Origin: Minisyncoccia bacterium
Lineage (GTDB): Bacteria; Patescibacteriota; Minisyncoccia; Phycocordibacterales; UBA918
Direction: 5' to 3'
Length of the DNA: 64,000 nt
NCBI GenBank assembly: GCA_041742075.1
Contig: JBGSJJ010000013.1
Location: 1,801 to 65,800 of the forward strand
Shown here: piece by piece, positions 1-64,000 of the stretch
How positions within the stretch are numbered: position 1 is the first letter of the stretch
Layout: each line of letters opens with the position of its first letter
Made by a program: the position numbers and the translations under genes
Notes under the pieces: generated by a model
Database searches by the model: none
What the model was told of the DNA's origin: nothing
What the model saw: the letters and a program-made list of their open reading frames with translations, nothing else

Positions 1-206
1 GTTAGGAAGTCGGCACTGGTGTGTGCGTCTATAACTTCCTTAAAGGCGTACGGCACTGCCATCAGGCACAGGTTCGTGAGAACCAAAAACCCGAGGGCGA
101 TAGTCTGGTGTCGACGACTTTGCATCGACACCATCTCATCCCAAACCCAGCGCAAACCTTCGTAGGTCTCACGGGCACTGATTCGAGCCGAACGGAATAG
201 CTGCAT
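1..206 (-). CDS. ABC-type exporter transmembrane domain, N-terminal part (partial, runs off window start)
   Basis: Minus-strand frame from ATG at 206-204 is open to the window edge. It reads MQLFRSARISARETYEGLRWVWDEMVSMQSRRHQTIALGFLVLTNLCLMAVPYAFKEVIDAHTSADFL, typical of the first TM helix of a type I ABC exporter. A purine-rich AGGAG lies upstream. It is not in the supplied ORF track because it is open at the edge. Confidence 0.35.
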   Translation of the reverse strand, partial: MQLFRSARISARETYEGLRWVWDEMVSMQSRRHQTIALGFLVLTNLCLMAVPYAFKEVIDAHTSADFL

Positions 207-495
207 GTCCTTCGTTCTCCTGTTGTAAAAGAGCTGGTGCACCTGCACCAATGAACTAAAAACGCCTTGTCGGTAGACAAGACGCTTTGATCACATAAGA
301 AAGGAGAAACCTTATATAGTCTGAGCATATTGCCTACACAATTGACGATTCACGAGTGAGAAACCCATGACGTACGGGTTTACACAGGCGATAACTGACG
401 CAATAAAAGCGTCGGTCCATCGCGTTAATTCGGTTGTGTGTGCAATAGTTCGCATACGTATATAATACAAGTATATTATAATATGTCAACAAGCA

Positions 496-526
496 AAAAG
501 CCCGCCGAAAAATTTCGGCGGGCTAC
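496..526. terminator. rho-independent terminator hairpin (gcccgccgaaa / tttcggcgggc)
   Basis: Perfect 11-bp stem with A/T runs on both sides, immediately 3-prime of the minus gene 553-1149. Confidence 0.7.
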
Positions 527-552
527 AGGAGTTTGCTTTAGCTCAATAGAAG

Positions 553-1149
553 CTACTTAAAACAGCCAACAATTTCGTCGGCCAGTCCGACAGTCAAAGC
601 TGCTTCAGCATTGAAAGCTTTTCCTCTTCGAACTGTCTCAAGAACATCGGTAATGTCTGTTTCTCTTTCGATAACGGCTATAAATCGATTGCGCGTATCT
701 TCGATAAATGTTGCCGCTCCTTGGAGAACATCGGTTGTACCTCCGATTCCACTCGTGTTAGAGGGATCATGAAAAATGAAACTCGTATTGCAACCAACCT
801 TGGTGTATCCTCCACTCACGGCTAGGGTAACCCCGGCGGAAGCTATCTTTCCAACTGCCACAATCGTGAGGTGCGCTGGGTCGCCGTAAATCTGTATTGC
901 ATCATACACACCGAGTGCAAAACTTGGGTCACCACCGGCGGTCATCAGCACAACCTCGACATGCTTCTTTTTTGAAAGACACGGCTCTATCACTTCTTTC
1001 ATGAACCAAACGAGCGTTTCTTCGGTTATTGTTGCACTATAGATTTTCGGCTCACCACAGCTGTCAACTTCAGGTTCTGCTGCTTGCAGGGTAGTGACGT
1101 TGGCGCAAAGACCTAGCATGAGAGCAGACAGCAAGAACTTGCTATGCAT
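553..1149 (-). CDS. secreted ClpP-family (S14) serine peptidase-like protein
   Basis: N-terminal signal peptide (MHSKFLLSALMLGLCANVTTLQA). The GKIASAGVTLAVSGG and FIFHDPSNTSGIGG segments resemble the ClpP Ser and His active-site regions. Confidence 0.55.
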   Translation of the reverse strand: MHSKFLLSALMLGLCANVTTLQAAEPEVDSCGEPKIYSATITEETLVWFMKEVIEPCLSKKKHVEVVLMTAGGDPSFALGVYDAIQIYGDPAHLTIVAVGKIASAGVTLAVSGGYTKVGCNTSFIFHDPSNTSGIGGTTDVLQGAATFIEDTRNRFIAVIERETDITDVLETVRRGKAFNAEAALTVGLADEIVGCFK

Positions 1150-1261
1150 CGCATATTCCTTTCTTGGGTTAAAGACCTAGTATTAAAAAGTAACTGTAGT
1201 AGAAAAAACAACTTTGTCAATTTAGGCACCAATATACCTGTGGTGTAGTATCCTATACTCT

Positions 1262-2605
1262 ATGACACCTCAAGAAAACAGAAAGACTTTTTACAATCTC
1301 CTCGGCAATACGCTGATTGCTTCAATTACAAATACCTTCGTGTGGTTTGCGATTACCTTTTGGGTATTTATTGAAACGCAGTCTGTTCTGGCGACCTCGT
1401 ATATTGCAGGGACGTTTGCTGTACTCAATATGCTGTCGGCACTCTTTTTTGGCACCATTGTTGATCATAACCGTAAGAAGACGGCCATGCTCTACTCGAG
1501 TGTTACCTCGCTTATCTTTTACTGTCTGGGAGCGGGTATTTACTTTGGAAGTGAACCGGCAGTGTTTTTAGAGACGACCTCGCTTACGCTCTGGGCACTC
1601 ATCATTACTCTCATGATTGGAAGTGTGGCAGGAAACCTCCGCATGATTGCTCTTTCAACAGCCGTATCACTTCTGTTTACCGAAGGTAAGGATAAAGCCA
1701 ACGGTTTGATTGGAACCGTGACCGGTATCTCTTTTGCCGTCACTTCAATCATCAGTGGACTCACAATTGGCTTCCTTGGAATGGGAGTAGCCATTATTGG
1801 TACACTGGTGGCGACAGTGCTTTCCCTTGCCCACCTACTGTTTATATCGTTACCTGAACCCGAAATACTTCATACTGAAGAAGCGCCAAAGAAGATGGAC
1901 GTGCGTGGCACAATCGCAATTCTCGTTGGTATCCCAGGTATTTTTACCCTTATCTTCTTTACTACATTCAACAACTTTCTCGGTGGCGTCTTTATGGCAC
2001 TGATGGACGCCTATGGACTCTCACTCATGAGCGTACAGGCCTGGGGACTCATGCTTTCACTTTTAAGCTTTGGTTTTATTTTTGGGAGTGCCTTCATCGC
2101 TAAATACGGACTTGGGAAGAACCCGCTGAAGCGAATGCTTATGGTGAACGTCATCACCTGGGCCACCTGTATCTTCTTTACCATTCAACCGTCAATCATC
2201 TTGCTGGGACTCGGTATGCTCATCTGGATGTCACTGGTGCCGTTTGTGGAAGCAGCTGAACATACCGTGATTCAAAAAGTCGTTCCGTATGAACGGCAAG
2301 GGCGGGTGTTTGGGTTTGCACTCAGTGTTGAGTCGGCAGCCTCACCTATTACTACCTTCCTGATTGGTCCGATTGCCCAGTTTATCTTTATCCCGTTTAT
2401 GACAACCGGTGCCGGTGTACTTCTGATTGGCGACTGGTTCGGGGTCGGAGCAAACCGCGGTATCGCGCTGGTGTTTATCATTGCTGGCTTTATTGGACTC
2501 TGTGTCACGCTCCTGGCATTCCATTCACGTGCCTACAAACTACTCTCCCGCTACTTTACCGAAGACTCACCGACTACAGAACCAGCACCAGTTGCGGTAC
2601 AATAG
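1262..2605 (+). CDS. MFS transporter (12 predicted TM helices)
   Basis: 447 aa, hydrophobic throughout, with MFS-like loop motifs (DHNRKKTAMLY after TM2). Confidence 0.7.
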   Translation: MTPQENRKTFYNLLGNTLIASITNTFVWFAITFWVFIETQSVLATSYIAGTFAVLNMLSALFFGTIVDHNRKKTAMLYSSVTSLIFYCLGAGIYFGSEPAVFLETTSLTLWALIITLMIGSVAGNLRMIALSTAVSLLFTEGKDKANGLIGTVTGISFAVTSIISGLTIGFLGMGVAIIGTLVATVLSLAHLLFISLPEPEILHTEEAPKKMDVRGTIAILVGIPGIFTLIFFTTFNNFLGGVFMALMDAYGLSLMSVQAWGLMLSLLSFGFIFGSAFIAKYGLGKNPLKRMLMVNVITWATCIFFTIQPSIILLGLGMLIWMSLVPFVEAAEHTVIQKVVPYERQGRVFGFALSVESAASPITTFLIGPIAQFIFIPFMTTGAGVLLIGDWFGVGANRGIALVFIIAGFIGLCVTLLAFHSRAYKLLSRYFTEDSPTTEPAPVAVQ

Positions 2606-2849
2606 CGGACGGAAGTCCTTCACTACGGAGAAACATAGTGGGCAACTCTCAAAAATCCCTTGCTGAACGAATCGCCTTCTGCACCGACAATCCCGGCACC
2701 TGCTGTGTTCCACCTGACCCTCAGCAAGGTGACGAATTCTTGTTCCCGAGTGGTACGGGACGAGGACTGACCGAGACTGGAGAAATTTTCGCTCTCGCAC
2801 CAAGCGAATACGTGAAATGGTCCTGGCCGAAGAAGCACAAGAACTGAAA

Positions 2850-2878
2850 TGCCGGACGTCCCCCACAGGGACGTCCGG
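2850..2878. terminator. bidirectional terminator hairpin (gccggacgtccc / gggacgtccggc)
   Basis: 12-bp perfect stem between convergent genes 1262-2605 (+) and 2909-4120 (-). Confidence 0.65.
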
Positions 2879-2908
2879 CACATTCTGTATCTACGTTTTA
2901 CAATTCAG

Positions 2909-4120
2909 CTACTTAATCACACTGGCTACCGCCTTCACCAAACCCGGTGTCATGACGCGCGGAATTACCTCTTCCGCTGTTGGCTTACGCACCAAACTCG
3001 CCAACTTCCTTGCAGCGGCAAGTTTCATTTCGTCGGTAATTGCGGTCACTCCTCTATCAAGTGCGCCACGGAAAATACCAGGAAACACCAGTGAATTATT
3101 GACCTGGTTAGGGTAGTCACTTCGGCCGGTAGCAACCACTGCTGCCCCGGCAAGCTTAGCGTCTTCAGGCTTAATCTCTGGCACTGGGTTAGCAAGCGCG
3201 AACACAATCGGCTGAGGTGCCATCTTTTCAATATGGTGCTTCGAGATAGTACCTGGCCCAGATACGCCAATAATCACGTCGGCTCCATCAACCGCCTCGA
3301 GTACCTGACCTTGTCTTCGATGTCGGTTCGTTACTTTAGCCAGTTCCTTTTTGTACGCAATAAGTCCACTGCGTCCTTCGTAAATAATTCCGTTACTGTC
3401 AGTCACAATTACTTCTTCTACACCCGCCTTAAGGAGAAGGAGCGCAATCGCTCGACCGGCTGCGCCAGCCCCCACAATCACGACCCGAAGTTTTTCAAAC
3501 TTCTTCCCGACCACCTTAGCTGAGTTTAAGAGGCCGGCGAGCACCACAACTGCCGTACCGTGCTGATCGTCATGCATCACCGGTATGGTGAGTTCAGCCT
3601 TTAATCGTTCTTCTATTTCAAAACAGCGTGGTGCAGAAATATCTTCCAAGTTGATGCCACCAAAACCAGGTGCAATTGCTTTCACTACTTTTATAATCTC
3701 TTCGGTGTTTTGTGTATCGAGGACTATTGGAAAGGCGTCGACATCAGCCATGGTTTTAAATATGGCGCACTTACCTTCCATTACTGGCAGGGCGGCAATC
3801 GGACCGAGGTTACCAAGACCAAGAATAGCCGAGCCGTCTGAGATAACTGCAACCGTGTTCCGCTTAATCGTGTACTCACGTGCATCTCGCGGAAACTTAC
3901 CCAAGTGAACCGAGACTGCGCCGACACCGGGACTGTACATCGTACTCCAGTCGTCACGCGTCTCGAGCTTCCCTTTACTGACGACTTCTAGTTTTCCATG
4001 GAGCTTCTTGTGAAGTGCGAGCGCCAGTTTGTTGTAGTCTTTTTTTGCTACTGTCGGCGCTTTTTTGGCAGGAGTCTTTTTTACGACCGCTTTTTTTGGG
4101 CTGATTTTCTTTGGTGTCAT
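2909..4120 (-). CDS. maeA: NAD(P)-dependent malic enzyme with N-terminal Lys/Ala/Pro-rich histone-H1-like tail
   Basis: Malic-enzyme core is recognisable (ETRDDWSTMYSPGVGA, the Rossmann segment VVIVGAGAAGRAIA, VFANPVPE). The likely start is MTPKKISPKKAVVKKTPAKKAPTVAKKD at 4120. The longer ORF to 4252 adds an implausible hydrophobic leader. Confidence 0.8.
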   Translation of the reverse strand: MTPKKISPKKAVVKKTPAKKAPTVAKKDYNKLALALHKKLHGKLEVVSKGKLETRDDWSTMYSPGVGAVSVHLGKFPRDAREYTIKRNTVAVISDGSAILGLGNLGPIAALPVMEGKCAIFKTMADVDAFPIVLDTQNTEEIIKVVKAIAPGFGGINLEDISAPRCFEIEERLKAELTIPVMHDDQHGTAVVVLAGLLNSAKVVGKKFEKLRVVIVGAGAAGRAIALLLLKAGVEEVIVTDSNGIIYEGRSGLIAYKKELAKVTNRHRRQGQVLEAVDGADVIIGVSGPGTISKHHIEKMAPQPIVFALANPVPEIKPEDAKLAGAAVVATGRSDYPNQVNNSLVFPGIFRGALDRGVTAITDEMKLAAARKLASLVRKPTAEEVIPRVMTPGLVKAVASVIK

Positions 4121-4286
4121 AACGTAGGTTTGAGCATTGATAAATATCGAACTAGTATACAAGAGTGTGGGGCTGAGAAAAAGAAAAAGCCCCGAAGGTG
4201 GGGCCTGGTCAGCTGGTGACCATGAAAGGTTCGCTCTGTGGAGCAGTGCCACTTACCGTGGTTGCTCGCCGATGTCGGTGTCGGGT

Positions 4287-4421
4287 TCAGCAGATGTCCC
4301 AGCCGTCGTGGCAGCGGATGTCGCCGCCTTCCTCGAGCTTGCCGCTGCCGTGTTCGCCATGCTCGTGCGCGCCGTCGTAGCCGAGGTGCGTGCCGGTCGG
4401 GTCGTGGTTCTTCGTCACCAT
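4287..4421 (-). CDS. small His/Gly/Asp-rich protein (44 aa): MVTKNHDPTGTHLGYDGAHEHGEHGSGKLEEGGDIRCHDGWDIC
   Basis: Strong RBS (AAGGAG, 6 nt spacer). Upstream candidate promoter TTGCAA-16nt-TAGTAT. About 65% GC in a 45% GC neighbourhood. It is below the 60-aa cut-off of the ORF track. Confidence 0.4.
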   Translation of the reverse strand: MVTKNHDPTGTHLGYDGAHEHGEHGSGKLEEGGDIRCHDGWDIC

Positions 4422-4546
4422 CAGTGCTCTCCTTCTAGGATGAGCGCTCTCGGAACAGCCGAGCTCTGCCCAGACGTTGGGGGATACTACATACTCAGAC
4501 TTTATTTATACTAGCGTGAAACTATAGATTTGCAAACATCCGTGTA

Positions 4547-4583
4547 GAGAAAAGAGCGGTCACTTATGACCGCTCTTTTCTTT
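4547..4583. terminator. terminator hairpin (aaaagagcggtca / tgaccgctctttt)
   Basis: 13-bp stem plus T-run, 3-prime of minus gene 4627-5097. Confidence 0.7.
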
Positions 4584-4626
4584 ACATTTGTATATGAGCC
4601 AATCAATTGCTCATCTTGAAAACAAC

Positions 4627-5097
4627 TTACTCTAACCACTCACCCGCTACCCAACCAGCTAGACCTGAGTCGAACGTAACCTGGTGCCAGGTGTAGTCAC
4701 TAAACACAATTGGTACACCCACTACGGTAGCGACCATGCCTGGAGTGACTTGTCCGACTTTGTCAGTGAGCACTGATGGTGAGAGGCGAACATTGAGAAC
4801 GGCTGTTACTGTTTTTGTATTTGTACTAGGTGGAAGCTCTGTTTCGACAACCATGGTGGGATCAACGGGATCAACCGCTTCATCAGCACTCACGCCGAGT
4901 ACAGACTCTCCAAACACTGGATCAGCTGAGTTTGACGTTGAAGCCCCGAGCACAGCCGGCAAAACTACAGTCACTGGGTCCACTTCACTGACCGGGTCAG
5001 CTGACTGTGCTTCGGCAAAGGAAACCAAAGAAAACATTATGGCTGTGAGTACAATTGCTCCAAAGATAGCTCGAAAAAAAGTGTTTACTAAAGTCAT
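4627..5097 (-). CDS. secreted protein with C-terminal bacterial SH3 (SH3b) domain
   Basis: Signal/TM segment (AIFGAIVLTAIMFSLVSFAEA). C-terminal LNVRLSPSVLTDKVGQVTPGMVATVVG...GWVAGEWL matches the SH3_3 pattern. Confidence 0.55.
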   Translation of the reverse strand: MTLVNTFFRAIFGAIVLTAIMFSLVSFAEAQSADPVSEVDPVTVVLPAVLGASTSNSADPVFGESVLGVSADEAVDPVDPTMVVETELPPSTNTKTVTAVLNVRLSPSVLTDKVGQVTPGMVATVVGVPIVFSDYTWHQVTFDSGLAGWVAGEWLE

Positions 5098-5264
5098 AGC
5101 TTTGCAAATTATAAATGATTATCTTGTAAGTATACGCAAGATACTCTAAGTCGCAACAGCAGTGAATGTAAATGGGAATATATAAATATTACTGCTCATA
5201 CAGTCACCATAAGCGGATAGTGCGAGCCTCTTTGAGGACGCAAACGAAGTCAGTTATTATTCGA

Positions 5265-5298
5265 AATAAAAAACGGGCGGGGACTATGTCCCCGCCCG
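5265..5298. terminator. terminator hairpin (gggcgggga / tccccgccc)
   Basis: GC stem with flanking A/T runs, 3-prime of minus gene 5333-6163. Confidence 0.65.
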
Positions 5299-5332
5299 CA
5301 GTCCACCAACGAGGGTGGATATTGCTCATGTA

Positions 5333-6163
5333 CTACAAGATGAACTCGTCAAAAATTGCCATGGAGGGCTCAACGAAGGCGCTGTAGCCTCCCTTGAACA
5401 TGTACCCTGCAAAGTCCGCTTCGACGTGGACAATTTCACCGTTTTCACCCTGGAACCAGAGTTCATCCAGAGAAATTGTGTGGACCTTCATGTGCGAAAG
5501 GTAGAAATGCGGATCTTTTGCATACGACCATGAAACGAGCTCGACGTCGCCCAGTTCACGGAAGTCAAAACGATCGCCTTCTTCCATGTCGAAGTCTTGG
5601 ATCGTAACCGAAGCCCCGGCCTTGACTTTGAACACATCGGAACCCTGACCACCCCAGCCCTGATCGCCCTCACTCATGAGCAAGGAATCATTGCCTTCGT
5701 TGCCATACAGTAGGTCACGACCCTTCCCGCCAACAAGGTCGTCTCGCCCGGCACCGCCCCGCAAGAGGTCGTTACCAGCTCGACCATAGAGAGTGTCGGA
5801 ACCCTGACCACCGGTCAGATTGTCCCCGCTACTGGTTCCTCGTAAATCGAGGTCGACCACGACCCGTTCAAAGGTAGCGGTTCTAACTTCGCGCACGAGA
5901 TAATCAGCGGCATCACTTTGGTTCGGTCGCAGGGTAGTGACAACAGGATCGCCACCACCTTTACTCCCATAGGCTTCAAGCTGGTACATCATCTCTTCCC
6001 GCAAATGCGGAGTGTTGATGATGGTCTCTCGGTCAAGCTCATTTGGATCACTACTGACCGCCGGGATGTTATCGAGCGGTCCATCGTCCTGCCTGGGAGG
6101 TTGCGTGATCGAGCGATAGACGCCCACAACACCAGACCAAAGTGTACTTAGAGGATTAGCCAT
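5333..6163 (-). CDS. RTX (hemolysin-type calcium-binding, GGxGxDxL nonapeptide) repeat protein
   Basis: LTGGQGSDTLYGRAGNDLLRGGAGRDDLVGGKGRDLLYGNEGNDSLL is a run of tandem RTX nonapeptides. No N-terminal signal peptide. GC-rich gene. Confidence 0.75.
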   Translation of the reverse strand: MANPLSTLWSGVVGVYRSITQPPRQDDGPLDNIPAVSSDPNELDRETIINTPHLREEMMYQLEAYGSKGGGDPVVTTLRPNQSDAADYLVREVRTATFERVVVDLDLRGTSSGDNLTGGQGSDTLYGRAGNDLLRGGAGRDDLVGGKGRDLLYGNEGNDSLLMSEGDQGWGGQGSDVFKVKAGASVTIQDFDMEEGDRFDFRELGDVELVSWSYAKDPHFYLSHMKVHTISLDELWFQGENGEIVHVEADFAGYMFKGGYSAFVEPSMAIFDEFIL

Positions 6164-6332
6164 GTCTTAGTTTCCTTAGGTTGAGCCTCGCGCCCTTCCC
6201 AGAGAAACCTACGTCTCCACTCGTACTAAACATTTTCCCCCGTACGAGCAGGTAATACTTATAACATAAAAAATAGCGCAGTCAAGGGAATTCCCCGACT
6301 GCGCCGTGAGCTCACTTGAGCACGTTGATGAA

Positions 6333-6941
6333 CTAGAACATGAGGTCGGCCGGTTCCTGAATCAGCCGAGCGTCTGCAAAAAGCGACTCGACAAATGCTT
6401 CGCCTCTCACTTCAGAGACACCACCGTTCTTATCTTCGAAAATCATTCGATCGAACAGACCATTGCCGTTGGTATCGAGAAGTCTACTCCTTTCGAGCTT
6501 AGACCCCGGTTTAAAAAAGAAAGTATCACCGACATCAGCATGGAATACGTCCCGCTCGCCAGACCTCGGCTCAAAGACACACGTGTCGTCACCCAGACCA
6601 CCGAAGATGGTGTCACTCCCGCCGTCACCGAAGAAGATGTCCTTACCCAGACCACCGAAAAGACGATCGTTACCTCCCCCGCCGTAGATTTCGTCATCGC
6701 CAGCGTCACCAAGAAGATTGTCGTTGCCGCTACCGCCCTGGAGACGGTCATTTCCGAAACCACCATAAAGGCGGTCGTTGCCTCGATTACCGAAGAGAAA
6801 ATCAACGCCATCTTCGCCATAGAGGGTATCGTCTGCACCTCCACCATAGAGGGTGTCGTCGCCGACCCTACCGAAGACAGTGTCGTCTCCTCCCCTGGCT
6901 CGGAAGAAGTCGTCTCGACTGGTGCCAATGATCGTGGCCAT
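6333..6941 (-). CDS. RTX calcium-binding repeat protein (second copy)
   Basis: About 12 consecutive GxGxDxL repeats (GGDDTVFGRVGDDTLYGGGADDTLYGEDGVDFLFGNRGNDRLYGGFGNDRLQGGSGNDNLLGDAGDDEIYGGGGNDRLFGG...). Its upstream leader resembles that of 5333-6163. Confidence 0.75.
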   Translation of the reverse strand: MATIIGTSRDDFFRARGGDDTVFGRVGDDTLYGGGADDTLYGEDGVDFLFGNRGNDRLYGGFGNDRLQGGSGNDNLLGDAGDDEIYGGGGNDRLFGGLGKDIFFGDGGSDTIFGGLGDDTCVFEPRSGERDVFHADVGDTFFFKPGSKLERSRLLDTNGNGLFDRMIFEDKNGGVSEVRGEAFVESLFADARLIQEPADLMF

Positions 6942-7211
6942 GTCTTATCCCTTCGTTTGAGCGCCCATTGCGCCGTGCAGGATAGTACCTTACATTTTAA
7001 AAAAGTCCATAATTAGAGGTCCGTATAGTGAAAATATAGCTTTGTCTTTGACTGAGAGAATCACCTTGCACGGATAGGGCGGAGCTCCCACAAGACGCCA
7101 AGCGTCATTTCTCCTTGCGAAGTCGAAAATACTGAGCGTCGACATAAAGAAAAAGGCGTGGCCGAGGGGTGTTACCCTCGCCCACGCCATGGAACCGAAG
7201 TTCGCTCTGGA

Positions 7212-7997
7212 TCAGACTGCTGTCGCCAGATTGACGACGTTGATGCACTCTGCCTCGACCTTCTTGAGACGGCTTGCGCCCTTCTCAAGAAGACCCAGGA
7301 TGTAGCCTCCCTGGTTGGGGAGCTCCGTTGCCACCTGCGCGAGACCCTCTTTGGGTCCGAGCTGAAGCAGTGCGCGAGTCTCCGTCGGTGAGAAAATCGG
7401 CGCGAGGATGCGCTGACCTCCTACCAGGAAGATGCCAATCCGCTTCGACTCCGGCCGAGTCAGCACTTCCTTGGTCGAAGCGACGGCCGTGACCGCCGTG
7501 ACCGGAGCCACGGGGACGGAACGATTGGACTGTCCGCCTTCCTGCTCCAGCATGACCGGGGTCACTCTGGCGGAACGCTTGGGCTGTCCGCCTTTCTTCT
7601 CGACCACGAAGTGCTCGAGTGCCTCCTCCCACTCTCCCGATTCGGGATTCAGAGAGAAGAGGACGCAGGGCGTCCCTTCTTCCAAACACTCCCACTCAGA
7701 GCCGGAGACCGGAAGGCCCTTCCAGACCTTGCTGTCACTGTCCCGTACGTAGACCGGCTCGCGTGAACGAATCAGTTGCCGACGGATTTCACGGGCCGCT
7801 TTCTTGTCCGCGACCCGTTCTTCGCTGGCGCGCCGCTCTTCGAAGAGCTCAGTGGCCGATTTGGCCACCATGATGGACTCACGATAGAGCGAGCGCACCT
7901 TGGCGACTGGACCTCTCGGACCAATCAAGTCAATCACGAGCTCGTAACGCTCGCCGACGACCAGATCGAGTTCGGGAGGAATGCCCTTTTCGTGCAC
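7212..7997 (-). CDS. hypothetical protein (GC-rich; GTG start), in the same frame as the upstream cold-shock-domain ORF and separated from it only by TGA
   Basis: Long open frame with an internal approximate repeat (EKKGGQPKRSARVTP / EQEGGQSNRSVPVAP). It may be the C-terminal part of a disrupted or read-through gene. Confidence 0.4.
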   Translation of the reverse strand: MHEKGIPPELDLVVGERYELVIDLIGPRGPVAKVRSLYRESIMVAKSATELFEERRASEERVADKKAAREIRRQLIRSREPVYVRDSDSKVWKGLPVSGSEWECLEEGTPCVLFSLNPESGEWEEALEHFVVEKKGGQPKRSARVTPVMLEQEGGQSNRSVPVAPVTAVTAVASTKEVLTRPESKRIGIFLVGGQRILAPIFSPTETRALLQLGPKEGLAQVATELPNQGGYILGLLEKGASRLKKVEAECINVVNLATAV

Positions 7998-8033
7998 GAA
8001 GAGATCGCGTCCGTTCGAGCGACTGAAGAAGCC

Positions 8034-8516
8034 TCAGGTCGGCATCTTTGTATCGAAGCCACACTTGTACGTGGCGATGATGATGTCGCCGACCTTGATT
8101 TGACCAATGCGATTGGTCTTCTCGGGATCTTCGTGCTCGATGTCCGGCAGGCGAACCAGCTCAGGCCGACGCACCTTGATGCGTCTGGATTTCGCGGGCA
8201 CAGTTTTTGCCGGGGTCGCTCCTTCCGCCACCGTGGCGAGCTTGTCGCCGATACGGTGGATAGCAACGGCCTTGCCTTTGCCGTCGTCGTCGAGATCGTA
8301 GTCGATTTCGGCCATGACTCCCGGCGCCATATCGGCCGTCGTGAAGCCGAATTTCGCCAGCGTCGTCTCGTGGACAAACCCGTTGGGCATGCCCCAGAGC
8401 GTGAAAAAGCCGAAGCCTTTGCCCGCATTGAAGAATTTGACGACGGCGCTGATGTTGGTGAAATCAGCGACGGCCTGTTCCTGGTCGTTGTTTCCGACGT
8501 GAAAAGCTGCGTTCAT
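8034..8516 (-). CDS. cold-shock domain (CspA-like) protein with C-terminal extension
   Basis: VKFFNAGKGFGFF is the canonical CSD RNP1 motif. The ORF ends at a TGA that is in frame with ORF 7212-7997. Confidence 0.65.
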   Translation of the reverse strand: MNAAFHVGNNDQEQAVADFTNISAVVKFFNAGKGFGFFTLWGMPNGFVHETTLAKFGFTTADMAPGVMAEIDYDLDDDGKGKAVAIHRIGDKLATVAEGATPAKTVPAKSRRIKVRRPELVRLPDIEHEDPEKTNRIGQIKVGDIIIATYKCGFDTKMPT

Positions 8517-8615
8517 CGCTTCGGTCTCCCTGTGAGCCTACGAGTGTGCCATTACACCATGTAACGAACTCCACTTTTACTATATTAGCACACTTTATAG
8601 TAAAAGTCAATATTA

Positions 8616-10838
8616 GTGAGCAAAATCAGTCATTTTAAGCCCAGATTTGCTACTATTATGGTTATGTCTCCAGGCGACTTATTAACCAAGCACTTCCGTA
8701 TCGACGCGGTACACCAAAAAGCGCTCAAAAAGCTCGGCGTTCATACTGTCTATGACCTACTCCTCCACCTCCCGGCTCGGTATGAAGACGTGAGCGATAT
8801 CCAGTCAGTGTCAGGTCTGCAGAAAGACCAAGAAGCAATTGTCTTTGGGCAACTGTCTGGACTCAAGACCAGGAAGGCCTGGAAAAGTCGCAAGCCAATA
8901 GCGGAAGGCTACGTCGAAGACGGCTCGGCTAAGATAAAAATCATGTGGTTTAACCAACCTTATCTCGCGAAGATGTACGCTGACGGCATGTACGTGAAGC
9001 TCGTGGGTAAAGTAACCGGAAGCGAAGGCAAGCTCTATATCGCGAACCCCGAAGTAGAGAAGCTCGATGCTCTCCCGGTAGACAGGCATGACTCTATTTT
9101 TAAAAATACTGCCAACTTAGACGACACTATCTATCCGGTCTACCGAGAAACCAAAGGGGTCACGAGTAAGTGGTTTTACCACACGGTACTGAAATGTTTT
9201 GAACGTGGCATTCTCGACAGCCTTCCTGACCCTTTACCAAAAGTGATGCTCGACCGCTACCACTTGCCAGAGTTAAAAACTGCACTGGTGTGGATTCACT
9301 CACCAAAGAAAGCTGAACATGCGCAAAGTGCTCGGAAGCGATTTGCGTTTGAGGAGATTTTTTACATCCAGACTCAGCGGGCCCAGGAACGTAGAGCGGT
9401 GAGTGCGGCGTCGACGTATACCGTCAGGACAACTTCTGACCATCTCTCTGCCTTCACGAGTCGCTTCCCGTTTGCACTCACGAGTGCGCAAGCTAAAGCC
9501 ATCGATGCCATCCTTGGTGACTTCGGTGGCGCTCATGCCATGTCACGTCTGCTTGAAGGTGACGTTGGTTCCGGTAAGACAGCGGTTGCCGCCAGTACTG
9601 CGTACGCGGTCGCCACTTCGAGGCCGCCGGAAGGACTCGGAAAAGCACTTGAGTTCGGAAATCTTCAGGTGGCGTACATGGCGCCAACTGAGATATTAGC
9701 GAAGCAACACTTCGAAAGCTTTATCGAATACTTTAAGCACTTACCAATCGCCATTGGTCTCATGACGGGGAGTGGCTGCCTCAAGTACCCGAGCAAGACC
9801 GACCCAACCAAACCAACGAAAATAAGTAAGGCACAATTGGTAAAGTGGGTAAAAAATGGTGAAATACCAATTCTAATTGGCACCCATGCGCTCATATATA
9901 AGAGTGTCGAATTCAAACACCTTGCCTACGTGATTATTGATGAGCAACACCGCTTCGGCACCAACCAACGAAAAGCTTTAGCTAAGAAGGACACTCGTCT
10001 GCCACATCTCCTTTCCATGACCGCGACACCAATTCCCCGCACACTCGCGCTTACCGTCTACGGAGACCTTGACCTCACCTTGCTTGACGAAATGCCGAAA
10101 GGGCGGAAACCAGTCATCACAAAAATCATTGGTCCCGGCCAAGAAGCACCCATGTATGAACACGTTCGGAGTGAACTGGAAGCTGGGCGACAAGCCTACG
10201 TCATCTGTCCACGGATTGACGAGCCAGACCCTGACAAAGAAACAGCCCTCAACACGAAAAGTGTCAAAGCTGAGGCGGAACGTCTCAAAAAAAGTGTCTT
10301 TCCAAAGTACCGTTTCGATATTTTGCATAGCAAAATGACACCAGCTGAAAAAGACAAAGTGATGGCTCGCTTCGCGAAGCATGAGACGGATATCCTCGTA
10401 GCGACGTCTGTCGTCGAAGTGGGGGTAAATGTACCAAACGCAACCAACATCATCATAGAAGGTGCTGAACGCTTTGGTCTCTCTCAACTCCATCAGTTAC
10501 GTGGTCGGGTAATTCGCAGCAACGACCAAGCCTATTGCTTTGCGGTCTCAAGTAGCAAAAGTGACAAAACCAAAGAACGACTTAAAGCACTCACCACTGC
10601 CAAAAATGGTTTTGAGCTGTCTGAGTACGACTTACAGTTCCGAGGCTCCGGTGAACTCTACGGTGCCAAGCAGTCCGGCCTCTCAGACTTAGGGATGGAA
10701 GCACTTAAGAACCTGAAGCTAGTCGAGGCCGCCCGCACCGAAGCACAAGCACTCATCGATACAGATGAACACCTCACGAATCACCCCGCCATCGCCGCCC
10801 GAGTTGCCAAGCTCGGTACTGCACTCCATATGGAGTAG
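8616..10838 (+). CDS. recG: ATP-dependent DNA helicase RecG
   Basis: Wedge/OB N-terminal domain, helicase motifs GDVGSGKT and DEQHRFG, 740 aa. The true start may be the internal Met at 8658. Confidence 0.9.
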   Translation: MSKISHFKPRFATIMVMSPGDLLTKHFRIDAVHQKALKKLGVHTVYDLLLHLPARYEDVSDIQSVSGLQKDQEAIVFGQLSGLKTRKAWKSRKPIAEGYVEDGSAKIKIMWFNQPYLAKMYADGMYVKLVGKVTGSEGKLYIANPEVEKLDALPVDRHDSIFKNTANLDDTIYPVYRETKGVTSKWFYHTVLKCFERGILDSLPDPLPKVMLDRYHLPELKTALVWIHSPKKAEHAQSARKRFAFEEIFYIQTQRAQERRAVSAASTYTVRTTSDHLSAFTSRFPFALTSAQAKAIDAILGDFGGAHAMSRLLEGDVGSGKTAVAASTAYAVATSRPPEGLGKALEFGNLQVAYMAPTEILAKQHFESFIEYFKHLPIAIGLMTGSGCLKYPSKTDPTKPTKISKAQLVKWVKNGEIPILIGTHALIYKSVEFKHLAYVIIDEQHRFGTNQRKALAKKDTRLPHLLSMTATPIPRTLALTVYGDLDLTLLDEMPKGRKPVITKIIGPGQEAPMYEHVRSELEAGRQAYVICPRIDEPDPDKETALNTKSVKAEAERLKKSVFPKYRFDILHSKMTPAEKDKVMARFAKHETDILVATSVVEVGVNVPNATNIIIEGAERFGLSQLHQLRGRVIRSNDQAYCFAVSSSKSDKTKERLKALTTAKNGFELSEYDLQFRGSGELYGAKQSGLSDLGMEALKNLKLVEAARTEAQALIDTDEHLTNHPAIAARVAKLGTALHME

Positions 10839-10908
10839 TTGGTTGACTTTTTACACATACACAGCATGATGGTGCAGAGAGAAGTCCTTACAAGCGAAAG
10901 GATTAGCC

Positions 10909-11325
10909 ATGACTCAGTCAGATGGATTTGCGTTCCCTGAAATAGCTGGAGACTTACCGACTGGCTACCGTATTGAGATCGAGGAGATGCACGCGGTCAG
11001 CACCGTACCCGATCTCAGGAAGAACGAGATATCTTCATCAGCACTGAAAATTACGGTGTATGAATCTAACTTTCCTTGTTTCCATGTATACGTGGTGAGA
11101 TTTACCAAGTCTAACCATCCTGATGTTCAGAATGTATCGAATCATTGCATGTTTCTCGAGCATTTTGAGACATTGCAGGCACTCAGAATCTCGTGTACTG
11201 ATTCTGTGTATGGATACGGCGTATTTCTGATGCTGGACGTAGTGAGAGTTGAACGAGGAGTGTCAATAACTACCACCTATCAACAAACAGTCACGCTGTT
11301 GACCAAAAATCAACTCACTCACTAA
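10909..11325 (+). CDS. hypothetical protein
   Basis: 138-aa ORF followed by two intrinsic terminator hairpins. No recognisable domain. Confidence 0.4.
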   Translation: MTQSDGFAFPEIAGDLPTGYRIEIEEMHAVSTVPDLRKNEISSSALKITVYESNFPCFHVYVVRFTKSNHPDVQNVSNHCMFLEHFETLQALRISCTDSVYGYGVFLMLDVVRVERGVSITTTYQQTVTLLTKNQLTH

Positions 11326-11328
11326 GTG

Positions 11329-11357
11329 GCGACGGACCTACGGTCCGTCGCTTTTTA
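11329..11357 (+). terminator. terminator hairpin (gcgacggacc / ggtccgtcgc) plus T-run
   Basis: 10-bp stem followed by TTTTTAT. A second hairpin (aacggctg / cagccgtt) follows at about 11364-11390. Confidence 0.7.
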
Positions 11358-12059
11358 TATATAAAAAAGTAACGGCTGACAAACAGCCGTTACAAACACT
11401 GACCTAAAACTAACTATATAAGTTCCACTTAATAGCGTACCCCAAAAGAGAAAGTTGAATTAAAGCGTCACTGACATACTGAAATACTGCAATGACTTCT
11501 TCAGAATCAGAATAGGCTATATACCTACAGGGGTAACAAGAGAGATGGAGTATCTCATCCGTGGTCAGTCTGCGGACATGGACCACGATAGGTGCTGGAC
11601 CCATGAGTACATCGTACGCACAGGTGGACAGAAGCTTACGACGTGCCATCAACTTCCCCTCCTTGGTTTGAACTTTCCTACTCCAATTAGATACCCAATC
11701 GAAGCTTTATACAATACGCCTAGTGCGCGGACGAGATACAGGAAAACCGCTGCCATGAGGCAGCGGTTCAGGTGTCTATGGAGCTTGGTAGCACCACAGG
11801 TCAGGGTCTTCTGTGCGGGGTTGGTACCGCGCCCTTGTGGCTTGGATCACCTCCTTTCAGCTGGAGTGCAGGCTCGCCGCCATGAAGGCTTGAATCATAA
11901 AGTTGGTCATGACTGTCCCCGTCTGAAAGAATGGTCTAAAACTACCATCCATACGTATTAGACACCCGATTTCAAAATTTTACAACAGAGACGCCTGAAC
12001 AGGCGCCTCAAGTCTCTATACTTAAATACTAAGCATACACTGCTTGAAAAAGGTCTTTG

Positions 12060-12133
12060 TCCGCCCTCTTGGACTCGAACCAAGGACCACAGAGGTATAA
12101 GCTCTGTGCTCTAACCAACTGAGCTAAGGGCGG
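12060..12133 (-). tRNA. tRNA-Ile, anticodon UAU (reads AUA)
   Basis: On the minus strand, cloverleaf with acceptor CCGCCCT/AGGGCGG, U8, D-arm GCTC-AGTTGGTTA-GAGC, anticodon stem CAGAG/CTCTG with loop CTTATAC (anticodon TAT), T-arm CTTGG-TTCGAGT-CCAAG, discriminator A. No encoded CCA. Confidence 0.75.
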
Positions 12134-12265
12134 ACAAAAAAATCTTTCAATTGGCTATTACTCTACCGTATCTGGTATGTATCGGCAAACCGGCAATATT
12201 TTACGCTTAGTTGCATTTTAAGCTAAAAGTTTTATACTCGCCCAGAGAAAAAGCGGAGTACAGTC

Positions 12266-12592
12266 ATGTGGTCAGACGTTCTAACTGATAATGAGATTAC
12301 GCGTGGTAAAAAAATATTTACTGCTACCCTTCAAATAGCTCAAATCCCTAAGGAACAATTTCTCGCCCCAGGGTGTAATGATTCAACGTATACAATTTTA
12401 CGTCGAGTATGCCTGTGGCTTATCATAAAAGCCTGTCCAAACTACCAACATGGTTCTTACCTAGTTCGACATGTGCTCGGCACAAGCATAGCCACACTTG
12501 GCCAACGATACGCTATCGCAGACGCCCAAATTGATATCCACAAGAATCCTAAATACATAGAGTTGATTGAACAGATAGAGGCTCGACTATAA
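12266..12592 (+). CDS. hypothetical protein
   Basis: 108-aa ORF followed by a terminator hairpin. Confidence 0.4.
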   Translation: MWSDVLTDNEITRGKKIFTATLQIAQIPKEQFLAPGCNDSTYTILRRVCLWLIIKACPNYQHGSYLVRHVLGTSIATLGQRYAIADAQIDIHKNPKYIELIEQIEARL

Positions 12593-12609
12593 GTGTTAGA
12601 GTCATAGAA

Positions 12610-12648
12610 ATAGCGTAGCGGAAAAGTCCTTCCGCTACGCTATTTATT
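12610..12648 (+). terminator. terminator hairpin (atagcgtagcggaa / ttccgctacgctat)
   Basis: 14-bp perfect stem followed by TTTATT. Confidence 0.7.
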
Positions 12649-12696
12649 CATGTCCAAGAGGCCTCAATAGTTAAAACAGTTGCTATACTAAAGGCA

Positions 12697-14205
12697 ATGT
12701 ATCGTTTCTTTAAGAGTCATGTTCTTGCAAGCATAATTGCTGGCCTCCTTATTGTGGGCGCTGGATACTTGATTATGCGCGCGGTGACCTACGACCCACT
12801 CGCTTCACTCATAACTGAAACTATCAAACGTGGAACAGTTGAAAACATTGTTTCTGTCTCAGGAATTATGGAAGCTGAAAATACCGCAGAGCTAGCGTTT
12901 CCTTCTTCTGGGGTAGTTTCGCAAGTCTATGTCAAAGAGGGCGACATGGTCTTAAAGGACGACGTACTGGCAACACTCGGAGCTGATAGTCTTGTCGCCG
13001 AGCGGGCTAGTGCTTTAGCTGAATTACGCCTCGCTGAAGCCGACCGGGACGAGCTTATCTCAGGCGTTCGCACTGAAGCTCAGGCTGTCACCGCTACTGC
13101 GGTAGCAATTGCTGAGGAAAATTTAAAGCGTATCACAACAGCGGAATCACTGGCTGTAGCGAGCGCTAAACGCTCCCTACTTTCAGACGAACTAACCGCC
13201 AGGAGTACTAAGAGCACCGAGGACGCGACTCCACCAATCATTTCAGGTACTTATCGGTGCGAAGAAACCGGTGTGTACACGCTCGAGGTTTTTAGCTCAA
13301 ACGCTGACTCTGGTTATTCATTTCGCTTAAGCGGGCTTGAGACTGGCACCTTTGATGCTTCAGCAAACCAACCCGCTTCATTTGGTACATGTGGTCTCTA
13401 TGCACTTTTTGACCCTAGCTCAAAGTACAGTAACTCAACATGGGTAATAGAAATTCCGAATAAGAGTGCTCCCGGTTACATCACAAACTTAAACACCCTT
13501 AAGACAGCTGAAACTACAGCTAAAAATGCTATTAGTACCGCTAAGCAAAATGTCACCTTAGAGCAAAGTAAGCAATCACTTGAAAACGCCTCCCCTCGAA
13601 CCGAAGCCAGAGTGCGTGCTGAAGCTAAAATAGCTCAAGCGTCAGCTCGGATTGCGCAGATAGATGCTCAAATACGTGACCGTTCGATTATTGCACCCTT
13701 TTCTGGGGTCGTGACTGAAGTAGCGATACTGCCGGGCGAGACCGCACAAGCAGTACCGGTGTTTACTCTTCTCGCTACTGACACCTTTGAACTCATTGCA
13801 CGAATCCCTGAGATAGACGTTACTAAAATTGCTGTCGGGCAACTGGCACGAGTTATTTTTGATGCCCAGACAGACACGATCCTCACCGGGAGTGTTTCAT
13901 ATATTTCACCACTGCCGATACAGATTGATGGAGTTGGTTATTTTGAAGTGAAAATTATTCTCGACGAACCACCAGTCTGGCTAAGAGGTGGTCTGAATGC
14001 CGACGTCGATATTATTATTGAGGAACAGCGCGATGTGCTTAGGGCTCCCAAGCGGTTTGTGACCACTATTGAAGGCGTGAGTACTGTCTTGACACTCGAG
14101 GGTAACACCGTCGCTACAACTACCGTAGAAACTTTGTTTGAAGGCAATGATGGCTTTGTGGTTCTCTCAGGAATTGCTGAAGGAACTACCATCGTTGCTC
14201 CTTAG
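12697..14205 (+). CDS. HlyD-family periplasmic adaptor / membrane-fusion protein (MacA-like)
   Basis: N-terminal TM anchor, lipoyl-like hairpin (VYVKEGDMVLKDDVLATL), long coiled-coil region, C-terminal beta-barrel. It overlaps the start of the downstream permease. Confidence 0.6.
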   Translation: MYRFFKSHVLASIIAGLLIVGAGYLIMRAVTYDPLASLITETIKRGTVENIVSVSGIMEAENTAELAFPSSGVVSQVYVKEGDMVLKDDVLATLGADSLVAERASALAELRLAEADRDELISGVRTEAQAVTATAVAIAEENLKRITTAESLAVASAKRSLLSDELTARSTKSTEDATPPIISGTYRCEETGVYTLEVFSSNADSGYSFRLSGLETGTFDASANQPASFGTCGLYALFDPSSKYSNSTWVIEIPNKSAPGYITNLNTLKTAETTAKNAISTAKQNVTLEQSKQSLENASPRTEARVRAEAKIAQASARIAQIDAQIRDRSIIAPFSGVVTEVAILPGETAQAVPVFTLLATDTFELIARIPEIDVTKIAVGQLARVIFDAQTDTILTGSVSYISPLPIQIDGVGYFEVKIILDEPPVWLRGGLNADVDIIIEEQRDVLRAPKRFVTTIEGVSTVLTLEGNTVATTTVETLFEGNDGFVVLSGIAEGTTIVAP

Positions 14206-14212
14206 TACCACT

Positions 14213-15460
14213 ATGCGTATCTTTCGTATTGGACTCCTCCTCGGCATACGCCAAATCCAGCGAGCGAGCATTTGGACAAATGTACTCATAGTGTTTGTCA
14301 TGGCCCTCACCTTTCTCAACCTAATTGCCGTGTCGGGTATATTGGTCGGACTGATAGTTGGTGCTGAGAGAGCAGTACGTGAAGACTCGCTGGGAGACAT
14401 TATTATTTCTGCCAAGGACGGTGAGGACTACATCTTAGAGACCGAACGATTTGTACGAGAGATTGGCGCCTTCCCGGAAGTAACCGCTTTTTCTGTCCGC
14501 TACGAAGGAGCTGGTCAGCTGGAAGCCAACTACAAAGAACGTCGTGACCTTAAGGGTGAGAGGGACATAGCGTCCGTCAAAGTAACCGGGATTGACCCTA
14601 AGCGAGAAGACCAGATGACGAACCTGTCTGACGTCGTGATAAGCGGAGAATACCTCGACCCAAACGAAGAGGGTTATATTTTACTTGGTGCTTTTTACAT
14701 CAAAGAATACGCCGCTCAGTTTAGTGACATTTTTGAAACCGTAGAAAGCGTCGAGCCTGGTGATACAGTACGACTGACTGTGGGAGATATCTCTAAAGAA
14801 TTTATTATTAAAGGTATTATTCAGTCAAAGGTAGACGAGGTTACCTTGAACACCTACATCCCGGAACGAGAATTCCGTCGAGTATTTAACCGGGTAGACC
14901 GGAACGCCGACCAAATCGTGATTCGACTGGTTGACCCAAAGCAGAACGCCGAGATAAAAGAAGCCATTGTCGCGAGTGGCCTAGCTGACTTAGCCAAGAT
15001 ACAGACCTATGAAGAAGGGGTACCAAAGTTTTTAACTGACATTAAAAATACCTTCAACGTACTTGGTACATTCATTGGTTCTATCGGGATTGTTGTCGCT
15101 TCAATTACCATCTTCATTATTATTTTTATAAATGCTCTCGCCAGGCGACGCTACATCGGTATCCTTAAAGGTATCGGTATTGATAGACGCGCCATTGAAA
15201 TTGCCTACGTCATTCAGGCCGGTATCTACGCTCTAACTGGTTCTCTTATCGGTGTCTTTATCACCTACGGCCTACTGATTCCGTACTTTGATCAGAACCC
15301 TATCAACTTCCCATTTAGTGACGGCATACTGGTTGCGGAACCATACGGTACCTTCGTTCGTTTTATCGTACTGTTTGTAATAACCTTAATTGCTGGCTAT
15401 ATCCCGGCTTGGTTAATTGCCCGCGGTAACACCCTTAATGCTATCCTGGGTAGAAAGTAA
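14213..15460 (+). CDS. ABC transporter permease, FtsX/MacB type
   Basis: N-terminal TM, large extracytoplasmic domain, C-terminal three-TM FtsX-like bundle. The start was moved to the Met at 14213 to clear the adaptor gene. Confidence 0.6.
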   Translation: MRIFRIGLLLGIRQIQRASIWTNVLIVFVMALTFLNLIAVSGILVGLIVGAERAVREDSLGDIIISAKDGEDYILETERFVREIGAFPEVTAFSVRYEGAGQLEANYKERRDLKGERDIASVKVTGIDPKREDQMTNLSDVVISGEYLDPNEEGYILLGAFYIKEYAAQFSDIFETVESVEPGDTVRLTVGDISKEFIIKGIIQSKVDEVTLNTYIPEREFRRVFNRVDRNADQIVIRLVDPKQNAEIKEAIVASGLADLAKIQTYEEGVPKFLTDIKNTFNVLGTFIGSIGIVVASITIFIIIFINALARRRYIGILKGIGIDRRAIEIAYVIQAGIYALTGSLIGVFITYGLLIPYFDQNPINFPFSDGILVAEPYGTFVRFIVLFVITLIAGYIPAWLIARGNTLNAILGRK

Positions 15461-15464
15461 AAGT

Positions 15465-16154
15465 ATGACAGAAATTATTACCGCAAAAAACATTCACAAG
15501 TCATTCGGTACGGGTAATTTGCTGACGCATGTCCTTAGAGGAATTGACATCACAATTTTTGAAGGTGAGTTTGTGAGTATTATGGGTAAGTCGGGCGCTG
15601 GTAAGTCGACACTTATGTATCAACTCTCCATGCTCGACGAACCAACTGAAGGTACTATTTTTATTTCGGGCATTCCAGTCCATACCCAAAATGAATCAGA
15701 ACGAACTCACTTCCGACTCAACATGCTCGGCTATGTGTTTCAAGACTATGCGCTCGTACCAGACTTAAGTGCCGAAGAAAACGTTATGATTCCTCTTCTC
15801 ATGAAAGGTGGAAATTGGAACGAAGCTAAAGAAACTGCGCAAGCCTCGATTGATTCGGTGGGTCTCGTCGGTAAATACAAAAATCTGCCGAGCGAGCTCT
15901 CTGGTGGTGAACAACAACGCATAGCGGTAGCCAGAGCAATTGCCGGCAAGCCAAAAATACTCTTTGCGGACGAACCAACTGCCAACCTCGACAGTACCTC
16001 AAGTGAGCAAGTAATTGCGCTTATTACTGCCTTGAATCGTGAACGTGGGCAAACGGTAGTTATGGTCACCCACGAACGGGAGTACGCTCTTGGCTCTGAC
16101 CGAATTATTCACATGGAAGACGGTTTGGTGGTACGTGAAGAAAAGCTACGTTAG
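15465..16154 (+). CDS. ABC transporter ATP-binding protein (MacB/LolD type)
   Basis: Walker A GKSGAGKST, signature LSGGEQQR, Walker B ILFADEPT, H-loop. Confidence 0.85.
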   Translation: MTEIITAKNIHKSFGTGNLLTHVLRGIDITIFEGEFVSIMGKSGAGKSTLMYQLSMLDEPTEGTIFISGIPVHTQNESERTHFRLNMLGYVFQDYALVPDLSAEENVMIPLLMKGGNWNEAKETAQASIDSVGLVGKYKNLPSELSGGEQQRIAVARAIAGKPKILFADEPTANLDSTSSEQVIALITALNRERGQTVVMVTHEREYALGSDRIIHMEDGLVVREEKLR

Positions 16155-16165
16155 GTATCTAACTA

Positions 16166-16197
16166 AAAAGCGCCGACCCTAAAGGGTCGGCGCTTTT
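16166..16197. terminator. bidirectional terminator hairpin (aaaagcgccgaccc / gggtcggcgctttt)
   Basis: 14-bp stem between convergent operons. Confidence 0.75.
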
Positions 16198-16212
16198 CGA
16201 GCATGCGCACTA

Positions 16213-17193
16213 CTAGCGAATTGCTGCGACAGCTGCTTGGAGAGCAGTAGCTTCAGCCAAAACTTGGTCGAGAGCTGCTTTGATGTCTGTTATTGAGGCA
16301 CCCTGTACAGCTCCAGATTTAATTGGCACTGGGAGTGGGGCAATTTTCTTGAGAAGTTCTGCTACATTACCGGTGTAGCCAGCCTTAACAAAGAATTCAT
16401 TGTGAGTACTAGCTGGAATCATAGCTGGTACTTTTACTTCGACAACGTTACCACTTACAAGAGTAATGGTATAAAGCGTGTACTCGTCATCAGCGAGCAG
16501 TTGACTTGGGTCAACCCATTTAGAAGTGATTGACTTTACGTCTACTAAAGCGAACGTGATAGTTGTTGGTGTACTTACAGCCATTTTCTTAAGAGCCGCA
16601 ATGTCACCGGTGTATCCAGCGTCACGAAACGCTTTCTCGTTGGCTGAAGCAAGCGCAAAGCCATAGTTTTTTACTTCGACAACCTTGCCACTTACAAGGG
16701 TAATGGTATAAAGCGTGTACTCGTCATCAGCGAGCAGTTGACTTGGGTCAACCACTTTCGAGGTAACTGACTTAACGTCTGTCAGAGTGAAAGCTGTAAC
16801 AACTGGCGTATCTGTTCGATCTTTTGGAAGCGTAAAAGTCTTAATGTAGGTCTTACCAAGACTTGGGTAGGTTACACGAACTGTATAGTTCCCGGCTTTG
16901 GCATACTCATGACTCACTCGCTTTGTTACATTGGTTTGTGTACAGGTATTTGGTGAAGCGTAATTAGTCACTTTTCCGTCACCCCAGCGAATAGTGTAGT
17001 TTGGGCAATTGTCATTTTGAAATGACACTCTGACATTCAAGTCAGACGCATAAAATGTTGGGGGCTGTGGTGTGAACGCCGGTGGTAGTGTCAGCGCAAA
17101 AGCATTTTGAGCAATACTGAATACTGCAACAAAAGTCAGTACAAAAAATAGTGCAATTGGGAGGAGACGCGATGATTCAAGTTGTGTTCTCAT
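16213..17193 (-). CDS. secreted protein with PKD-like domain and two tandem ~79-aa repeats
   Basis: Signal peptide. NCPNYTIRWGDGKVTNY...NYTVRVTY resembles a PKD domain. The repeated block VDPSQLLADDEYTLYTITLVSG(K/N)VVEVK appears twice. Confidence 0.55.
   Translation of the reverse strand: MRTQLESSRLLPIALFFVLTFVAVFSIAQNAFALTLPPAFTPQPPTFYASDLNVRVSFQNDNCPNYTIRWGDGKVTNYASPNTCTQTNVTKRVSHEYAKAGNYTVRVTYPSLGKTYIKTFTLPKDRTDTPVVTAFTLTDVKSVTSKVVDPSQLLADDEYTLYTITLVSGKVVEVKNYGFALASANEKAFRDAGYTGDIAALKKMAVSTPTTITFALVDVKSITSKWVDPSQLLADDEYTLYTITLVSGNVVEVKVPAMIPASTHNEFFVKAGYTGNVAELLKKIAPLPVPIKSGAVQGASITDIKAALDQVLAEATALQAAVAAIR
16451..16753. repeat. intragenic tandem duplication (period 237 bp) with a 66-bp core identical but for one mismatch at 16451-16516 and 16688-16753
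   Basis: ccacttacaag(a/g)gtaatggtataaagcgtgtactcgtcatcagcgagcagttgacttgggtcaacc is present twice. Confidence 0.8.
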
Positions 17194-17250
17194 TATAATT
17201 TATAATTAGATTATACTTCGTATTAATGCCGTTGTAGAGACAAACAACGA

Positions 17251-17277
17251 AAAGGTCTTGCCGTCGGCAAGACCTCC
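17251..17277 (-). terminator. terminator hairpin (aggtcttgcc / ggcaagacct) 3-prime of ftsH
   Basis: 10-bp stem, T-run on the minus strand. Confidence 0.6.
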
Positions 17278-17331
17278 TTCGTATACTTTCGCTTGTTTTT
17301 ATGAGCATTACAACCTGAGACTGTGTATAAC

Positions 17332-19419
17332 CTACACCACTTCAGTTTTTGGCACCTCAAGCGCCTTGCTTGGGTCACCGAGTTTTTCTTCAGCCAAACG
17401 TGCCTCACGGTACGCATCTTTTATCTCAACTCCGAGCTGTTTAAGCATTGCCTCGTACTCTTCTCGTTCGAGTGTTTCTACTTCAAAAAGCTTCTTTGAA
17501 ATTATATCAAGTGCCGACCGGTGCTTAGTTAGAATTTCGCGGGCGGTATTCTTTCCATCCTCAATCAATTTTGCTACCTCGTCATCGATCGCTTTGGCGA
17601 TTTGTGGCGAATATCCTCTGTCTTCACTCATACCACCGCCAATCATACGTCCTCCAGTACCCTCAAGTGCGACCGGCCCAAGCGCACTCATGCCGTACTT
17701 CGTCACCATGTCGCGCGCTAGGTTAGCTACTACCTGCAGGTCGTTTGACGGACCAGTTGAAAGGTCACCAAAAATCATTTCTTCTGTCACGTAGCCACCG
17801 AGCGTCATCGCAATATCGTCAACGAATTCTTTCTTGGTGTGCATCCGACGGTCTTCGTCCGGAAGCTTGAGTGTGTAGCCAGCCGCCCGCCCGCGGGAAA
17901 TAATCGAAATCTTTTGGACTGGGTCAGCGTACGGAAGCACTGAAGCAACAAGCGCATGTCCGACTTCATGGTAGGCCGTCACGAGACGCTCTTGTTTTGA
18001 GAGCACATGACTCTTTCGCTCAGGTCCGAGCATAACTTTTTCAATTGAGCGAATCAGGTCAAACTGCCCCACTTTCTTTCGGGTCTCGCGCGCCGCCAAG
18101 ATAGCTGCTTCGTTCATAAGTGAGTAAAGGTCAGCTCCAGAGAAGCCTGGTGTGCGCTGGGCAATGATGTCTAGGTTTACATCTTCCTGAAGTGGCTTCT
18201 TCCGTGAGTGTACGACGAGAATCGCTTTTCGGTCGTTACGGTCAGGGAGGTCAATCGTGACGCGTCTATCAAACCGTCCAGGACGAAGCAATGCTGGATC
18301 AAGCACGTCGGGTCGGTTCGTTGCGGCCATCACAATCACCTTCGCATTTGGCTCAAAGCCATCCATCTCCACCAGAATTTGGTTGAGTGTCTGTTCACGC
18401 TCATCATTACCTCCACCAACACCCGTACCGCGAACTCGCCCCACCGCATCGATTTCATCAACGAAAATAATTGCTGGTGCGGCTTTTTTGGCCATTGAGA
18501 ATAAGTCACGCACCCGGGAAGCTCCGACACCCACAAACATTTCTACAAACTCACTACCTGAAATAGAGAAGAACGGCACTCCTGCTTCACCAGCTACTGC
18601 CCGAGCAAGGAGAGTCTTACCGGTACCTGGTGCTCCCATCATCATCACCCCTTTCGGAATCTCAGCGCCAATGTCGAGGAACTTCTTTGGGTTTTTGAGG
18701 AAGTCAACGATTTCTTCTAGTTCCTGTTTCGCCTCCTTTGCTCCCGCCACGTCTTTGAAGGTAACTTTTTGTGACTGATCGTTTGGGTCAATTAAGCGTG
18801 CTTTACTTGAGCCAAAATTAAGTGCCTGGATACCAGCTCCTTTAACTGAGCGAGTAAAAAACCAAATGATGATACCAAGAAAAAGTAATGGGAAAAGAAA
18901 TGGGGCAAAGTTTGCAAACCAATAAGTAAACCCAGTTTCTCTTTGTACATCGATGCGTACCTTAGCGAGTTGTTCGGTCGTAACCCCTAGGTTCGTCAGA
19001 GTTTCAGACACAGCGGCATCTGTTTCCTTTTTGGCTTCTGCACTGTTCCGCCCCTCTTCAAGGTACTCAACCTCAATCATTGACCCTCGTACAATAAGTT
19101 CCTTCACCTCACCATTCTGCACTTGACCAACAATATCTGAAATAGACACCTCCTCTGGCTTAACCGTGTTGTCAGTGAGGTACGAGTACCCCGCACTCAC
19201 CAAGATGAGCAACATGATGGTCGACAAGATGTTGTTCCAAAAGTTACCCGGTCCAACTGGGATATGCTTTTGCGCATTTTTAAACGACGGCATTTGGCGT
19301 CCTTTCTTCGGCTCGACTGGCTTCTCAGGCTTTGGTTCGTTACCCGCTTCTACCGGTACTTCCGATGTCGTCGTGTCTTTATTTTCCTCATTAATTTCTG
19401 GGTTTTTTGAGTCAGTCAT
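17332..19419 (-). CDS. ftsH: ATP-dependent zinc metalloprotease FtsH
   Basis: AAA+ Walker A GAPGTGKT, second-region-of-homology, zinc motif HEVGHAL. The start is set at MTDSKNPE (19419) rather than 19512, which would overlap the patatin gene. Confidence 0.9.
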
Positions 19420-19484
19420 ATGCCCGCCATTATACAGAAATTGTGCTCGATTGCGAGCATCTGGCCCTCGAGCAACTTCTTTGA

Positions 19485-20396
19485 CTAACTCCGTAAGAGA
19501 CTCGTCCACCACGCTTGCGATTTTGCAATGACACCCTTAACTACATCACTATTTTGCTCCAGACTGGTAATTGAGCCATCACCCCAGACCGTCATCATCT
19601 TTATGGCTTTATTTTTTCGAATCGCGTCAAGAATCCGCAACCGTGAATGCCGGCGATCATTGGCTGCCATACGGAGAGCATGGGTCATCCGAAACCGAAA
19701 CAACGTATTATTTAAAAGCTGTTCATGCCAAGGGATTGAGGAGACGGATTTATCTTGATTAGTAATGAGCAAAATATGGGTAGCTTGTATATCTTCAATC
19801 GCTTTACCGATTATGTGTGGTCGAGCAAACCCACCATCGGTGTACCGCTTACCATTTATAAAAATACGACTCATGGTGATGTTTGGCATCGAGATAGATG
19901 CTTCAATACCCATAAAAACCCCTTCTTCGTCTGTTGGAGAAATCAGCTCAGGCTCCGCGGTATAAAAATCAGTTACTCCGTAATAAATTTTTGTTTTATG
20001 GCTTAGGATGCGCTGTGTATCAAGACGCTTCCGTTCGTCGTTTTTGAATACATCAAGTAGGTACTGAAAATGAATTTGATTGGAGAGGCGTTTGAAATTT
20101 GCAAACTCTGGTGAGCAACACTCCTCATACATTACACTCGCTCCAGCTTCTACGTTACCTGATAAAAAGTAGCTTATTGTAGGCGCTCCCGAGGAAATGC
20201 CGACCATCGCACTCCACACCTCACTGTACCCAGCTTCAGCTAATGCAACGCAGGCACCTGCACCATAGACCCCTTTCATCAGACCGCCATCGACTATCAA
20301 AAGTAACTTGATATGATCGTGAGGACGACCAGCTTGCATGAGTTCTTTCTTTTCGCGCATCGCATCGAGTACACTTGTGTCACCTTCGAGTATCAT
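19485..20396 (-). CDS. patatin-like phospholipase
   Basis: Oxyanion-hole motif DGGLMKGVYGAGA, nucleophile elbow GISSGA (GxSxG), later catalytic Asp region. Confidence 0.7.
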   Translation of the reverse strand: MILEGDTSVLDAMREKKELMQAGRPHDHIKLLLIVDGGLMKGVYGAGACVALAEAGYSEVWSAMVGISSGAPTISYFLSGNVEAGASVMYEECCSPEFANFKRLSNQIHFQYLLDVFKNDERKRLDTQRILSHKTKIYYGVTDFYTAEPELISPTDEEGVFMGIEASISMPNITMSRIFINGKRYTDGGFARPHIIGKAIEDIQATHILLITNQDKSVSSIPWHEQLLNNTLFRFRMTHALRMAANDRRHSRLRILDAIRKNKAIKMMTVWGDGSITSLEQNSDVVKGVIAKSQAWWTSLLRS

Positions 20397-20398
20397 AG

Positions 20399-20899
20399 TT
20401 GCGGTATTATGTAGTAATGTCTATAGTAGCACGCGCACAAACGTACGTCAGATTCCTTCTTTTTAGACCAGACAAGTCTTTTAGATGGGATTCATTTTTT
20501 CTTGGCCTTGGGTTATTGCTTGTTCTAGCAATTACTTCTGACAGATTTTTTACTCCCCCAACAAGCCCAGCCATGCTCGCTCAAGCTGAGTCGTACCGAC
20601 TCAAAACAAACAAGCCTATCCCTCCTTCAGTGTTCACTCAAGACGGCTGTTCACTTTTCCCTGACCAGTTTTTAGAAAGCAATTTTAGAGAGGCTTGCTT
20701 AGCGCACGACATCCGGTACTGGCTTGGTGGCAGGGATGAAGAGCGAGCACAAGCAGACACGCAGTTATATACTGACGTAGCGGGGTCAGGAATTTTTGGT
20801 GCAATTCTGGCTCCCCTGGTATACACTAGTGTCCACATTTTCGGAGATAGCTGGCTTACCAAAAGCATTGATGCCAATTGGGGCTACGGCTATAACTAA
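20399..20899 (+). CDS. hypothetical secreted protein with phospholipase-A2-like C-x-A-H-D-x-x-Y motif
   Basis: TM/signal segment. FREACLAHDIRYWLGG resembles the His-Asp catalytic core of prokaryotic PLA2. It is transcribed divergently from the patatin gene. Confidence 0.35.
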   Translation: MRYYVVMSIVARAQTYVRFLLFRPDKSFRWDSFFLGLGLLLVLAITSDRFFTPPTSPAMLAQAESYRLKTNKPIPPSVFTQDGCSLFPDQFLESNFREACLAHDIRYWLGGRDEERAQADTQLYTDVAGSGIFGAILAPLVYTSVHIFGDSWLTKSIDANWGYGYN

Positions 20900-20905
20900 C
20901 CTCTT

Positions 20906-21355
20906 ATGACTACCTACATCCAAAACAAAAAAGCTAGCTTTAATTTTGAACTACTCGAAACCTTTGAGGCCGGAGCAGTGCTTTTTGGCTATGAAGTGAA
21001 GTCGCTCCGGGGCGGTATGGGCAAACTCGACGGTGCGCACGTACTAATTCGTGGTGGTGAAGCTTTTTTGGTTGGTGCCTCGATACCCGCTTTTCAGCCA
21101 GTCAATGCGCCAAAAAGCTACGATCCGGAGCGTGTACGTAAGCTCCTTATGACAAAAAAACAGTTGGCGTTACTCGAGCGAGAAAGTGAACAGGCGGGCT
21201 TGACAATAGTGGCATTAAAATGGTATAATAGTAATCGGAAATTGAAGCTTGCAATTGCGCTTGCGCGTGGTAAAAAGAAAGCTGATAAGCGTGAGTCCCT
21301 AAAAGCCAAAGACGCTAAAAGAGACATCGCCCGTACCTTGAAAAGCCAGTACTAG
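20906..21355 (+). CDS. smpB: SsrA-binding protein SmpB
   Basis: The N-terminal region and Lys/Arg-rich C-terminal tail fit SmpB. 149 aa. Confidence 0.85.
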   Translation: MTTYIQNKKASFNFELLETFEAGAVLFGYEVKSLRGGMGKLDGAHVLIRGGEAFLVGASIPAFQPVNAPKSYDPERVRKLLMTKKQLALLERESEQAGLTIVALKWYNSNRKLKLAIALARGKKKADKRESLKAKDAKRDIARTLKSQY

Positions 21356-21447
21356 CCATAGTACGTTACTTCAGTTACAGATAGGTGGAGGGAATTATTC
21401 CCGAAACCATAACCACGACCACCATACTTCTAAGGAGGGACTAAAAA

Positions 21448-21609
21448 ATGCCATCACCAAGAAGGCGTAACGACGAGGACGACGAGGTCTTTCTCGACCC
21501 CGATCCGGCAGAGGAAGGACTGCCGAAGCGGAGCGAACTCAATTTTGAACCGACCTCCTTGCGGGAGGTCACAAGAGACGGTACGTTCCTTGAGGCCTGG
21601 GAGAGCTGA
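21448..21609 (+). CDS. small acidic hypothetical protein (53 aa)
   Basis: Strong RBS TAAGGAGGG. GC-rich. Ends at a TGA that is immediately followed, in frame, by the next ORF. Confidence 0.35.
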   Translation: MPSPRRRNDEDDEVFLDPDPAEEGLPKRSELNFEPTSLREVTRDGTFLEAWES

Positions 21610-21804
21610 ATGTCACTCTACCTAGTCATGAGCTCCCAACTGGGAACCAACCCTGTCGCGAAGCTAAAGGAAATCTGTCGCGACCCGGCAGACCTCCCCT
21701 TTCCGGGACCGTTCCTCACAGCCGAAGACGTCGGCGATGAGAACTTCGCCAATAGCCTGCGCCAGGCGTTCTACCCTGCACCGGAAGACCACCACACCAG
21801 CTAG
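21610..21804 (+). CDS. small hypothetical protein (64 aa), same frame as 21448-21609
   Basis: An ATG directly abuts the preceding TGA. The stop lies inside a hairpin. Confidence 0.3.
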   Translation: MSLYLVMSSQLGTNPVAKLKEICRDPADLPFPGPFLTAEDVGDENFANSLRQAFYPAPEDHHTS

Positions 21805-21872
21805 CTAAAGCGATGCTTGCAAGGCGCTTTAGCTAGAAATCTTGGCAAGGACGTGTCCCACACGTCCTTGCC
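21803..21872 (+). terminator. two tandem perfect hairpins (agctaaagcg/cgctttagct and ggcaaggacgtg/cacgtccttgcc)
   Basis: 10-bp and 12-bp perfect inverted repeats. No strong T-run, so they may be regulatory rather than terminators. Confidence 0.45.
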
Positions 21873-21917
21873 TTCACCTATCTGTACCTGAAGTCAACTC
21901 AAAGCGAAAGAAGCAAA

Positions 21918-22205
21918 ATGACCTCAAACGTAAACTGGCTAAGCATCGCGCCGTACGCTGTTCTTTTTTTTGCAGTGGTATGCGGACTTAGAGTCGCGTA
22001 CATTAACTCAAGGTCTCTCAGTCGCAAAGGTCAGCCACCGGCCATGAAAATCAAGGAAATGCCGGTATTTGAGGACACGTCCTCAAAGGTTGAGCTGCCA
22101 GCAGGATTCAGGCTCGCGCCGAAGCGGGTTGACCCGGCAAAGGAAGCTGCTCGACTTCACGCCAGCAAGGACCATCCATTGCTGAGAGGCAGACCAAAAC
22201 CATGA
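21918..22205 (+). CDS. small membrane-anchored hypothetical protein
   Basis: One TM helix, then a basic/proline-containing tail. Its stop overlaps the next start (ATGA). Confidence 0.35.
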   Translation: MTSNVNWLSIAPYAVLFFAVVCGLRVAYINSRSLSRKGQPPAMKIKEMPVFEDTSSKVELPAGFRLAPKRVDPAKEAARLHASKDHPLLRGRPKP

Positions 22206-22426
22206 AGCGACCCTTTTTCTCCTGGTCAGACGTGGGGCAAAATTTGCTCGAGATACTCGAGTTGGGAGTGGGTCTTGTAGTCTTCGTCATACTCTTGATT
22301 ATGATAAAGTATCGCAAAGAGTTGTACGCTGAGTTCTGCAAACCTCTGGTAATTAGTTTCAGGAATTTTGTACACAGAGTTTCGTGCAACCAATCACTGA
22401 TTCAGATTGTGCTTCTCCTGCGCTAA
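22202..22426 (+). CDS. small membrane hypothetical protein
   Basis: TM helix LLEILELGVGLVVFVILLIMI. Followed by a strong terminator. Confidence 0.35.
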   Translation: MKRPFFSWSDVGQNLLEILELGVGLVVFVILLIMIKYRKELYAEFCKPLVISFRNFVHRVSCNQSLIQIVLLLR

Positions 22427-22428
22427 TC

Positions 22429-22467
22429 GGGCAGGCGCACCTGCGCCTGCCCGAATCTCTTTTTTAT
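22429..22467 (+). terminator. terminator hairpin (gggcaggcgca / tgcgcctgccc) plus TTTTTTATT
   Basis: 11-bp GC stem plus T-run. Confidence 0.8.
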
Positions 22468-22515
22468 TAGAACTACCCTTCCCTGAAAGTATTGAAGTAC
22501 ATTTCAATTTTTTCA

Positions 22516-22909
22516 GGGGATGCTAGGCATCGACGGTTAGCCCCGGAAGTAGTGCGCAATGTCGAAAGTGAATGTGAATTCGTTAAAATACATTCAACAC
22601 TTACGTGCAAAGAATAGCGTAAAAAGCCCATACTTTTCGAAGTTGAGCTTCGCCCCTGCTGTAGCGTAAATAACGCTCGCAGTCAGCGACATCACTTCTC
22701 CTGACGTCTGATACGGAGGAGTTGGTGTAATAAACATCGGACTCTTAGCTACCGCTCCGCAGTAGTGATAGCTAGAATTTCTTACTGCTCGACAGTCTGG
22801 ACTTTGGTTTTCTTTTAATCCAGGCTGTTTAAACCCAAAGGAGGACTATACATTGTAGACCCACCGCTTTCACCTAATTCGGACGGGAGTTCAATTCTCC
22901 CCATCTCCA
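22516..22909 (+). ncRNA. ssrA: tmRNA (ssrA)
   Basis: 5-prime GGGGATGCTAGGCATCGACGG. 3-prime tRNA-like end GGGAG-TTCAATT-CTCCC then CATCTCC-A, which pairs with the 5-prime GGGGATG. Internal tag frame GCA AAG AAT ... GCG TAA gives AKNSVKSPYFSKLSFAPAVA. Lies about 1.1 kb downstream of smpB. Confidence 0.75.
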
Positions 22910-23121
22910 CGAGTACAAAAAACAGCTCACACATTTTTGTGTGGGCATTTTTTGTTCGTGGAGATGGGAGCAAGCAAACTACTTTGCTTGCGTGAGAATT
23001 GAACTAAGCATAGCGATGTGACTTTGTCACGAGTGAGCTCGGGGAGGAAGTTCTTAGTATTTTAAGAGTGGTACGAATTAAAATACTTAGAAACTTGACC
23101 CTTCATTCTCCCCATCTCCAC
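22895..23121. repeat. tmRNA 3-prime-end repeats: direct copy ttc(a)attctccccatctccac at 23101-23121 and inverted copy cgtggagatgggag at 22957-22970
   Basis: 16 of 16 nt are identical between 22895-22910 and 23106-23121. The pattern resembles an att core duplication left by an element integrated at ssrA. Confidence 0.6.
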
Positions 23122-23207
23122 CGACATATAAGTATGTAGAAATACATGGAACAACATAGAAGTTTACTCGTATGGGTAAGCTTTTTTGTTTTGGTATACT
23201 TAATTTA

Positions 23208-23513
23208 ATGCAAATTATTCTCCTTGATTCTGTTGAAACATTTTTTGGGTCACTAAACGCAAAAGAAATTGCCAAAATAATTCGAACAATTGAATTACTA
23301 GAAGAATTTGGTAATGATTTAGGAATGCCACACAGCAGACACATGTCTGATGGTCTACTGGAACTACGGATACGCGGAACTAGAGAAATTAGAATATTCT
23401 ACTGCTTCCATAAGAAACAGGCTGTTTTACTACATGCCTGTATCAAGAAAACCCAAAAGACACTCGATAAAGAACTAGGCAGAGCGCGAGACGCAAAAGC
23501 ACACTTGCAATAA
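23208..23513 (+). CDS. type II toxin, RelE/ParE superfamily (HigB / Gp49-like addiction-module killer protein)
   Basis: LELRIRGTREIRIFYCFHKKQAVLLHACIKKTQKT matches the Gp49/HigB-like toxin pattern. It precedes an XRE HTH gene. Confidence 0.55.
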   Translation: MQIILLDSVETFFGSLNAKEIAKIIRTIELLEEFGNDLGMPHSRHMSDGLLELRIRGTREIRIFYCFHKKQAVLLHACIKKTQKTLDKELGRARDAKAHLQ

Positions 23514-23539
23514 TATAACTTATAAGTTATATTTACTTT

Positions 23540-23815
23540 ATGAGTACTACATTCAAACAATTTAAAACCAAAACTCTCAAGGACCCAGTCGTCAAAACTG
23601 AGTACGAAGCGCTTGGAGCAGAGTATGGGGTAGTAAAAACTATTATCAAAGAACGTGTTAAGCGTGGCTGGTCTCAGACAGAACTGGCAGAAGCCATCGG
23701 TAGCCGCCAGCCAGTTATTTCTCGCCTGGAACGTGGTGACGGCAATCCTTCCCTGCAAACCCTCAGTCGCATTGCCAAGGCACTAGATTTATCCCTCAAG
23801 GTATCGATGCGGTAA
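23540..23815 (+). CDS. XRE-family helix-turn-helix protein (HigA-like antitoxin)
   Basis: WSQTELAEAIGSRQPVISRLERGDGNPSLQTLSRIAKAL is a canonical HTH_XRE. Confidence 0.7.
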   Translation: MSTTFKQFKTKTLKDPVVKTEYEALGAEYGVVKTIIKERVKRGWSQTELAEAIGSRQPVISRLERGDGNPSLQTLSRIAKALDLSLKVSMR

Positions 23816-23984
23816 TCACCAAAAATCAACAATCTTCAAAAATTCACACACTCCATTTCAATCAAAGGGGTTTTTCACCACAAGAGCATTTCCAAAATTA
23901 TGTTCGAGTGAACTCTCACTAATTTCTAGGTCACTTGAGTTAAAGTGCTCTACTTATATAAAACTCATCAAGACTCAAAAATCT

Positions 23985-24539
23985 CTACTCTAAGACTCTT
24001 TCAGTGAATTCCCACGGTTTCTCATTACTACTTGAAATTAAATAGGTGCAGTCTTCTCCTGCAAGATTGCAAGCATCAACTTTGAGCAAACTGTCTTCAG
24101 TCCATTCTACAACTCGGCCCCAGGTACGGTTATGGAGTATACCCCTGCCTGCTTCATATACCTCAACAAATGAATCCTCGAACTTACTTCCTTGCAAGGC
24201 AACGAACTTTTTGTCGGGAGAAATATATCCTTCGTGATACGAAACAACTTCAAAGTAATTCTCTATCGTTGAAGGGTTGTCTGATTCGGCGATTCTGACC
24301 CGGTAGTTTGTACTCAGTACTACGTATACACCTAGGTCACTTTCGCCATCCCCAATTTCTACACTATCTAGAGTAACCACTTCTTCACTCGGTACCGGTG
24401 TTTCATGATTGTCTGAATTGGTTTTGCCTTCTTCTGAAGTAATGGCTAGTTTACTTACTTCCTTATCCCTATAACTTATGTAGACAAGCAAAGCTGTGAG
24501 GGTTAAAACTACCACTGAGAGAGTGATGATTTTATTCAT
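23985..24539 (-). CDS. secreted hypothetical protein
   Basis: N-terminal signal/anchor, 184 aa, no recognisable domain. Confidence 0.4.
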   Translation of the reverse strand: MNKIITLSVVVLTLTALLVYISYRDKEVSKLAITSEEGKTNSDNHETPVPSEEVVTLDSVEIGDGESDLGVYVVLSTNYRVRIAESDNPSTIENYFEVVSYHEGYISPDKKFVALQGSKFEDSFVEVYEAGRGILHNRTWGRVVEWTEDSLLKVDACNLAGEDCTYLISSSNEKPWEFTERVLE

Positions 24540-24575
24540 CTTTTCAGCCTACCACACCTGAAACAGAAGCACATA

Positions 24576-24604
24576 ATAAAAACCGCCCTTAAGGCGGTTT
24601 TTAT
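24576..24604. terminator. bidirectional terminator hairpin (aaaaaccgcc / ggcggttttt)
   Basis: 10-bp stem with A/T runs on both sides. Confidence 0.7.
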
Positions 24605-24620
24605 TATGTGCATTTGCAGT

Positions 24621-25475
24621 TTAGTTTGTCAGAGCGGGGGTTGTCGTCGCCATTATCTCTGAGACAGTCGTTGTGCTAACTTCTATAATCATCGCATCAG
24701 CTCCCTCTGGTTCAGGTTTCACTTCGGCTGGCTTTTCAACTTCTGCACCAAGAATTCGCTCAAGCTCAATATCTTGTAGTGCATTTGCGATAGTGTCAAT
24801 TGCTTTAGCGATATCGCCTTCAGCGATACTTTCGCTAGCGCGAGTGAGATTCTTCTTCGTGTCATCGCGAAGCGTATCACTCATTTCGTTACCCTCTGCA
24901 TGAACAAGGACCTGTCCAAGGAAGTCACTAAGGAAAGCTTTTACTTCATCGTTAGTGGCATGCACAATGAACTGATCTATTCGGTTTGAGAAAATATTAG
25001 CAACTTCTCGGCGCTTCTCTTGTATAGCGTCAGCAACAATAACCATGTGTTCACTCCGCTCGGCCACCTCTTCTATCGTACGTAACCGTACTTGTAGGTT
25101 GTGGGTCATCCGTAGAGCGTCTGGCCTTGATATACCGACTGTTTCTTCAGCAGCCAGTAGTGCTACGACAGCATCTGAGTGTCCCCGGGTAGTGTCTACG
25201 AGTTTCCAAAGTATTGCTTCATCAACCGCTGAACGTTGACTTAATACTTTGGTTTCTTCAGCTCGTCTCGCTAGTAATGTGAGTTGATATTCACCCTGCG
25301 CAACAGGTGTTTGATAGAACATACCAACCCCCTTTTCAAGGCCGTTTATCTTAAGGGTATAGAGCGGACTACTCACCGAAGCGGTGAAAACAAAGCCGAG
25401 TAGTATGAGAAAAACTGCTAACGCAGATAGTGCCACAACGAGTGATTTATTTGATTTTATATTGTCTAAGTTCAT
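24621..25475 (-). CDS. membrane-anchored hypothetical protein
   Basis: TM anchor after MNLDNIKSNK, then a largely helical extracytoplasmic region. Confidence 0.4.
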   Translation of the reverse strand: MNLDNIKSNKSLVVALSALAVFLILLGFVFTASVSSPLYTLKINGLEKGVGMFYQTPVAQGEYQLTLLARRAEETKVLSQRSAVDEAILWKLVDTTRGHSDAVVALLAAEETVGISRPDALRMTHNLQVRLRTIEEVAERSEHMVIVADAIQEKRREVANIFSNRIDQFIVHATNDEVKAFLSDFLGQVLVHAEGNEMSDTLRDDTKKNLTRASESIAEGDIAKAIDTIANALQDIELERILGAEVEKPAEVKPEPEGADAMIIEVSTTTVSEIMATTTPALTN

Positions 25476-25517
25476 TATTCTATTGTACCTGAATACGCGA
25501 CAGACTGATAGGCTACA

Positions 25518-25555
25518 CAAAATGGGCGCCAAACTGCGTTTTGGCGCCCATTTTC
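25518..25555. terminator. long terminator hairpin (aaaatgggcgccaaa / tttggcgcccatttt)
   Basis: 15-bp perfect stem. Confidence 0.7.
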
Positions 25556-25569
25556 TCTCTACCTACAGC

Positions 25570-25713
25570 TTAGTTTTTGGTCGCAACCAAAGAAAAGCTC
25601 AGGGCAATCATGTCGTCAATAACGTTGTCTGCTAGATTTTTGAGAATACTTGAAATAATCAGTTTAGAAGATGTACGAAAAAACCGCGAAGGCAAGGCCT
25701 TCGCGGTAGTTGT
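25570..25713 (-). pseudogene. orphan 3-prime fragment of a yceI-like gene (no start codon)
   Basis: The minus frame reads ...ILKNLADNVIDDMIALSFSLVATKN*. This matches the C-terminus of the intact YceI-like gene at 30319-31041 (DDLADNVIDDMIALSFVLVAEKN*). It has no Met and is bounded upstream by TGA. Confidence 0.6.
25605..25635. repeat. 31-bp direct repeat, left copy (caatcatgtcgtcaataacgttgtctgctag)
   Basis: Identical to 30354-30384. Confidence 0.9.
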
Positions 25714-25734
25714 TCAAAGAACAGATATTCACCG

Positions 25735-27141
25735 TCATGCTGCGAGTGCGCATGAGGTACCACGAGCACACTTCTCGGCAGCAGTCTTGCCATAGGATGT
25801 CAACACGACCGGCAGACCGAGCAGTCCACCGAGTCGATCAGCATAGGCTTCACCCCGCTCAGAGACTGGAGTGTAACTTGCTTCAGCCTTCCGTAAGACC
25901 TCACCGAGTAAGAGCTGGTGCGGCTTGTTCTCAGCGTCGAACTTCGGCCGGAGCGCAGTTACGTAGTCAACGTCGGAGCGCGAGCGTGGCTCGATGATAA
26001 GTGCGGCCACTTCAGTGTTGGTGAGTGCACCGGCCGGTACTCGATAACGAGTTGCAAGCATCGGTGACGGCACCGTATCGAGACGATCAAGGTGTGTGAC
26101 CACAAGCGAGTCAACTCCTTCACTCGCCATAAGCGCATAGCGCGTAAGTGGAACATCGAACCAGCCGACCCGAAACCCTTCCTGCCACGTGCTGTAGCGA
26201 TTGTGCTCATCAGGAAGCTGTGTCGTCAGTGACATGTCTTCGGTTGGAAATGGTCCGGCGCCGTGACGAGTGCTGTATGCGCGCACCACGCCGTAGCGAG
26301 AAACCGGCTTGTCATAGCCGATATCCGCGAGGAGCGTGTTGGCATTCTTCGCCGTCGTCGTGCTCCAGGTGGTGTACGGATGGAAGCCGTGCCGCTCATC
26401 AAGCAGCACCCCTTGTGCCCCTTCGAAGATGAGTGGCTTGGTTTCGGCCAGCCGCTTGAGTGTCCGCACGGAAGCGATAGTGAGACGCTTGCCGATTTCG
26501 TAGAGAGCGGAAGCAATCAGCTCCGGCGCCCGGTAGTCGTAGAGGTGCTGTAATTCCTCACCGAGGTATCCGTACGATCTGAGCTCGTTGAAGTACGGCG
26601 AGAACTCGACATACTTCAGTTCCTGAAGAGTCTTGAGACGCACGAGAAGCGTCGAGCGCGAGCGTAGATCAGCAACCCGAATCGTGAGCTCGGGATGGGC
26701 GATGGAGTCCGACATCGTTTCGCCGATACCCATGCCACAGCTACCGTGACGACCATGACCCCGGAGCATTTCCCGCAGACGATTGCCGGCTTTCTGGAAC
26801 GGCGTCACGACGATCGCGTCGCCGTCAATCGCGATTCGAGCGAACGGTTCCGTGACACCGAGCTGCTCGAGACGTCGTGCCTCCTCCTTGAGGGCGAACG
26901 GGTCAACAAGCATGAAACGTGAGAGGAACGTCCGCACACCCAAAACGAAGGTGCCGCTCCCAAACTGGGAGAAGGTGTGGTGACGGCCGGTTGCAGTGTG
27001 CACGTTGTGCGCGGCCTGTGCACCGCCGTTGTAACGAACAACGACCGCGCCTTCCATTTGGCGAGCTAGATAGTCAACAGTCGTACCCTTGCCCGCGTCG
27101 CCAAACCCGAGGTCGGTCACGATAGTAGCTCTTTGTTCCAT
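25735..27141 (-). CDS. adenylosuccinate synthetase (PurA) family protein
   Basis: P-loop [17 protein letters not shown]...[12 protein letters not shown], then [37 protein letters not shown] and [15 protein letters not shown]. These match PurA motifs ([55 protein letters not shown]). RBS AAGGAA. Confidence 0.7.
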   Translation of the reverse strand: [468 protein letters not shown]

Positions 27142-27217
27142 AACGTGATTCCTTGTGTGAGAGAAAAGAAAAGCGGTGGCGCGAAGCGCCACCGCAGAGG
27201 TGTTCGGTGTGTTCAGC

Positions 27218-28231
27218 TCAGAGCCGACTCACACCACCTGAGGCACGTCGCTTCGCGAGTGTGCCGCCAGTGCGAGCAGCTGTTCCGGCTGCCACCGACT
27301 TGTTGCCGATAGGCACGAGCGCGTTCTTGACGGCGCTCGCGGCTGCACCAGAGAGTCCGATGTCAGCCACGACACGGTCGGCGTCGTACGAGCTCTCGAG
27401 CATGTGGATGATGCCAGCGATGATCTCGCAGACCAGGCTCGAGTCCTCGACCATGACGAGTCGCTCTCCGAGGAGCTGCCGCCAGCGGTCGTGGATGTCC
27501 ATGCGATCAGGATAGCTGCCATCGAGTGCGAACAGGTGGAAGATGTTCCACTGCTCGCTCGCCCGAGACAGAAGCGACTCGACCGTTTCGTCACCCTCGA
27601 CGTCGACGCCGAAGATCTTCTGCACGTCGGCTCCCGTAACGGTCGGCCACGGCATCTCGTCGCCCATCGTGAAGAGGTAGCCCTTCTTGCCGCGCTTCTC
27701 GAACGCATCGCTCGCGGTGTGGTTGGCGGCGAAGTAGTAGGCGAGCCCGTAGGACTCCTTCACCTGTCCGCCGCCGCCCTCGAGGATGATGGCGCGCAGC
27801 TGATCGTCGAAGCGGTTGTCCGATTCGAACTGACCGACCTGGAACGGATAGCGGTCGCACGTCGAGTCGCCGACGGCGCCGACCAGCACCTGTGGGTCCG
27901 AGAGACCAGCCTTGTCGATGATCACGTCCATCAAGCTCGTGAGCTTCTCCTGCAAGACGCGCGGGATGCGCCCCATCGAACCAGTGACATCGAACAGCAT
28001 GGCGATCGGAATCGAGTTCGGGTGTTCGTCGCTGTCGCGGCTCTCGCGCACGCCGTAGTGGTAGCGCGCCGGGTCAGGGTTCTTGAAGCCCTTCGGGTCG
28101 AGCGAGGTATGAATGCCGCTCGCCTTGCCGGACCGAACCTTGACCGTATAGTCGAAGTCGTCGATACCACTTGCGCGGCGCGACGTAGCTGCAGCACTGT
28201 AGATGCTGCTATCCCAAGTACCACCACCCAT
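27218..28231 (-). CDS. von Willebrand factor A (vWA) domain protein
   Basis: MIDAS motif IAMLFDVTGSMG (DxSGS). RBS AGGAGG. Confidence 0.65.
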   Translation of the reverse strand: MGGGTWDSSIYSAAATSRRASGIDDFDYTVKVRSGKASGIHTSLDPKGFKNPDPARYHYGVRESRDSDEHPNSIPIAMLFDVTGSMGRIPRVLQEKLTSLMDVIIDKAGLSDPQVLVGAVGDSTCDRYPFQVGQFESDNRFDDQLRAIILEGGGGQVKESYGLAYYFAANHTASDAFEKRGKKGYLFTMGDEMPWPTVTGADVQKIFGVDVEGDETVESLLSRASEQWNIFHLFALDGSYPDRMDIHDRWRQLLGERLVMVEDSSLVCEIIAGIIHMLESSYDADRVVADIGLSGAAASAVKNALVPIGNKSVAAGTAARTGGTLAKRRASGGVSRL

Positions 28232-28264
28232 GATGTCCTCCTTTGGGTTTGGTGTAGTTTCGAT

Positions 28265-29386
28265 TCACGTGTTCGGCATAATAAGTGGCCGATACGTTCG
28301 TCCCCAGTGGCCTCGCACCGCATCAGTGAACTGACGCAGTACAAGTGCCCCATCGTGTGCACGTCGCTTCGGGTCTGCCACGAGGCAGCCCTTCACCACT
28401 TGCACGATGTCACTCGGAACCTGGCTCGGGAATCGATCGCGAGCCACGTCGCCGCCGGTGAGATAGAGAAACGCCTTGCCGGCCATGTAGAGGTCGGTTT
28501 GGTGCGTCGGTACTTCACGGGCGAATACTTCAGGCGGGTACCAGTCTCGGTAGCGGTCGATGACCGTTGTTAACCGAGCCTTCCTGACGTGTGGTTCGAT
28601 GACCGCATGCGCCCAACCCAAGTGGAGGGGCTCATGGGTCTTCGGATGCACCAGCACGTGCTCCGGCACTAGTGCGCCATTGACGACACCGAGCATCGCT
28701 GCCGCCAGAGTCTGACCGAGTACCCGTCGCCAGACCCAGGCGGCTGCCTCTTGTGGCAAGCCATCCTGGTAGGCAGTACGGATATCCTTGAGCGAAACGA
28801 AACCTGGTCGCTCACGGTAGACATTGGCGCGGTAGCGAATGTTGCCCGCTTCAAGCACCAAAAAAGTGTCAAGAAGTTCAGGCAGAAACGGTGCCAAGAC
28901 CGAAGCCTTGCCGGTCGCCCGTGACAGCACCGCCACCTCATGTTCGAGGTATTGGTTCTGGCTCGGCTCAGCCGCTACCTTCACCACAACAGCCGTGCCA
29001 TCTGCAGCGACCCCGCGATAGAGAAGCGAAAAGTCACCCTCTCTAAACGGTGTCGCGGCGCAGGTATAGCTCATCGTCGAGCCAGTGAAGCTGATAGTCG
29101 GTCCAGTTGTAGAACCAGCCGAAGCAAACGGCTCTTCGTACCGACCGGCGGCCAGTGCCGCTTTTGCACGTTCGTGCAGGTCGATGATACGTGTGAGCAC
29201 ATCGCCAGCCAGCGCTTGTTCAGGACCTGCTCGGTCGGGGTGCGAGGTGCGAGCAAGGTAGACGAACTTCTTCTTGAGTTGCCGTTCCTGCTCGCGCTTG
29301 GTACCCAGAGGGAGCGAACCAAAGACGTCACTGTAGCGAGTGGCGCCCTTAAGCTGTGAGTCGAAAGCCGCCAGTGCGCTCTGCAT
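28265..29386 (-). CDS. J-domain (DnaJ-like HPD motif) fused to a protein-kinase-like domain
   Basis: N-terminal LKKKFVYLARTSHPDRAG is a J-domain helix II-III with HPD. Downstream come VVVKVAAEP (VAIK-like) and a GALVPEHVLVHP catalytic-loop-like segment. RBS AAGGAG. Confidence 0.55.
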   Translation of the reverse strand: MQSALAAFDSQLKGATRYSDVFGSLPLGTKREQERQLKKKFVYLARTSHPDRAGPEQALAGDVLTRIIDLHERAKAALAAGRYEEPFASAGSTTGPTISFTGSTMSYTCAATPFREGDFSLLYRGVAADGTAVVVKVAAEPSQNQYLEHEVAVLSRATGKASVLAPFLPELLDTFLVLEAGNIRYRANVYRERPGFVSLKDIRTAYQDGLPQEAAAWVWRRVLGQTLAAAMLGVVNGALVPEHVLVHPKTHEPLHLGWAHAVIEPHVRKARLTTVIDRYRDWYPPEVFAREVPTHQTDLYMAGKAFLYLTGGDVARDRFPSQVPSDIVQVVKGCLVADPKRRAHDGALVLRQFTDAVRGHWGRTYRPLIMPNT

Positions 29387-29516
29387 TGTTTTGTACTCCT
29401 TCTGTCAAAGAACGTGTTGGAGTGGCTGTACCAACTCCTTCCTTTGTGTACTTCTTACACTAAGATATACCTATGCTTAATTAGTCTCAAGTGTACACTA
29501 AGTTATGACACAGATA

Positions 29517-29549
29517 TGTCCTTATTGTCAAATATACAATAAGGACATT
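29517..29549. promoter_or_regulatory. perfect palindrome atgtccttattg-N9-caataaggacat between the NrtR-like gene and the kinase-vWA-PurA operon
   Basis: 12-bp arms overlapping the stop of the NrtR-like gene. No T-run. Candidate operator and/or terminator. Confidence 0.4.
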
Positions 29550-30219
29550 ATGCGATGAGCGGTATCTCAGTTACGGTACTTCCCTTAAAGCGATACAGAG
29601 CTGCTGGTCGATTCTGTACCCCACTTTGCATGTCCCCAGTCTCTTCTAGAATATCGAGTGCGAGTATTTTTTTGCGAAAATTACGCTTATCAAATGTCTC
29701 GGCTCGCACAACTTCGTAGATTGATTGCAGTTCAGTGAGAGTAAATTGTTTTGGTAGTAGTTGTCTAGCGATAGTGGTGTAGAGCAATTTGCCAGCTAGT
29801 CTCGTGTGAGCGCTCGTGAGCATATCGTTATGATCGTACGCAAGTGTACCAACCTTCTTAATTGGCACCCACTTTGCACTGTCATGCGTATACCTTTCAG
29901 CGGTACTAAATGGCACCAGGCCGAGGTACGCAATTGCGACCGAGCGGCTACGCGTATCACGAGTAACGTCGGTAAAGGTGTAAAGTTGCTCAAGGTACAC
30001 ACGCTCAATGTTAACCTTCTCCTTCAAGTGGCGCGCGAGTGCTTGTTCAGCATTTTCTTCTGGTCGCATAACACCCCCGGGGAAACCAGACATTCCTTTG
30101 TAGTGATTGGTGACGGTTTCAACTGGCCGCAGTAGTGTCCATAGCATTCCGTTTCCTACAGCAAACAGCACAGCGTCTACCGCAGCTATCGCAAATCGAA
30201 ATGGTGGACTTTGAGTCAT
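29548..30219 (-). CDS. Nudix-domain transcriptional regulator, NrtR-like (Nudix N-terminal domain plus C-terminal winged helix)
   Basis: Degenerate Nudix box GFPGGVMRPEENAEQALARHLKEKVNI. C-terminal FTLTELQSIYEVVRAETFDKRNFRKKILALDILEETGDMQSGVQNRPAALYRF is typical of the NrtR DNA-binding domain. Confidence 0.55.
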   Translation of the reverse strand: MTQSPPFRFAIAAVDAVLFAVGNGMLWTLLRPVETVTNHYKGMSGFPGGVMRPEENAEQALARHLKEKVNIERVYLEQLYTFTDVTRDTRSRSVAIAYLGLVPFSTAERYTHDSAKWVPIKKVGTLAYDHNDMLTSAHTRLAGKLLYTTIARQLLPKQFTLTELQSIYEVVRAETFDKRNFRKKILALDILEETGDMQSGVQNRPAALYRFKGSTVTEIPLIA

Positions 30220-30318
30220 AGCTTACTTACTGTACAAAATACACTATTATAGACTATCTGTCGAGTACAAAAGGCACCACACAAAGTGTAGTGCCTTTTG
30301 TGTATAGACTTTGAGCGA

Positions 30319-31041
30319 CTAGTTCTTTTCTGCTACCAGCACAAACGACAATGCAATCATGTCGTCAATAACGTTGTCTGCTAGGTCGTCAAAAAACGAA
30401 CCTGAACCAGCGGTAATTCCCCACTTTGTTCGGTCGATTTCAGTGCTTGCTTCTGCTACTAGCTGACCTTCTGCATTCGTGTAGATAGTGGCCGGAAAGG
30501 TAACCTCGTGGGTTTGGTCTTTCATAGTGAGGTCACCCGTGATGTCGTACGCAAACGTAGTTGCGCTATCAGCCCTCTCTGTGACGCTGGTAATTTTAAA
30601 GCCAGCATTTGGGTAGGCTTCGACATTAAACCAACGTTCTCCCTTGAGGTGCTCTTCGAGCTTACCTTCCTGTCCAGGCTTTTTAGCAGTCAATCCCACA
30701 TCGAGTGTATTCATATCAATCACGAACTCACCAGTAGCAGTGTCACCGAGTACTGTAATCGTACCTTCGGTTACACCGAGCGTTCCGTTGTTGGTGTATC
30801 CTTCGAGGAGTGGCTTCTTGCCAGACCAGTTGACCACACTTTCAGTTGCTACAACGGTATATGCGCCGTCAGTAACCACCACTTTTTCAACTTTGGCCAT
30901 TTCTGTCTCATTTGTCGCCATGGTTGTGGTGCTGGTTTCGCCAGTAGCCATTTCTTCAGTCTTCTTGTCTGACCCCATCATGACAAAATACACCCCGCCA
31001 GCAAGTATTAGTAAAGCTCCAATTCCTAAAATAAGTTTCAT
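30319..31041 (-). CDS. YceI-family secreted protein
   Basis: Signal peptide, Thr/Glu-rich linker, and YceI-like beta-barrel region (...WFNVEAYPNAGFKITSV...TMKDQTHEVTF...). Confidence 0.6.
   Translation of the reverse strand: MKLILGIGALLILAGGVYFVMMGSDKKTEEMATGETSTTTMATNETEMAKVEKVVVTDGAYTVVATESVVNWSGKKPLLEGYTNNGTLGVTEGTITVLGDTATGEFVIDMNTLDVGLTAKKPGQEGKLEEHLKGERWFNVEAYPNAGFKITSVTERADSATTFAYDITGDLTMKDQTHEVTFPATIYTNAEGQLVAEASTEIDRTKWGITAGSGSFFDDLADNVIDDMIALSFVLVAEKN
30354..30384. repeat. 31-bp direct repeat, right copy (inside the 3-prime end of the yceI-like gene)
   Basis: Identical to 25605-25635. Confidence 0.9.
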
Positions 31042-31214
31042 ATATCATCAATCAAATTATGTCTCTACTAAATGTACTCTTAGTATACTAAATTAGTGAG
31101 CCAGACCAAACAGAATTAAAACAGCACCACAAGAATTAAGGTAACGTCAGGTGACTGCCCGTTACATATCTTTGGGTCTAGGTTTTCAGCGTTTTTGTAT
31201 GACATACTATATAG

Positions 31215-31943
31215 ATGTTTCCTTTTCCACTTGGTCGCCTCCTAGTCGGTAGTGTACTTATCGGGTTGTTTGGTGCGGTTATCTCCATTGTTGGAATTGA
31301 AGGGGCTCCAGCACAAATGCGCATAGATCCAAAGTCTGCCGTTACTACTGAAGGTGGAACTTTTACTGTTGCTCTTGTCGTAGACAGCAGTGTCCCGGTA
31401 AATGCGTACAGTGGTGTACTTACCTTTGACCCGGCCATGATTACGGTAACCAATATCGACTACAACACAAGTATCGCTAACCTTTGGGTAGAAAAACCCT
31501 GGTATGAAAATGGTGATGGGACACTCACGTTTGCTGGCGGAACCACCGAAGCTGGTGGCTTTACGGGCACGGGAGCCCTTCTTACCGTCACCTTTACCAC
31601 CCACCTTGTCGGTACGGCAGTAATCAAACTAAATAATGCACGCATTCTAGCCCACAATGGATTTGGCACCGATGTTCCACTCTTTGATTCAGTTGACGCT
31701 CTCTTTACTGTTGAAGCGATTTCCACTCAAGCCAGTACTATTGCCGAAGTTGATAGTGAAAGTGCAGTGCAGGTACTTAAAACCATGCCCGATACCGACC
31801 TAAATAATGACAGCAAGGTAAACTTGGCTGACGTCAGTATCTTTATGCGCTCACTCTTTTCTAATAACCCAGAACATGACTTTAATGGAGATGGTGTTAC
31901 GAATCTTGCCGACTTAAGTATCCTCCTGGATGCTCGAGAGTAG
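31215..31943 (+). CDS. secreted cohesin-like domain protein with C-terminal dockerin repeats
   Basis: Two dockerin calcium-binding repeats DLNNDSKVNLADVSIF and DFNGDGVTNLADLSILL. Upstream beta-sandwich region. N-terminal signal/TM. Confidence 0.55.
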   Translation: MFPFPLGRLLVGSVLIGLFGAVISIVGIEGAPAQMRIDPKSAVTTEGGTFTVALVVDSSVPVNAYSGVLTFDPAMITVTNIDYNTSIANLWVEKPWYENGDGTLTFAGGTTEAGGFTGTGALLTVTFTTHLVGTAVIKLNNARILAHNGFGTDVPLFDSVDALFTVEAISTQASTIAEVDSESAVQVLKTMPDTDLNNDSKVNLADVSIFMRSLFSNNPEHDFNGDGVTNLADLSILLDARE

Positions 31944-31958
31944 TTTCGACACCTCTCG

Positions 31959-33125
31959 CTACATTGACTCAGTAATTTTAAGCATCTCTCCCATTTCATC
32001 AGTTTGGAGTACGTACACAGCCGGTATTACGCCAGGCGTACTAATACAAGCTGAACGACCAACCACTGTTTCGTTTATTGCTGAGTCGAGTGAAAGATGT
32101 ACACCTTCTAACCCTTCTATGATGAGAGCCCGCAGGGTCGGGTTGCGTTCAGTGGCGGTAGCCGTAAAAATTAGGGCATCAATCCCTCCGAGTGCTGCCA
32201 CATACCCTCCGATAGCTAGTTGGATTTTGTAGATAAATTGCTCAAGGGCTATTACTGCTTCATGGTCGCGTTCGTGATACCTCTTAATTAAAATCCTTAA
32301 ATCATGGACACCACTCCTTGCTTTGAAGCCACCACCTTGCTGAAGAAAGGAGTGGGCATGACTTAGTGGTACACCGCTCGCTTCAAGGTACGCCACCAGT
32401 GCCGATGCCTCAAGGTCCCCGGCCCGCGTACTCATTATTAGTCCCCCGCCGGGAGTAAAGCCCATTGTCGTATCGATACTCTCTCCAGCCCGGACAGCCG
32501 TCACACTAACCCCACTTCCAACATGACAGACGATTAGTCGTTCCGGCAGGAATCCCATTTTTGCTGGCAGTTGGCGAACAACCGAAGCGACTGAGAGCCC
32601 GTGATACCCGAAGCGATAAATGTCGTACTTCTCTGCTTCACCCGGGCTAATGCTAAAATCTCTTGCGACCTTTGGTAGGGTACGGTGAAAGAAGCTATCG
32701 GACACACCGACAAAACGAGCGTTCGGGAGGAGCTCAAGCACCGTTTGAATCTCTTTTTCCATAACAGGAATATGGAGCGGTGCCCGCGCAAGTACCTGAG
32801 TAAATAACTCAATATACGAGGCATCAATTATCCGGTGAGTCTGAAAAAATGTCCCCGGAGCTACTATACGTATTCCGACTCTAGTCACCTCTTCTTTACT
32901 CCCGATACACTTCCGCTCTTCTGCCGTCTTCAACACTTGAGCTAAGGCAGTGTCAAAATCGACTTGAGATAAGGGTAGACACTGTTGCTCGCCATGGATC
33001 GTCGTACACAGTTCATAGCCTGACTCTGTTGATTCAAACCGCATCGTCAGGAGGAGCTCACTATTTTTGTAGAGCGCGTATTTTTTCGAGGAACTACCTG
33101 GATTTATGATGAGCGTGGTTGCCAT
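31959..33125 (-). CDS. ackA: acetate kinase
   Basis: 388 aa with the ASKHA fold pattern. The VCHVGSGVSV stretch fits the AckA phosphate-binding glycine loop. Adjacent to phosphoketolase. Confidence 0.85.
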   Translation of the reverse strand: MATTLIINPGSSSKKYALYKNSELLLTMRFESTESGYELCTTIHGEQQCLPLSQVDFDTALAQVLKTAEERKCIGSKEEVTRVGIRIVAPGTFFQTHRIIDASYIELFTQVLARAPLHIPVMEKEIQTVLELLPNARFVGVSDSFFHRTLPKVARDFSISPGEAEKYDIYRFGYHGLSVASVVRQLPAKMGFLPERLIVCHVGSGVSVTAVRAGESIDTTMGFTPGGGLIMSTRAGDLEASALVAYLEASGVPLSHAHSFLQQGGGFKARSGVHDLRILIKRYHERDHEAVIALEQFIYKIQLAIGGYVAALGGIDALIFTATATERNPTLRALIIEGLEGVHLSLDSAINETVVGRSACISTPGVIPAVYVLQTDEMGEMLKITESM

Positions 33126-35464
33126 ACCCAGTTGGTTATATCTGCTGGATCGTCACCATTTTTAACCACATACGCGTGATGCGCCCCCAACTCTTCGTGA
33201 TACTTGTCAATCAAAGTCTCAGCTTCTCTATCAGTTATAACTCCTAAGTCACGTGCCCGGGCGAACCCTTCTAGGGCAAGATGGAAGCGGTCTACTCGAT
33301 TGCGCACCATCATGTCAAACGGAGTGGTGGTTGAACCGGTTTCTTCATAGCCATGAATAGAAAAACGTGAAGTTGTGCAGTTATAGTCAAACAAAACTTG
33401 TTTAATTGTTTGCGGATAACCATGGAAGTTAATGATGACTGGCTTATCTTCGGTAAAGTAATCGTTGAAGTCGTAACGTAACACTCGGCAATTTGAATGT
33501 CCGATGCCAAGAGCCGAAAGTGATGTGATAGAAACAAAGCGGAGACGAAGTCCGGGTATTTCCCGGCGGAGTATACTCATCGCTGCCAGTACCTCAAGAG
33601 TAGGATAATCGCCGGCTGCTGAGTACACAATATGTGGATCAGCATCACTCGCAAAATCCCAAATCGAGACCCCGTCTTCGACGTCACGTTCTGCCTCAGC
33701 TAAGGTGCGCCAAACTGGCAGTGGTCGCTTCTCTGCCACCATGACATTTATCTCTCTCGTTGAAGCCATCATTTTTCTAAACACCACAAGCGCAGTCGTG
33801 GCATCTGCTGGAAAGTACACATTACTGAAACAACCCTGTCGTTGCAGTACATCATCGATGAAGCCAGGGTTTTGGTGAGAAAAACCATTGTGTTCTTGTC
33901 TCCAGCCAGTTGAAGTCAGTATGTAGTTGAGTGACGGCACGTTACCACGCCATGATACATCGCGGGCGATTTTAAGAAACTTAGCGTACTGATCCACCAT
34001 ACTCGCCACAATCTGCACAAACGCCTCATAGGAAACAAATAAACCATGTCGACCGGTCAGTACGTAGCCTTGCATCAAACCTTGCAAACTATGTTCTGAA
34101 AGCATTTCCATCACTCGCCCATCTCTTGCTATGTCTTTGTCCCACGGACGAAGTGGCCACACGAATGCACGTTTAGTAAACTCAAACACTGCATGTACTT
34201 TGTTTGAATACGTTTCGTCAGGTGAGAATAAACGAACATTACGCTCACTGTCGTTTTCTCGCATAATGTCACGCAAGTACGCACCAATCGTTTCGAGACT
34301 ACTCACTTGGCCACAAATTGGATTATTTAAATCACAAGTAGCGGTGGCAACGTATGACTCAGCTGCTGGCAACACAAGTGGTACATAGTGCGGGGCACCA
34401 CCGCGCGCATAGCTTGAACTACCCATTCGCAAATCTTCTCTAGGCACCAGCGCTTCAATTTCTGGACTAAAGCGTTCACCGTCAAACAGTTCAGAAAAAT
34501 TGTATGACCGAAGCCATGTCTCGAGAGCGGTAAAGTCTTCTTCATCAGTACGAGCTAACTCAGCAATCACCTGGTGAGAATTATGGTTATCTTCGATTCG
34601 TTTGCCGTGTAGCTCAGGAATACTGTGCCAGCCTTTTGGACTGCGCAAAATAATGACCGGCCATTTTGGATGGTCAGCCAGCGTACCTTCGCGAGCACAA
34701 TGCTGAGTAAAGTGGATTGAGGCCAAGGCTCGGTCAAGTGTGTCTGCCATAACAGCGTGAGGGTCTTCGGCGGTGTAGGCGTCAACAAACATTGGCTCAT
34801 AGCCGTATCCAGTAAAGAGAGCCTGAAGCTCCTCGTCACTCATCCGTCCATAAAAAGTGGGTCCGGAAATCTTGTAACCGTTGATATGCACTATCGGCAG
34901 AACGGCTCCGTTGTGTTTTGGATCAACGAGTTTATTTAAATGCCAGGCAGTAGCAGTTGGACCTGTCTCTGCTTCGCCGTCACCAACCATGCACGCAACG
35001 ATGAGTCTTGGATTATCTAAAATTGCTCCATACGAGGTAGCGAGCGCATACCCCAACTCCCCACCTTCGAGAATCACTCCGGGCGCTTCAGGGTTACTGT
35101 GACTCGGAAACCCATACGGCCAACTGAACTGACGGATCATGTGTGATAAGCCGTCTTTTGTTCGCGGTACTTCAGGGTTAAATTTTGACAGCGTTCCTTC
35201 CAGGAAAAGATTGGACTGGATAGCCGGAAATCCATGACCGGGTCCAAGCACAAATAGCATCTCTTGTTGCTTTTCGATTATGATTCGGTTCAGGTGAGCG
35301 TAGGTGAAGTTGATACCAGGGCAGGTACCCCAGTGACCAAGGAGTCTTGATTTAATATGCTCTGGACGAAGAGGTTCAGTGAGTAAAAAATTATCCTGTA
35401 AATAAATTTGGGCAGCTGACAAATAATCAGCAGCACGAACAAAAGAACGAAAATCATAATTCAT
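33104..35464 (-). CDS. xfp: xylulose-5-phosphate/fructose-6-phosphate phosphoketolase
   Basis: 786 aa. The TPP-binding HGPGHG-like region (GPGHG) fits phosphoketolase. Followed by ackA. Confidence 0.85.
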   Translation of the reverse strand: MNYDFRSFVRAADYLSAAQIYLQDNFLLTEPLRPEHIKSRLLGHWGTCPGINFTYAHLNRIIIEKQQEMLFVLGPGHGFPAIQSNLFLEGTLSKFNPEVPRTKDGLSHMIRQFSWPYGFPSHSNPEAPGVILEGGELGYALATSYGAILDNPRLIVACMVGDGEAETGPTATAWHLNKLVDPKHNGAVLPIVHINGYKISGPTFYGRMSDEELQALFTGYGYEPMFVDAYTAEDPHAVMADTLDRALASIHFTQHCAREGTLADHPKWPVIILRSPKGWHSIPELHGKRIEDNHNSHQVIAELARTDEEDFTALETWLRSYNFSELFDGERFSPEIEALVPREDLRMGSSSYARGGAPHYVPLVLPAAESYVATATCDLNNPICGQVSSLETIGAYLRDIMRENDSERNVRLFSPDETYSNKVHAVFEFTKRAFVWPLRPWDKDIARDGRVMEMLSEHSLQGLMQGYVLTGRHGLFVSYEAFVQIVASMVDQYAKFLKIARDVSWRGNVPSLNYILTSTGWRQEHNGFSHQNPGFIDDVLQRQGCFSNVYFPADATTALVVFRKMMASTREINVMVAEKRPLPVWRTLAEAERDVEDGVSIWDFASDADPHIVYSAAGDYPTLEVLAAMSILRREIPGLRLRFVSITSLSALGIGHSNCRVLRYDFNDYFTEDKPVIINFHGYPQTIKQVLFDYNCTTSRFSIHGYEETGSTTTPFDMMVRNRVDRFHLALEGFARARDLGVITDREAETLIDKYHEELGAHHAYVVKNGDDPADITNWVWQPRSS

Positions 35465-35609
35465 AACCCCTATATAATAGCAGTTAGCTACAAATAAATG
35501 TATAGATTATTTGCACTACTTTTATGTCGGATACGTTTACTGAGAAAACTTTTTTGCCCAGGCTAGATTCGTGCGGAATTTTAACCTGCCTGCTATACTA
35601 GCGAACGTT

Positions 35610-36014
35610 ATGAAAACTACATACACCTTTCCGGCCGTCGCGGTAAAAAAAAGTTCTGCCGGTCTTGGGCTTTTTACCACCACTGACATTAAAAAAGACG
35701 AGCTCATTATTGAGTACACGGGGGAACGGATTTCAGACGAAGAAGCGAACAAGCGAGGTGGTCAATACTTGTTTATCGTTACCGATAGCTTAGTTATTGA
35801 TGGTAAGGGTCGCGAAAACAAAGCTCGCTATATCAACCACTCGTGTCGACCCAACGCCGAAGCGGAACATGACGAAGCTGAGGATAGAATTTTTATCCGC
35901 GCGCGAAAGCAGATTAAGTCAGGCGAAGAAATTACCTATCACTATGGAAGTGATTTTTTTAAACGAATCATCAAAGGAAAAGGTTGTCGTTGTGCAAAGT
36001 GTCGTGCGAAGTGA
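35610..36014 (+). CDS. SET-domain protein lysine methyltransferase
   Basis: ELIIEYTGE, the NHSCRPN motif, the Y of ITYHYG, and a post-SET CRCAKC cysteine cluster. Confidence 0.75.
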   Translation: MKTTYTFPAVAVKKSSAGLGLFTTTDIKKDELIIEYTGERISDEEANKRGGQYLFIVTDSLVIDGKGRENKARYINHSCRPNAEAEHDEAEDRIFIRARKQIKSGEEITYHYGSDFFKRIIKGKGCRCAKCRAK

Positions 36015-36039
36015 CCTCAGTTAAAGATCGATACCAAAA

Positions 36040-36711
36040 TTAGACACCTGGTACTGGCTCTGTCGCTTCTGTAGTTACCGACTCAACTTCTTCTACCTCA
36101 GTGACATCTGACTCAGACGTAGCACTATCTGTGACTTCTTCTGTCGAACTGGCGGTTTCACTTTCTGTCCCTCCTTGGGTTGGGTCGGTAGTAGACGCGG
36201 TTGAAGAGCCCGTTGTCGAATCTGTGGGTGCAAGCACTGAGACAGATTCTCCTGGTACATTTGGTACTTGGTTTTCTGGATCTGATGGTACAAGTCCGAT
36301 TCCGAGCGAAAGTGGCGACGGTGGCGCCGGTACAACGACAGGTGTGCCGTCTGGGTTGGGTTGCATTTTGGCAACTTGCGCCACGATGGTTGCAGAAACG
36401 TCTATCTGCCCCCGATCACTAATACCGATGTAAGCTGAAAAACCGAAGACGACTAGAAATAAGGCGAGACTGACGTAAAGCTGGATTGGGGCAGGGCGAC
36501 GATGGTTGTTAGTAAACTGGATTTCAGTCGGAGCTTTGCGGGTTACGATTTTTTCTTCTTCTCGCTCAGTCGGTGTTGCTACTTTAGTGCGAGAAACTGT
36601 CTTTCGAGGAGCTCGTGGAGCGCGTGGTTTTGGAACTTTTGGCACGTCTTCAACCGTCGACTTAGCGCGCGTTCTAGTGGTTGTTGTTGTGCGTGGTGTT
36701 TTCTCTACCAT
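36040..36711 (-). CDS. single-pass membrane protein with basic cytoplasmic N-terminus and Ser/Thr/Pro/Glu-rich extracellular tail
   Basis: TM helix LYVSLALFLVVFGFSAYIGI. Low-complexity C-terminal region. Confidence 0.45.
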   Translation of the reverse strand: MVEKTPRTTTTTRTRAKSTVEDVPKVPKPRAPRAPRKTVSRTKVATPTEREEEKIVTRKAPTEIQFTNNHRRPAPIQLYVSLALFLVVFGFSAYIGISDRGQIDVSATIVAQVAKMQPNPDGTPVVVPAPPSPLSLGIGLVPSDPENQVPNVPGESVSVLAPTDSTTGSSTASTTDPTQGGTESETASSTEEVTDSATSESDVTEVEEVESVTTEATEPVPGV

Positions 36712-36778
36712 ACGCGAGCTTGTGGCGATATTGTAGCATCTGATACCATAGATACATAATAACCTACTCTTCTTATTT

Positions 36779-37582
36779 ATGACTACATTTTTATTGACGC
36801 TTGGCATATTTGCTTCCTGCGTACTTATATACGTAACGATTGTCTTCTTGCTTGCTCAACTGAAAGGTGACAATAGTATTATGGATATTTTCTATGGTCC
36901 GGCCTTTATGGTCTCGCTGTGGGCAACCATTTTACTCACGCTCTCCATGGATTTAAATACGTACTTAGTGGCACTTTTAGTGACGCTCTGGGCCACCAGA
37001 CTCTCGCTTCGGATTGCGCGGAAAAACTGGGGAAAAGCTGAAGATCCCCGCTACCGAGCGTGGCGGACTGCTTGGAGTCAACATGGAAAAGTGTACTTTG
37101 TACTGCGGAGCTACTTACAGATAAACCTACTCCAGGGACTGGTCGTGGTGGTGGTTGGCCTACCGCTCGTTTTGGCAGTTGTCTATGGACCAACCCTTAA
37201 TCAATCAGTCCTTCTCCTTGGTGTGTGTATCTTTTTCTGTGGGCTTATCTATGAAAGCATCGCTGATTTCCAGCTCGACCGCTTCTTGGCACGAAAAAAA
37301 GCTGGTACCGAACCAGCCACGCTTATGACTACTGGTTTGTTTCGCTTCAGCCGTCGACCAAACTATTTTGGAGAATCTGTCATTTGGTGGGGATTTGCCG
37401 TCATGACCCTCTCTGCCCCGATTGGTTTCCTTGGGCTTCTGAGTCCACTTCTTATCACGTACATTTTAACCAAAGTAACTGGCCCGATGCTCGAAGCAAT
37501 TTTTCTCGAAAAATACCCGGATGAATATAAGACGTATATGAACAAAACCAGCTACCTTGTTCCGTTTCCACCCAAGAAGTAG
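36779..37582 (+). CDS. DUF1295 / steroid-5-alpha-reductase-fold (ICMT-like) membrane protein
   Basis: Multi-TM protein with C-terminal FRFSRRPNYFGESVIWWGF, the RHPNY-type motif of this family. Confidence 0.55.
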   Translation: MTTFLLTLGIFASCVLIYVTIVFLLAQLKGDNSIMDIFYGPAFMVSLWATILLTLSMDLNTYLVALLVTLWATRLSLRIARKNWGKAEDPRYRAWRTAWSQHGKVYFVLRSYLQINLLQGLVVVVVGLPLVLAVVYGPTLNQSVLLLGVCIFFCGLIYESIADFQLDRFLARKKAGTEPATLMTTGLFRFSRRPNYFGESVIWWGFAVMTLSAPIGFLGLLSPLLITYILTKVTGPMLEAIFLEKYPDEYKTYMNKTSYLVPFPPKK

Positions 37583-37591
37583 CCCTACAGA

Positions 37592-37622
37592 TAACGGCCG
37601 TCATGGTGAGTGACGGCCGTTC
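37592..37622. terminator. terminator hairpin (aacggccgtca / tgacggccgtt) overlapping the stop of 37601-38041
   Basis: 11-bp stem between convergent genes. Confidence 0.6.
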
Positions 37623-38041
37623 TTCTTCTTTTTTATGGACAACTCGTGTCCGTCAGTAGCACCATAGGCGCGTGGGTCAGTGGTCGGTACAATACCCGCA
37701 TTTACTAAGAGCAGAAGTGCTTCTTCTGCACGGTCAATTGGTACTACCAAAGCGAAAGAATCAAGTGGAAGCCAGCACCGATTCATATAGCGGATAATAT
37801 CAAGTGGGGGCATTATCCGAAACAAGTTGTGCCACCACTGATGGTGGTTTTTTGGCACTCGAATAACGTTTGGCTCTGTGTCGACACCACCAAGCGCTGT
37901 TGGCAGGCGGTGATGTCTGGTAGTCTCGCGATTCTTTTTCTTTTCAAGCGCTTTCTTGAGCTTGCGCTCACGCATTGCTTCAGCTTGTCGTTTACGCTTT
38001 GAGAGCGCCCTTTTGCAGATAGCCTGCTGACTCGGTGACAT
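37601..38041 (-). CDS. small basic protein with HNH-nuclease-like motif (paralog of 39280-39735)
   Basis: HHRLPTALGGVDTEPNVIRVPKNHHQWWH fits HH..P...GG....N......H..H. Lys/Arg-rich N-terminus. Confidence 0.45.
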   Translation of the reverse strand: MSPSQQAICKRALSKRKRQAEAMRERKLKKALEKKKNRETTRHHRLPTALGGVDTEPNVIRVPKNHHQWWHNLFRIMPPLDIIRYMNRCWLPLDSFALVVPIDRAEEALLLLVNAGIVPTTDPRAYGATDGHELSIKKKKNGRHSP

Positions 38042-38223
38042 GGAGTGAACTCCTCATAAGATCAATTTGCCCTTACTCTATCCAAACCCCAGGTAATTGC
38101 AAGCTTATGTGTAGTGTCGGTTCCCGACTTACATAACGCTTGCACCTTACGTAGACGTTTGTTACTCTCAAAGTTAGTCCCTACGTCCTTTGACGTTATA
38201 GAAGTCCAACTTGGAGACAAGCA

Positions 38224-38769
38224 ATGTGCAAGTCGTTCGTCACTCTGTTGCTGGCAGTCATATTTGGTTTTTCTACACCAGTCTATGCGTTTTTTGATGA
38301 CCTGACTGTTCCAGACTTTAAGCTCAAAGAAGAGGCCCTGACCTGGCCTACACCCCAGAAGTTTGGACAAATTGGTGACGGGAAAGTACGTGTTATTTTT
38401 ACGCCTGCTACAATTCATTTAATTAGTGATCCACTTAAGTATCGGACTGTCTTAAGGGAGTCAGGGCTTGAGCATGCTGTCTTTATCCCATGTGGAGCAC
38501 TTGGTAAACTGTACTGTGATCAGGCTGGTGAAATAATGATTAAGCTAGCTCTCAAACCAGCTTGTTCCTCTTTCTTTTTAGGCCTCATTGACCTGAGTGC
38601 GTATCGAAGAGAAACAAAAGTACCTCTTCTGTTTGGGTCTAATCGATTAATAGTCTATGTCCAGCAAGACGAGTTTGCTGGCGCATCGGTACTCAATCGT
38701 AAAGATTCCAAACCGACGCCTGAACAAGCTAATATTTTTAATGCCTGCGTAGGTGGGGTTATAAGCTGA
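38224..38769 (+). CDS. secreted hypothetical protein
   Basis: Signal peptide MCKSFVTLLLAVIFGFSTPVYA. 181 aa. Confidence 0.4.
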   Translation: MCKSFVTLLLAVIFGFSTPVYAFFDDLTVPDFKLKEEALTWPTPQKFGQIGDGKVRVIFTPATIHLISDPLKYRTVLRESGLEHAVFIPCGALGKLYCDQAGEIMIKLALKPACSSFFLGLIDLSAYRRETKVPLLFGSNRLIVYVQQDEFAGASVLNRKDSKPTPEQANIFNACVGGVIS

Positions 38770-38915
38770 ACATATTTTATGGACAAGCCTTAATTACGGC
38801 TCCGCTTTCTTGAGAAAGTGGAGCCAATTTATTTCTGAGTTTAAACTATTGCAGATTTTTAAATTTCGATTAGTCTAATACTTAGAGAGAACCCTTTGAC
38901 AGGTGAGGTACTAAG

Positions 38916-39209
38916 GTGGATGGAGAAAGAGACTGGCAAGGCCCCCTAGAAAGTCGCACTTTTATTAAACACGTAGAAATAAGTCTAGGTTGCAATTTTC
39001 CAGTACGAACCATACTCATATTTGAAGGTCATGCCGGACTAGTGGCAATGTTTGCCGAAATTGTAAATGGTGTTGGGAAGGTTACACCAATCCCCTCTGA
39101 GTTTCGCCCACGTATTGTTTTAGAGACACTGTGCACTTTTCTTAAACAACATGAACATGCGACGCTACTCACTCTTCGTGGTGATCTGATTGGTCGATAT
39201 GACGCTTAG
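38916..39209 (+). CDS. hypothetical protein
   Basis: 97-aa ORF followed by a strong hairpin. Confidence 0.3.
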   Translation: MDGERDWQGPLESRTFIKHVEISLGCNFPVRTILIFEGHAGLVAMFAEIVNGVGKVTPIPSEFRPRIVLETLCTFLKQHEHATLLTLRGDLIGRYDA

Positions 39210-39212
39210 GTG

Positions 39213-39249
39213 ATACCCGCGGTTTTCAAGATTGAAAACCGCGGGTATT
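39213..39249. terminator. bidirectional terminator hairpin (atacccgcggttttcaa / ttgaaaaccgcgggtat)
   Basis: 17-bp perfect stem. Confidence 0.75.
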
Positions 39250-39279
39250 TAAAACTGTACAGTAGTATGAAACTTCGGA

Positions 39280-39735
39280 TTATTTTTTCCGACCACGTTT
39301 CTTTTTATAGTCTCTTGGTTCGGCTTTACGTTTTGCCACCTCTTCTGCTTTTAGCCGCGCATCCTCTTCACGATACCAGCCTCGCTCTTCATCGCTTCCA
39401 TGATAGCGAAAATGATCTTCCGTAAGGCCAAGCTCTTCAAGGTCGAGCTCAATCTCATGCAAAGACAAAAGCGACTTCAGTACCGCTCTTAGTTTTGCAA
39501 CCTCAATTGGTACCAGAACAGTACGAAGTGGAAGCCAAGTGGTATTCAAGGTAGCGGCGACTTCAAGAGGCGATCTGCTGTCATGAAGAAGGTGATACGC
39601 TCGGTGCTCAATTACTTTTACGACAACGATATTGCCGTCCTTAGTCTTACCTCCTTTTGAGGCTGGATGACGATGATGCTTGTTCTTACCTCGATTCTGC
39701 TTTCGTTTGGCTTTTGACTTATTGTTAGTCGACAC
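39280..39735 (-). CDS. small basic protein with HNH-nuclease-like motif (paralog of 37601-38041)
   Basis: HHRHPASKGGKTKDGNIVVVKVIEHRAYH...TTWLPL aligns with HHRLPTALGG...NVI...HHQWWH...CWLPL of the paralog. Confidence 0.45.
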   Translation of the reverse strand: MSTNNKSKAKRKQNRGKNKHHRHPASKGGKTKDGNIVVVKVIEHRAYHLLHDSRSPLEVAATLNTTWLPLRTVLVPIEVAKLRAVLKSLLSLHEIELDLEELGLTEDHFRYHGSDEERGWYREEDARLKAEEVAKRKAEPRDYKKKRGRKK

Positions 39736-39871
39736 GACGCTCTCCTAAGTAATGACGGATTCCGCACCTAGTATACGGATACTAAGGAAAAAGCAAGTAT
39801 CAGTTTGAAATACTTTTAATTATGCGTATAGTGAGTCTGAATTCGTCCCTTAAACAACTCTGGAGGCAGTT

Positions 39872-40582
39872 ATGACTCATACACAAACTCCGCTCGTGCT
39901 TATTCCGGGCGCCGGCCGTCTCGCCTGCTCGCTTTGGCCACTACAAGCGCTCGTTGACCCGACCTTGATTCCAATTGACTACGAGCGAGGTCTGCAAAAT
40001 AAAACCAAAGCTTCACTTCTCCATCACTACGGCAAACGTGTCTACCGAAAAATCCGCGATCTAAAGGGACCACTCGATATAATCGGGTGGTCAATGGGAT
40101 TTCCGGTAGCACTGAGTGCCCTCAAGCACGCAGATAAGCACCGACCAGGTCTTGTGCGCAAACTTGTTGGCATCAATCCTGGTGTCTATGGAGGCAAACC
40201 GCTCTATAACTTTCACCTTGACCCCAGGTATGTGGCACAAATTTGGTACAGCACACATGTCGATCGTGGTACCCGAACCAACACGGCAGTCAAAAGAATT
40301 CGAAAAAGAATTCTTAAATTTAATTACGTTTGTCGTGAGGATGTTCGAGCGATGATGGAGGCTGGTGACGGTGTCGTGAAAGTACCTACGCATCTTGATC
40401 CAGAGCGGGTTATAATATATTACTCGCCTGAGGACAGTATTATCCCAATACATATCACTGAACATTGTGCTCGTAGAGCCAACTTCAAAGCAGTGGCGAT
40501 TCATGGTTATGACCACGATACACCACTCTTAGATACCGAGGGAATTGTCCTCGAAAGGATTAGGGCCGACTGTAACATCTAA
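39872..40582 (+). CDS. alpha/beta-hydrolase fold protein (esterase/lipase-like)
   Basis: Nucleophile elbow GWSMG (GxSxG). Later Asp and HGYDHD His region. Confidence 0.55.
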   Translation: MTHTQTPLVLIPGAGRLACSLWPLQALVDPTLIPIDYERGLQNKTKASLLHHYGKRVYRKIRDLKGPLDIIGWSMGFPVALSALKHADKHRPGLVRKLVGINPGVYGGKPLYNFHLDPRYVAQIWYSTHVDRGTRTNTAVKRIRKRILKFNYVCREDVRAMMEAGDGVVKVPTHLDPERVIIYYSPEDSIIPIHITEHCARRANFKAVAIHGYDHDTPLLDTEGIVLERIRADCNI

Positions 40583-40597
40583 CCTGTTTTGTAGCTT

Positions 40598-40634
40598 AAA
40601 AAGCCGTGATTTCCAGCAGGAAATCACGGCTTTT
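40598..40634 (+). terminator. terminator hairpin (aaaagccgtgatttcc / ggaaatcacggctttt)
   Basis: 16-bp stem plus T-run. Confidence 0.8.
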
Positions 40635-40707
40635 CCACACCTCACTTGTGTACAGCACAAATATCATGTACACTGTACGATTATCTGGACTTATCTAGAT
40701 AGGAGAG

Positions 40708-40757
40708 AAATCGGACGTTTAGCTTTAAGGGAGCGACGTCCGATTTTTCGTTTTTTT
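40708..40757 (+). terminator. second terminator hairpin (aaatcggacgt / acgtccgattt) plus a long T-run
   Basis: 11-bp stem, then TTTTCGTTTTTTT, about 75 nt after the first terminator. Confidence 0.6.
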
Positions 40758-40895
40758 AAAACCTACCCCCGCTGGAGCCTTGACAGCTAACGCGCATATG
40801 TGATGATACATGCAGAAGTTCTTCAGAACAGGCTTGACCGCCCGCTCCCTTAGGTCAAACCTGCCGAGCCAGCTCATTCTACTTTGGAGGTACCA

Positions 40896-41273
40896 ATGCT
40901 CATACCAGACCTGCCTGCGGAAGAACCAGGCTTCTTCCTTCGTCTCACGATTTTTCCTCGCCACCTCACCCCGAGCGTGTACCTAAAGTATCAGGGCGAG
41001 GTTATTACACTGACTTCATCTCGACCAAATGAGATACTACCTGAACCCAGTCATAAACTTATCTTTATCGGCTGTGGTCGGCTGAAGGAAGCGCTTGTGT
41101 TCTACGTTTCTCCCTATACTTTTGGCGACGGTCTCTTTGACCACACTGTCGATGCCATCTACTCATATGGCAATGAAAAGTTGGATACTCGTACGCTTTC
41201 GCTCCTAACAAAGCGTGGTTGGTCAGAGCTTCCACGGAAACCGCTCGAAGGTGAGGTTCGCGATGGGACGTAG
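40896..41273 (+). CDS. hypothetical protein
   Basis: RBS GGAGG 5 nt upstream of ATG 40896. Overlaps the next start. Confidence 0.4.
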   Translation: MLIPDLPAEEPGFFLRLTIFPRHLTPSVYLKYQGEVITLTSSRPNEILPEPSHKLIFIGCGRLKEALVFYVSPYTFGDGLFDHTVDAIYSYGNEKLDTRTLSLLTKRGWSELPRKPLEGEVRDGT

Positions 41274-41634
41274 AAAAGTTGCTCTACCAAGCGCTGTTGG
41301 CTACATACTCTACCTGACCATACCGGCTCGGAAGTTAGAGCGGGAAGTAATTACTGAGTACAAGGTCGACATCGCACTTACCTTTGTCGTAAAAGTACCC
41401 CTGCCCATACCAAGGGTGCGTGAACGACTGGTGTTTGCCAATACCGGTCTCGTGCATGAAGCCATCGTGTACATAGTCGATGGTGAACATCCTGCTGAGC
41501 AACAACACCGACAAGGTGAGATGGCGGTTTACGCCAATCTTAGGCAACGAGAAAAAATTGACCACCTCACCATGCGCTTACTACTTGATGAGCGTAAATG
41601 GGAACGCCTATCGATCCCTATCCTACTCAACTAA
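41263..41634 (+). CDS. hypothetical protein (translationally coupled to 40896-41273)
   Basis: ATG 41263 overlaps the preceding stop. Followed by terminator hairpins. Confidence 0.35.
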   Translation: MGRRKVALPSAVGYILYLTIPARKLEREVITEYKVDIALTFVVKVPLPIPRVRERLVFANTGLVHEAIVYIVDGEHPAEQQHRQGEMAVYANLRQREKIDHLTMRLLLDERKWERLSIPILLN

Positions 41635-41646
41635 AGCAGGCGAATG

Positions 41647-41682
41647 AAAAAGCCACGACTTTCTGGTCGTGGCACTTTTTTA
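41647..41682 (+). terminator. terminator hairpin (aaaagccacgac / gtcgtggcactttt)
   Basis: Stem plus T-run. Confidence 0.7.
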
Positions 41683-41701
41683 TATTTACTTTAAGACGAT
41701 A

Positions 41702-41734
41702 AAAATGACGGCGACACATGTCGCCGTCATTTTG
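41702..41734 (-). terminator. terminator hairpin (aaaatgacggcgaca / tgtcgccgtcatttt) 3-prime of minus gene 41739-42593
   Basis: 15-bp perfect stem. Confidence 0.7.
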
Positions 41735-41738
41735 GTAG

Positions 41739-42593
41739 TCAGACAATTCCTCCCACATACGAGTAGAAGGTGCCAAAGACGACGAGGATCATTCCCACCC
41801 CGTGCGAGAAATGAAACTGCTCTTTTAGGAGGAACTTAACACTCACTGCGCGCAAGAGTACGTCGTATACGTTATAGACCGCCCAAGCAAAAATAAAGCT
41901 GGGCTGGGCTTCTCCATAACCATAAAAGAACAAACTTCCCTCGACAAAAATTAAGGGTAAGAAGACGAGCCACTTTGACTTAAGGTATGGCCAATCGCTT
42001 CGCCACAACTGCAGCCGCACATAGGGCGAAGAGAAATGGACCGTGACGGGGCTGTAGTAGTTGAAGTAGCCCTTACGAGCAACAAACTCCTCAAGTGCAA
42101 TCAGGACCGCCCCACCAAACAGATAGAGCATCCACCAATCAAGTACCATAACTGACAGTACTTCTTGCGTAATCAGATGACCTTGGAAAAACAGCATCAA
42201 GCCAAGTAGAACAATGCTCCCGAACGTTACGAAGCGATGCACGAGAAAGCTTGAGAGAAGTAGTCCAAGCACCAGAAGACCAATCCCGAGTAACACCATG
42301 CCATTTAGAGGCTCGCCAGCATACACCGTGATAAGGACGCGTGATGCTACCAGCATAGTGATGAAACTACCCCAAGCCATGAGGAAGGTTGGCGCTAACC
42401 GAAACCCCCAAAAGAAGGCAACCCCGGCTAGAAAGAAAACTGGCTGAAGATAGAGATGCGTCAGCCACGACCAATAGGTGTCAAACCACTCAAGCCGGTA
42501 CCACGTTTCGACCACGTGGACGCCAAGCGTGGCACCGACAAGCCACATAATCCATTGCTTATCTTCAATCACGCTGTGCAAAGTCCTTTCCAT
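41739..42593 (-). CDS. polytopic membrane protein, unknown function
   Basis: 284 aa, about 8 hydrophobic helices, Trp/Tyr-rich. An AGGAGG RBS lies in the upstream small ORF. Confidence 0.5.
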   Translation of the reverse strand: MERTLHSVIEDKQWIMWLVGATLGVHVVETWYRLEWFDTYWSWLTHLYLQPVFFLAGVAFFWGFRLAPTFLMAWGSFITMLVASRVLITVYAGEPLNGMVLLGIGLLVLGLLLSSFLVHRFVTFGSIVLLGLMLFFQGHLITQEVLSVMVLDWWMLYLFGGAVLIALEEFVARKGYFNYYSPVTVHFSSPYVRLQLWRSDWPYLKSKWLVFLPLIFVEGSLFFYGYGEAQPSFIFAWAVYNVYDVLLRAVSVKFLLKEQFHFSHGVGMILVVFGTFYSYVGGIV

Positions 42594-42594
42594 T

Positions 42595-42693
42595 TCAGCC
42601 TCCTAAGCTTTTAAAAAAGAGGAGCCCGGAAAGCAAGAGACCAGCGAGTAGCCAAAGATACTGTGGCCATTTAGGTTTACGCGGTAGAGCCAT
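42595..42693 (-). CDS. small hydrophobic peptide (32 aa) MALPRKPKWPQYLWLLAGLLLSGLLFFKSLGG
   Basis: GGAGAA RBS. One TM helix. Its stop lies 1 nt before the next ATG. Confidence 0.35.
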   Translation of the reverse strand: MALPRKPKWPQYLWLLAGLLLSGLLFFKSLGG

Positions 42694-42777
42694 TTTGGTT
42701 CTCCTTGATACTATCTGCGCTATAGCAAAGCACTTTTTAGTTCTCCTATCAAGCAGTTCACTTACCATTTGACATGA

Positions 42778-42812
42778 GAAAAGGTGGGCGCGTACGCCCA
42801 CCTTTGGTTTTG
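42778..42812 (-). terminator. terminator hairpin (aaaggtgggcgc / cgcccaccttt)
   Basis: 3-prime of minus gene 42818-45103. Confidence 0.7.
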
Positions 42813-42817
42813 TTGTC

Positions 42818-45103
42818 CTAGACGTACCACTCGCTCCCGTACTTGATTTCGAGCGACATGATTTGTCCGTTCTTGAAGACAGCGCCGGTTGTTGCCGTCC
42901 AGTCTGACCCGGTGATCGGACCTCTGAAGTAGTGTCCGTAGGCTCCTTTGGCGGTACCGACACGCCAGACATTGAGAAGCTTCTCGCCGGTATGGCCGTG
43001 ACCCACGATGTACTGCATCTTGTTGCCGTAAACCGTGAACGCTCCGAGACTCCGCGTATTGTTTCCCTTCGGCGCAACATCGCCATGTGAGGACAAACAG
43101 ACGCGGTACTTACCGGTCGTCTTCGCGTAGCGTTCGTCTTGACGACCAAGCGCCGTCAACCACGGATACCGTCCGTTAAACAAGACTTCCAGCGCTTCTG
43201 GCGAGACAGCTTTCCGTTTCTCACGGCTTGTTTTGGCCTCCTCGACCCGCCGTGTCGTTTCTTCTGCCATCAGGTAGCAGAGCTTGCTACCGAAGGCGTA
43301 GTTGCGAGAGTCTTCGCGCCAGAGGCACTTCTGAGCCCATTCCGTGAGCCACGCCGGATGGTTCGCAGCGACAATCACAATCTCAGCGTTCGGGAGGATT
43401 TTGTGGTGTTCGACCAACCTCTTCTCAAACGCATCGACTTCTTCTTCCGCCAAGTCAAACCCCAGACCAGCCAGGGCCGCACTCCGACTCATCTGCTTGA
43501 GCCAGAACGGGCAAGCTGGCGAGTCCGTATCGAGGCCATCGTGACGATACACTTCGTCCGGCTTCAGGGTTGGCATAATGCCGTGCTTGCCCCAGAGCGC
43601 TTTCGCAATCTCTGGGTCAGTTGAGGCGTCATGCCAATCCGGTTCAGCCACCGCCACAATGTCGTTCGGCCGATGTTCACTGCCATCGGCAGTATACAGC
43701 CGTGCGCCACCGTGTTTGGGGTCAATGTCGTACACCTCACCCGTCGCCTCATCAAGCATGATGAGTGGACGAGCGAACCACTTACGCTTACCTTTGAAGC
43801 TAATCACCCAAGCAGCAATCTCAACGTCGTTTTGTGTCACGACGCCTCGCGTGCTCTCATGACCGAGCGCATCGACGTTCAAGACCAGGCGAGTAGCCGT
43901 ACCTGCCGTCATGATGTGACGGGTTCCATCTTCACCCTGCAAAGGCAGATGCTTGAACTCGATATTGGTCCCGGCGATGATGCGCGAAAGACCCGACTTC
44001 ATACGCGCTACCCGACCCGAAAGTTTGGTGTAGAGGGTGGGAAGCAAGAACGAACTCACATCGAGAAGCAGTCGACGTTCTTCATAGACGAAGTCCTCAA
44101 AGAGCATAGAGTCTTCGAGTTCCGGCGCGAAGTTGCTCTCCAAGCGACCATCATGCGTTTTGATTGGACCAAAGCGAAGCGGGAGTCCAACAAACGTGTA
44201 GCCAAGTTCATCAGCAATCTTCTTAAACGTTTGGACTGCTGGGATGAAGGAGGCACCAATCTGCGCCGACATGACGACCAAACCTTTGGCCTGTCGCAGT
44301 TGCTTGCGAGAAACCCGGAATCGCTCGATCTGCTCGAGCGCGGCCGGGTGCATGGGAACAATTCGTCCCGTCGTCGGATGCCTGCGACTCAGACGCACAA
44401 GCTGGCGTTCGAACTCAGGATTCTTTTTCCGATAGGAGTCGTACTTACTCCGTAAACGGTCGATACCCTTGAGCGTCAGCATTTCGCCAAGCTCATGCTT
44501 CATGGCCTCGATGAGGTCATGTCCCGAGGTAAGTTTCTTGTTGTTCCAGACCCGAGCGAATTTGGCAAACTGACGGACTTTCTTCGGCACTTCTTGTTCT
44601 TTAGGCTTCTGACCGCCCCACAAGCCAACTTCCTCACGATGCTTGGCGATGAAGTTGCTGAGCATCGAAATAGTGACTTGTGGAAAATTGCCACGCTTCG
44701 GGTCACGCAGTACTTCGAGTAATCGGGTTTTGAGCCGTGCGAGATCATTTTTCTTATAATACCGCCGTGACTCTTCGTAGGCCTGCTTGATGATACGCAC
44801 GTGCACTTCGTTCCAAATACCGGCCGTACCAGCCACATCGTTGGCAGGAATCGAGAGTGTGAACGTGAGATGCTTCGGGTCGGTAATTGGTTCCGGTATG
44901 CCATCCGGAAAAAGCGTACGCCGACGTTGGTTGACTGCGTTTGCAGATAGCCTAAGTCGGTGACCGAGACGCTTGAGCTCTTCATTAAGATCGCGAGCTA
45001 TCTCAGTGAGACCATGTCCGAAACGAGTCCGCTCACTGATGAACGTATTCATCTCGAATGAGAGGCCGCTCTTTACCTTGGCCGCATTTTTAAGCTTACT
45101 CAT
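42818..45103 (-). CDS. large hypothetical protein (761 aa) on a GC-rich segment
   Basis: Long uninterrupted ORF with sensible amino-acid composition, whereas the antisense ORFs are Arg-rich artefacts. A GHGHTG motif near the C-terminus. No confident family assignment. Confidence 0.5.
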   Translation of the reverse strand: MSKLKNAAKVKSGLSFEMNTFISERTRFGHGLTEIARDLNEELKRLGHRLRLSANAVNQRRRTLFPDGIPEPITDPKHLTFTLSIPANDVAGTAGIWNEVHVRIIKQAYEESRRYYKKNDLARLKTRLLEVLRDPKRGNFPQVTISMLSNFIAKHREEVGLWGGQKPKEQEVPKKVRQFAKFARVWNNKKLTSGHDLIEAMKHELGEMLTLKGIDRLRSKYDSYRKKNPEFERQLVRLSRRHPTTGRIVPMHPAALEQIERFRVSRKQLRQAKGLVVMSAQIGASFIPAVQTFKKIADELGYTFVGLPLRFGPIKTHDGRLESNFAPELEDSMLFEDFVYEERRLLLDVSSFLLPTLYTKLSGRVARMKSGLSRIIAGTNIEFKHLPLQGEDGTRHIMTAGTATRLVLNVDALGHESTRGVVTQNDVEIAAWVISFKGKRKWFARPLIMLDEATGEVYDIDPKHGGARLYTADGSEHRPNDIVAVAEPDWHDASTDPEIAKALWGKHGIMPTLKPDEVYRHDGLDTDSPACPFWLKQMSRSAALAGLGFDLAEEEVDAFEKRLVEHHKILPNAEIVIVAANHPAWLTEWAQKCLWREDSRNYAFGSKLCYLMAEETTRRVEEAKTSREKRKAVSPEALEVLFNGRYPWLTALGRQDERYAKTTGKYRVCLSSHGDVAPKGNNTRSLGAFTVYGNKMQYIVGHGHTGEKLLNVWRVGTAKGAYGHYFRGPITGSDWTATTGAVFKNGQIMSLEIKYGSEWYV

Positions 45104-45308
45104 TGGGGGATTCCTTCTCTTCTGGCACGGCTATAGCCGGCGCGAGGGTAGCGGTCGGACGGTTCGGAAGAACCAAGATCCTACCACCTTTGTTGCGGGG
45201 TGCGTTCACGACCGGAGCTTTTGGGGCTCCGGGGCGATGATTTGTATTGGCTGGCGTCTTTGTGAATGGTGGTCGACTTACGCCGTCACCATCACGCTTG
45301 TTTGGCAT
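45096..45308 (-). CDS. small basic Pro-rich protein (70 aa), translationally coupled to the 761-aa gene
   Basis: RBS AAGGTG. Its stop overlaps the ATG of 42818-45103 (ATGAGTAA). Confidence 0.4.
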   Translation of the reverse strand: MPNKRDGDGVSRPPFTKTPANTNHRPGAPKAPVVNAPRNKGGRILVLPNRPTATLAPAIAVPEEKESPNE

Positions 45309-45486
45309 GGCGTTCACCTTTTGGTATGTATATCTCAACGTAAGGGAGCGAGACGTCGAGATAGGGTTGACAAGGAACACAAAGAACATGAAGACGGTAC
45401 TGGCCGTACTTCTCTTAGGTTCTGCTTCAACTATGCCTTATTTGTGTAAATTACTCAACCTGTACACGTGTATACATATATGTCAA

Positions 45487-45517
45487 AAGACCACCCGAAT
45501 GAATCCGGGTGGTCTAG
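45487..45517 (-). terminator. hairpin (agaccacccg / cgggtggtct) 3-prime of 45531-45872
   Basis: 10-bp stem. Confidence 0.5.
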
Positions 45518-45530
45518 GGTGCGTGCCACT

Positions 45531-45872
45531 CTATACGCCAATTGAAGCGTTGAAAGCCACTTCATGATGATGGCCGCGATCAGAGTGCAGGGCTTCAAAA
45601 CACAGTTTGATGAAGTCAAACGTGAGCAAGCGCTGGCCATTACACTGAGTCGGCACAAGTGACTCAAGACGCACTTCGCTTGAGGGGTGGAGCATGACTT
45701 TAATGAGTATGTCAGACGTCCACGCTGATTCTGCAAGCAAAAACAGTCGTTCTGCTATACCAGCTTCAATCAGGTCACCCTCAACCAAGTAGAGCATCTG
45801 ACCATCAAGCATCCGGCCACACGTCCAGCGTGCGCCTGGTATGTGGTTGACAACCATATGGTCTTTTTTCAT
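45531..45872 (-). CDS. hypothetical protein (113 aa; His-rich C-terminus)
   Basis: The start is set at MKKDHMVVNH. The longer ORF would translate through a terminator-like hairpin. Confidence 0.4.
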   Translation of the reverse strand: MKKDHMVVNHIPGARWTCGRMLDGQMLYLVEGDLIEAGIAERLFLLAESAWTSDILIKVMLHPSSEVRLESLVPTQCNGQRLLTFDFIKLCFEALHSDRGHHHEVAFNASIGV

Positions 45873-45898
45873 CTGCTTCTTGCCTTCCTCTAAAGAAC

Positions 45899-45934
45899 AA
45901 AAACAGAGCCCGCGGTAGGCGGGCTCTGTTTTAG
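45899..45934. terminator. hairpin (aaacagagcccgc / gcgggctctgttt) in the 5-prime leader of 45531-45872
   Basis: 13-bp stem plus T-run. Possible terminator or attenuator. Confidence 0.5.
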
Positions 45935-46213
45935 ATAACTCATTCTTTGACCTATCCAAAACACAACCGACCTTGCGGGCAGATAATCAGCACGACGAGC
46001 AGGTTGTTGTTTTGGGTAAACATTACTTTGATAATAGCAGAGAGAATTCCTCGTAGCAAGCTATGTCCCACATACGGTTTACTGTTGCAAAATAACGTTT
46101 TTATGGTACATTTCATACACCATTGTTAGTGCTTTGGTAAAAACGGGTAGGGCCGTTTATTCTGCACAGAAGACCGAGAGCCGATCTCTCATTTATTATT
46201 TAAGCCAATTTAT

Positions 46214-46885
46214 TTGACTACACTACGACCGAGTAACAATTACAGTGATAAGACTCGCATAAACCACGCTATTCGTGCTCGAGAACTACGAGTTATTGGG
46301 GCGGAAGGAGAAAACCTTGGTGTTCTCCAACTTGCCGATGCACTCAAAGCAGCAGATACTGCCAACCTCGACTTAATTGAAATCTCTCCAAAAGCAGTGC
46401 CGCCCGTAGCCAAGATTATGGACTATGGTCAGTACCGTTATGAAGTAAAACGAAAAGCCAGTGAAGTGAAGTCTAAGTCACATGTTACTGAAACGAAGAG
46501 TGTACAAGTTAAGATTGGTACCGGAGAACACGACCAACTACTGAAAGCGAAACGAGCGGCACAGTGGCTTCAAGATGGACACCGAGTAAAAGTTGATCTT
46601 TTCCTTTGGGGTCGCTACAAGTACATGGAAGAAGGGTTTCTGAAAGAACGACTTGATCGCTTCCTCAAGATTATCCCCGCTGACTACAAACTGGCTGACG
46701 AAATAAAAAAAAGTCCAAAAGGCTTCACTACTACCCTCGAACGAGTTGGAAAAAGTGTGAAAGGCCCAAAGACACTAGAGGCACCAAAAAAAGCTGACGA
46801 ACCAGCTCCAGACGGCACTGTGAAAGAAATAGCCAAATCCAAGAAAAAGTCCCTAGACGAGCTCCTCGAAGGAGGTATGAGCTAA
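46214..46885 (+). CDS. infC: translation initiation factor IF-3
   Basis: INHAIRARELRVIGAEGENLGV...DLIEISP...AKIMDYGQYRYE. Non-ATG (TTG) start, as is usual for infC. Confidence 0.85.
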   Translation: MTTLRPSNNYSDKTRINHAIRARELRVIGAEGENLGVLQLADALKAADTANLDLIEISPKAVPPVAKIMDYGQYRYEVKRKASEVKSKSHVTETKSVQVKIGTGEHDQLLKAKRAAQWLQDGHRVKVDLFLWGRYKYMEEGFLKERLDRFLKIIPADYKLADEIKKSPKGFTTTLERVGKSVKGPKTLEAPKKADEPAPDGTVKEIAKSKKKSLDELLEGGMS

Positions 46886-46957
46886 ACCCAAGAGAGTGGA
46901 CTTTTAAAGCGAAGTACGGTACAGTACTGCCACTTTTTGCCTGTTAATGCAATTATT

Positions 46958-47149
46958 ATGAAAACAAACAAGTCTTATACAAAACGCCTCAAGGTCACGA
47001 AAAATGGCAAAATCGTTGCCCGAAAGCAAGGACAGAACCACTTCAATGCTCGCCAAACTGGTCAACAGCGACTTCGCCGAAAGCGAACCCAGCTCCTCAA
47101 CCTCAGTAAGCGAATCACAAGACGGTTTCTTCCTGGCACTGGCGCATAA
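46958..47149 (+). CDS. rpmI: 50S ribosomal protein L35
   Basis: 63-aa basic protein MKTNKSYTKRLKVTKNGKIVARKQGQNHF between infC and rplT. Confidence 0.8.
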   Translation: MKTNKSYTKRLKVTKNGKIVARKQGQNHFNARQTGQQRLRRKRTQLLNLSKRITRRFLPGTGA

Positions 47150-47188
47150 GCCAACTATTATTAGCAAACTCACCCTACTACATACTAT

Positions 47189-47533
47189 ATGTCACGAGTA
47201 AAAGGAGGCTTAATGGCCAACAAGCGACGTCGCAATATTCTTACACAAGTTAAAGGATACCGACTCGGTCGCTCAAAGAAGAAGCGTCAGGCACGTGAAG
47301 CTATCTACCACGCACAACTGCACTCATTTGCTCACCGCAAAGATAAGAAGAATGACTTCCGTCGACTTTGGATCTCTCGAATCAACGCCGTCTTGAAAAA
47401 CCAAGGATTGCAGTACAGTCGCTTTATCAAGGCTATGGCAGACAAGAGCATCAAGCTCGATCGAAAGATCCTCGCCACCCTCGCTAAAGACCGACCAGAA
47501 TCATTCCAGAGAGTGGTTGATCAAGTAAAGTAA
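47189..47533 (+). CDS. rplT: 50S ribosomal protein L20
   Basis: MSRVKGG...RRNILTQVKGYRLGRSKKKRQAREA. Confidence 0.9.
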   Translation: MSRVKGGLMANKRRRNILTQVKGYRLGRSKKKRQAREAIYHAQLHSFAHRKDKKNDFRRLWISRINAVLKNQGLQYSRFIKAMADKSIKLDRKILATLAKDRPESFQRVVDQVK

Positions 47534-47562
47534 TCAAAAGAAGCACTAACACACTACATTTA

Positions 47563-47594
47563 AAACACCCCGCGCCATTGGCGCGGGGTGTTTT
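47563..47594. terminator. bidirectional terminator hairpin (aaaacaccccgcgcc / ggcgcggggtgtttt)
   Basis: 15-bp stem. Confidence 0.8.
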
Positions 47595-47604
47595 ACTGTA
47601 TATT

Positions 47605-48003
47605 CTAAAGGAGCTGTAAGAATGCTAAATATAGAAGATATAGACTACCCAAAACAAGTGCCCACAGTGTACCTTGCATTCCTATAATGCGGAATTTGTT
47701 CACGGTATTTTTTTGACTGAGTCCATAGGCGTGCATAATTCTGCCGAAAATTATAACTACACTGTAGCTGACGAGAAACCAGTAGTGTACCCCGGCTGAT
47801 TCAAGTAGGAATAAAATAATAAGTAGGATTGGTACGTATTCACTAAAGTTTCCATGCATACGAATCCTCCGACTCATCAAGTCACTTTCACCCGCCCCTA
47901 AACTCGTGTTTGTTTTTGCCCGAGTGTAAATAGTGAGAAGACTTAATCCAAAAAAGAAGACCCCAAGAATACCGGCTGTTACTAACGTAATTGGAGTTTC
48001 CAT
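47605..48003 (-). CDS. MAPEG-family membrane protein
   Basis: 132 aa, 4 TM helices. The NFSEYVPILL segment is typical of MAPEG/YecN. Confidence 0.5.
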   Translation of the reverse strand: METPITLVTAGILGVFFFGLSLLTIYTRAKTNTSLGAGESDLMSRRIRMHGNFSEYVPILLIILFLLESAGVHYWFLVSYSVVIIFGRIMHAYGLSQKNTVNKFRIIGMQGTLWALVLGSLYLLYLAFLQLL

Positions 48004-48005
48004 AG

Positions 48006-49364
48006 TTAAAAGTCTATCTCTATCTCCTCGTTCTGACTTGGAGCCACGGCATTGAGCCCAAGGTAGTCACGTAAGCGCTGAACTAAGAAAAGCGATGAAC
48101 GCTCTTCACCCATGGCGACAAACACCTGCTTGGCCTGTTCGCCACCCTTCTGCACTAAGTTAATAAGCTGGTCACGGTCGGCATGTCCGGAGTAGCCCCG
48201 AATGTGCGCAATCTTGGCTTTTACCCGTACCTCCTCACCGTCGATCTTCACCTTAGTTGCGCCATCGCTTAAAACTCTACCGAGGCTACCAACAGCCTGG
48301 TACCCCACCAAAAGGAGCGTGGTATTCTTCTCGCCTAAGTAGCGCTGTTCATGACCTCGAATACGTCCCCCATGACTCATGCCACTGCCGGCGATTATTA
48401 TTTTGGATCCTCGCTCTTCTGAGATAGAGTGTGAGTCTTTGAGGGTACGCGTAAACTTAAGACCTTCAAAATCGAATATATCATCACCTGCCTTAATCTG
48501 ATCTTGTATATCCTGTTTGAGATAGTTAGTATGTCTGCGGTACATTTCAGTTACCTCAATCGCGAGTGGTGAGTCCAAGAAGACTGGTATTGGTTTGATT
48601 TTTCCTGACTCAACGAGGTTATTTATTTCAAGGAGCATGCCCTGCGTACGCTCAAGACTAAAAGCTGGAATAATGAGCGTCCCACCCTTAGCTTGCGTGT
48701 CTTCTATATGCCCTTGGAGTAAATTGGTTCGCTCTGCCACATCTTCATGAAGTCGGTCACCGTACACACTTTCCATAACCAGATATTGGTACTCGGTCGG
48801 AATGACTGGAGCATCAAGTAGTGGTTGTGGGATATTGCCAATATCACCGGTAAATACGATCTTTTTTTCACCTCGAGTAAAATGCACCATACCAGAACCA
48901 AGAATGTGTCCCGCGTCAGTGTACCAAGCAGTAATCTCGTCTGGTAGTGATATTTTTTCATCATACGAAACAGTCTTCCACAGGGACAGAGCTGAGTCGA
49001 TGTCATGCATTTCATACAGCACATCTGCACCATACTGCTCTTTTTCGTACTGCATAACCTTGAGAGCATCCCGCAGCATCAGGTTGGCAAAGTCTTTGGT
49101 TGGTGTGGTTGAGTAAATCACTCCTTTAAAACCATCTTTGACGAGCTTTGGAATCCGTCCAATATGATCTGCGTGCGCATGGGTGACCATAAGTACATCA
49201 ACCTGAGCTGGTTCATACGGAAATGGTAGTGCATTAATTGCTTGGGCAAACCGATCACCCTGCACGAGTCCACAGTCAACTAAAATCGCTACCTTGCCCG
49301 TATCGAGCATAAAGTTAGCCCCCGTTACACTCCCTACTCCTCCATAGAATCCTAATGTCGACAT
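48006..49364 (-). CDS. MBL-fold metallo-hydrolase, beta-CASP (RNase J/CPSF-like) family
   Basis: HAHADHIG is the HxHxDH motif. Length and downstream motifs are consistent with beta-CASP RNA-metabolising enzymes. Confidence 0.55.
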   Translation of the reverse strand: MSTLGFYGGVGSVTGANFMLDTGKVAILVDCGLVQGDRFAQAINALPFPYEPAQVDVLMVTHAHADHIGRIPKLVKDGFKGVIYSTTPTKDFANLMLRDALKVMQYEKEQYGADVLYEMHDIDSALSLWKTVSYDEKISLPDEITAWYTDAGHILGSGMVHFTRGEKKIVFTGDIGNIPQPLLDAPVIPTEYQYLVMESVYGDRLHEDVAERTNLLQGHIEDTQAKGGTLIIPAFSLERTQGMLLEINNLVESGKIKPIPVFLDSPLAIEVTEMYRRHTNYLKQDIQDQIKAGDDIFDFEGLKFTRTLKDSHSISEERGSKIIIAGSGMSHGGRIRGHEQRYLGEKNTTLLLVGYQAVGSLGRVLSDGATKVKIDGEEVRVKAKIAHIRGYSGHADRDQLINLVQKGGEQAKQVFVAMGEERSSLFLVQRLRDYLGLNAVAPSQNEEIEIDF

Positions 49365-49370
49365 GCTGTG

Positions 49371-49751
49371 TTACGTTAAATCTTGCAAACCTTTTCCTAC
49401 AGTATACCCCACCGCTCCACCGAGAAGTCCCACGAAAATATCTCCAAGCGTGTCGGCAATGTAGTTTACTTTCATGACTTCAGTGATGGTAAATTGAAAA
49501 ACCTCCCAGGTAATTGCCACAATAAATACAATACTAAGTGTCACTGCCAGTCTGTTCATAATCCAGACTGGAAGCAGGCGGAGCTCAACGGCAGTGTAGA
49601 GACCTAAGACCACCGTTGCCCCACCGAAAATATGCATCGGGATATCAAACCACCAGATTTGCCAGTAGAGATAGAGTTTCAGCGCAATATAGTGAAGAAC
49701 CGAAAGTAAGCTGGCACAAATAAGAAAAATTATAGTGGCTGGCTTTAGCAT
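49371..49751 (-). CDS. small membrane protein, unknown function
   Basis: Four hydrophobic helices. Start set at MLKPATII. Confidence 0.4.
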   Translation of the reverse strand: MLKPATIIFLICASLLSVLHYIALKLYLYWQIWWFDIPMHIFGGATVVLGLYTAVELRLLPVWIMNRLAVTLSIVFIVAITWEVFQFTITEVMKVNYIADTLGDIFVGLLGGAVGYTVGKGLQDLT

Positions 49752-49799
49752 AAATAGTCTATACCTAAAATAGTAGCACAAAAAAAGCCCTCCTTGGGG

Positions 49800-49970
49800 G
49801 AGAGCGTTTTTGGCGGAACCACTACGTATGCTCCTCCTGAAAAACAGGTGGGTACCCTATCCGAGTTGGGTCTGAAATCCGTTACCGGGCCTCATATCGT
49901 CTCGCGAAATTAGGCAACCCTGAGCAATTACTTAAGCGGAACATACGTAGAGATGGTTCCGCAATTAAGT
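49800..49970. ncRNA. candidate structured non-coding RNA (long-range helix ggcggaaccactacgtatg ... catacgtagagatggttccgc)
   Basis: About 170-nt ORF-free segment whose ends form a roughly 17-bp helix enclosing further stems. Strand and identity unknown. Confidence 0.25.
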
Positions 49971-49975
49971 ATATC

Positions 49976-50014
49976 AAAAAAATAGCCGGCCCCAAAGGGG
50001 CCGGCTATTTTTTA
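49976..50014. terminator. bidirectional terminator hairpin (aaaaaaatagccggcccc / ggggccggctatttttt)
   Basis: 17-bp stem flanked by A and T runs. Confidence 0.8.
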
Positions 50015-50025
50015 TCTACATAGGA

Positions 50026-50634
50026 TTAGACGGTAGGCACATCAAAATGTACGTCGTACATAATTCGTTCTTGAGCGGTCACGTATTCCATGATTTCATT
50101 TTCAGTAAACCAAATTGTGGTTTCTCGCTCCGCTTCCTCTGGTGATTCTGAACAGTGGATGAGATTTCGAACTGCTCGATCTTCGTAGGCAGAATGACCA
50201 TACGAGTCAATGGTGAAGTCACCACGAATCGTACCGACGTCTGACGTTGCCGGCTCAGTGGTACCAACCAGCTTTGTTACCACTGCCACTGATTGGTTGC
50301 CTTCAAGTACCATCATCACGACGGGAGCAGCCGTCATGTAGTGAACGATGGTTCGGATAATATCCTTTCCGTACTCAATTGGTTCCTTAGTAATCGTTGT
50401 TCCTTGTGCTTTTAAGTCTTCAACAATCCGCGTACCTTTTTTTAAAAACCAGGCATCATCTTTGTTGTAGTGCTTGAGGAGTTGCGCTTCAGTCGGTACT
50501 GCCATTTTCATAGCAACAAACTTCAGGCCAGTTCGTTCAAAACGGCCAATTACTTCACCCATCAGTGACCGTTGGACCGTGTCAGGTTTTAGAATTACAA
50601 ACGTTCGTTCTTGATGTGGTTTACGCGATGCCAT
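50026..50634 (-). CDS. ndk: nucleoside diphosphate kinase (long form)
   Basis: ERTFVILKPDTVQRSLMGEVIGRFERTGLKFVAMK matches the Ndk N-terminus. Confidence 0.7.
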   Translation of the reverse strand: MASRKPHQERTFVILKPDTVQRSLMGEVIGRFERTGLKFVAMKMAVPTEAQLLKHYNKDDAWFLKKGTRIVEDLKAQGTTITKEPIEYGKDIIRTIVHYMTAAPVVMMVLEGNQSVAVVTKLVGTTEPATSDVGTIRGDFTIDSYGHSAYEDRAVRNLIHCSESPEEAERETTIWFTENEIMEYVTAQERIMYDVHFDVPTV

Positions 50635-50717
50635 AACAAAATTTAGATTAAAAATATGCTCGCAGTATACAGTAGAATTGATTTTTTTCAATCTTTTATC
50701 TGAGGCTCAGAGTAGTG

Positions 50718-51485
50718 TTAGACAAGGGTAAGAATTTCCGGGCCGTCATCCGTTATCAAAACTGTATGCTCCATATGGGCTGAGAGTGAGCCGTCCTTAG
50801 TAACCGCAGTATAGCCGTCTTCGAGCACTTCAACGTCTATTCCGCCAAGTGTGATCATTGGTTCAATCGCGAGCACCATACCTGCCTCAAGTTTTGGACT
50901 CGGTCCCTTCATAACAAAGTTAGGTACAATCGGCTCTTCATGCAGTGAGTAACCAACACCGTGCCCACAAAAAGTTTCGATGATACCAAACTTTTTTCCG
51001 ACCGCCTTTTCGATAGCTGCACCAATGTCGCGTACATGAGCGCCCGGCTTGGCAGCGTCAATTCCAGCGCTCAGTGCACGCTTGGTGACGTCTATCAGTG
51101 CTTGCACTTCTTTGCTTACTCTACCCACTCCTACGGTTCGAGCTGAATCAAGCACAAAACCTTGGTACCCAATCACTAAGTCAATTGAAACTACATCGCC
51201 ATCTTCAAAAGTTTGCGGATGCTCGTTCGGGATACCGTGTACCACCACGTCGTTAATAGACACACAGGTGGCTGCCGGATAAGGCCGTGGTGCAAAGCCG
51301 GCGTGATAGCCAAGAATCATAGGCTCAACACCATACTCTTCAATCAGTTCCATCGCTCGGTCATCTATATCGAGCGTTGTGTTCCCAGCAACAGCAAGTT
51401 TCTCCAAGTCATTTAAAATAGTAGCGAGAATTTTCCCTCCCGCCCGCATGATTTCAATTTCTTCAGCTGTTTTTATAGCAATCAT
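50718..51485 (-). CDS. map: methionine aminopeptidase type I
   Basis: IKTAEEIEIMRAGGKILA..., metal-binding D/D/H/E/E pattern. Follows adk as in spc-adk-map clusters. Confidence 0.85.
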   Translation of the reverse strand: MIAIKTAEEIEIMRAGGKILATILNDLEKLAVAGNTTLDIDDRAMELIEEYGVEPMILGYHAGFAPRPYPAATCVSINDVVVHGIPNEHPQTFEDGDVVSIDLVIGYQGFVLDSARTVGVGRVSKEVQALIDVTKRALSAGIDAAKPGAHVRDIGAAIEKAVGKKFGIIETFCGHGVGYSLHEEPIVPNFVMKGPSPKLEAGMVLAIEPMITLGGIDVEVLEDGYTAVTKDGSLSAHMEHTVLITDDGPEILTLV

Positions 51486-52081
51486 TGAGGCAAGTTAAGT
51501 GCCGAGACAATCTGAGCATGCACTCCATCAATAGTATCAAGCCCGTCGATGTCATGCACGGTTGTGTTCGGCCGGTTACGATAGTACGCAAGCACCGGGA
51601 GTGTTTCTTCACGATACCACTTCAAACGAGCCTCAATTGAGTCAGGGGTGTCGTCTGTTCTGGCCCGTGAAGCCATTCGAGCACGAACTACTTCTTCTGG
51701 TGTCTCAAGGTTTATGATAGTGACTATATCTCTATTGTAAAAAGTTAGGGCACTTTCAAGCACACGAGCTTCATCAACCACTCGCGGAAAACCATCAATC
51801 AGTAAGTGGCGTTTCTCGCTTAGGTGCTCGCGCATCGCGTCTCCCCAGAGTGCTACAGAAAGGAACAGTGGTTGCAGAATACCGCTATTTAGCGTCTCAG
51901 CCACATGCTCTTCTGTGTAGCCCTCACCCTTTGCGGCGAGCGCCCGGAAGCGACGACCAGTCTGAATGTCGACTACCCGGTTCGTGGGATCGAGTGCCGA
52001 CAAGACTGCATCGAGCTTATCAATCTGAGTTCCTTTACCACTTCCCTGCGGTCCGATGAAAATAATAGTGAATGGTTGCAT
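51482..52081 (-). CDS. adk: adenylate kinase
   Basis: P-loop GPQGSGKGTQ, LIDGFPR NMP-binding motif, LID arginines. Confidence 0.75.
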   Translation of the reverse strand: MQPFTIIFIGPQGSGKGTQIDKLDAVLSALDPTNRVVDIQTGRRFRALAAKGEGYTEEHVAETLNSGILQPLFLSVALWGDAMREHLSEKRHLLIDGFPRVVDEARVLESALTFYNRDIVTIINLETPEEVVRARMASRARTDDTPDSIEARLKWYREETLPVLAYYRNRPNTTVHDIDGLDTIDGVHAQIVSALNLPQ

Positions 52082-52084
52082 GAT

Positions 52085-52666
52085 CTAAGTAGCTAGGTAG
52101 TTAAAAATTTGTTGTTGGACGATATTTGGAGCTTGTTCACCATCTATTTCTATCAAGGTTCCTTTCGTTCTAAAGTATTCTATCGAGTGAGCAGTATAGG
52201 TATGGTATTCCTCTAGTCGCTTTTCCACTGACTTTTCTGAATCAACGATATCTCTTGAGCGCGCCGCGCTTCGCTTCCGTACTTCCTCATCTGATATGGC
52301 CAGATGGAAAACAACGTACTGACGGTCAACCCATTCGTGAATTTCATGAAATAACTCTGCTTCGTTGGGCTTTTTTGCAACAGCTTCAAAGACGACACGC
52401 TCATGTTCAAACTGACTCACGAGGGCGTGCGTCATCCAGTACGAGGCTATCCACTCGGGCATTAAATACCCTCCTTCATACATCTCCTTCATCTTCAAAC
52501 CAAACGTGGTTGGCAACGTAGCGCTTTCGCGCACCTTATTTCCATTAGAATACAACGAGCCTCCGAAGTGCTCTAAGATGGCGTGAGCCTGAGTACCTTT
52601 ACCTGAGGCTATCTTGCCCATGAGCACGATACTTTGATATTTTGTTTTGTATTCCATACTTTGCAT
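52085..52666 (-). CDS. adenylate-kinase-family NMP kinase (second, divergent paralog)
   Basis: P-loop GKIASGKGTQ, C-terminal RLEEY...Y pattern. Directly upstream of adk. Confidence 0.55.
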   Translation of the reverse strand: MQSMEYKTKYQSIVLMGKIASGKGTQAHAILEHFGGSLYSNGNKVRESATLPTTFGLKMKEMYEGGYLMPEWIASYWMTHALVSQFEHERVVFEAVAKKPNEAELFHEIHEWVDRQYVVFHLAISDEEVRKRSAARSRDIVDSEKSVEKRLEEYHTYTAHSIEYFRTKGTLIEIDGEQAPNIVQQQIFNYLAT

Positions 52667-52734
52667 AGAGTACCAATTTTTTCAAGTTCTGCAATCTAAG
52701 GCTCACGCTAAAGATGTGGTATGCTGAAAACGCA

Positions 52735-53355
52735 ATGAAGAAAAAACACATCATTACTATTTCCGGGAAACCCGGCAGTGGCAAGTCATCTACTGCAGAC
52801 AAGGTAGCCGAACTCCTTGGCTACACGCGCTACTCCTCAGGTGACTTTGTCCGGACGATTATACGAAAACGAGGTATTTCGCTCGCCGAGTTCAATAAAA
52901 AAGCGAGTACCGACCATACGATTGATGAAGAAATTGACGAAGAACTTCGAAAACTGCGTGACCAAAAAGAAATCATCATCGACTCACGCCTCGGATTCTA
53001 CTGGATACCCGAATCGTTTAAGGTCTATCTTGACCTCGACATGGACGTCGCCACCGCGCGTATCTACAAAGACACGGTCTCAAACGCTAGCCGAAGTAGC
53101 ACTGAATCTGGTGCCACTATTGGTGAAGTGCAGGCGATGGTCCAGGAACGTCTTAAAAACGAACAGGAGCGCTTCCAGTCGCTCTATGGGGTGAATCCAT
53201 ATAGTCGTCGGCATTTTGACCTCATCATCAACACCTCCCGCCATAGCCCACAAACCGTTGCGCTTACCGTCTACGACACCTATCGCAGATGGCTAGAGTC
53301 AGAAACCTGGAAGCAAGAAATCAGTGAAATTCCACTTGGTTTTTCCCTGCAGTAG
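52735..53355 (+). CDS. cmk: cytidylate kinase
   Basis: ITISGKPGSGKSSTA P-loop and SGDFVRTIIRKRG. Confidence 0.7.
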   Translation: MKKKHIITISGKPGSGKSSTADKVAELLGYTRYSSGDFVRTIIRKRGISLAEFNKKASTDHTIDEEIDEELRKLRDQKEIIIDSRLGFYWIPESFKVYLDLDMDVATARIYKDTVSNASRSSTESGATIGEVQAMVQERLKNEQERFQSLYGVNPYSRRHFDLIINTSRHSPQTVALTVYDTYRRWLESETWKQEISEIPLGFSLQ

Positions 53356-53429
53356 TTAATCTTTCTGCAGTGTCAAAGTAAAATTTTTACTAACAAGCCC
53401 TGTGGGTTGCGTGAGTAGTAAATCGTTTT

Positions 53430-53467
53430 AGACGAGGCGAACAAGAAAAAAGACCCTATAGGGTCTT
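53430..53467. terminator. bidirectional terminator hairpin (aacaagaaaaaagaccc / gggtcttttttcttgtt)
   Basis: 17-bp stem between cmk (+) and secY (-). Confidence 0.8.
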
Positions 53468-53602
53468 TTTTCTTGTTCTTATCTAACAACTCAGGGGATG
53501 AGAAAAATTTTCTGAGACGAGGCAGGCGAAGAAATTATTGTGAGACGTACAAGAGTACGATGAACAATAATTTACTGAAGCCTAACGAAGTATCAGGAAA
53601 TT

Positions 53603-54877
53603 TTAATATTCCCTGAGGGAGACTTGGGCGTCGACTCGGCGTATCAGGTCAAGTACTACTGAAACCACAATGAGTAACGCAGTACCACCAATGGCGAGAG
53701 ATGCCACTCCGGTCAATACCTGCATACCAACTGGCAAGACCGCAATCAACGCGAGGAAACTTGCCCCCACGAGCGTCAAACGAGTAATCAAGTTACCGAG
53801 GTACTCAGACGTATGAGCACCTGGACGAATTCCTGGTACAAACGCTCCGTTTCGTTGGAGGTTCTTGGAGATTTGGTCTGGGTCAAAGGTTACTGCGGTG
53901 TAGAAGAAGGTAAAGAGGAATACCAGTAGGAAGTAGGCACCACCATAAATGTACTGATTAGCGAGAATCGCGTTGACTTGGTTAATTGCTCCCGGGACCC
54001 ACGGCAAGTCAAACGCTGACAGGATGTTTAGAATCATTTGTGGGAAGAGAAGGATAGAGAGTGCAAAGATGATTGGGATAACACCAGCTTGGTTTAAGCG
54101 AAGCGGGAGGTATGACTGACTACTGCCATAGGTCTTACCGCCACGTACTTGCTTGGCGTAGGTAATCGGCACCGGGCGTTCGGCCTCGGTCATTACCACT
54201 ACCGCGTAAATAATAGCGAGAGCTGCAAACACAAAGCCGACATAGAGTGGGAGCTGGGCTGGGTCAGTAAAGGCATACGCGAGCTGACTAGCAGTCTGCG
54301 GTAGGCCAGCCACAATACCGGCGAAGATGATGATTGACACACCGTTTCCAATACCGAACTCCGTTACGAGCTCTCCAATCCACATGAGAAGTATCGAACC
54401 AGCCACAATCAAGATTACGTTTACAATAAACTCAAAGGTTGAAAGTCCAGTGATAACTCCCTGACTCTGGAGGAGGGTCAAGAAACCGAAGCCTTGCAGG
54501 ATAGCGAGTGGAAGCGTGAGCATCCGACCGTACTGCATAAACTTAGCGCGCCCTGACTCACCGTCTTCTGAATACATAGTCTTTAAGGCCGGTGACATCA
54601 CGGTCAAAAGTTGCATGATGATTGAAGCCGTAATGTACGGACCAACACCAAGCATTACAATTGAGAGGTTAGCGAGGCCACCACCAGAGAAGATATTTAA
54701 GAGGCCAAGAAATTGGTTGTTCTCAAAGAATTGTGCAAGCACCGTTTGGTCTACGCCAGGAATTGGAATAGCTGCGAGCGCTCGGAAGATAACTAAGGCC
54801 AGCAAAACGAAGAGGATTCGGTTACGAATCGACTTGTCGGTGAACATTATCTTGAGCTTATGAATGAATGTTTGCAT
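53603..54877 (-). CDS. secY: preprotein translocase subunit SecY
   Basis: 424 aa, 10 TM helices, follows rplO. Confidence 0.9.
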   Translation of the reverse strand: MQTFIHKLKIMFTDKSIRNRILFVLLALVIFRALAAIPIPGVDQTVLAQFFENNQFLGLLNIFSGGGLANLSIVMLGVGPYITASIIMQLLTVMSPALKTMYSEDGESGRAKFMQYGRMLTLPLAILQGFGFLTLLQSQGVITGLSTFEFIVNVILIVAGSILLMWIGELVTEFGIGNGVSIIIFAGIVAGLPQTASQLAYAFTDPAQLPLYVGFVFAALAIIYAVVVMTEAERPVPITYAKQVRGGKTYGSSQSYLPLRLNQAGVIPIIFALSILLFPQMILNILSAFDLPWVPGAINQVNAILANQYIYGGAYFLLVFLFTFFYTAVTFDPDQISKNLQRNGAFVPGIRPGAHTSEYLGNLITRLTLVGASFLALIAVLPVGMQVLTGVASLAIGGTALLIVVSVVLDLIRRVDAQVSLREY

Positions 54878-54896
54878 AATTGTTTAGTATACCTTA

Positions 54897-55346
54897 CTAG
54901 GCTACGGTCCCGCCAACTGCTTCTATCTTGGCCTTGGCTGATTCAGAAACCTCGCAGGCAATAATCATGAGCTTCTTGGTGAGCGTACCGGTACCAAGAA
55001 TCTTCACTGTTGGTGGCTTCTTGCGGCGAAGTGAGAGTACACCAGCTGACACGAGGGTCTTTGGACTTACGGTTGCACCTGCTTCAAAAGCTGTTTCAAG
55101 CGCGCTCACGTTCACCACTTCTGGGCGAATTCGCTCATTATTTACCGTCTGAGCACGGTTCTTACCGTGTCCACGAAGCTTTGGAAGCTTCTTGATGATG
55201 TCGCGCATTTCTGGTCGTGTACTGTTACCAGCACGGGCTGTCTGACCCTTCATACCTCTACCAGAGGTCTTTCCGCGCTTACCGCCACGCCCGATGCGCT
55301 TTCCGGTCTTGCGAATTTTTGTAGGTTGTAAATCGTGTAATTGCAT
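54897..55346 (-). CDS. rplO: 50S ribosomal protein L15
   Basis: IRKTGKRIGRGGKRGKTSGRGMKGQ. Confidence 0.9.
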   Translation of the reverse strand: MQLHDLQPTKIRKTGKRIGRGGKRGKTSGRGMKGQTARAGNSTRPEMRDIIKKLPKLRGHGKNRAQTVNNERIRPEVVNVSALETAFEAGATVSPKTLVSAGVLSLRRKKPPTVKILGTGTLTKKLMIIACEVSESAKAKIEAVGGTVA

Positions 55347-55356
55347 ATTGTTGTAG

Positions 55357-56001
55357 TTAGGCTTTAAGTTGCTTAAGCGCCTCTACTGCTGCGCGAGCGT
55401 TGTTAAGCTTGTTCTTTGAACGAGAGAAGATTTTGGCTGTTACGTCTTTGACGCCACCGAGCTCGAGCACGGTACGAACTGACGAACCAGCTACGAGTCC
55501 ACGGCCTGGAGCCGGCATAATCATAACTTCACTTGAAGCGTATTTTACCTGGACGTCGTGCGGGATGTGACTATCTTTGTTCATTGGGATAGTAATCATG
55601 TTCTTTTTAGCGTCGCGCATTGCTTTTTCAATCGCAAGCTGAGTATCACCGGCTTTACCGATACCAACGCCTACCTTTCCTTTCTTGTCTCCCAAGACCA
55701 TCGCAACTGAGAAAGAGAATCGTCGTCCGCCAGCCATAACTCGAGTTACTCGACGAATACTGATGATTTTCTGTTCGAACTCTTGACGAGGTCGTTCTTC
55801 GCGACGTCCACCGCGCCGTGGCCGGCGTGGGTTACGCTTATCATTACTCTGACCACGCGGACCGTACGGACGATCACCCGGCGTTGCTGGGGTCGTTGTG
55901 TCGGCAGCGGGTGCATCGGTAGCAGTCACTTCTTCGACTGCTGGTGTTGAGGCAGTGGTTCCTTCCTCAACAGTTGTAGCTTCCTGCTTTGTTTCACTCA
56001 T
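55357..56001 (-). CDS. rpsE: 30S ribosomal protein S5 with Ala/Thr/Glu-rich N-terminal extension
   Basis: VTRVMAGGRRFSFSVAMVLGDKKGKVGVGIGKA. Directly abuts rplO with no L30 gene. Confidence 0.9.
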   Translation of the reverse strand: MSETKQEATTVEEGTTASTPAVEEVTATDAPAADTTTPATPGDRPYGPRGQSNDKRNPRRPRRGGRREERPRQEFEQKIISIRRVTRVMAGGRRFSFSVAMVLGDKKGKVGVGIGKAGDTQLAIEKAMRDAKKNMITIPMNKDSHIPHDVQVKYASSEVMIMPAPGRGLVAGSSVRTVLELGGVKDVTAKIFSRSKNKLNNARAAVEALKQLKA

Positions 56002-56027
56002 AACGTAACTAAAATTAACTTCGATAA

Positions 56028-56378
56028 TTAAAAGACCAGTCCTTCAGTTCGAGCACCTTCGGCGACCGCTTTCACGACACCGATGTACTTAAAGCCTCCT
56101 CGGTCAAACACGATGGTGGTTACACCAAGCTTCTTTGCCTTTGAGGCAATCTCAGCACCAACTTCAGTTCCCTTAAGAAGCAAGGTCGCTCCTTTGGCAG
56201 TTCGTGAGTCAGCACTCGCAATAGTGGTAGCTGTATCGTCGTTGATGAGCTGGGCGTAGATAGCTCGGTTACTGCGGAACACCGCTAAGCGAGGCTTTGT
56301 AGCTGTACCAATCACCCGAGCGCGGATACGCGCATGGCGGCGAACACGGCTGTCTTTCTTTTGTGTTGCAGATTTCAT
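56028..56378 (-). CDS. rplR: 50S ribosomal protein L18
   Basis: [34 protein letters not shown]. Confidence 0.9.
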   Translation of the reverse strand: [116 protein letters not shown]

Positions 56379-56518
56379 AGTTTTGCTTGAATCGTATAAA
56401 AGTTTTAGTTTGAGATGCAGTGCGAGGCGCGAGTCAAAATTTTTACGAGGCGTATGTAGGTATACGGTGAGTAAAAATTTTGATGAAGCAACAAAGCAAT
56501 GCGCTCAAATAAACTTTT

Positions 56519-57052
56519 TTATACGGCTTTCTTACCTTGCTTACGAATAATATGTTCCCCCTTATACCGAATCCCCTTCCCCTTGTACGGTTCTGGCTTA
56601 CGTACCTTTCGTACGTTCGCAGCAAACTGTCCAATGGCGTGCTTATCAAAGCCCATCAGGGTAATTGAGCCTTTTTCTACCGTTGCTGAAATACCAGTTG
56701 GTATTTCCATCACCACTGGATGAGAGTAACCAACACTGAGTGTTAGCTTCTGACCTTGGGCTTCGGCTCGGTACCCCACTCCTTCGATTTCAAGTACGCG
56801 AGTAAAACCTTCAGTCACTCCAGTAATCATGTTTCGTACAATAGAAGCGTAGGTGCCCCAAAGTGCCCGTGCTTCTATAGTCTGCTTCTTTGGTTCCAAT
56901 GTCAGGATGCCGTCCTCAATCTTGAGTGCGACAACGGGACGAATGGCTTCAGTAAGAGTTCCTTTTGGTCCAGTTACCGTAAGTACACCATCAGTAAAAC
57001 TGGCGGTGACACCGGCTGGAAGGGTTACTGGTTGTTTTCCTAATCGACTCAT
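56519..57052 (-). CDS. rplF: 50S ribosomal protein L6
   Basis: MSRLGKQPVTLPAGVT... Confidence 0.9.
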   Translation of the reverse strand: MSRLGKQPVTLPAGVTASFTDGVLTVTGPKGTLTEAIRPVVALKIEDGILTLEPKKQTIEARALWGTYASIVRNMITGVTEGFTRVLEIEGVGYRAEAQGQKLTLSVGYSHPVVMEIPTGISATVEKGSITLMGFDKHAIGQFAANVRKVRKPEPYKGKGIRYKGEHIIRKQGKKAV

Positions 57053-57058
57053 ATGTTG

Positions 57059-57454
57059 TTACCAGATGATGAAGAGTTGTTCACCTCCGACTTGCTTTTC
57101 GCGTGCCTCTTCTCCGGTTAAGATACCGGCTGGCGTCGAAAGGATCATGTGACCCTTACCAAATTTTACTGGATAAATATCGGTGACCTTAATGTAGAGA
57201 CGTCGTCCCGGCTTTGAGATACGCTTTACACCACGAATCGTGTGTACCTCCCCTTCAGCGTACTTAAGCGTAACCGCAAGGTCAGCTCCTACTTTTTTGC
57301 TTTGCTTCTCGACTCCAGAAACATAGCCTGCTTCATGCAACTTCTTAGCAATTGCATGCTTCAACTTTGAGTATGGAAGGGTAACTGTGCTTTTGCCAGC
57401 CATGCCTCCATTCTTAAGTTGGATAATGAAATCTCCTACTGTATCGCTTACCAT
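57059..57454 (-). CDS. rpsH: 30S ribosomal protein S8
   Basis: MVSDTVGDFIIQLKNG... Confidence 0.9.
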   Translation of the reverse strand: MVSDTVGDFIIQLKNGGMAGKSTVTLPYSKLKHAIAKKLHEAGYVSGVEKQSKKVGADLAVTLKYAEGEVHTIRGVKRISKPGRRLYIKVTDIYPVKFGKGHMILSTPAGILTGEEAREKQVGGEQLFIIW

Positions 57455-57633
57455 GATGATTTCTTTATGCCTGGTATAGTGCCTTCATTTGCTCCTTCAC
57501 GGAAACAAATACGACAAAGGTCGAAGTCTCGCATGTAGCCTCGCTTACGACCACACTGGTTGCAGCGTCGTACCACTTGAGACTTGAACTTTGGTGTACG
57601 CATTGCGCGTATCAAGATTGACTTTCGTGCCAC
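57448..57633 (-). CDS. rpsZ: 30S ribosomal protein S14 type Z (zinc-ribbon form)
   Basis: 61 aa with CNQCGR...CRIC. Confidence 0.9.
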   Translation of the reverse strand: MARKSILIRAMRTPKFKSQVVRRCNQCGRKRGYMRDFDLCRICFREGANEGTIPGIKKSSW

Positions 57634-58016
57634 GTTTTTTGTCTTATGGGTGGGACAGTATCATGTAGAAACCATGACTTGTCCCCTAATAATCCGACCA
57701 AAACTGGTGGTTTTGGTCTTCGGCGTATACACAAACGAGCGCCTTCCGAGTTAAAACAATAGTTTTATTGCTCGGCGCGTCTCACTCACAACAGATTGTT
57801 TAGAATCAGGAGAGGTTTTGCGTATCTCGCTTCGGGGGCAATAGTACCAGAATACGGAGAAATAACAAGGTCTTACTGCGCTGGAGTAGAGCATCACTCC
57901 ACCTGACGTATCTTCATAGTTTTATATGCTTCATAGTTGAAGTAAGTATAAGAAAAGCCCCGGCACATAATGCGCCGGAGCTGAGACTCACCGAGATGAG
58001 CAAGGAACCTGAAGAA

Positions 58017-59114
58017 CTAGAGGTTCGAGAGCGAGCCGATGATGCGCTCCATCACCAGCGCGCTGGGCATCGGCATCACCTTGTTGATGGAGGCGGGGAT
58101 GCCGGTCACCGTGAGCACGGTTGGGTCGGATTCCACACCGACGAAGCCGGAACGAAACCCATGTTGGCTCCAAGCAATGGCCTGGATGCGCGGATCTCGA
58201 AACGCTTCAGTGAGTCGTTCGCACTCGGGCTTGAGCACGATGAGCGGGTGAGAGGAAAAGATGGTTGGTTCTGGGTACAGGATGTTTATCTGCTCCTTGA
58301 TGACCGTCTGATACTCAGGATGCTTAAGGATGAACTCCGGCAACTGACTCTCGTAGCCGACGATCATCGGCCGAGCGCCCATTCCTTGGTTGAGGAAGTT
58401 CTCGAAGATATCCCCCGAACCCTCTTCCATGAAACCCATGGAGCGAAAGTAGGCGACGAGCTGCGGAAGGACGTTGTCCACCGTCGTTTCGTCGATGACC
58501 TCGCCGTTGTTCAGCATGCCGGCGAGAAGTGCCGCCCACATGTTGCCCGAGTTCGACTTCCTCGGGTCGCTGGAGAAGACCTTGATCGAACCGTAGAGGT
58601 CGAGACCGAGGGATTCCCATTTCTCCTTTGCCGCCGCGAGTTTGATGAGCTCTTGTGGCTTGATGATATAGTGGGTGTTCTCCCGCTCTTCAACAATCCC
58701 TGCCTTCGTGAGCGCGGCGGTAACCGGCGCCCATGTGTAGAAGACGATGGGACTGTTGAAGATGACCTGGTCAGAGATGACGGATTTGCCACTCCTGCGT
58801 GCCAATTCCACCGCCACTTGGTTGCTCGGCCAGATGCAGTGCTGGTCGGTCGTGTTGTCGGTTGTCGACATCGCGATCGAACCGCGTCGCGTGCCGTTGA
58901 GTTGGATTTTGTAGTCCTCGTCGAGGATGGCGAGAACCTCCGGGTTGTTCAGAAACCCCTCTTTCTCGCCGCCATAGTAGAGGTTAAGCGTGAGCGGAGC
59001 GAGTCGCTCGGGGACCTTGCGCTTGAGGCTATCGAAGTCGACCATCGTCAGTATAAGAACGACGACTGCGACCACGATCAGCACTGCGAGGCCCATAAGT
59101 TTCCTCAGGTTCAT
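58017..59114 (-). CDS. membrane-anchored solute-binding-protein-like protein
   Basis: N-terminal TM helix, then a roughly 330-aa periplasmic-binding-protein-like domain. Confidence 0.4.
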   Translation of the reverse strand: MNLRKLMGLAVLIVVAVVVLILTMVDFDSLKRKVPERLAPLTLNLYYGGEKEGFLNNPEVLAILDEDYKIQLNGTRRGSIAMSTTDNTTDQHCIWPSNQVAVELARRSGKSVISDQVIFNSPIVFYTWAPVTAALTKAGIVEERENTHYIIKPQELIKLAAAKEKWESLGLDLYGSIKVFSSDPRKSNSGNMWAALLAGMLNNGEVIDETTVDNVLPQLVAYFRSMGFMEEGSGDIFENFLNQGMGARPMIVGYESQLPEFILKHPEYQTVIKEQINILYPEPTIFSSHPLIVLKPECERLTEAFRDPRIQAIAWSQHGFRSGFVGVESDPTVLTVTGIPASINKVMPMPSALVMERIIGSLSNL

Positions 59115-59725
59115 CGTTCGTATCTCCTTTTGTCATCAATCAGCTCGCCCGCAACATCAGCGGTGCGAGTGAGTTGTTCCAGGTTGGTTTCGAGGCACTC
59201 ATCGCGCATTTGCCGAATGCGAGTCCGGAAGGTATCAATGATGCGCCGTCGAACCGCGTCGAGTTTGATCACGGTGTCTGTACCCCGACTATGCCGCCAA
59301 AGACGGACGTACTCGGTAGAAACCGTGGGTACATCGGCGAAATCGACGATGCGGGTTTTCACAATCCGTATCCCTCGGGGATACTCGTTGCAAAAACGAA
59401 CAACCGCGTAGAGGTCTTCGGCCATTTCGGCGAATACGGGCTGCATCGTCGGGTCGCCGTCCTCGGCGGACAGTTTCTTAAGACCATCTGCGATGGTCTG
59501 TAGGTTTGCGAGCAACGCTTTGAAGCGGTCGCGTCGCATACCAGCATCCCATAGAAATTCAAGATTCGCTGGCGGCTTCACATCGATGATGACCGCTACT
59601 GCCAAGAAGGCAATAACAGCCAGAATCAGTGCGAGCCACCAAACCAGCTGCACCGGCAGAAATAGGACCAAGAAGATCACAACTCCGACCGCTGCAGCGA
59701 TGAGCTGTCGCATGGTTTCTGTCAT
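59111..59725 (-). CDS. 2-TM membrane protein with cytoplasmic helical domain (XpaC-like architecture)
   Basis: Two N-terminal TM helices then about 140 aa predicted helical. The architecture resembles the XpaC family. Homology not verified. Confidence 0.35.
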   Translation of the reverse strand: MTETMRQLIAAAVGVVIFLVLFLPVQLVWWLALILAVIAFLAVAVIIDVKPPANLEFLWDAGMRRDRFKALLANLQTIADGLKKLSAEDGDPTMQPVFAEMAEDLYAVVRFCNEYPRGIRIVKTRIVDFADVPTVSTEYVRLWRHSRGTDTVIKLDAVRRRIIDTFRTRIRQMRDECLETNLEQLTRTADVAGELIDDKRRYER

Positions 59726-59779
59726 AGCTCTAACTCCGCGTGAGGGGAAGGGTGCGCGGCCTCAGGCCGCACTTAGCGT

Positions 59780-61411
59780 TTAGTTGTACCCCTTGACACT
59801 GCGAAGCGTCGCCGGGAGGTCACCCTTGCTGTCGAAGTAGCGTCCAACCGTCAGTGTGGTCAGCTGCTGCAGCTCGGTAGTATCGGCACCGCCGAAGGCG
59901 ATGGCGTTGATTGGCACATCCGACATGAACGAGTACCCCGAAAGGAATCGTTCAAAGTCTTGCGCTTTCATGCCAGCATTCGTTTCGCCATCAGTCATCG
60001 CGTTGATAGCGACGAGGTAGTTGTCGAGCCGGCCTGAGGCTGCGTACGGAGCGATTTCGCGCACCGCTTGAGCCAAGCCTTCATACAACGCTGTTGCAGA
60101 TCCCAGATCGATGGCTTGGGTGTTATTGAGCAGACGAGCGACCTTAGTCGGCTCGTTGCCCTCAACCACCCACACGTCTTGCACAGAGCCCGCGAACGTG
60201 ACGACGATAGTGACGTCGTTCGGTCCGAGTTGGAGCAGGTTGGCAGCGGCAGTTTCGGGATCGAGAAGGTTTTCCATCGCCTTCTTTAGCCCCTCGATGC
60301 CACGTCCAGACATACTGCTCGACGCGTCGAGCACCCATGCTGTCAATGACGGTTTGCGAAGACCGGTCTGGTACAGGTTGAGTGCGGTCTCAATGACCTC
60401 CTGAGTAGGCACCGGCACCGACGCAATGATGCGCTTGGTGTCGATACCCCAGTCGGGGTTGAAGACCGTCGGATCGACCGTGCCAGCGTTAAGGCCGATA
60501 AGGCCCGTACGCCGACCAGTCGCCTTGATGGCGTCTTGTGTCTCAGGCGTAAGCAAGTGAGCCTGAAGCTCGAGGAAGAGTGTTTCCTTTGCTTCGATCC
60601 CATGATCCACGTAGCCGAGCGGGCTATCAGAGACCATGATGGCGTCGCGTGGGTAGACTGCACAGAGCGGTTCGTGGCCACGGTTGATGAGACCGGGCAC
60701 GAACTTCCCTTTCTCGTTCCAGCCGAGATTGGCTTCGATGATCATGCTCTCGTAGTTGAACATAGCATCGAAACGATGCGGGTTCTCGACGACGAGAGTG
60801 CGCAACCAGCCCGAGCTTCCTGCGCTCCGGTCAACGGTCGCAAGGAAGCGCTTCAGATCAGCCTGCACTTGCCGATCCTCGAGTTGCTCAAGAGTCAGTA
60901 CATCTGGACTGCCTGAGAGGGCATAGAGCGCTCCGATGTAGGCCGAAGCGCCGCTATTGGACTGCGTCGCCGAAGTCATCGTGAGCGTGAATGCCCCTTG
61001 GTCCGCGGCCGCGATGATGTCGGCCATGGTGACGTCGGTATCGCTTATCCAGCCGAGTCGGTTGGCGATTGAGCAGTTAAGACCGAGCACAACCGGCGAA
61101 CGCATGATCGACGCCGTGTGCGCGACCGTATTGTTGCGGTCGCCGAGGGCGATCCAAAGCTGGTTCGCCGGCCACACCGCGTCGTACGCACAGCCGGTCT
61201 CGGCCTGCAGGCAGCGGGCGATGTCCACACTACCGAGATAGTCGATGTCAATCGTGATACCTTTCTCTTCAGCGAACGCCGTGATGATTGGCTCGAGGCC
61301 TTCGTTCTCGGATCCCGAGACGATGGTGAATGTTCGTTGCGGTTGTGCCTCATCGCAGGCGGCGAGGGCACAGAGCCCAGCGACTAGGCCACAGAGTACG
61401 TGTTTGGACAT
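59780..61411 (-). CDS. lipoprotein with N-terminal binding-protein-like region and C-terminal vWA domain
   Basis: Lipobox LCALAAC. MIDAS motif WVLDASSSMSG. The start was moved to MSKHVLCG at 61411. Confidence 0.55.
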   Translation of the reverse strand: MSKHVLCGLVAGLCALAACDEAQPQRTFTIVSGSENEGLEPIITAFAEEKGITIDIDYLGSVDIARCLQAETGCAYDAVWPANQLWIALGDRNNTVAHTASIMRSPVVLGLNCSIANRLGWISDTDVTMADIIAAADQGAFTLTMTSATQSNSGASAYIGALYALSGSPDVLTLEQLEDRQVQADLKRFLATVDRSAGSSGWLRTLVVENPHRFDAMFNYESMIIEANLGWNEKGKFVPGLINRGHEPLCAVYPRDAIMVSDSPLGYVDHGIEAKETLFLELQAHLLTPETQDAIKATGRRTGLIGLNAGTVDPTVFNPDWGIDTKRIIASVPVPTQEVIETALNLYQTGLRKPSLTAWVLDASSSMSGRGIEGLKKAMENLLDPETAAANLLQLGPNDVTIVVTFAGSVQDVWVVEGNEPTKVARLLNNTQAIDLGSATALYEGLAQAVREIAPYAASGRLDNYLVAINAMTDGETNAGMKAQDFERFLSGYSFMSDVPINAIAFGGADTTELQQLTTLTVGRYFDSKGDLPATLRSVKGYN

Positions 61412-61544
61412 TGGGTATTTCTCTCTTCTCTTGTTGAATTGTGAAGGACAGTTCGGCTTGTTTTGCAACCAAAACCCCCTAATTTATTAGCACAAAAAAT
61501 GTGAAAAGTCAATAGATTACTAAATATTTTAAATAACTAACAAC

Positions 61545-61581
61545 AAACAGCCGGCACCCTTTTGGGGTGCCGGCTGTTTGT
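61545..61581. terminator. terminator hairpin (aaacagccggcacccc / ggggtgccggctgttt) immediately 3-prime of rplE
   Basis: 16-bp stem. It interrupts the ribosomal operon upstream of the GC-rich cassette. Confidence 0.75.
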
Positions 61582-61605
61582 AACTTGCAACGGTTTAGTT
61601 TTTGA

Positions 61606-62196
61606 CTAGCGTCGCTTCTTCACTACTTTCTTCTTTGGAGCTGCGCCAGCTTCCATAAGTGGAAGGCCGATGTGCCTAAGTAGTGCTTCGGCTTCAGCTT
61701 TACTCTTAGCAGTCGTAACAATCGTAATCGCTAAGCCAAAGACGTCACGAATTTCTTCATCAACTGTCTCTGGAAAAATAGTGTGTTCAGGTAGACCAAT
61801 CGTGATGTTCCCCATCTCGTCAATCGCTGTTGGACGAAGACCTCGAAAGTCTCGTGTCTGTGGCAAGGCTAGGTTGATAAACTTATCGAGGAAACTTTCC
61901 ATCTGCTTGCCACGCAAGGTGACTTGGTAGCCGATGATTTCTCCCTCTCGTAGTTTGAACGAAGCGATTGATTGCTTTGCTCCCCGAGCAGCTGCCTTCT
62001 GACCAGTGATTTGAGCGAGTCGGTCTTGGATGAGGGCAAGCTTCTGCTTGTCTTCAATTTTTCCAACACCGGTTGAGACAACAACTTTCTCGATTCTCGG
62101 AGCTTGCATCACGTTCTTGTAGTTGAACGTTCCCTTAAGTGCATCGTATGATGACTTAATCTGCTCTTTCATGGTTGGTTTGGTAGTAGTTGTCAT
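61606..62196 (-). CDS. rplE: 50S ribosomal protein L5
   Basis: Sits between rplX and the expected rpsZ position. Confidence 0.9.
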   Translation of the reverse strand: MTTTTKPTMKEQIKSSYDALKGTFNYKNVMQAPRIEKVVVSTGVGKIEDKQKLALIQDRLAQITGQKAAARGAKQSIASFKLREGEIIGYQVTLRGKQMESFLDKFINLALPQTRDFRGLRPTAIDEMGNITIGLPEHTIFPETVDEEIRDVFGLAITIVTTAKSKAEAEALLRHIGLPLMEAGAAPKKKVVKKRR

Positions 62197-62199
62197 AGG

Positions 62200-62511
62200 C
62201 TATAGTTTCTTACCAGAAGGACGCGCAACGCGAACCTTCTTTGTTTTTTCACCATTTTTTTCGACCGTATACCCAACTCGTACTGGCTTTCCGCCAACAG
62301 CAAACGCAACGTTTGATACGTGGATTGGCATACTCATTTCAATAATCTGCCCTTGTGAGCGAGTTCGCTTGTTTCGCTTGTGCTTACTCACCACATTTAC
62401 CCCATCAACAACTACTTGTTCAGTAGCTTGTAGAGTATTTTGTACGGTACCAGTCTTACCTTTATCTTTACCAGCGATGACTATTACGCTGTCTCCTTTT
62501 TTAATTTTCAT
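62200..62511 (-). CDS. rplX: 50S ribosomal protein L24
   Basis: MKIKKGDSVIVIAGKDKGKTGTV (KOW motif). Confidence 0.9.
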   Translation of the reverse strand: MKIKKGDSVIVIAGKDKGKTGTVQNTLQATEQVVVDGVNVVSKHKRNKRTRSQGQIIEMSMPIHVSNVAFAVGGKPVRVGYTVEKNGEKTKKVRVARPSGKKL

Positions 62512-62522
62512 AATGGTATCGG

Positions 62523-62894
62523 TTAAACGACTTCAGGTGCCAGTGACACAATCTTCTGATAACCGGCTTCAGCGAGCTCACGAGGAATTGGACCAAACAC
62601 ACGGTTTGCCTTTGGTTCCTTCTTTACCTTATCGACAATCACCACGGCGTTATCGTCAAATGAGACATATGAACCGTCTTTTCGTCGGTACGGCTTTCTT
62701 TGTCGTACTACCACGCCACAGACCACATCCTTCTTCTTCACTTGCTTGCGTGGTTCTGCAGTTTGAACTGACAGAATAACGAGTTCGCCTAGTTCTGCGT
62801 AGCGCTTCTTTGAACCACCGAGGACTTTGAACACGCGACCAATCTTGGCGCCTGAGTTATCGGTGATTTTCACAATTGTTTGTGGCTGAATCAT
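62523..62894 (-). CDS. rplN: 50S ribosomal protein L14
   Basis: MIQPQTIVKITDNSGAK. Confidence 0.9.
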   Translation of the reverse strand: MIQPQTIVKITDNSGAKIGRVFKVLGGSKKRYAELGELVILSVQTAEPRKQVKKKDVVCGVVVRQRKPYRRKDGSYVSFDDNAVVIVDKVKKEPKANRVFGPIPRELAEAGYQKIVSLAPEVV

Positions 62895-62895
62895 A

Positions 62896-63156
62896 TTATT
62901 TTACTAAGATGAATCGCTTGCGCTTACTAAGCGGGCGGGTTTCTTTAATTTCGACCTGTGTTCCCACTACTGCTGTATTGCCCTTGTCGTGAACTAAGAA
63001 CTTCTTGGTTCGACGTTGAAACTTCTTGTACTTCGGATGCTTCACGTATCGTTCTACCGCTACCGTACACGTATCAATCATCTTACTTGCGACTACCGTA
63101 CCCTTAAGGACACGTCCGTTTGAGGTAATAGTCTCTTTAGTTACTACTTCTGTCAT
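62896..63156 (-). CDS. rpsQ: 30S ribosomal protein S17
   Basis: 86 aa, RVLKGTVVASKMIDTCTVAV. Confidence 0.9.
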   Translation of the reverse strand: MTEVVTKETITSNGRVLKGTVVASKMIDTCTVAVERYVKHPKYKKFQRRTKKFLVHDKGNTAVVGTQVEIKETRPLSKRKRFILVK

Positions 63157-63158
63157 AT

Positions 63159-63374
63159 TTATTTTGCAGTCTTCGCACGCTCTTCTCGCGCACGTCGATT
63201 AAGCTCGGTTAAGCTTCGGGCAATTTCCTTTTTAGAAGTTCGAACCGCACGAACATTTCGAGTTGCTGAACCAGCAACACCGAAACGAAAGGCGCGTACC
63301 GCTTCACGCTCTGTAGCTACATCAGCAATAAGGTCTTTTTCTGACTTTGTTGTCAAATCTGTTTTCTTACTCAT
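63159..63374 (-). CDS. rpmC: 50S ribosomal protein L29
   Basis: 71 aa, helical, between rplP and rpsQ. Confidence 0.85.
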   Translation of the reverse strand: MSKKTDLTTKSEKDLIADVATEREAVRAFRFGVAGSATRNVRAVRTSKKEIARSLTELNRRAREERAKTAK

Positions 63375-63385
63375 ATACCTAAGCG

Positions 63386-63820
63386 TTACATGCGGGTCTC
63401 CTCACGACGGACAAACTTGCCTTTGAGTGGTAGTTTTGCCGTAGCCTTCCGTAGCGCTTCACGCGCTAGTTCTTCAGGAACACCGTCAATTTCGAATAAT
63501 ACACGACCTGGTTGGACTTCAAACATAAAGTATTCTGGATCTCCTTTTCCTTTACCCATCGGGAGTTCAGCTGCTTTTTTGGTAGCTGGTCGGTCTGGGA
63601 AAATACGAATCCAAATTTTACCTGTCTTGCCAAGTGTTCTTGAGATAACTCGACGAGCAGCTTCAATTTGGTTTGAGCGAACACGAGCTGAGGTAACGGC
63701 CTTTAGTCCATATGAACCAAATGCCACACTCACGCCACGGGTATCCGGAAGCATCCGACGCGCTTCGCTCTTGCGACCTACTTGCCACTTACGGTGTTTT
63801 ACTTTTTTTGGAAATAACAT
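63386..63820 (-). CDS. rplP: 50S ribosomal protein L16
   Basis: MLFPKKVKHRKWQ... Confidence 0.9.
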   Translation of the reverse strand: MLFPKKVKHRKWQVGRKSEARRMLPDTRGVSVAFGSYGLKAVTSARVRSNQIEAARRVISRTLGKTGKIWIRIFPDRPATKKAAELPMGKGKGDPEYFMFEVQPGRVLFEIDGVPEELAREALRKATAKLPLKGKFVRREETRM

Positions 63821-63832
63821 AGTGAGTGAGAG

Positions 63833-64000
63833 TTAGGCGCGAGTAGCACGGGTTGGTGTAGGCTTCTTTTCTTCTTGGTTAGCTTTGCGGTCAGCAAAGA
63901 CGTCACCTCGATAGACCCATACCTTTACACCAATCACACCGTACGGGAGATTTGCTCGTTCACGAGCAAAGTCAATGTCAGCACGAAGTGTCTGGAGAGG
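63833..64000 (-). CDS. rpsC: 30S ribosomal protein S3, C-terminal part (partial at window end)
   Basis: The minus frame reads ...[54 protein letters not shown]. Confidence 0.8.

Follow-up and report, generated by a model that had tools for sequence, protein, structure and literature searches.

The stretch of DNA analyzed here (the window, 64,000 nt) is best read as a CPR chromosome with gene-bounded accessory modules of different origin, whose GC excess is, in islets 4 and 6, long-standing and maintained. The probability given to this reading is about two-thirds. Overall, the mosaic is heterogeneous and for the most part old, and its GC excess is maintained. Its six islets have the following coordinates and GC contents:

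4200-4440, islet 1, GC 0.643
5300-8560, islet 2, GC 0.556
21400-21900, islet 3, GC 0.557
25700-29400, islet 4, GC 0.597
42800-45350, islet 5, GC 0.545
57996-61470, islet 6, GC 0.573

The initial annotation described at least six high-GC islets in a moderate-GC backbone, and computation over the whole window bears this out, with values of 0.545-0.643 in the islets against 0.464 elsewhere. Composition is not uniform: the standard deviation of GC across 1-kb windows is 0.047 for a binomial expectation of 0.016, and the GC-normalised dinucleotide distance (delta*) reaches 95-136 in the four large islets, compared with 35-45±10-13 (maxima 58-83) in backbone windows of the same size. The islet edges coincide with gene ends and are sharp, GC changing by 0.15-0.2 over no more than 150 bp. 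The contrast is located at synonymous sites. Backbone genes have a GC3 of 0.450±0.056 (maximum 0.582) and islet genes 0.55-0.91 (z = 1.8-8.3), C3 and G3 both being elevated in the latter; the excess lies mainly at third and four-fold positions, not in GC2. Ribosomal-protein genes do not share the GC3 excess, which therefore does not track high expression. The long antisense ORFs that had been reported are present (e.g., 27404-28573 and 57996-59411) and contain 10-13% Arg, while the accompanying figure of 60-65% GC was overstated for most islets. The reported gene content also holds, i.e., two RTX proteins, a PurA-like/vWA/kinase-like operon, an SBP-vWA lipoprotein cassette, and a 761-residue protein.

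The backbone is assigned to Patescibacteria (CPR) of the Paceibacteria/Kaiserbacteria type, with a chromosome of ~46% GC. One gene serves as its anchor, both placing the lineage and defining the slot of islet 6:

61606-62196, minus strand, rplE (L5)

The best matches of this L5 are 72-84% identical and belong to MAGs labelled Kaiserbacteria, Paceibacterota, or Parcubacteria. The CPR-like backbone initially proposed is thus retained and its Saccharibacteria-like character rejected. Some L5 matches carry the label "uncultured Candidatus Saccharibacteria", taken here as a generic one. No L30 gene is found between S5 and L15 in the window.

The islets are not assembly chimeras. The source is a MAG contig of 80 kb, and chimeras typically show compositional jumps, as would be expected if metagenome assembly or binning had joined foreign fragments onto a CPR contig. 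However, the junctions are recovered in per-run Logan assemblies from three runs (SRR28170465, SRR28170467, and SRR28170474), the contigs of which contain islets 1, 2, 4, 5, and 6; the contigs compared with the window by blastn (L001, L091, and L092) match it at 100% identity. Islets 1, 2, 5, and 6 have backbone on both sides in these contigs, L092 covering both edges of islet 5; the backbone flanking islet 4 amounts to ~1 kb at one end and ~100 bp at the other. Contig L231 holds RecG, islet 2, islet 1, the malic enzyme gene, and ClpP, and the single contig L228 runs from L16 through L5, the islet 6 cassette, and S8 through SecY. The same arrangements, moreover, occur in related genomes (islet 4 synteny, and the islet 6 cassette in genome L233, see below), which leaves an artefactual mosaic barely credible.

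Islet 4 and its neighbour comprise the following genes, the functions of these and of the other modules being deduced from domains and neighbours:

25735-27141, minus strand, islet 4c, PurA-like enzyme of 468 aa (Pfam Adenylsucc_synt, 222 bits; GC3 0.638)
27218-28231, minus strand, islet 4b, vWA-fold protein of 337 aa (AF2 model and Foldseek; GC3 0.805, z = 6.4)
28265-29386, minus strand, islet 4a, kinase-like protein of 373 aa (PHROG phrog_3043 "kinase", E = 5.7e-25; GC3 0.631)
29548-30219, minus strand, NrtR-type Nudix/wHTH regulator (Pfam NrtR_WHD and NUDIX; GC3 0.438)

Islet 4c is a putative divergent paralogue of adenylosuccinate synthetase, scoring 177 bits against the NCBIfam purA equivalogs for a cut-off of 402. 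Alignment with E. coli-type PurA reveals that D13, K16, H41, GAQG, and GAGPFPTE are retained, whereas the Asp loop TTGRRRRTGW is changed to TWQEGFRVGW. Islet 4b has no Pfam match. It harbors a DxTGS MIDAS-type motif (residues 81-85), whose D81, T83, and S85 do not vary across 32 homologues, and its AF2 model (pLDDT 88.5) retrieves integrin beta-I and vWF-A domains with Foldseek (E = 8e-7 to 4e-5, probability 1.00). A homologue of islet 4a in phage Caravan is annotated as a serine/threonine kinase. The N-terminus of islet 4a, with an HPD motif read from the sequence, may be a J-domain; neither Pfam nor PDB sequence matches support the domain assignments of this protein. The NrtR gene is co-directional with islet 4 and lies next to the module in numerous loci, both CPR and high-GC. 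In composition it matches the backbone, and it displays no excess over the flanks in 12 CPR loci.

The islet 4 module is conserved across Patescibacteria. Of the 6566 homologues of the vWA protein, the best 120 are 57-75% identical; all the named proteins among these 120 are from Patescibacteria, which runs against the foreign origin first suggested for this islet. In three relatives, islet 4 is syntenic, between xfp-ackA and smpB-ftsH, and protein identities among these genomes are 49-74% for the module and 45-85% for the flanking core genes. Between islet 4 and its CPR relatives, four-fold sites approach saturation, with identical bases at a frequency of 0.28-0.49 for an expected 0.26-0.34. 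GC4 is nonetheless 0.56-0.82 in the module against 0.41-0.47, and module values of 0.6-0.8 contrast with 0.33-0.47 in core genes, an excess found in every relative. Since its synonymous sites are near saturation and yet the GC excess persists, islet 4 does not look recent. The module is richer in GC than its flanks in 21 of 22 loci of CPR type (mean +0.060, compared with +0.01 elsewhere), unlabelled metagenome loci being assigned to this type by an identity of 56% or more, their place in the clade, and their gene context. In 19 of 20 loci, the vWA gene has a GC3 above the mean of its flanks (p = 1e-5), and its GC seems buffered toward ~0.6 across hosts of very different GC.

In a tree of 124 vWA sequences (neighbour-joining without model selection, as for all trees here), the CPR clade is monophyletic and not nested inside the high-GC cluster, and the vWA subtree is congruent with islet 4 synteny. 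The nearest annotated non-CPR relatives reside on Rhodococcus/Tsukamurella megaplasmids (44-46% identity), followed by Bixzunavirus mycobacteriophages (42%); soil contigs of 67-76% GC also carry the module (41-49%), as do Rhizobium and Vibrio phages and IMG/VR contigs, two of them (L173 and L174) at CPR-type identity. The actinobacterial connection of islet 4 is weak and ancient.

Islet 6 and the edges of its slot are organised as follows:

57448-57633, minus strand, rpsN (Zn-ribbon S14, 61 aa), abutting rpsH, downstream edge of the insertion slot
57956-57982, minus strand, terminator-like hairpin with a 12-bp stem, directly after the last cassette gene (scan and sequence)
58017-59114, minus strand, islet 6c, membrane-anchored protein of 365 aa (GC3 0.779)
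59111-59725, minus strand, islet 6b, membrane protein of 204 aa, weakly XpaC/Halogen_Hydrol-like (Pfam PF10112, E = 1.6e-4, below cut-off)
59780-61468, minus strand, islet 6a, SBP-vWA lipoprotein (Pfam SBP_bac_11 and VWA; GC3 0.694)
61543-61581, minus strand, hairpin with a 17-bp stem directly after rplE, upstream slot edge (terminator-like scan and sequence)

These genes are predicted to form a complete three-gene envelope cassette, with an SBP-vWA lipoprotein and XpaC-like and SBP-like membrane proteins. The database version of islet 6a is 543 residues long, starts at 61411, and has a LAAC lipobox. A PF10112 match is on record for the syntenic partners of islet 6b in locus L087 and Thiothrix. 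Islet 6c has no Pfam match; it is 53-61% identical to the third cassette gene in L087, L088, and L089, and its N-terminus weakly resembles the SBP domain of islet 6a (pairwise BLASTP, E = 7e-4). The cassette is kept in L087, in part in L088, and in L089 (Thiothrix nivea). In the three non-CPR loci examined, its GC matches that of the host (cassette/flank 0.607/0.597, 0.379/0.379, and 0.576/0.570), in contrast with 0.573 against 0.464 in the window. The best non-self matches of islet 6a are 55-62% identical, the named ones all being from Pseudomonadota, and the same holds for every named protein among its 3602 homologues (e.g., Thiothrix, Rhodobacterales). Taxonomic best matches therefore place the named relatives of at least islet 6 outside the core lineage, as the initial annotation had supposed for the islets, and those of islet 4 within it; for islet 6, the donor type would be Pseudomonadota-like instead of actinobacterial.

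With a hairpin at either end, the cassette interrupts the spc ribosomal operon between rplE and rpsN. The window's rpsN product is 62-93% identical to S14 in 35 CPR loci, most of which have S14 overlapping S8 by a few bases, the others having them at most 90 bp apart. In these 35 related loci the rplE-rpsN spacer varies from 25 to 8253 bp and its cargo is unrelated, while the L5-to-S8 distance is 79-349 bp in 34 non-CPR loci. The cassette is absent from 80 L5-centred loci and from the rplE-rpsN site of the 35 related loci. A second CPR genome, L233, carries it upstream of S14-S8-L6-L18-S5 (54/31/54% identity), with a GC4 of 0.70-0.72 against 0.36-0.40 in ribosomal-protein genes. In the SBP-vWA tree, the window, P0123, and L233 cluster together with L087 as sister. 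The bootstrap for the CPR copies as one clade is 57%, and the window protein is 60% identical to the non-CPR L087 copy and 55% to the CPR L233 copy. The slot may thus have received the cassette twice, independently. The slot is almost empty in L002 and L003, closer relatives than L233, so that a single old insertion needs later losses. Islet 6 does not look recent, because synonymous sites are near saturation relative to the CPR homologues and the GC excess persists.

Islet 5 contains two overlapping genes, the shorter covering the start of the longer:

42818-45103, minus strand, islet 5 protein of 761 aa (PHROG phrog_1745, E = 2.8e-32)
45096-45389, minus strand, ORF of 97 aa, part of islet 5 (gene call in Logan contig L091; GC 0.537)

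The C-terminal ~500 residues of the 761-residue protein are predicted to be a T5 A1-like metallophosphoesterase ("DNA transfer protein"). Conservation among its homologues is complete or almost complete at D489, H491, D522, N581, H582, H673, G674, H702, and H704, and its phage matches are annotated "T5 A1-like", "DNA transfer protein", or "phosphodiesterase/nuclease". T5 A1 is a predicted metallophosphatase driving host DNA degradation (bioRxiv 10.64898/2026.04.02.716235). The AF2 model has a pLDDT of 87, and its best Foldseek match, Mre11, is not significant (E = 0.07-0.3). The N-terminal part has only the appearance of a helical, HTH-like region. One close homologue is found among 5.8e9 proteins and 188 distant ones among 1.84e9 representatives, the phage relatives being mostly from phages of proteobacterial hosts. 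Islet 5 is a rare, phage-type gene.

The remaining islets hold small or orphan genes:

4293-4427, minus strand, islet 1 ORF of 44 aa, His/Gly/Asp-rich (MVTKNHDPTGTHLGYDGAHEHGEHGSGKLEEGGDIRCHDGWDIC), read from the sequence (GC 0.68, GC3 0.91)
5333-6163, minus strand, islet 2a, RTX-repeat protein of 276 aa (Pfam HemolysinCabind, E = 4e-13; GC3 0.570, z = 2.2)
6333-6941, minus strand, islet 2b, RTX-repeat protein of 202 aa (Pfam HemolysinCabind, E = 1.3e-42, six stretches; GC3 0.552, z = 1.8)
7212-7997, minus strand, islet 2c, orphan protein of 261 aa (GC3 0.714, z = 4.7)
8034-8516, minus strand, islet 2d, protein of 160 aa with a weak cold-shock-domain-like N-terminus (NCBIfam Csp models, PHROG; GC3 0.745, z = 5.3)
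21448-21804, plus strand, islet 3, two abutting ORFs of 53 and 64 aa between smpB and the tmRNA gene (GC3 0.648 and 0.723)

The islet 1 ORF has its own RBS and a hairpin 3' of the gene (~4175-4205), and is called as a 44-aa gene in L231; it has no Pfam match and no homologue among the loci collected for comparison. The two RTX genes are marginal outliers only (GC3 z ~2), with a GC1 of 0.64, and the plasmid matches of islet 2a are repeat-driven and mostly from Proteobacteria. Islet 2c has no match in Pfam, NCBIfam, PADLOC, or PHROG, nor in phages, plasmids, viral contigs, or the collected loci. Islet 2d matches the NCBIfam Csp models at E = 4e-5 to 3e-3, far below cut-offs, and the PHROG "cold shock protein" at E = 3e-4. 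Hairpins lie downstream of the islet 3 ORFs, neither of which has a Pfam match. These orphan genes of islets 1, 2, and 3 were probably acquired too.

The strongly atypical GC, GC3, and dinucleotide signature might suggest that the islets are recent imports with un-ameliorated donor GC from the high-GC host, e.g., an actinobacterium, of an epibiotic CPR cell, all the more as islet 4 relatives occur in high-GC soil contigs, actinobacterial megaplasmids, and mycobacteriophages. This is very unlikely. Islets 4 and 6 already contradict it, the recent import initially envisaged being at odds with their near-saturated synonymous sites. The backbone is not that of Saccharibacteria, the named best matches of islet 4 are all CPR, its CPR clade stands outside the high-GC cluster, and its syntenic copies have identities like those of core genes and a GC excess in every relative. 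The named relatives of islet 6 are Pseudomonadota at 62% identity at best, and L233 holds its cassette at the same site; the relatives of islet 5 are phage proteins. The large protein searches, which covered islets 4, 5, and 6, gave no evidence of a recent actinobacterial donor. That the islets are native and owe their GC to amino-acid composition (e.g., Gly/Asp-rich RTX repeats) or codon selection is unlikely as well. The high GC1 and marginal GC3 of the RTX genes, the lineage-wide, vertical inheritance of islet 4 within its clade, and the seemingly buffered vWA gene would fit, but the excess resides chiefly at third and four-fold sites and spares ribosomal-protein genes. The distribution of islets 5 and 6 already contradicts it, the former with a single close homologue and otherwise phage relatives, the latter absent from related loci and with Pseudomonadota as named relatives.

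A small but real possibility is that of repeated, fairly recent, independent acquisitions or xenologous replacements at permissive sites, GC being each time that of the donor (GC-rich donors, or GC-rich CPR or phages) without upkeep. The turnover of the rplE-rpsN slot, the greater proximity of the window SBP-vWA protein to L087 than to L233, the modest bootstrap of CPR monophyly, the viral contigs bearing islet 4, and the existence of certain CPR genomes at 57-59% GC argue for it. Against it stand the synteny of islet 4 in four genomes with a congruent vWA subtree, module identities not above those of flanking core genes, the backbone composition of NrtR, a module companion in many lineages, and the lack among 5.8e9 proteins of a donor nearer than 62% (islet 6) or 75% (islet 4).

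The preferred reading, old modules with a maintained GC excess, agrees with the genomic islands and horizontal gene transfer from diverse donors reported in Patescibacteria (PMC12455944). Islet 6 would have entered the CPR clade horizontally, and not recently, from a proteobacterium-like donor of ~57-60% GC, a direction that we infer from distribution and composition only. Islet 4 would already have been present in an early CPR ancestor, sharing a deeper ancestry with the actinobacterial and large-phage versions, and islet 5 may derive from a phage or another mobile element. The synonymous GC excess would owe its persistence to a gene-specific force. An association between recombination and GC3 has been proposed in bacteria (PMC4450053). 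The preferred, hypothetical candidate for this upkeep is GC-biased gene conversion during repeated homologous exchange of the modules between CPR lineages, with selection on synonymous sites as the alternative.

Composition was computed over the whole window, the overall GC of which is 48.7%. Six GC-rich patches ("islets", in window coordinates) stand out from a remainder at 0.464:

4200-4440: islet 1, GC 0.643, a small His/Gly/Asp-rich ORF
5300-8560: islet 2, GC 0.556, RTX-repeat proteins and orphans
21400-21900: islet 3, GC 0.557, a pair of small ORFs
25700-29400: islet 4, GC 0.597, a kinase-like/vWA/PurA-like trio
42800-45350: islet 5, GC 0.545, a 761-aa protein
57996-61470: islet 6, GC 0.573, an SBP-vWA lipoprotein cassette

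The GC of one-kb windows has a standard deviation of 0.047, against 0.016 from sampling alone. Islet edges are abrupt, with a shift of 0.15-0.2 in GC within 150 bp, and fall at gene ends. Backbone genes display a GC3 of 0.450±0.056 (n=53, maximum 0.582), and islet genes range from 0.55 (RTX genes) to 0.81 (vWA gene) and 0.91 (the islet 1 ORF). With a backbone reference made of windows as long as each islet, delta* (the GC-normalised dinucleotide relative abundance) reaches 95-136 in the four large islets, versus 35-45 in backbone windows (maxima 58-83). Islets 2, 4, 5, and 6 are outliers in GC, GC3, and delta*, and islets 1 and 3 in GC and GC3. The six-islet compositional mosaic proposed in the initial annotation is thereby borne out by computed values and by sharp, gene-bounded edges. 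The long antisense Arg-rich ORFs that it had noted are also present, with 10-13% arginine; they lie opposite genes with homologues and are therefore by-products of the high GC3. Two general causes of the GC excess were rejected: translational selection for NNC codons, since C3 and G3 are both raised in islet genes and ribosomal-protein genes show no shift, and amino-acid composition as the main cause, since GC2 resembles that of the backbone.

The islets are not an assembly artefact. Per-run Logan assemblies (SRR28170465, SRR28170467, and SRR28170474) show islets 1, 2, 4, 5, and 6 joined to backbone genes, and those compared by blastn are 100% identical to the window. One Logan contig runs from L16 to L5, then through the islet 6 cassette, then from S8 to SecY, and another spans RecG, islet 2, islet 1, the malic enzyme gene, and ClpP.

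The backbone encodes a ClpP-like protein, an MFS transporter, malic enzyme, RecG, a MacAB-type HlyD/FtsX/ABC set, FtsH, a patatin-like protein, SmpB, tmRNA, an NrtR-type regulator, YceI, acetate kinase, phosphoketolase, IF3, L20, nucleotide kinases, SecY, and the S10/spc ribosomal block. No rRNA gene is found within the window, and placement of the backbone rests on proteins. Its L5 is 51-84% identical to that of 45 MAGs, nearly all labelled Patescibacteria, versus at most 54% for other phyla. The 72-84% range is reached with MAGs labelled Kaiserbacteria, Paceibacterota, Parcubacteria, or Patescibacteria. These L5 identities mark the backbone, at the level of protein sequence, as that of a Paceibacteria-type CPR bacterium and not of Saccharibacteria. 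A Saccharibacteria-like host had been considered, but the nearest informatively labelled genomes by L5 are Kaiserbacteria, Paceibacterota, and Parcubacteria; the titles "uncultured Candidatus Saccharibacteria" carried by TPA MAGs are taken to be generic labels. Between S5 and L15 (window 54897-56001), no L30 gene is present and the gap measures 10 bp, an absence consistent with a CPR ribosome.

Several other backbone features were recorded. A tRNA-Ile with anticodon UAU lies at 12059-12133 (-); in most bacteria, AUA is decoded by a lysidine-modified CAU tRNA. Directly after the tmRNA gene, an AT-rich stretch (22900-24600) has a GC of 0.39-0.41, below that of the backbone, and holds a Gp49/HigB-like toxin ORF (23172-23513, +) together with unknown ORFs. 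The tmRNA gene being a classical integration site, the stretch is a candidate low-GC islet. A nucleotide-kinase cluster at 51482-53355 comprises tandem adenylate-kinase paralogues (51482-52081 and 52085-52666), a cytidylate-kinase-like gene, and NDK. Finally, a 242-aa protein (31215-31943, +) shows weak cohesin and dockerin matches and is found beside ackA in a related CPR locus (L099) too.

Islet 4 (25.7-29.4 kb) consists of three co-directional genes, preceded on the same strand by the gene of an NrtR regulator:

29548..30219 (-): NrtR regulator, adjoining the islet
28265..29386 (-): kinase-like protein, 373 aa
27218..28231 (-): vWA protein, 337 aa
25735..27141 (-): PurA-like enzyme, 468 aa

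The kinase-like protein matches the PHROG "kinase" family (E = 5.7e-25), and an HPD motif near its N-terminus hints at a J-domain, for which Pfam profiles gave no support. The vWA protein was modelled by AF2 with a pLDDT of 88.5. Foldseek retrieves the vWA domains of integrin beta-I, vWF-A3, and Ku80 (E = 8e-7 to 4e-5, probability 1.00), and the protein is a vWA domain by its predicted fold. A MIDAS-type motif, D81-V-T83-G-S85 (DxTGS), is invariant in 32 homologues. No Pfam VWA model scores above threshold, and PDB sequence searches with the kinase-like protein and with the vWA-family profile returned no significant match.

The third protein matches Pfam Adenylsucc_synt, and its bit scores lie below all NCBIfam cut-offs (177 against 402 for NF002223, 150 against 396 for TIGR00184, and 48 against 300 for PurZ). 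It shares with E. coli PurA (1ADE) and phage PurZ the fold family, the P-loop Asp/Lys, the catalytic His, and the GAQG and GAGPFPTE motifs. Its GDAGKG, AAH, and GAQG motifs align with GDEGKG, AGH, and GAQG of the E. coli-type PurA, and the catalytic Asp13 and His41, the P-loop, and the IMP-binding Gln224 are kept. In contrast to canonical PurA, the aspartate-binding loop (Thr300, Thr301, Arg303, and Arg305) is lost, TTGRRRRTGW being replaced by TWQEGFRVGW, and the guanine-specificity motif TKLD becomes THLD. These two replacements make a different amine substrate likely, and the enzyme probably ligates something other than aspartate.

Kerfeldbacteria and further CPR genomes carry the trio with its gene order unchanged. 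In three syntenic relatives (L082, L093, and L099), it lies between xfp-ackA and smpB-ftsH, as in the window, with module identities of 48-73% compared with 45-85% for the flanking core genes. Best-hit profiling, the check proposed in the initial annotation, refutes a foreign origin of this islet: among 6566 homologues of the vWA protein, the best 120 are 57-75% identical, and all those named among these 120 are Patescibacteria. The module is richer in GC than its flanks, by 0.060 on average, in 21 of 22 CPR-type loci. For non-CPR loci the difference is only +0.01, on whole-region GC, as GC3 in the high-GC loci is biased by the failure of longest-ORF gene calling at high GC. The vWA gene surpasses the flank mean in GC3 in 19/20 loci (p = 1e-5), with no such excess in the adjoining NrtR gene. 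When the window is compared with its three syntenic relatives, the same base is found at 28-49% of the four-fold sites of identical residues, versus a composition expectation of 26-34%, and the sharing is similar in flanking core genes. GC4 is nevertheless 0.56-0.82 for the module in all four syntenic genomes, versus 0.41-0.47 for core genes. At such near-saturated sites, the leftover signal of a transfer older than these divergences should have decayed, and something therefore keeps these genes GC-rich.

Outside CPR, the trio occurs in soil contigs of 67-76% GC (41-49% identity), where its GC equals that of the flanks, and in Rhodococcus and Tsukamurella megaplasmids (44-46% identity). It is also present in 201 Bixzunavirus mycobacteriophages, with annotations as "serine/threonine kinase" and "PurA-like adenylosuccinate synthetase", in Rhizobium phages, where it lies beside NAD-salvage genes, and in Vibrio phages. 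An alignment-based scan of IMG/VR found it in 53 contigs, whereas a viral-contig scan with the single vWA protein gave no match. The trio of Bixzunavirus (cluster C), exemplified by Caravan gp251-gp254, has the gene order of islet 4 and homologues of all three families, the middle gene encoding a 339-aa hypothetical protein 42% identical to the vWA protein of the window. In the phage version, a small additional ORF separates the vWA gene from the PurA-like gene, an ORF that the window copy lacks. Furthermore, the window trio, unlike that of the phages, is chromosomal in CPR, follows NrtR, and belongs to a separate CPR clade (57-75% identity to the window's protein). Neighbour joining of 124 sequences puts the CPR-type proteins into a single clade that does not nest within the high-GC cluster. 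An actinobacterial link of islet 4 thus exists only as a distant, old one.

No published function was found in the literature for the trio, in either its CPR or its phage version. In Rhizobium phage RHph_TM3_3_6, the vWA and PurA-like genes are near genes of phosphoribosyltransferase-like and NMNAT/Nudix proteins, and in one CPR genome (L085) they are near NAMPT, Nudix, and ADP-ribosylglycohydrolase genes. Gene neighbourhood hints at a link of the trio with NAD/ADP-ribose metabolism, matching its NrtR neighbour.

Islet 6 (58.0-61.5 kb) is also made of three co-directional genes, located in the spacer between rplE and rpsN:

59780..61468 (-): lipoprotein with solute-binding and vWA domains (Pfam SBP_bac_11 plus VWA)
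59111..59725 (-): 204-aa membrane protein, weakly XpaC-like
58017..59114 (-): 365-aa membrane-anchored protein

The lipoprotein has 3602 homologues, the best non-self identities being 62, 60, and 55%, and its named matches are all Pseudomonadota (Thiothrix, Neomegalonema, Halovulum, Tropicimonas, Ruegeria, and similar). Beside these, two CPR copies of the cassette exist. A viral-contig scan with the single SBP-vWA protein gave no match. The full cassette is kept in Thiothrix nivea, where it adjoins pstSCAB and phoX, neighbours that suggest phosphate or phosphonate as a ligand of the lipoprotein. It is also complete in a 60% GC contig with NiFe-hydrogenase genes; a third non-CPR contig has two of the three genes. 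The "substrate-binding and VWA domain-containing protein" cassette of Thiothrix nivea and other Pseudomonadota resembles islet 6 in genes and order, with 53-62% protein identity. The Thiothrix cassette, however, has the GC of its host, whereas islet 6 is a GC outlier between rplE and rpsN of a CPR genome. Cassette and host GC are 0.576/0.570, 0.607/0.597, and 0.379/0.379 elsewhere, versus 0.573 and 0.464 in the window. This is the pattern expected for a gene set foreign to CPR, and it points to a proteobacterium-like source of about 57-60% GC.

The site itself is variable. A hairpin with a 17-bp stem lies directly 3' of rplE, at 61543-61581, and one with a 12-bp stem 3' of the last cassette gene. 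Outside CPR, L5 and S8 are 79-349 bp apart in 34 loci, leaving room for S14 only. In 35 related CPR loci, S14 adjoins S8, and the L5-to-S14 spacer extends from 25 to 8253 bp. Its cargo in these relatives is unrelated from one locus to the next (a DsbA-like protein, an ORF6N protein, an SBP-OmpA protein with ABC-transporter genes, and several unknowns), with a GC above or below that of its own genome, depending on the locus. The islet 6 cassette is found in the slot of none of these 35 loci. Among individual cargoes, a 351-aa secreted protein is encoded at L020:10529-12304 (GC 0.559 vs 0.453 for the genome), and the 8.4-kb insert at L023:10520-18950 carries the SBP-OmpA protein and probable ABC-transporter genes (GC 0.51 vs 0.459).

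A further contig, L233, bears CPR-type ribosomal proteins (S14, S8, L6, and S5 respectively 72, 65, 69, and 88% identical to those of the window) and carries the cassette (54/31/54% identity) upstream of rpsN-rpsH, with a GC4 of 0.70-0.72 versus 0.36-0.40 for its ribosomal genes. Between its cassette and rpsN, an opposite-strand gene (L233:4549-6480, GC 0.575) encodes a 643-aa protein without recorded Pfam match. Neighbour joining places the window copy with that of L233 and a third, unplaced sequence, and makes the 60% GC non-CPR copy their sister; the bootstrap support of this grouping is only 57%. The cassette is therefore foreign in type and not recent. Its history would be either a single entry followed by loss in closer relatives or repeated capture by the slot.

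Islet 5 (42.8-45.4 kb) harbors the gene of the 761-aa protein and a 97-aa ORF overlapping its start. A single close homologue (60% identity) was found among 5.8 billion proteins; it has another gene context and a GC of 0.50 versus 0.44 for its flanks. An exhaustive HMMER scan yielded 188 distant relatives. Assorted DNA-binding domains are found at the N-terminus in relatives, and one relative matches Pfam Metallophos. In the C-terminal half, D489, H491, D522, N581, H582, H673, G674, H702, and H704 are invariant or nearly so in 40 relatives and correspond to the metallophosphoesterase motifs DxH, GD, GNH(D/E), H, GH, and GxH. Residues 252-759 align with positions 67-540 of the 542 of PHROG phrog_1745, "DNA transfer protein" (E = 2.8e-32). 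By tblastn, phage proteins annotated "T5 A1-like" or "phosphodiesterase/nuclease" are 22-24% identical. The structure model (pLDDT 87) has Mre11 as its match, but below significance; a PDB profile search with the family gave no significant match, and neither did a viral-contig scan with the single protein give any.

T5 A1 is described as a predicted metallophosphatase, necessary and sufficient for host DNA degradation (bioRxiv 10.64898/2026.04.02.716235). The C-terminal ~500 residues of the 761-aa protein match this "DNA transfer protein" family, with the metal-binding motifs present; the gene differs from T5 A1 by its chromosomal location and by a helical N-terminal extension of ~250 residues. 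No other phage gene was recognised beside it. Islet 5 is read as a predicted nuclease gene derived from a phage or a mobile element. Its definition as a transposon was dropped, as searches for terminal inverted or direct repeats gave short, chance-level matches only.

The three remaining islets are small or composite. The 44-aa ORF of islet 1 has its own ribosome-binding site and a hairpin, and islet 3 lies between smpB and the tmRNA gene. Islet 2 associates two RTX-repeat proteins with two orphans. The former match Pfam HemolysinCabind (4e-13 for the 276-aa protein, and 1.3e-42 over six stretches for the 202-aa one) through tandem GGxGxDxUx nonapeptide repeats. Their genes are marginal GC3 outliers, the Gly/Asp repeats raising GC1, and the two orphans show a strong GC3 excess. 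No T1SS genes lie beside the RTX genes, and the HlyD/FtsX/ABC set at 12.7-16.2 kb belongs to the MacAB type. No homologue of islet 1-3 proteins was found by tblastn in 3.2 Mb of compared loci, phages, and plasmids, nor did a viral-contig scan with the single 261-aa orphan give a match. Plasmid matches of the RTX proteins were rejected as evidence of origin, being repeat-driven.

The islets are thus heterogeneous, gene-bounded accessory modules of 0.2-3.7 kb, with one to four genes each: one is proteobacterial-type and sits in a clade-specific variable slot of the spc operon, another is found across CPR and inherited vertically, and a third is phage-type. Their proteins have no integrase or transposase domain in Pfam, NCBIfam, or PHROG and no match to PADLOC defence systems. 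None of the large islets directly adjoins the tRNA-Ile or the tmRNA gene, and islet 3 is ~700 bp upstream of the tmRNA gene. For islets 4 and 6, four-fold sites are near saturation relative to CPR homologues with GC4 high in all, and the best external identities are 62% (islet 6) and 41-49% (islet 4, outside CPR), which contradicts a recent import. The actinobacterial donor envisaged in the initial annotation fares no better, the named relatives of islet 6 being Pseudomonadota and islet 4 being CPR-wide with distant actinobacterial relatives. What stands of that proposal is a mosaic with some foreign DNA; the Saccharibacteria host, the actinobacterial donor, and the recent import do not.

The GC excess persists in the CPR homologues; the direction and timing of the transfers, and the force that maintains GC, are inferred. 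We favour repeated homologous exchange of accessory modules, in which GC-biased gene conversion would keep their GC high; an association between recombination and GC3 has been proposed in bacteria (PMC4450053). Selection on synonymous sites could maintain GC as well, and repeated xenologous replacement could give the same excess. In the most far-reaching interpretation, to which we assign a probability of roughly one in three, the trio and the SBP-vWA cassette would be non-ameliorating islands in Paceibacteria-type CPR genomes. Either selection or GC-biased gene conversion linked to recombination would actively hold their synonymous GC 0.2-0.4 above that of the genome over divergences at the scale of families or orders, and the spc operon would have been opened at rplE/rpsN as a clade-wide landing slot for foreign cargo.

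Genomic islands and horizontal transfer in Patescibacteria have been documented, with diverse bacteria and other Patescibacteria as donors and phages involved (Gios et al. 2025, mSystems, PMC12455944), and the mosaic as such is already of this known kind. Like those islands, the islets are compositionally atypical accessory segments in a streamlined CPR genome. Unlike them, they are small, devoid of integrase or transposase, and not tRNA-adjacent; furthermore, two occupy the same position in other CPR genomes with a GC excess despite near-saturated synonymous divergence, and one interrupts the spc ribosomal operon. What seems to be new is threefold: islets that are old and syntenic and have nevertheless retained their synonymous GC excess, an insertion slot that opens between rplE and rpsN across the clade, and the occurrence of the mycobacteriophage kinase-like/vWA/PurA-like trio as a conserved CPR module too, with an altered PurA active site.

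This module is widespread in CPR, Actinomycetota, and large phages, is near NAD-salvage genes in some loci, and is uncharacterised. Atypical GC is routinely taken as a sign of recent transfer and guides guesses on the donors, and on the hosts of episymbiotic CPR. Going from composition to host would have failed for the two resolved islets, one being lineage-wide and syntenic, the other proteobacterial-type and shared at the same site. A GC excess that persists despite near saturation offers a concrete test case of GC-biased gene conversion versus selection in tiny genomes, and the rplE|rpsN slot, which is easy to find and has universal flanking genes, can be used as a marker of gene flux in Patescibacteria. 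If the most far-reaching interpretation is true, detecting islands by GC in CPR systematically takes long-standing residents for recent imports, and the slot would allow gene flow to be tracked in a phylum without cultures.

Follow-up and report, generated by a model that had tools for sequence, protein, structure and literature searches.

Miniature structured elements of Patescibacteria that probably insert at the end of the tmRNA gene and replace its tail

The tmRNA gene (ssrA) of the 64-kb stretch of patescibacterial DNA analyzed here (the window) is followed by a non-coding insert of ~211 nt. It is probably a member of a new family of insertion elements that are miniature, structured, and non-autonomous and that swap the tmRNA tail for their own. 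The family consists of 140–210-nt non-coding units in Paceibacteria/Kaiserbacteria genomes of the CPR and is apparently undescribed—the literature covers standard, intron-containing, and permuted tmRNA genes as well as ordinary ssrA islands, and no description of the element was found in it. In the proposed model, the element (22885–23104) would have entered just upstream of or within the 5′ strand of the T stem (after …TTCGGAC). Since an insertion at this place would decapitate an essential RNA gene, the element would bring a T arm, an acceptor 3′ strand, and a terminator as substitutes, and the former 3′ end would be pushed ~210 nt downstream to 23102–23121, surviving as a 17-nt direct repeat. 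Past the terminator come the tail in inverted form and a conserved core of three hairpins, the last nucleotides of which (…TTGACCC) lie in a helix. Mobilization may occur in trans by a recombinase or transposase acting from elsewhere or, alternatively, by homologous recombination that uses the strongly conserved flanks once DNA has been taken up. The core, with its covariation and strand bias, most likely serves as a cis-acting recognition or guide module, either as RNA or as single-stranded DNA of ssrA sense. New units would insert beside ssrA and push older ones outward, giving rise to arrays of decaying units.

The ssrA gene of the window is of the standard one-piece form (Table 1). ARAGORN calls a tmRNA at 22516–22910 with the tag AKNSVKSPYFSKLSFAPAVA followed by a stop, and the Rfam model RF00023 matches with 114.1 bits (threshold 47) over 22516–22912, covering the full-length model positions 1–374. 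Both programs confirm the preliminary description, which had placed the gene at 22516–22909 with the same T arm and acceptor. The T arm reads GGGAG-TTCAATT-CTCCC, and the acceptor pairs GGGGATG with CATCTCC-A, by which G3 faces T—the G3:U70 pair of the RNA. The tag reading frame (~22607–22669) features a hydrophobic ending …A-x-A followed by the stop, as in other tmRNAs. The 3′ CCA is absent from the DNA, where the sequence reads …CCAC-GAG. The ssrA gene starts 1160 nt downstream of smpB—a distance previously estimated as ~1.1 kb. SmpB was used as the query for fetching related loci (designated L and a number in the following), and the searches with it put the window among the Patescibacteria (CPR), near Candidatus Kaiserbacteria/Paceibacteria. 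The best SmpB identity among one-genome-per-species GTDB contigs and JGI metagenomes is ~70%, and no relative closer than this was found in the metagenome SmpB scan. Exact-protein look-ups with SmpB and HigA recovered nothing beyond collinear same-strain contigs and hence yield no polymorphism data.

Table 1. Positions of the genes, element parts, and cassette parts around ssrA in the window
Feature	Position	Strand	Basis
smpB, protein partner of tmRNA	20906..21355	+	Pfam SmpB 1.3e-43
ssrA (tmRNA), standard one-piece form	22516..22909	+	ARAGORN; Rfam RF00023
Functional T arm and acceptor 3′ strand, left repeat copy (putatively element-borne)	22885..22910	+	L056/L132 comparison; better match to inverted copy
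Bidirectional terminator hairpin: A run, stem 22925–22946, T run	22913..22955	+	Terminator scan, both strands
Inverted copy part 1, complement of acceptor 3′ strand and 3 trailer nt	22956..22968	+	13/13 exact
Hairpin H1, splits inverted copy	22970..22991	+	9 pairs, covariation
Inverted copy part 2, complement of T loop and T-stem 3′ strand	22994..23005	+	12/12 exact
H2 domain: 23007–09 closing with 23037–39, variable hairpin 23018–23030, conserved ATGT and GAG flanks	23007..23039	+	Alignment A1
H3 domain: long hairpin 23048–23065 with 23078–23096	23041..23101	+	Alignment A1; single-sequence fold
Putative displaced, decayed former ssrA 3′ end (TTCA-TTCTCCCCATCTCCAC), right repeat copy	23102..23121	+	17 nt exact; aligns with L210 and L063 ssrA ends
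Left end of higBA cassette = native ssrA trailer: TAGAA/TGGAA repeats	23122..23207	+	L063 identity; terminator scan
higB-like toxin gene (Gp49/DUF891)	23208..23513	+	PF05973 1.7e-21
higA-like XRE-family antitoxin gene	23540..23815	+	HTH_3 1.5e-17, HTH_37
Right-end module of higBA cassette (…ACACTCCATTTCAATCAAAGGGGTTTTT…ACTTGAGTTAAAGTGCTCTAC)	23816..23952	+	Motif at 23846–23864

The end of ssrA recurs downstream in both orientations. The direct repeat ATTCTCCCCATCTCCAC comprises 17 exactly matching nucleotides (22894–22910 and 23105–23121) and extends to 21/22 if one gap is allowed (TTCA[A]TTCTCC…)—slightly more than the last 16 nt at 23106–23121 with a 20/21 match described before. Its sole further near-match across the 64 kb is the inverted copy. 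The latter had been noticed at 22957–22970 with hairpins in between; it is real and longer, spanning 22956–23005 in two parts. Part 1 (TCGTGGAGATGGG) is the exact reverse complement of 22900–22912 and part 2 (GAGAATTGAACT) that of 22888–22899. Taken together, the parts correspond to contiguous 25 nt that begin in the T loop and finish 3 nt beyond ssrA, and they are split by a ~25-nt insert holding the 22-nt hairpin GCAAGCAAACTACTTTGCTTGC. The ssrA tail, terminator, and inverted copy fold into one forked hairpin of −49.3 kcal/mol (z = −11.4). A viral-contig scan with the 17-mer gave 47 matches, almost all of which are ordinary tmRNA 3′ ends of unrelated bacteria; the 17-mer is, hence, not lineage-specific. 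Two roles for the inverted copy were considered and rejected: a primer-binding site for mature tmRNA, since the copy matches the genomic trailer (CGA) and not CCA; and a closure of the RNA through a helix between inverted copy and downstream repeat, a pairing predicted in the fold of the window but not maintained where the two tails diverge (L132).

The state before insertion can be appreciated in two relatives. In L210 and L063, an intact ssrA is directly followed by the ~100-nt trailer that comes after the second repeat copy in the window, and in L210, the same higBA genes follow this trailer, too. Both loci supply the uninterrupted ssrA 3′ flank that the preliminary description had named as a point of comparison. 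The same description had read the two repeats as an attL/attR pair of a deleted or miniature element: an insertion bounded by the ssrA 3′ end stands, and "miniature element" is the right reading because ssrA in L210 and L063 is directly followed by the post-repeat trailer of the window. A deleted element of which ~195 bp were kept is not supported, as the same architecture occurs in dozens of independent genomes.

Insertion polymorphism is seen in three loci—L051, L056, and L132—whose tmRNA bodies are 2–3% apart and which carry zero, one, and two units, respectively. In alignment A2, L132 shows the arrangement of L056 plus one extra 221-nt unit adjoining ssrA. This newcomer belongs to a different subtype, with a core distance of 42–45% between the adjacent units, and has its own T arm, GGATTCAATTTCCACC, where that of the resident reads GGGTTCAACTCTCGCC. 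Tail, terminator, and unit of the resident are displaced intact and remain ~95% identical to L056. The alignment of L132 with L056 places the probable insertion point at the T-stem position given above and suggests that T arm, acceptor strand, and terminator, in their functional form, come from the element. Across the loci, the distance between element cores correlates only weakly with that between tmRNA bodies (Spearman r = 0.23), which points to horizontal behavior, and insertion appears to be recent in some lineages. In the window, 22885–22910 is likely element-borne, and the tmRNA made today would end in element sequence; 23102–23121, in turn, would be the decayed previous ssrA 3′ end, of which the 5′ half of the T stem is gone. 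The right end of the unit (RE) reads …CTTGAC, and the T arm starts with GGGAGTTCAATTC.

The family was found by looking, in the related loci, for each genome's own tail downstream of its tmRNA gene. In the 1.31 Mb of related loci, an nhmmer profile built from 17 units detects 69 copies, that of the window with E = 7e-31. Every one of these copies has the same orientation as the RNA gene that precedes it. Among the 83 related ssrA loci whose downstream sequence measures 300 nt or more, a unit starts less than 60 nt past ssrA in 36 (~43%). The recurring layout 3′ of ssrA consists of the terminator, the hairpin of which is also visible in the sequences of related units; a complement of the acceptor strand at +35 to +46; a ~25-nt insert; a complement of the T loop/stem at +76 to +84; and the direct tail copy at +163 to +211. 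Over 30 related units, part 1 of the inverted copy matches the tail at a mean of 10.9/13 positions, and part 2 tracks each genome's own T arm at a mean of 10.2/12. For the same T part, the displaced copy matches the functional tail at only 7.9/12, which speaks for a common origin of functional tail and inverted copy. In some otherwise intact units, the tail complementarity has decayed, e.g., to 7/12 in L064. Tandem arrays with truncated or degenerate distal units occur in L083, L086, L064, L091, L092, L132, L135, L156, L167, L191, and L201. The longest variant (~700 nt, L067) is non-coding, and split profile matches lie 70–100 nt apart at most. The architecture is present in independent assemblies of many studies and in a second assembly of the window strain (L128).

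More rarely, units follow tRNA genes, namely tRNA-Ile(UAU) in L080, L209, and L067/L139 and tRNA-Ala(GGC) in L105. Here, the internal complement matches the last 5 nt of that gene and the unit's own first nucleotides: TGGAC|AAGCG is matched by CGCTT|GTCCA, and TCCAC|AAGC by GCTT|GTGGA. The tRNA-Ile(UAU) gene of the window itself has no element downstream.

The 165-nt core of the element is a new, well-supported structured nucleic-acid motif without Rfam counterpart. Alignment A1 comprises 30 units and yields a consensus of 24 pairs in three domains (H1, H2, and H3), 21 of which feature compensatory double changes. The cells of A1 are paired in 94.7% of cases, compared with 68.1% in column shuffles and 33–40% if the partners are slid by one to three columns, and 200 double-change cells are observed versus 57 expected. 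In H1, eight of the nine pairs show compensatory double changes over the 30 units, and 97.8% of cells are paired. The H2 domain has long-range closing pairs; here, A1 columns 51–58 and 94–100 are 96–98% paired and covary. H3 is formed by A1 columns 103–115 with 154–169, and all seven inner pairs covary. Its closing helix includes the last nucleotides of the unit—in the window, GGG/CCC pairs that take in the element's end (…AACTTGACCC). The + strand folds more stably than its complement in 26/30 units (p = 3e-7), and G:U pairs outnumber A:C pairs 27 to 11. Both the strand fold bias and the G:U excess indicate that the selected structure is that of one strand, in ssrA sense, be it RNA or single-stranded DNA. 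No Rfam family matches the core at gathering score in the window or nine related loci. At E ≤ 10, only chance-level matches appear—microRNA-type noise and a weak tmRNA_permuted match, which was discarded as a reflection of the arrangement of tail, loop, and 5′-like strand.

The inverted tail copy fits no standard double-stranded recombination scheme. As the ends of the core pair with target sequence, the core is a concrete candidate for RNA- or single-stranded-DNA-directed insertion. A more far-reaching idea is that the core is more than a passive relic or a scar bound by protein: as RNA or single-stranded DNA, it specifies its own insertion by pairing with tRNA and tmRNA gene ends in a guide-, bridge-, or ribozyme-like manner and forms, with the LE/RE cassettes described below, a CPR-specific, ssrA-anchored, integron-like platform that depends on an enzyme class new to this role. 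This idea is tentative, and the odds are against it.

Beyond the displaced tail, a gene cassette follows. The cassette (23122–23952) encodes a HigB-like toxin and an XRE-family antitoxin, as the preliminary description had recognized and as the Pfam matches to PF05973 and HTH_3 bear out; the antitoxin gene starts 26 nt after the toxin gene, in line with a HigB/HigA pair as predicted from sequence. The start of HigB is probably the ATG at 23208 and not the mechanical ORF start at 23172: from 23208 on, the protein shares 83% identity with its L210 homologue over the full length, and 23172 falls inside a hairpin. This terminator-like hairpin (23158–23185) is part of the left end of the cassette, which also holds a −10-like TATACT (23195–23200) 7 nt before the ATG. 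The trailer is 94% identical over 99 nt to that of L063, though the smpB genes are only 65–70% identical and the organisms belong to different genera. The cassette has two conserved ends: the left one with C[AG]ACAT[AG]GAA…, and the right one with …ACACTCCATTTCAATCAAAG…ACTTGAGTTAAAGTGCTCTAC. The right-end module finishes in a degenerate sequence resembling the ssrA tail.

The same higBA cassette lies past ssrA in L210, L074, L063, L086, L181, and others at 74–88% nucleotide identity. Homologous right-end modules close other cassettes in 13 further loci besides the same-strain L130/L131; some loci have several of them. The left-end motif is likewise found again at junctions inside the cassette arrays. 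L155 carries three or four cassettes, and L087 and L099 carry two each. The cargo comprises two NUDIX hydrolases, a deaminase, DoxX, a GNAT acetyltransferase, an SRPBCC protein, an EamA transporter, and a methyltransferase. L063 contains, in addition, an 85-aa ORF that is putatively MORN-repeat-like as judged by eye. Because of the conserved cassette ends and the multi-cassette loci, the region downstream of ssrA can be described as an integrase-less, integron-like cassette array. In the window, higBA lies outside the repeat-bounded segment and forms a cassette of its own, inserted where ssrA formerly ended. The non-coding unit is a second kind of insert and lies nearer to ssrA than the gene cassettes.

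The main rival to a mobile element is a structured RNA gene or 3′-trailer domain of the ssrA and tRNA transcription units that is of use to the host—for instance, in processing, as a decoy, or as an antisense RNA. It would be inherited vertically, at times duplicated or lost, and exchanged by homologous recombination, and would not be selfish. The strong compensatory covariation and the same-sense strand bias of the core would be expected of such an RNA, and so would the position of the units, which always come right after a highly expressed RNA gene and point the same way. The 5′ part of the unit is complementary to the precursor 3′ end including non-mature trailer nucleotides; the presence in ~43% of loci of a broad clade, along with purifying selection on the core, would fit as well; and ssrA and trailer flanks are conserved enough for homologous exchange. 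However, the distribution is patchy among close relatives (zero, one, or two units), different subtypes stand side by side in L132 at the core distance given above, and distal copies decay. Moreover, a terminator parts the element from the tmRNA, and the 25-bp pairing with acceptor and T arm would misfold the tmRNA if both were co-transcribed. The complementarity to the tail has also decayed in some otherwise intact units such as that of L064. On balance, a host-useful RNA is unlikely, and an insertion element is favored.

If an enzyme moves the units, it would have to act in trans. Neither an integrase, a serine recombinase, a transposase, nor TnpA/TnpB was found in the ORFs scanned for mobility genes in the 64-kb window, namely 30 with a length of 221 aa or more and 10 of the 15 with 129–158 aa. 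Among 100 ORFs downstream of ssrA in relatives, there is no recurrent mobility gene, and neither set contains a Phage_integrase match. The exception is a 550-aa large serine recombinase that abuts ssrA in L068, which lacks a copy of the element; L093 is probably alike, as its flank is identical and a 102-aa ORF lies where the contig stops. Classical islands, thus, also use the ssrA site in this clade. No free, circular, or virus-borne copy of the element was found: viral-contig scans with three element and cassette motifs gave nothing or a chance match in a phage ORF, apart from a single match to L213, and 22400–23900 has no phage DNA similarity. As judged by eye, the junctions bear no att-site symmetry of a large-serine or tyrosine recombinase.

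Given that ssrA is a classic integration site, that a serine-recombinase island abuts it in L068 and probably L093, and that a direct repeat of the gene 3′ end is the usual attL/attR signature, the segment could be seen as the stump of a larger ssrA-integrated island or prophage after interior deletion. This is quite improbable: independent deletions would not leave a covarying 140–210-nt unit that is homologous along its full length in 36 loci or more. Coding sequence was not found to interrupt any of the copies—the profile matches split by 70–100 nt at most—and even the ~700-nt variant of L067 is non-coding. Still more improbable is a small self-splicing, group-I-like intron in the T loop of the tmRNA, for which the downstream copy would be the true 3′ exon. 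Group I introns are known at this loop (PMC11915505), and the helix between T-loop region and internal complement spans the junction like a P1 helix. However, matches to Intron_gpI or another ribozyme are absent even at E ≤ 10, the ~100-nt core consists of two hairpin domains without P3/P7 pseudoknot, and the putative splice site has no U·G pair. In addition, the upstream gene is already complete and then terminated, and the downstream copy, which has lost the T-stem 5′ half, could not rebuild a T arm with exact junctions. Repeats arising by chance or from the assembly—short repeats are common, and a 3-mismatch search expects ~0.6 chance matches in the window—are effectively refuted by the comparative data, with an exact 17-nt match, exact 13- and 12-nt inverted matches in register within 100 nt, the fold z-score, and the same architecture in independent assemblies and the same-strain L128.

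CPR bacteria (Patescibacteria) have tiny genomes and very few recognized mobile elements. Under the preferred reading of a miniature insertion element, their single tmRNA gene and tRNA-Ile(UAU) would be a busy insertion site for gene-less elements of 0.2 kb and for small gene cassettes. Island finders that rely on integrases miss gene-less elements of this size. As T arm and acceptor strand appear to be horizontally replaceable, tmRNA-based phylogeny and annotation must allow for such swaps.

Among known systems, ssrA and tRNA islands of the P4 and CP4-57 integrase type come close to the element. Islands of this kind occupy the ssrA 3′ end in Dehalococcoides (PMC3146451). Common to both are the insertion at the 3′ end of ssrA, an element-borne replacement 3′ end, the displacement of the old end as a direct repeat, and successive insertions leading to tandem arrays. 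A bounding repeat and an empty site in relatives are present as for an integrase island, but a recombinase gene inside the element is absent: in contrast to islands, the element measures only ~210 nt and has neither integrase nor genes. It features, in addition, the inverted tail copy and the covarying hairpin core. Furthermore, its crossover lies 5′ of the T arm, so that incoming and resident T arms can differ.

Att-like bounding repeats, the lack of recombination genes, and a presumed mobilization in trans are shared with CIMEs and other non-autonomous integrative elements as well as with MITEs. CIMEs are kilobase-sized decay products of ICEs, and MITEs have terminal inverted repeats, short target duplications, and many genomic copies. 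The element, in contrast, occurs in one or few copies per genome at the ends of RNA genes, has no terminal inverted repeats, and shows strand-specific structural conservation. Its inverted repeat lies wholly at the left end (tail and complement), and its right end is a direct copy, unlike in a MITE.

The PATEs of the IS200/IS605 group (TnpA(Y1)/TnpB) resemble the element in their small size, subterminal hairpins, and strand-specific structure, in ends that pair with internal segments, and in an element end that resembles the target end. The units have hairpins near both ends, targets end in GGAC or CCAC, and units end in GAC or CAC; the geometry differs from that of IS608. The ωRNA/reRNA guides consist of a structured scaffold followed by target sequence, which compares with the 17 nt found here. 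On the other hand, no TnpA/TnpB was found in the scanned ORFs of the window and the 100 ORFs of relatives, the complement of the left end stands 3′ of the hairpin and measures 11–25 nt instead of 4 nt, the Rfam families of IS605 and ωRNA do not match, and the element carries a gene-repair module.

For the attP(+) of CTXφ, which is used by XerCD, integration of the hairpin site by single-strand exchange would leave behind an arrangement like that of the element, in which site, loop, and inverted site make up the left end and a partial direct copy the right end. Integron attC arrays are alike in being tandem arrays with the newest unit proximal to the promoter, and the small gene cassettes neighboring the element carry toxin–antitoxin, GNAT, and NUDIX cargo as integrons do. 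Neither IntI, filamentous-phage genes, nor R″/R′ attC cores accompany the element. As judged by eye, the cassette junctions have no consistent R″ (RYYYAAC)/R′ (GTTRRRY) core, with GTTAAAC in some and GTTAAAG or GTACAAA elsewhere. The target is an ssrA or tRNA gene instead of dif or attI.

Group I introns occupy four subsites of the tmRNA T loop and have a mean length of 293 bp (PMC11915505). They resemble the element in gene neighborhood, comparable size, and a junction-spanning helix. In contrast to these introns, the element has no group I core, the gene before it is complete and terminated, and the exon sequence is duplicated, not interrupted.

Members of the element family are gene-less, structured insertions that mostly sit after ssrA; they also target, secondarily, the tRNA-Ile with the rare UAU anticodon, a gene that many relatives carry within a few kb of smpB/ssrA. 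In two related loci of Paceibacteria/Kaiserbacteria, L080 and L067, the 3' half of this tRNA gene is duplicated. L080 features two 40-nt copies, each starting in the anticodon loop and comprising the rest of the gene, that are just 15 nt apart; in L067, the T arm of the displaced copy differs and is similar to that of L080. These duplicated halves are further traces of tail-replacing insertions, here in a second RNA gene. No element is present downstream of the window's own tRNA-Ile(UAU).

Behind the tRNA-Ile(UAU) of L067 (= L139) lies an element variant of approximately 700 nt. Both of its ends have the usual form, with the hairpin and the complement (the inverted copy of the tail) on the left and H3/GTGACGAC on the right; the roughly 500 nt between them are non-coding and highly structured (fold z = −7.5), and the variant has no Rfam match. 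The element region of the window itself weakly matches the permuted-tmRNA model RF04321 (20.6 bits versus a threshold of 47) because the tail, the loop, and the complementary 5'-like strand together look like the junction found in two-piece tmRNA genes. Just 3' of the ssrA-linked element of L209, Rfam reports a tRNA of 103 nt (53.6 bits) that is absent from the ARAGORN output; the call possibly marks a tRNA gene that carries an insertion.

The ssrA trailer of the window is 94% identical over 99 nt to that of the related locus L063, whereas smpB of the same two genomes shares just 65–70% nucleotide identity. The trailer holds four TAGAA/TGGAA-type repeats, which could form a protein-binding site or operator; alternatively, horizontal exchange of the trailer as a module could account for the similarity.

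The smpB–ssrA spacer, 1.16 kb in the window and ranging from approximately 60 nt to approximately 4.5 kb (L063) in relatives, contains a strong terminator hairpin and otherwise small ORFs alone, none of which has a Pfam match. Farther downstream, at 26000–29000, the G+C content rises to 0.59–0.62 against a window average of approximately 0.47. This segment spans purA and two long ORFs that overlap each other, and contrasts with 23001–24000, which includes higBA and has a G+C content of 0.39.

Coordinates of features in the window and in related loci
Feature	Locus	Position	Strand	Remark
Gene cassettes	window	23122-23952
Gene cassettes	L155	3922-6300
Gene cassettes	L087	6973-9110
Gene cassettes	L099	7315-11035
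Gene cassettes	L063	11313-11742
tRNA-Ile(UAU)	window	12059-12133	-
Duplicated tRNA-Ile(UAU) 3' half	L080	2588-2720
Duplicated tRNA-Ile(UAU) 3' half	L067	2820-2950
Element variant	L067	2925-3590
RF04321 match	window	22885-22966
tRNA (Rfam)	L209	6576-6678
ssrA trailer	window	23105-23202
ssrA trailer	L063	11294-11392
smpB–ssrA spacer	window	21356-22515
Terminator hairpin	window	22427-22454
purA	window	25735-27192	-
Long ORF	window	27404-28573	+	no Pfam match
Long ORF	window	28265-29386	-	no Pfam match
Large serine recombinase	L068	7515-9167	-

The ssrA site is common to the element and to classical islands, as indicated by a recombinase gene in L068 (and probably L093) and by restriction–modification genes in L081. 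In L068, the gene of a large serine recombinase (550 aa; Resolvase, Recombinase, and Zn_ribbon) terminates within the ssrA 3' end and is followed by a MamI-type restriction enzyme. For L093, we infer the recombinase solely because the flank is identical and the contig ends in a 102-aa ORF. L081 carries an LlaMI restriction enzyme and a C5 methylase immediately 3' of ssrA.

Small gene cassettes of 0.5–1.4 kb each are likewise arrayed 3' of ssrA. Their conserved left end consists of C[AG]ACAT[AG]GAAATAT.TAGAAG, a hairpin, and TATACT; their conserved right end measures 60–140 nt and terminates in a degenerate, ssrA-tail-like ..TCCAC. The cargo includes HigBA, NUDIX, GNAT, deaminase, DoxX, and methyltransferase. 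Although no integrase is found near them, these cassette arrays behind ssrA resemble integrons.

Follow-up and report, generated by a model that had tools for sequence, protein, structure and literature searches.

In E. coli, phage 21 and e14 integrate at the 3' end of icd and supply a surrogate end for the gene. In naturally transformable bacteria, Campbell-type or homology-facilitated integration requires no element-encoded enzyme and leaves direct repeats of the shared segment. A length of 32 bp is approximately the minimum for RecA-type recombination, and uptake of DNA is believed to be essential to CPR bacteria. The locus described here was found in a window of 64 kb (the whole stretch of DNA that was analysed), and the host chromosome is that of a CPR bacterium (Paceibacteria-like). 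The locus resembles the icd-targeting prophages in that the 3' end of a gene, yceI, is duplicated with a perfect core and diverged, near-synonymous tails, while the original end is displaced and the gene remains intact. Unlike those prophages, the insert is only 4.7 kb long, carries four cargo genes without integrase, excisionase or mobility genes, and relatives have its cargo at this same locus with no repeats around it. With Campbell-type integration the locus shares the direct repeats and the lack of need for an enzyme of its own; by analogy, such integration would require here a circular intermediate whose homology starts abruptly at the core.

The cargo can be compared with two further systems. 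NrtR-regulated operons for NAD and nucleotide salvage were described by Rodionov et al. (2008), as far as that work is cited in PMC9503650. As in these operons, a regulator with Nudix and winged-helix domains lies upstream of the module operon, paired palindromic boxes occur in the intergenic region, and a PRPP synthetase gene adjoins the module in two related loci (L165 and L171). In contrast to them, the three genes that follow the regulator, designated K (a predicted J-domain pseudokinase), V (a vWA protein) and P (an adenylosuccinate-synthetase-like enzyme), are not known members of NrtR regulons. In cluster C mycobacteriophages (Bixzunavirus), the same three genes are found in the same order as Colt gp251-253, with 27-42% amino acid identity, and are annotated as “serine/threonine kinase”, “hypothetical protein” and “PurA-like adenylosuccinate synthetase”. 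Unlike the module in the window, these phage copies are not accompanied by an NrtR-like gene.

The duplicated 3' end of yceI

A reading of this DNA made from the sequence only had reported a 31-bp direct repeat at 25605-25635 and 30354-30384. This repeat is real and present in exactly two copies, and the identity runs one base further, to 32 bp (Table 1). No third match to the 31-mer was found in the window at up to three mismatches, and two matches appeared in none of 100 shuffles, which rules out a chance or low-complexity origin. A dispersed repeat family is contradicted as well, since the window holds only these two copies and the core has no match in 235 fetched loci or in IMG/VR.

In the repeat search, the pair extends over 65 nt with 77% identity (25571-25635 and 30320-30384) and so reaches both stop codons. 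Every one of the 15 mismatches falls in the 34-nt tail and none in the core; under random spread, the probability of this is 9e-6. The yceI genes of relatives encode the same core peptide, yet they differ from the core of the window at about 4-7 of 31 nt (counted by eye from the sequences). The nucleotide identity of the two cores is therefore not due to protein conservation and points to recombination instead of selection on the protein.

Table 1. Features of the yceI region and the module; positions are counted from the first base of the window.
Feature	Position	Strand	Details
Gene after the orphan fragment	24621..25475	-	33% identical homologue one gene downstream of yceI in L002
Terminator-like hairpin directly after tail B	25519..25554	-	inverted repeat, 15-nt arms, 100% complementary
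Tail B with stop, orphan fragment	25570..25603	-	codes (A)LSFSLVATKN*
Left core copy, 32 bp	25604..25635	-	belongs to the orphan yceI 3' fragment
Spacer J, P stop to left core	25636..25734	-	P terminator hairpin 25683-25707, then about 47 nt of AT-rich DNA
P, divergent adenylosuccinate-synthetase-like enzyme, 468 aa	25735..27141	-	ATG at 27141; GC 58.6%
GC-strong hairpin with T-run between V and P	27173..27195	-	intercistronic terminator or attenuator-like
V, vWA-fold protein	27218..28231	-	phrog_2971 8e-76; MIDAS-like DVTGS motif; GC 62.9%
K, J-domain and protein-kinase fold	28265..29386	-	phrog_3043 “kinase” 6e-25; GC 59.7%
Operator-like palindromes between regulator and K	29442..29543		putative boxes, presumed to bind the regulator
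NrtR-like regulator, Nudix and winged-helix	29548..30219	-	Pfam NrtR_WHD 1e-24, AraR_C, NUDIX
Terminator-like hairpin directly after tail A	30267..30301	-	inverted repeat, 16-nt arms, 94% complementary
Tail A with stop, last 34 nt of intact yceI	30319-30352	-	directly after the core
Right core copy, 32 bp	30353..30384	-	within intact yceI; codes L-A-D-N-V-I-D-D-M-I-(A)
Intact yceI, 240 aa	30319..31041	-	Pfam YceI E = 2e-29; YceI-like lipid/polyisoprenoid-binding family

As claimed earlier, the right copy encodes the C-terminal end of the intact YceI (...LADNVIDDMIALSFVLVAEKN*), and the left copy lies in a start-less orphan frame that reads as a diverged C-terminus of the same protein (...LADNVIDDMIALSFSLVATKN*). 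The intact protein has an N-terminal membrane anchor and is 51-71% identical to YceI proteins from Paceibacteria and Kaiserbacteria MAGs. Nearly all synonymous sites differ between tails A and B, and the encoded peptides remain nearly identical. An identical core beside synonymously saturated tails suggests a crossover, within the core, between two yceI alleles that had diverged long before. Both tails are authentic gene ends, because each is followed by its own terminator hairpin, and that of tail B stands between the orphan fragment and the 24621-25475 gene. Upstream of the left core the homology ends sharply; beyond this edge, the frame contains no yceI-like sequence except possibly one Asn codon. 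The AT-rich part of spacer J has no yceI homology, and among the fetched loci the spacer is matched only by the window's own contig in the Logan assembly. The 24621-25475 gene is predicted to have followed yceI originally. Its protein matched only itself in a protein-database search, apart from the homologue in L002.

The junctions are also supported by an independent k=31 assembly (Logan, run SRR28170467), in which two contigs exactly match 25606-30382 and 23306-25633 of the window. Both contigs break within the repeat, which indicates that the junctions of spacer J with the core and of the core with tail A and with tail B exist in the raw reads. The duplicated yceI end marks a real recombination junction. 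A 32-bp duplication with a surrogate gene tail is not the product of target-site duplication, and a transposon or insertion sequence was rejected because there is no transposase and no inverted repeat that pairs the ends of the island.

The NrtR-K-V-P module and its occurrence

The DNA between the two copies holds four cargo-like genes, the regulator, K, V and P, and nothing for excision, replication or transfer. The regulator has the domain architecture of the NrtR family and scores below the cut-off of the NCBIfam NtrR equivalog (126.8 bits vs 400). Between it and K, palindromes are found at 29446-29460 (GTGTActtctTACAC), at about 29490 (GTGTACAC) and at 29522-29542 (TTATTGT-N7-ACAATAA), and similar paired boxes occur in the same intergenic region of L084, L165, L169 and L171. 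Judging from these sequences, the regulator probably acts at the palindromic boxes.

In the K family alignment, the HPD motif of the J-domain is invariant, and the kinase fold lacks both the HRD Asp and the DFG motif. The AlphaFold model of K (pLDDT 91.8) best matches a DnaJ-PKA fusion in the PDB (4wb7), followed by Ser/Thr kinases, and K is predicted to be a pseudokinase with a degenerate kinase fold. The predicted structure of V (pLDDT 84) matches integrin I-domain and vWA folds. P is recognised by Pfam Adenylsucc_synt (2e-65) and phrog_1211 (9e-79), and it keeps GDAGKG, the catalytic His and FEGAQG. The canonical GATTGRxRR loop (IMP/aspartate) is replaced by xWQxxFR in 10 of 10 aligned family members. 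P missed the cut-offs of all NCBIfam PurA equivalogs (best 176.8 bits vs 402), which together with the altered substrate loop rules out a genuine PurA; PurZ of the 2-aminoadenine pathway was ruled out in the same way (amino_Aden_PurZ, 47.7 bits vs a cut-off of 300). No PADLOC-DB v2 model matched K, V or P, and the regulator matched only a generic Nudix model (PDC-S07, 2.7e-9), so a known anti-phage defence system was ruled out. Literature searches on the K-V-P cassette returned no description of it and no function.

The region between the repeats had been described as strongly GC-shifted over about 4.7 kb. This holds for K, V and P, where the elevation is confined to 25.74-29.39 kb (59-63%), and fails for the regulator, which lies within the repeats and has a host-like GC content of 47.8%. 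The same elevation of K-V-P, with the regulator excluded, is present in every CPR host examined (eight loci). The GC shift is thus no sign of a recent arrival and was rejected as proof of one; it can be an inherited property of the cassette and is not necessarily a time-stamp.

At least 10 further CPR contexts with differing flanks contain the module, and none of these copies has long flanking direct repeats, an integrase alongside or a yceI remnant; the exception for yceI is L228, where a full gene follows P. An NrtR-like gene precedes K-V-P in L084, L165/166, L167-169, L170, L226 and L232-234; in L228 it lies upstream with two genes between, and in L171 it is in divergent orientation. Outside CPR bacteria, K-V-P is found in large phages and in plasmids of Actinobacteria. 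The closest homologues are those of CPR bacteria (up to 75% for V), and the phage and plasmid copies reach about 42-46%. This rules out direct transfer from an actinophage or from Actinobacteria.

Sister genomes (L165, L170, L232/233) have the module in the same xfp-ackA-dockerin neighbourhood, with neither yceI nor repeats there. Their gene order nearly matches the repeat-free arrangement in relatives that the sequence-only reading had named as contrary to insertion. Between the window and these syntenic sisters, identities are 70-73% for xfp, 46-48% for ackA, 69-72% for V, 55-59% for P and 48-50% for K. A divergence similar to that of the housekeeping genes suggests that the module is ancestral at the locus and not newly inserted. 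The slot between the dockerin gene and the regulator is variable among L165, L170, L232 and the window, where it holds SNase, Transgly_assoc with GFA, or yceI. In L228/L229, a full yceI follows P directly and takes the place that the orphan fragment has in the window, so the orphan could be left over, as a relic, from an earlier order of the genes.

At an empty site, yceI would be followed directly by the 24621-25475 gene. Among relatives with both genes, the closest is L002, whose YceI is 71% identical; there, one gene separates yceI from a homologue of that gene, and the module is absent. The collections searched yielded no close relative and thus no close empty site: an exact-protein look-up with YceI was empty, and scans of genomes and metagenomes gave YceI proteins of at best 62-65% identity (best-segment figures). 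The module adjoins yceI in none of the six closest yceI loci. In a tree of K, V and P, the window module falls outside the clade of L165, L170 and L232 with L083, L084 and L228. In xfp, the window is closer to its syntenic relatives (70-73%) than L083 is (64-65%). This mild incongruence, in which the host phylogeny rests on one or two genes, fits a replacement or insertion from another lineage.

How the arrangement may have arisen

The earlier proposal of an element that integrated into the 3' end of a gene with a replacement end stands in its first part. The footprint is genuine: tail A completes the intact yceI, tail B has been displaced by 4.7 kb, the core is perfect, the tails have diverged with their amino acids conserved, two terminators are present and the homology ends sharply upstream. 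One crossover that joined yceI in the chromosome to a circle with a surrogate yceI 3' end would be expected to leave this footprint. The rest of the proposal is unsupported or weakened. The cargo is no recognisable mobile element; what the copies enclose is an operon found throughout the clade and not a foreign island of the classical kind, borne by an integrase. No recombinase or integrase was found in the island or in the 48 ORFs tested across the window, in agreement with the earlier statement that no integrase is present. With no integrase anywhere in the window, a decayed or trans-mobilised element stays an assumption.

The explanation that is tentatively preferred, with somewhat less than even confidence, is a single crossover of the Campbell type at the core of yceI, by which an exchangeable operon was inserted or re-inserted. 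The repeat, the two diverged tails, the gene content, the distribution of the module and the lack of a recombinase in the tested ORFs are observations; we infer the circular intermediate, the direction of the event (insertion) and the enzyme, as follows. A DNA circle or looped intermediate of about 4.75 kb would meet the chromosomal yceI and undergo one reciprocal crossover. The circle would bear a substitute for the 3' end of yceI, made of the core, tail A and a terminator, beside the regulator, K, V and P, and the crossover point would lie within the 32-bp stretch, the most conserved part of yceI. The product would begin with an intact hybrid yceI, made of the 5' part of the host gene, the core and the incoming tail A, and continue with the module. 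It would close with the displaced original end (core, tail B and terminator) and the old neighbour at 24621-25475. The cargo is no self-mobile island but a regulator-plus-operon module, resident in this CPR clade and exchanged among CPR lineages. Because no recombinase is encoded in the island or the tested ORFs, the crossover would be due either to host homologous recombination on the 32-bp identity or to an integrase acting in trans, which are about equally likely. The direct repeats should still permit the module to loop out and leave an intact yceI with tail B.

In favour of the single crossover are the perfect core against the 15 of 34 tail mismatches, with its low chance probability, the terminators of both tails, the sharp end of homology, the uniqueness of the core and the junctions in the Logan assembly. 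The differences in the cores of relatives, the order in L002 without the module, the six closest yceI loci without an adjoining module and the mild incongruence of the K-V-P and xfp comparisons are counted on the same side. Against it are the sister loci with the module and no repeats, yceI after P in L228/L229, the absence of repeats and yceI remnants elsewhere, and the lack of a close empty-site relative and of a recombinase. The model also requires a circle with a 5'-truncated yceI end.

A rather unlikely alternative is that the module was never inserted and that the repeats are what is left of two yceI genes. The ancestral order would have been dockerin, the variable slot, NrtR-K-V-P, yceI and the 24621 gene. 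A xenologous yceI (allele A) would have entered the slot upstream of the regulator, after which the redundant downstream yceI would have lost its promoter and 5' two-thirds, and a short gene-conversion tract would have equalised the core. All adjacencies that this requires are known in relatives, namely dockerin-slot-NrtR (L165, L170, L232), P-yceI (L228/L229) and, with one gene between, yceI and the 24621 homologue (L002), and the variability of the slot agrees with it. The orphan also lies about 100 nt past the P stop, like the start of yceI in L228, and the AAT (Asn) codon 5' of the left core fits the FFDN consensus of relatives, while the intact gene has FFDD. However, three independent events (insertion, deletion and conversion) are needed instead of one. 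The conversion must start where the diverged alleles share only about 80% identity, its tract must end exactly at the start of the tails, and the mild incongruence of the K-V-P and xfp trees is not predicted.

Less probable still is a classical site-specific element, in which a tyrosine or serine recombinase would recognise an att core in the yceI 3' end, with the replacement end carried along and the integrase lost or encoded elsewhere in the genome. The anatomy is that of a textbook case (a perfect core, a diverged surrogate end with its terminator and another arm without homology), and the repeat is unique. This reading is weakened by the missing recombinase, by the other contexts of the module (at least 10), which lack att-like repeats, an adjoining integrase and a yceI target, and by the cargo-like nature of all four genes.

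It is improbable that the assembler joined an empty-site chromosome (yceI-core-tail B-24621) and a free circle of 4,749 bp (J-core-tail A-module) through the shared 32-mer: in the k=31 graph two paths enter the core node and two leave it, the Logan contigs break exactly there and the ends of one of them (L082) are identical over 28 nt, as in a circle, but the 80-kb contig from which the window was drawn spans both copies, values of k above 32 with 100-150-nt reads resolve a 32-bp repeat, and a four-gene circle without a replication function is unlikely to persist. Even then, a circle with an att-like core would be real biology.

The cargo as a possible nucleotide-centred system

The locus provides a base-resolved example of cassette reshuffling in small CPR genomes without an element-encoded recombinase. 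The cargo is maybe the more valuable lead. It is a conserved K-V-P cassette, usually with a Nudix partner and with an altered ligase substrate loop, and it ranges over CPR bacteria, large phages and actinobacterial plasmids, with no function described in the literature searched. A rather unlikely reading is that the bracketed module is an excisable copy of an undescribed nucleotide-centred system, which toggles through the 32-bp yceI repeats in CPR populations. In such a system, K would recruit Hsp70, V would be a vWA adaptor, P would be a ligase with a remodelled aspartate/IMP loop, and the Nudix protein would serve as sensor or regulator. The chemistry of P would differ from that of PurA; for example, a different amine would be joined to a purine nucleotide. 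The system may be common to CPR bacteria, jumbo and large phages, and actinobacterial megaplasmids.

A tmRNA gene nearby also has a repeated 3' end, 211 bp downstream, which is a separate small scar. It does not bound the repeat-flanked region, and integration of the island at this tmRNA was ruled out.

The yceI 3' end and its two copies

The sequence-only reading described an island that had entered the 3' end of yceI and lay between perfect 31-bp direct repeats. The 31-mer occurs exactly twice in the window (25605-25635 and 30354-30384), with no third copy in the window even at three mismatches, and no such pair arose in 100 dinucleotide-preserving shuffles. The repeat was confirmed and slightly sharpened, as perfect identity covers 32 bp. 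Ungapped extension leads to a 65-nt pair with 77% identity that reaches both stop codons. The duplication of the yceI 3' end, with its left copy in an orphan frame, also held. The sequence upstream of the left fragment in the same reading frame, SSKLIISSILKN, bears no likeness to YceI.

Coordinates of the repeat copies, the genes between them, and the Nudix genes that accompany K-V-P
Feature	Coordinates	Strand	Description
Right repeat copy	30353-30384	minus	inside intact 240-aa YceI (Pfam YceI, 2e-29)
Regulator	29548-30219	minus	Nudix + NrtR-type winged helix
K	28265-29386	minus	N-terminal J-domain, then protein-kinase fold
V	27218-28231	minus	vWA fold, DVTGS MIDAS-like motif
P	25735-27141	minus	adenylosuccinate-synthetase homologue (Pfam 2e-65)
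Left repeat copy	25604-25635	minus	opens 65-nt yceI 3' fragment
Nudix genes with K-V-P	window 29548-30219; L236 7372-8019; L170 10575-11093		

All genes of this region are on the minus strand. The mismatches in the 65-nt pair are distributed very unevenly: 15 of 15 fall within the 34-nt tail behind the perfect core (chance 9e-6). The tail peptides are ALSFVLVAEKN* and ALSFSLVATKN*. When the end of the intact yceI (tail A) and the end of the orphan (tail B) are compared codon by codon, nearly all synonymous sites differ, and the serine codon families differ too. Behind each tail comes a separate hairpin, perfect or nearly so (I18, I20), and both tails are thus genuine gene ends. LADNVIDDMI is also the peptide that yceI specifies in relatives, although a count by eye finds about 4-7 differences from this core over 31 nt. 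The identity of the two cores at the nucleotide level is therefore the mark of a recombination and not simply a consequence of the conserved peptide. A perfect core next to saturated tails requires crossover or conversion between two long-separated yceI alleles.

The regulator and the K-V-P cassette

The four genes between the repeats encode an NrtR-like regulator, a J-domain protein with a degenerate kinase fold (K), a vWA protein (V), and an adenylosuccinate-synthetase-like enzyme (P). In K, the HPD motif of the J-domain is invariant, and the HRD aspartate and the DFG motif of the kinase fold are replaced (alignment A1). Its AlphaFold model (pLDDT 91.8) best matches a DnaJ-PKA fusion protein in the PDB, followed by Ser/Thr kinases. 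P is below every PurA and PurZ equivalog cut-off. It retains the P-loop, the catalytic histidine, and FEGAQG, and all ten aligned family members have xWQxxFR in place of the canonical GATTGRxRR loop. The PADLOC defence models gave no match for K, V, or P. Paired palindromic boxes are located at 29446-29542, between the regulator and K, with similar boxes at the same place in other genomes, and the Nudix regulator is likely to control K-V-P. Inside the operon, between V and P, a 10-bp GC-rich hairpin followed by a T-run (27173-27195) could be an internal terminator or attenuator.

The GC shift, which had been used as an argument for insertion, lost its force. The elevation is confined to K, V, and P (59.7%, 62.9%, and 58.6% vs. 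48% for the remaining window), and the regulator is host-like (47.8%). In eight other CPR loci, K-V-P exceeds the GC of its surroundings by several to about 20 points and the regulator is again near host GC; V has the highest GC in most loci (window 25735-29386, L083, L084, L165, L169, L170, L171, L228, L232). Since the same elevation recurs in these loci, the shift is inherited with the cassette. Either an old high-GC origin or a compositional constraint may lie behind it, and it gives no date for the arrival of the DNA at this site.

The closest homologues are found in CPR/Patescibacteria; V is up to 75% identical and belongs to a family of more than 6,500 clusters. In the fetched CPR contigs, the NrtR-like gene is immediately 5' of K-V-P in L084, L165/166, L167-169, L170, L226, and L232-234; exceptions are L228 (upstream with two genes between), L171 (divergent), and L083 (absent). 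In L226, which holds the closest V homologue, a T5orf172/MUG113-domain gene (310-906), possibly nuclease-like or mobile-DNA-associated, is directly 5' of the NrtR-like gene. Cluster C mycobacteriophages (e.g., Colt gp251-253) have K-V-P in this order too. The cassette is also found in 53 IMG/VR contigs, most of them 100-440 kb long; P is adjacent in 50 of these, K can be detected in 35, and 4 have an NrtR-like gene. The gene order is conserved among CPR bacteria, these mycobacteriophages, more than 50 large IMG/VR phage contigs, and actinobacterial megaplasmids (window 25735-29386; L001, L173-L225, L236). Across phyla, K-V-P has a Nudix companion: in CPR bacteria an NrtR-like Nudix-wHTH gene on the upstream side, and in Rhodococcus, Tsukamurella, and Agrobacterium plasmids a gene after P, which in Rhodococcus encodes a plain Nudix hydrolase and adjoins P. 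The pairing is a hint that the system involves a nucleotide-diphosphate-X ligand. No description or function of the cassette was found in the literature searched. The kind of event at yceI is already known, and what is new is its occurrence here, in a CPR genome. More unusual is the cargo, a K-V-P and Nudix cassette that is uncharacterised and shared with large phages and actinobacterial plasmids.

Related loci and the origin of the arrangement

The window is ordinary chromosome of a Paceibacteria/Kaiserbacteria-like CPR bacterium and carries SecY, ribosomal proteins, IF3, FtsH, RecG, ClpP, and tmRNA. The module adjoins yceI in none of the closest yceI loci (L002-L006, L085); in L002, yceI is followed by one gene and then by a 33%-identical homologue of the gene at 24621-25475, which comes next after the orphan in the window. 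Extended synteny (DUF1295, SET, xfp, ackA, dockerin) links the window to L165/166, L170, and L232/233, where NrtR-K-V-P is found one to two genes past the dockerin gene, without yceI and without repeats. In L228/L229, a complete yceI begins 113 nt after P, at the position of the orphan. The module is 69-72% (V), 55-59% (P), and 48-50% (K) identical to that of the syntenic relatives, and its divergence is in the same range as that of xfp (70-73%) and ackA (46-48%). In a neighbour-joining K+V+P tree, the window module is outside the clade of L165, L170, and L232 with L083, L084, and L228, whereas in xfp, L083 is further from L165, L170, and L232 than the window is. This incongruence is mild and rests on few genes. 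The decayed mobile element of the sequence-only reading gave way to a clade-resident, horizontally exchanged operon, which relatives have at the same locus without repeats. The insertion footprint survived in part, as a genuine junction left by recombination, with a surrogate 3' end, and not as an integrase-type island.

A Campbell-type insertion or re-insertion, with the enzyme left unspecified, is tentatively preferred, at somewhat less than an even chance. The partners would be a chromosomal yceI (5' part, core, tail B, and the gene at 24621-25475) and a circle carrying the spacer between the P stop and the left core (J), the core, tail A, a terminator, and NrtR-K-V-P. A single crossover at the core would give exactly the observed order and keep yceI intact; either host homologous recombination acting on the 32 identical bp or an integrase with its gene elsewhere could be responsible. 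The chief alternative, which is unlikely, starts from an ancestral order NrtR-K-V-P-yceI-24621, which combines the adjacencies of L165, L228, and L002. A second yceI would have been gained in the variable upstream slot, the old copy truncated, and the core homogenised by conversion. This history accounts for the synteny and the L228 arrangement but needs three events, compared with one for the Campbell-type crossover.

A classical integrase element is slightly more doubtful still. The absence of an integrase noted earlier holds for the island and for the 48 ORFs tested across 64 kb, none of which has a recombinase domain, and no att-like repeats surround the other module copies; for these reasons, the region is not filed as an integrase-type island. 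Assembly was also considered. The exact V protein and the exact protein of the gene at 24621-25475 are present on Logan (k=31) contigs from run SRR28170467, which are identical base for base to window 25606-30382 and 23306-25633; a second run contains these contigs as well. Both contigs end 30 nt into the repeat, as expected, because a 32-bp repeat is a branching node in a k=31 graph. The junctions of J with the core and of the core with tails A and B are therefore reproduced from raw data. These data fit an empty site plus a circle in the sample, threaded together in assembly, as well as the integrated form, but the 80-kb source contig of the window spans both repeat copies, and such threading is improbable.

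Other features of the window

The tmRNA gene ends in 17 nt (22894-22910, ATTCTCCCCATCTCCAC) that are repeated in direct orientation at 23105-23121 and inverted at 22948-22968 (region 22516-23131). The arrangement resembles the att-type scar that an ssrA-targeted insertion would leave, with only about 200 bp of the insert remaining. A HigB(Gp49)/HigA-like toxin-antitoxin pair (23172-23815) adjoins this scar. The L004 pair is 85-92% and the L083 pair 70-82% identical to it in amino acids, whereas neighbouring genes reach only 45-70%, which suggests a recently exchanged module. Beside the SecY/ribosomal cluster, two adjacent adenylate-kinase-like genes and a cytidylate-kinase-like gene (51482-53355) form, together with an NDK-domain protein (50026-50691), a dense nucleotide-kinase set.
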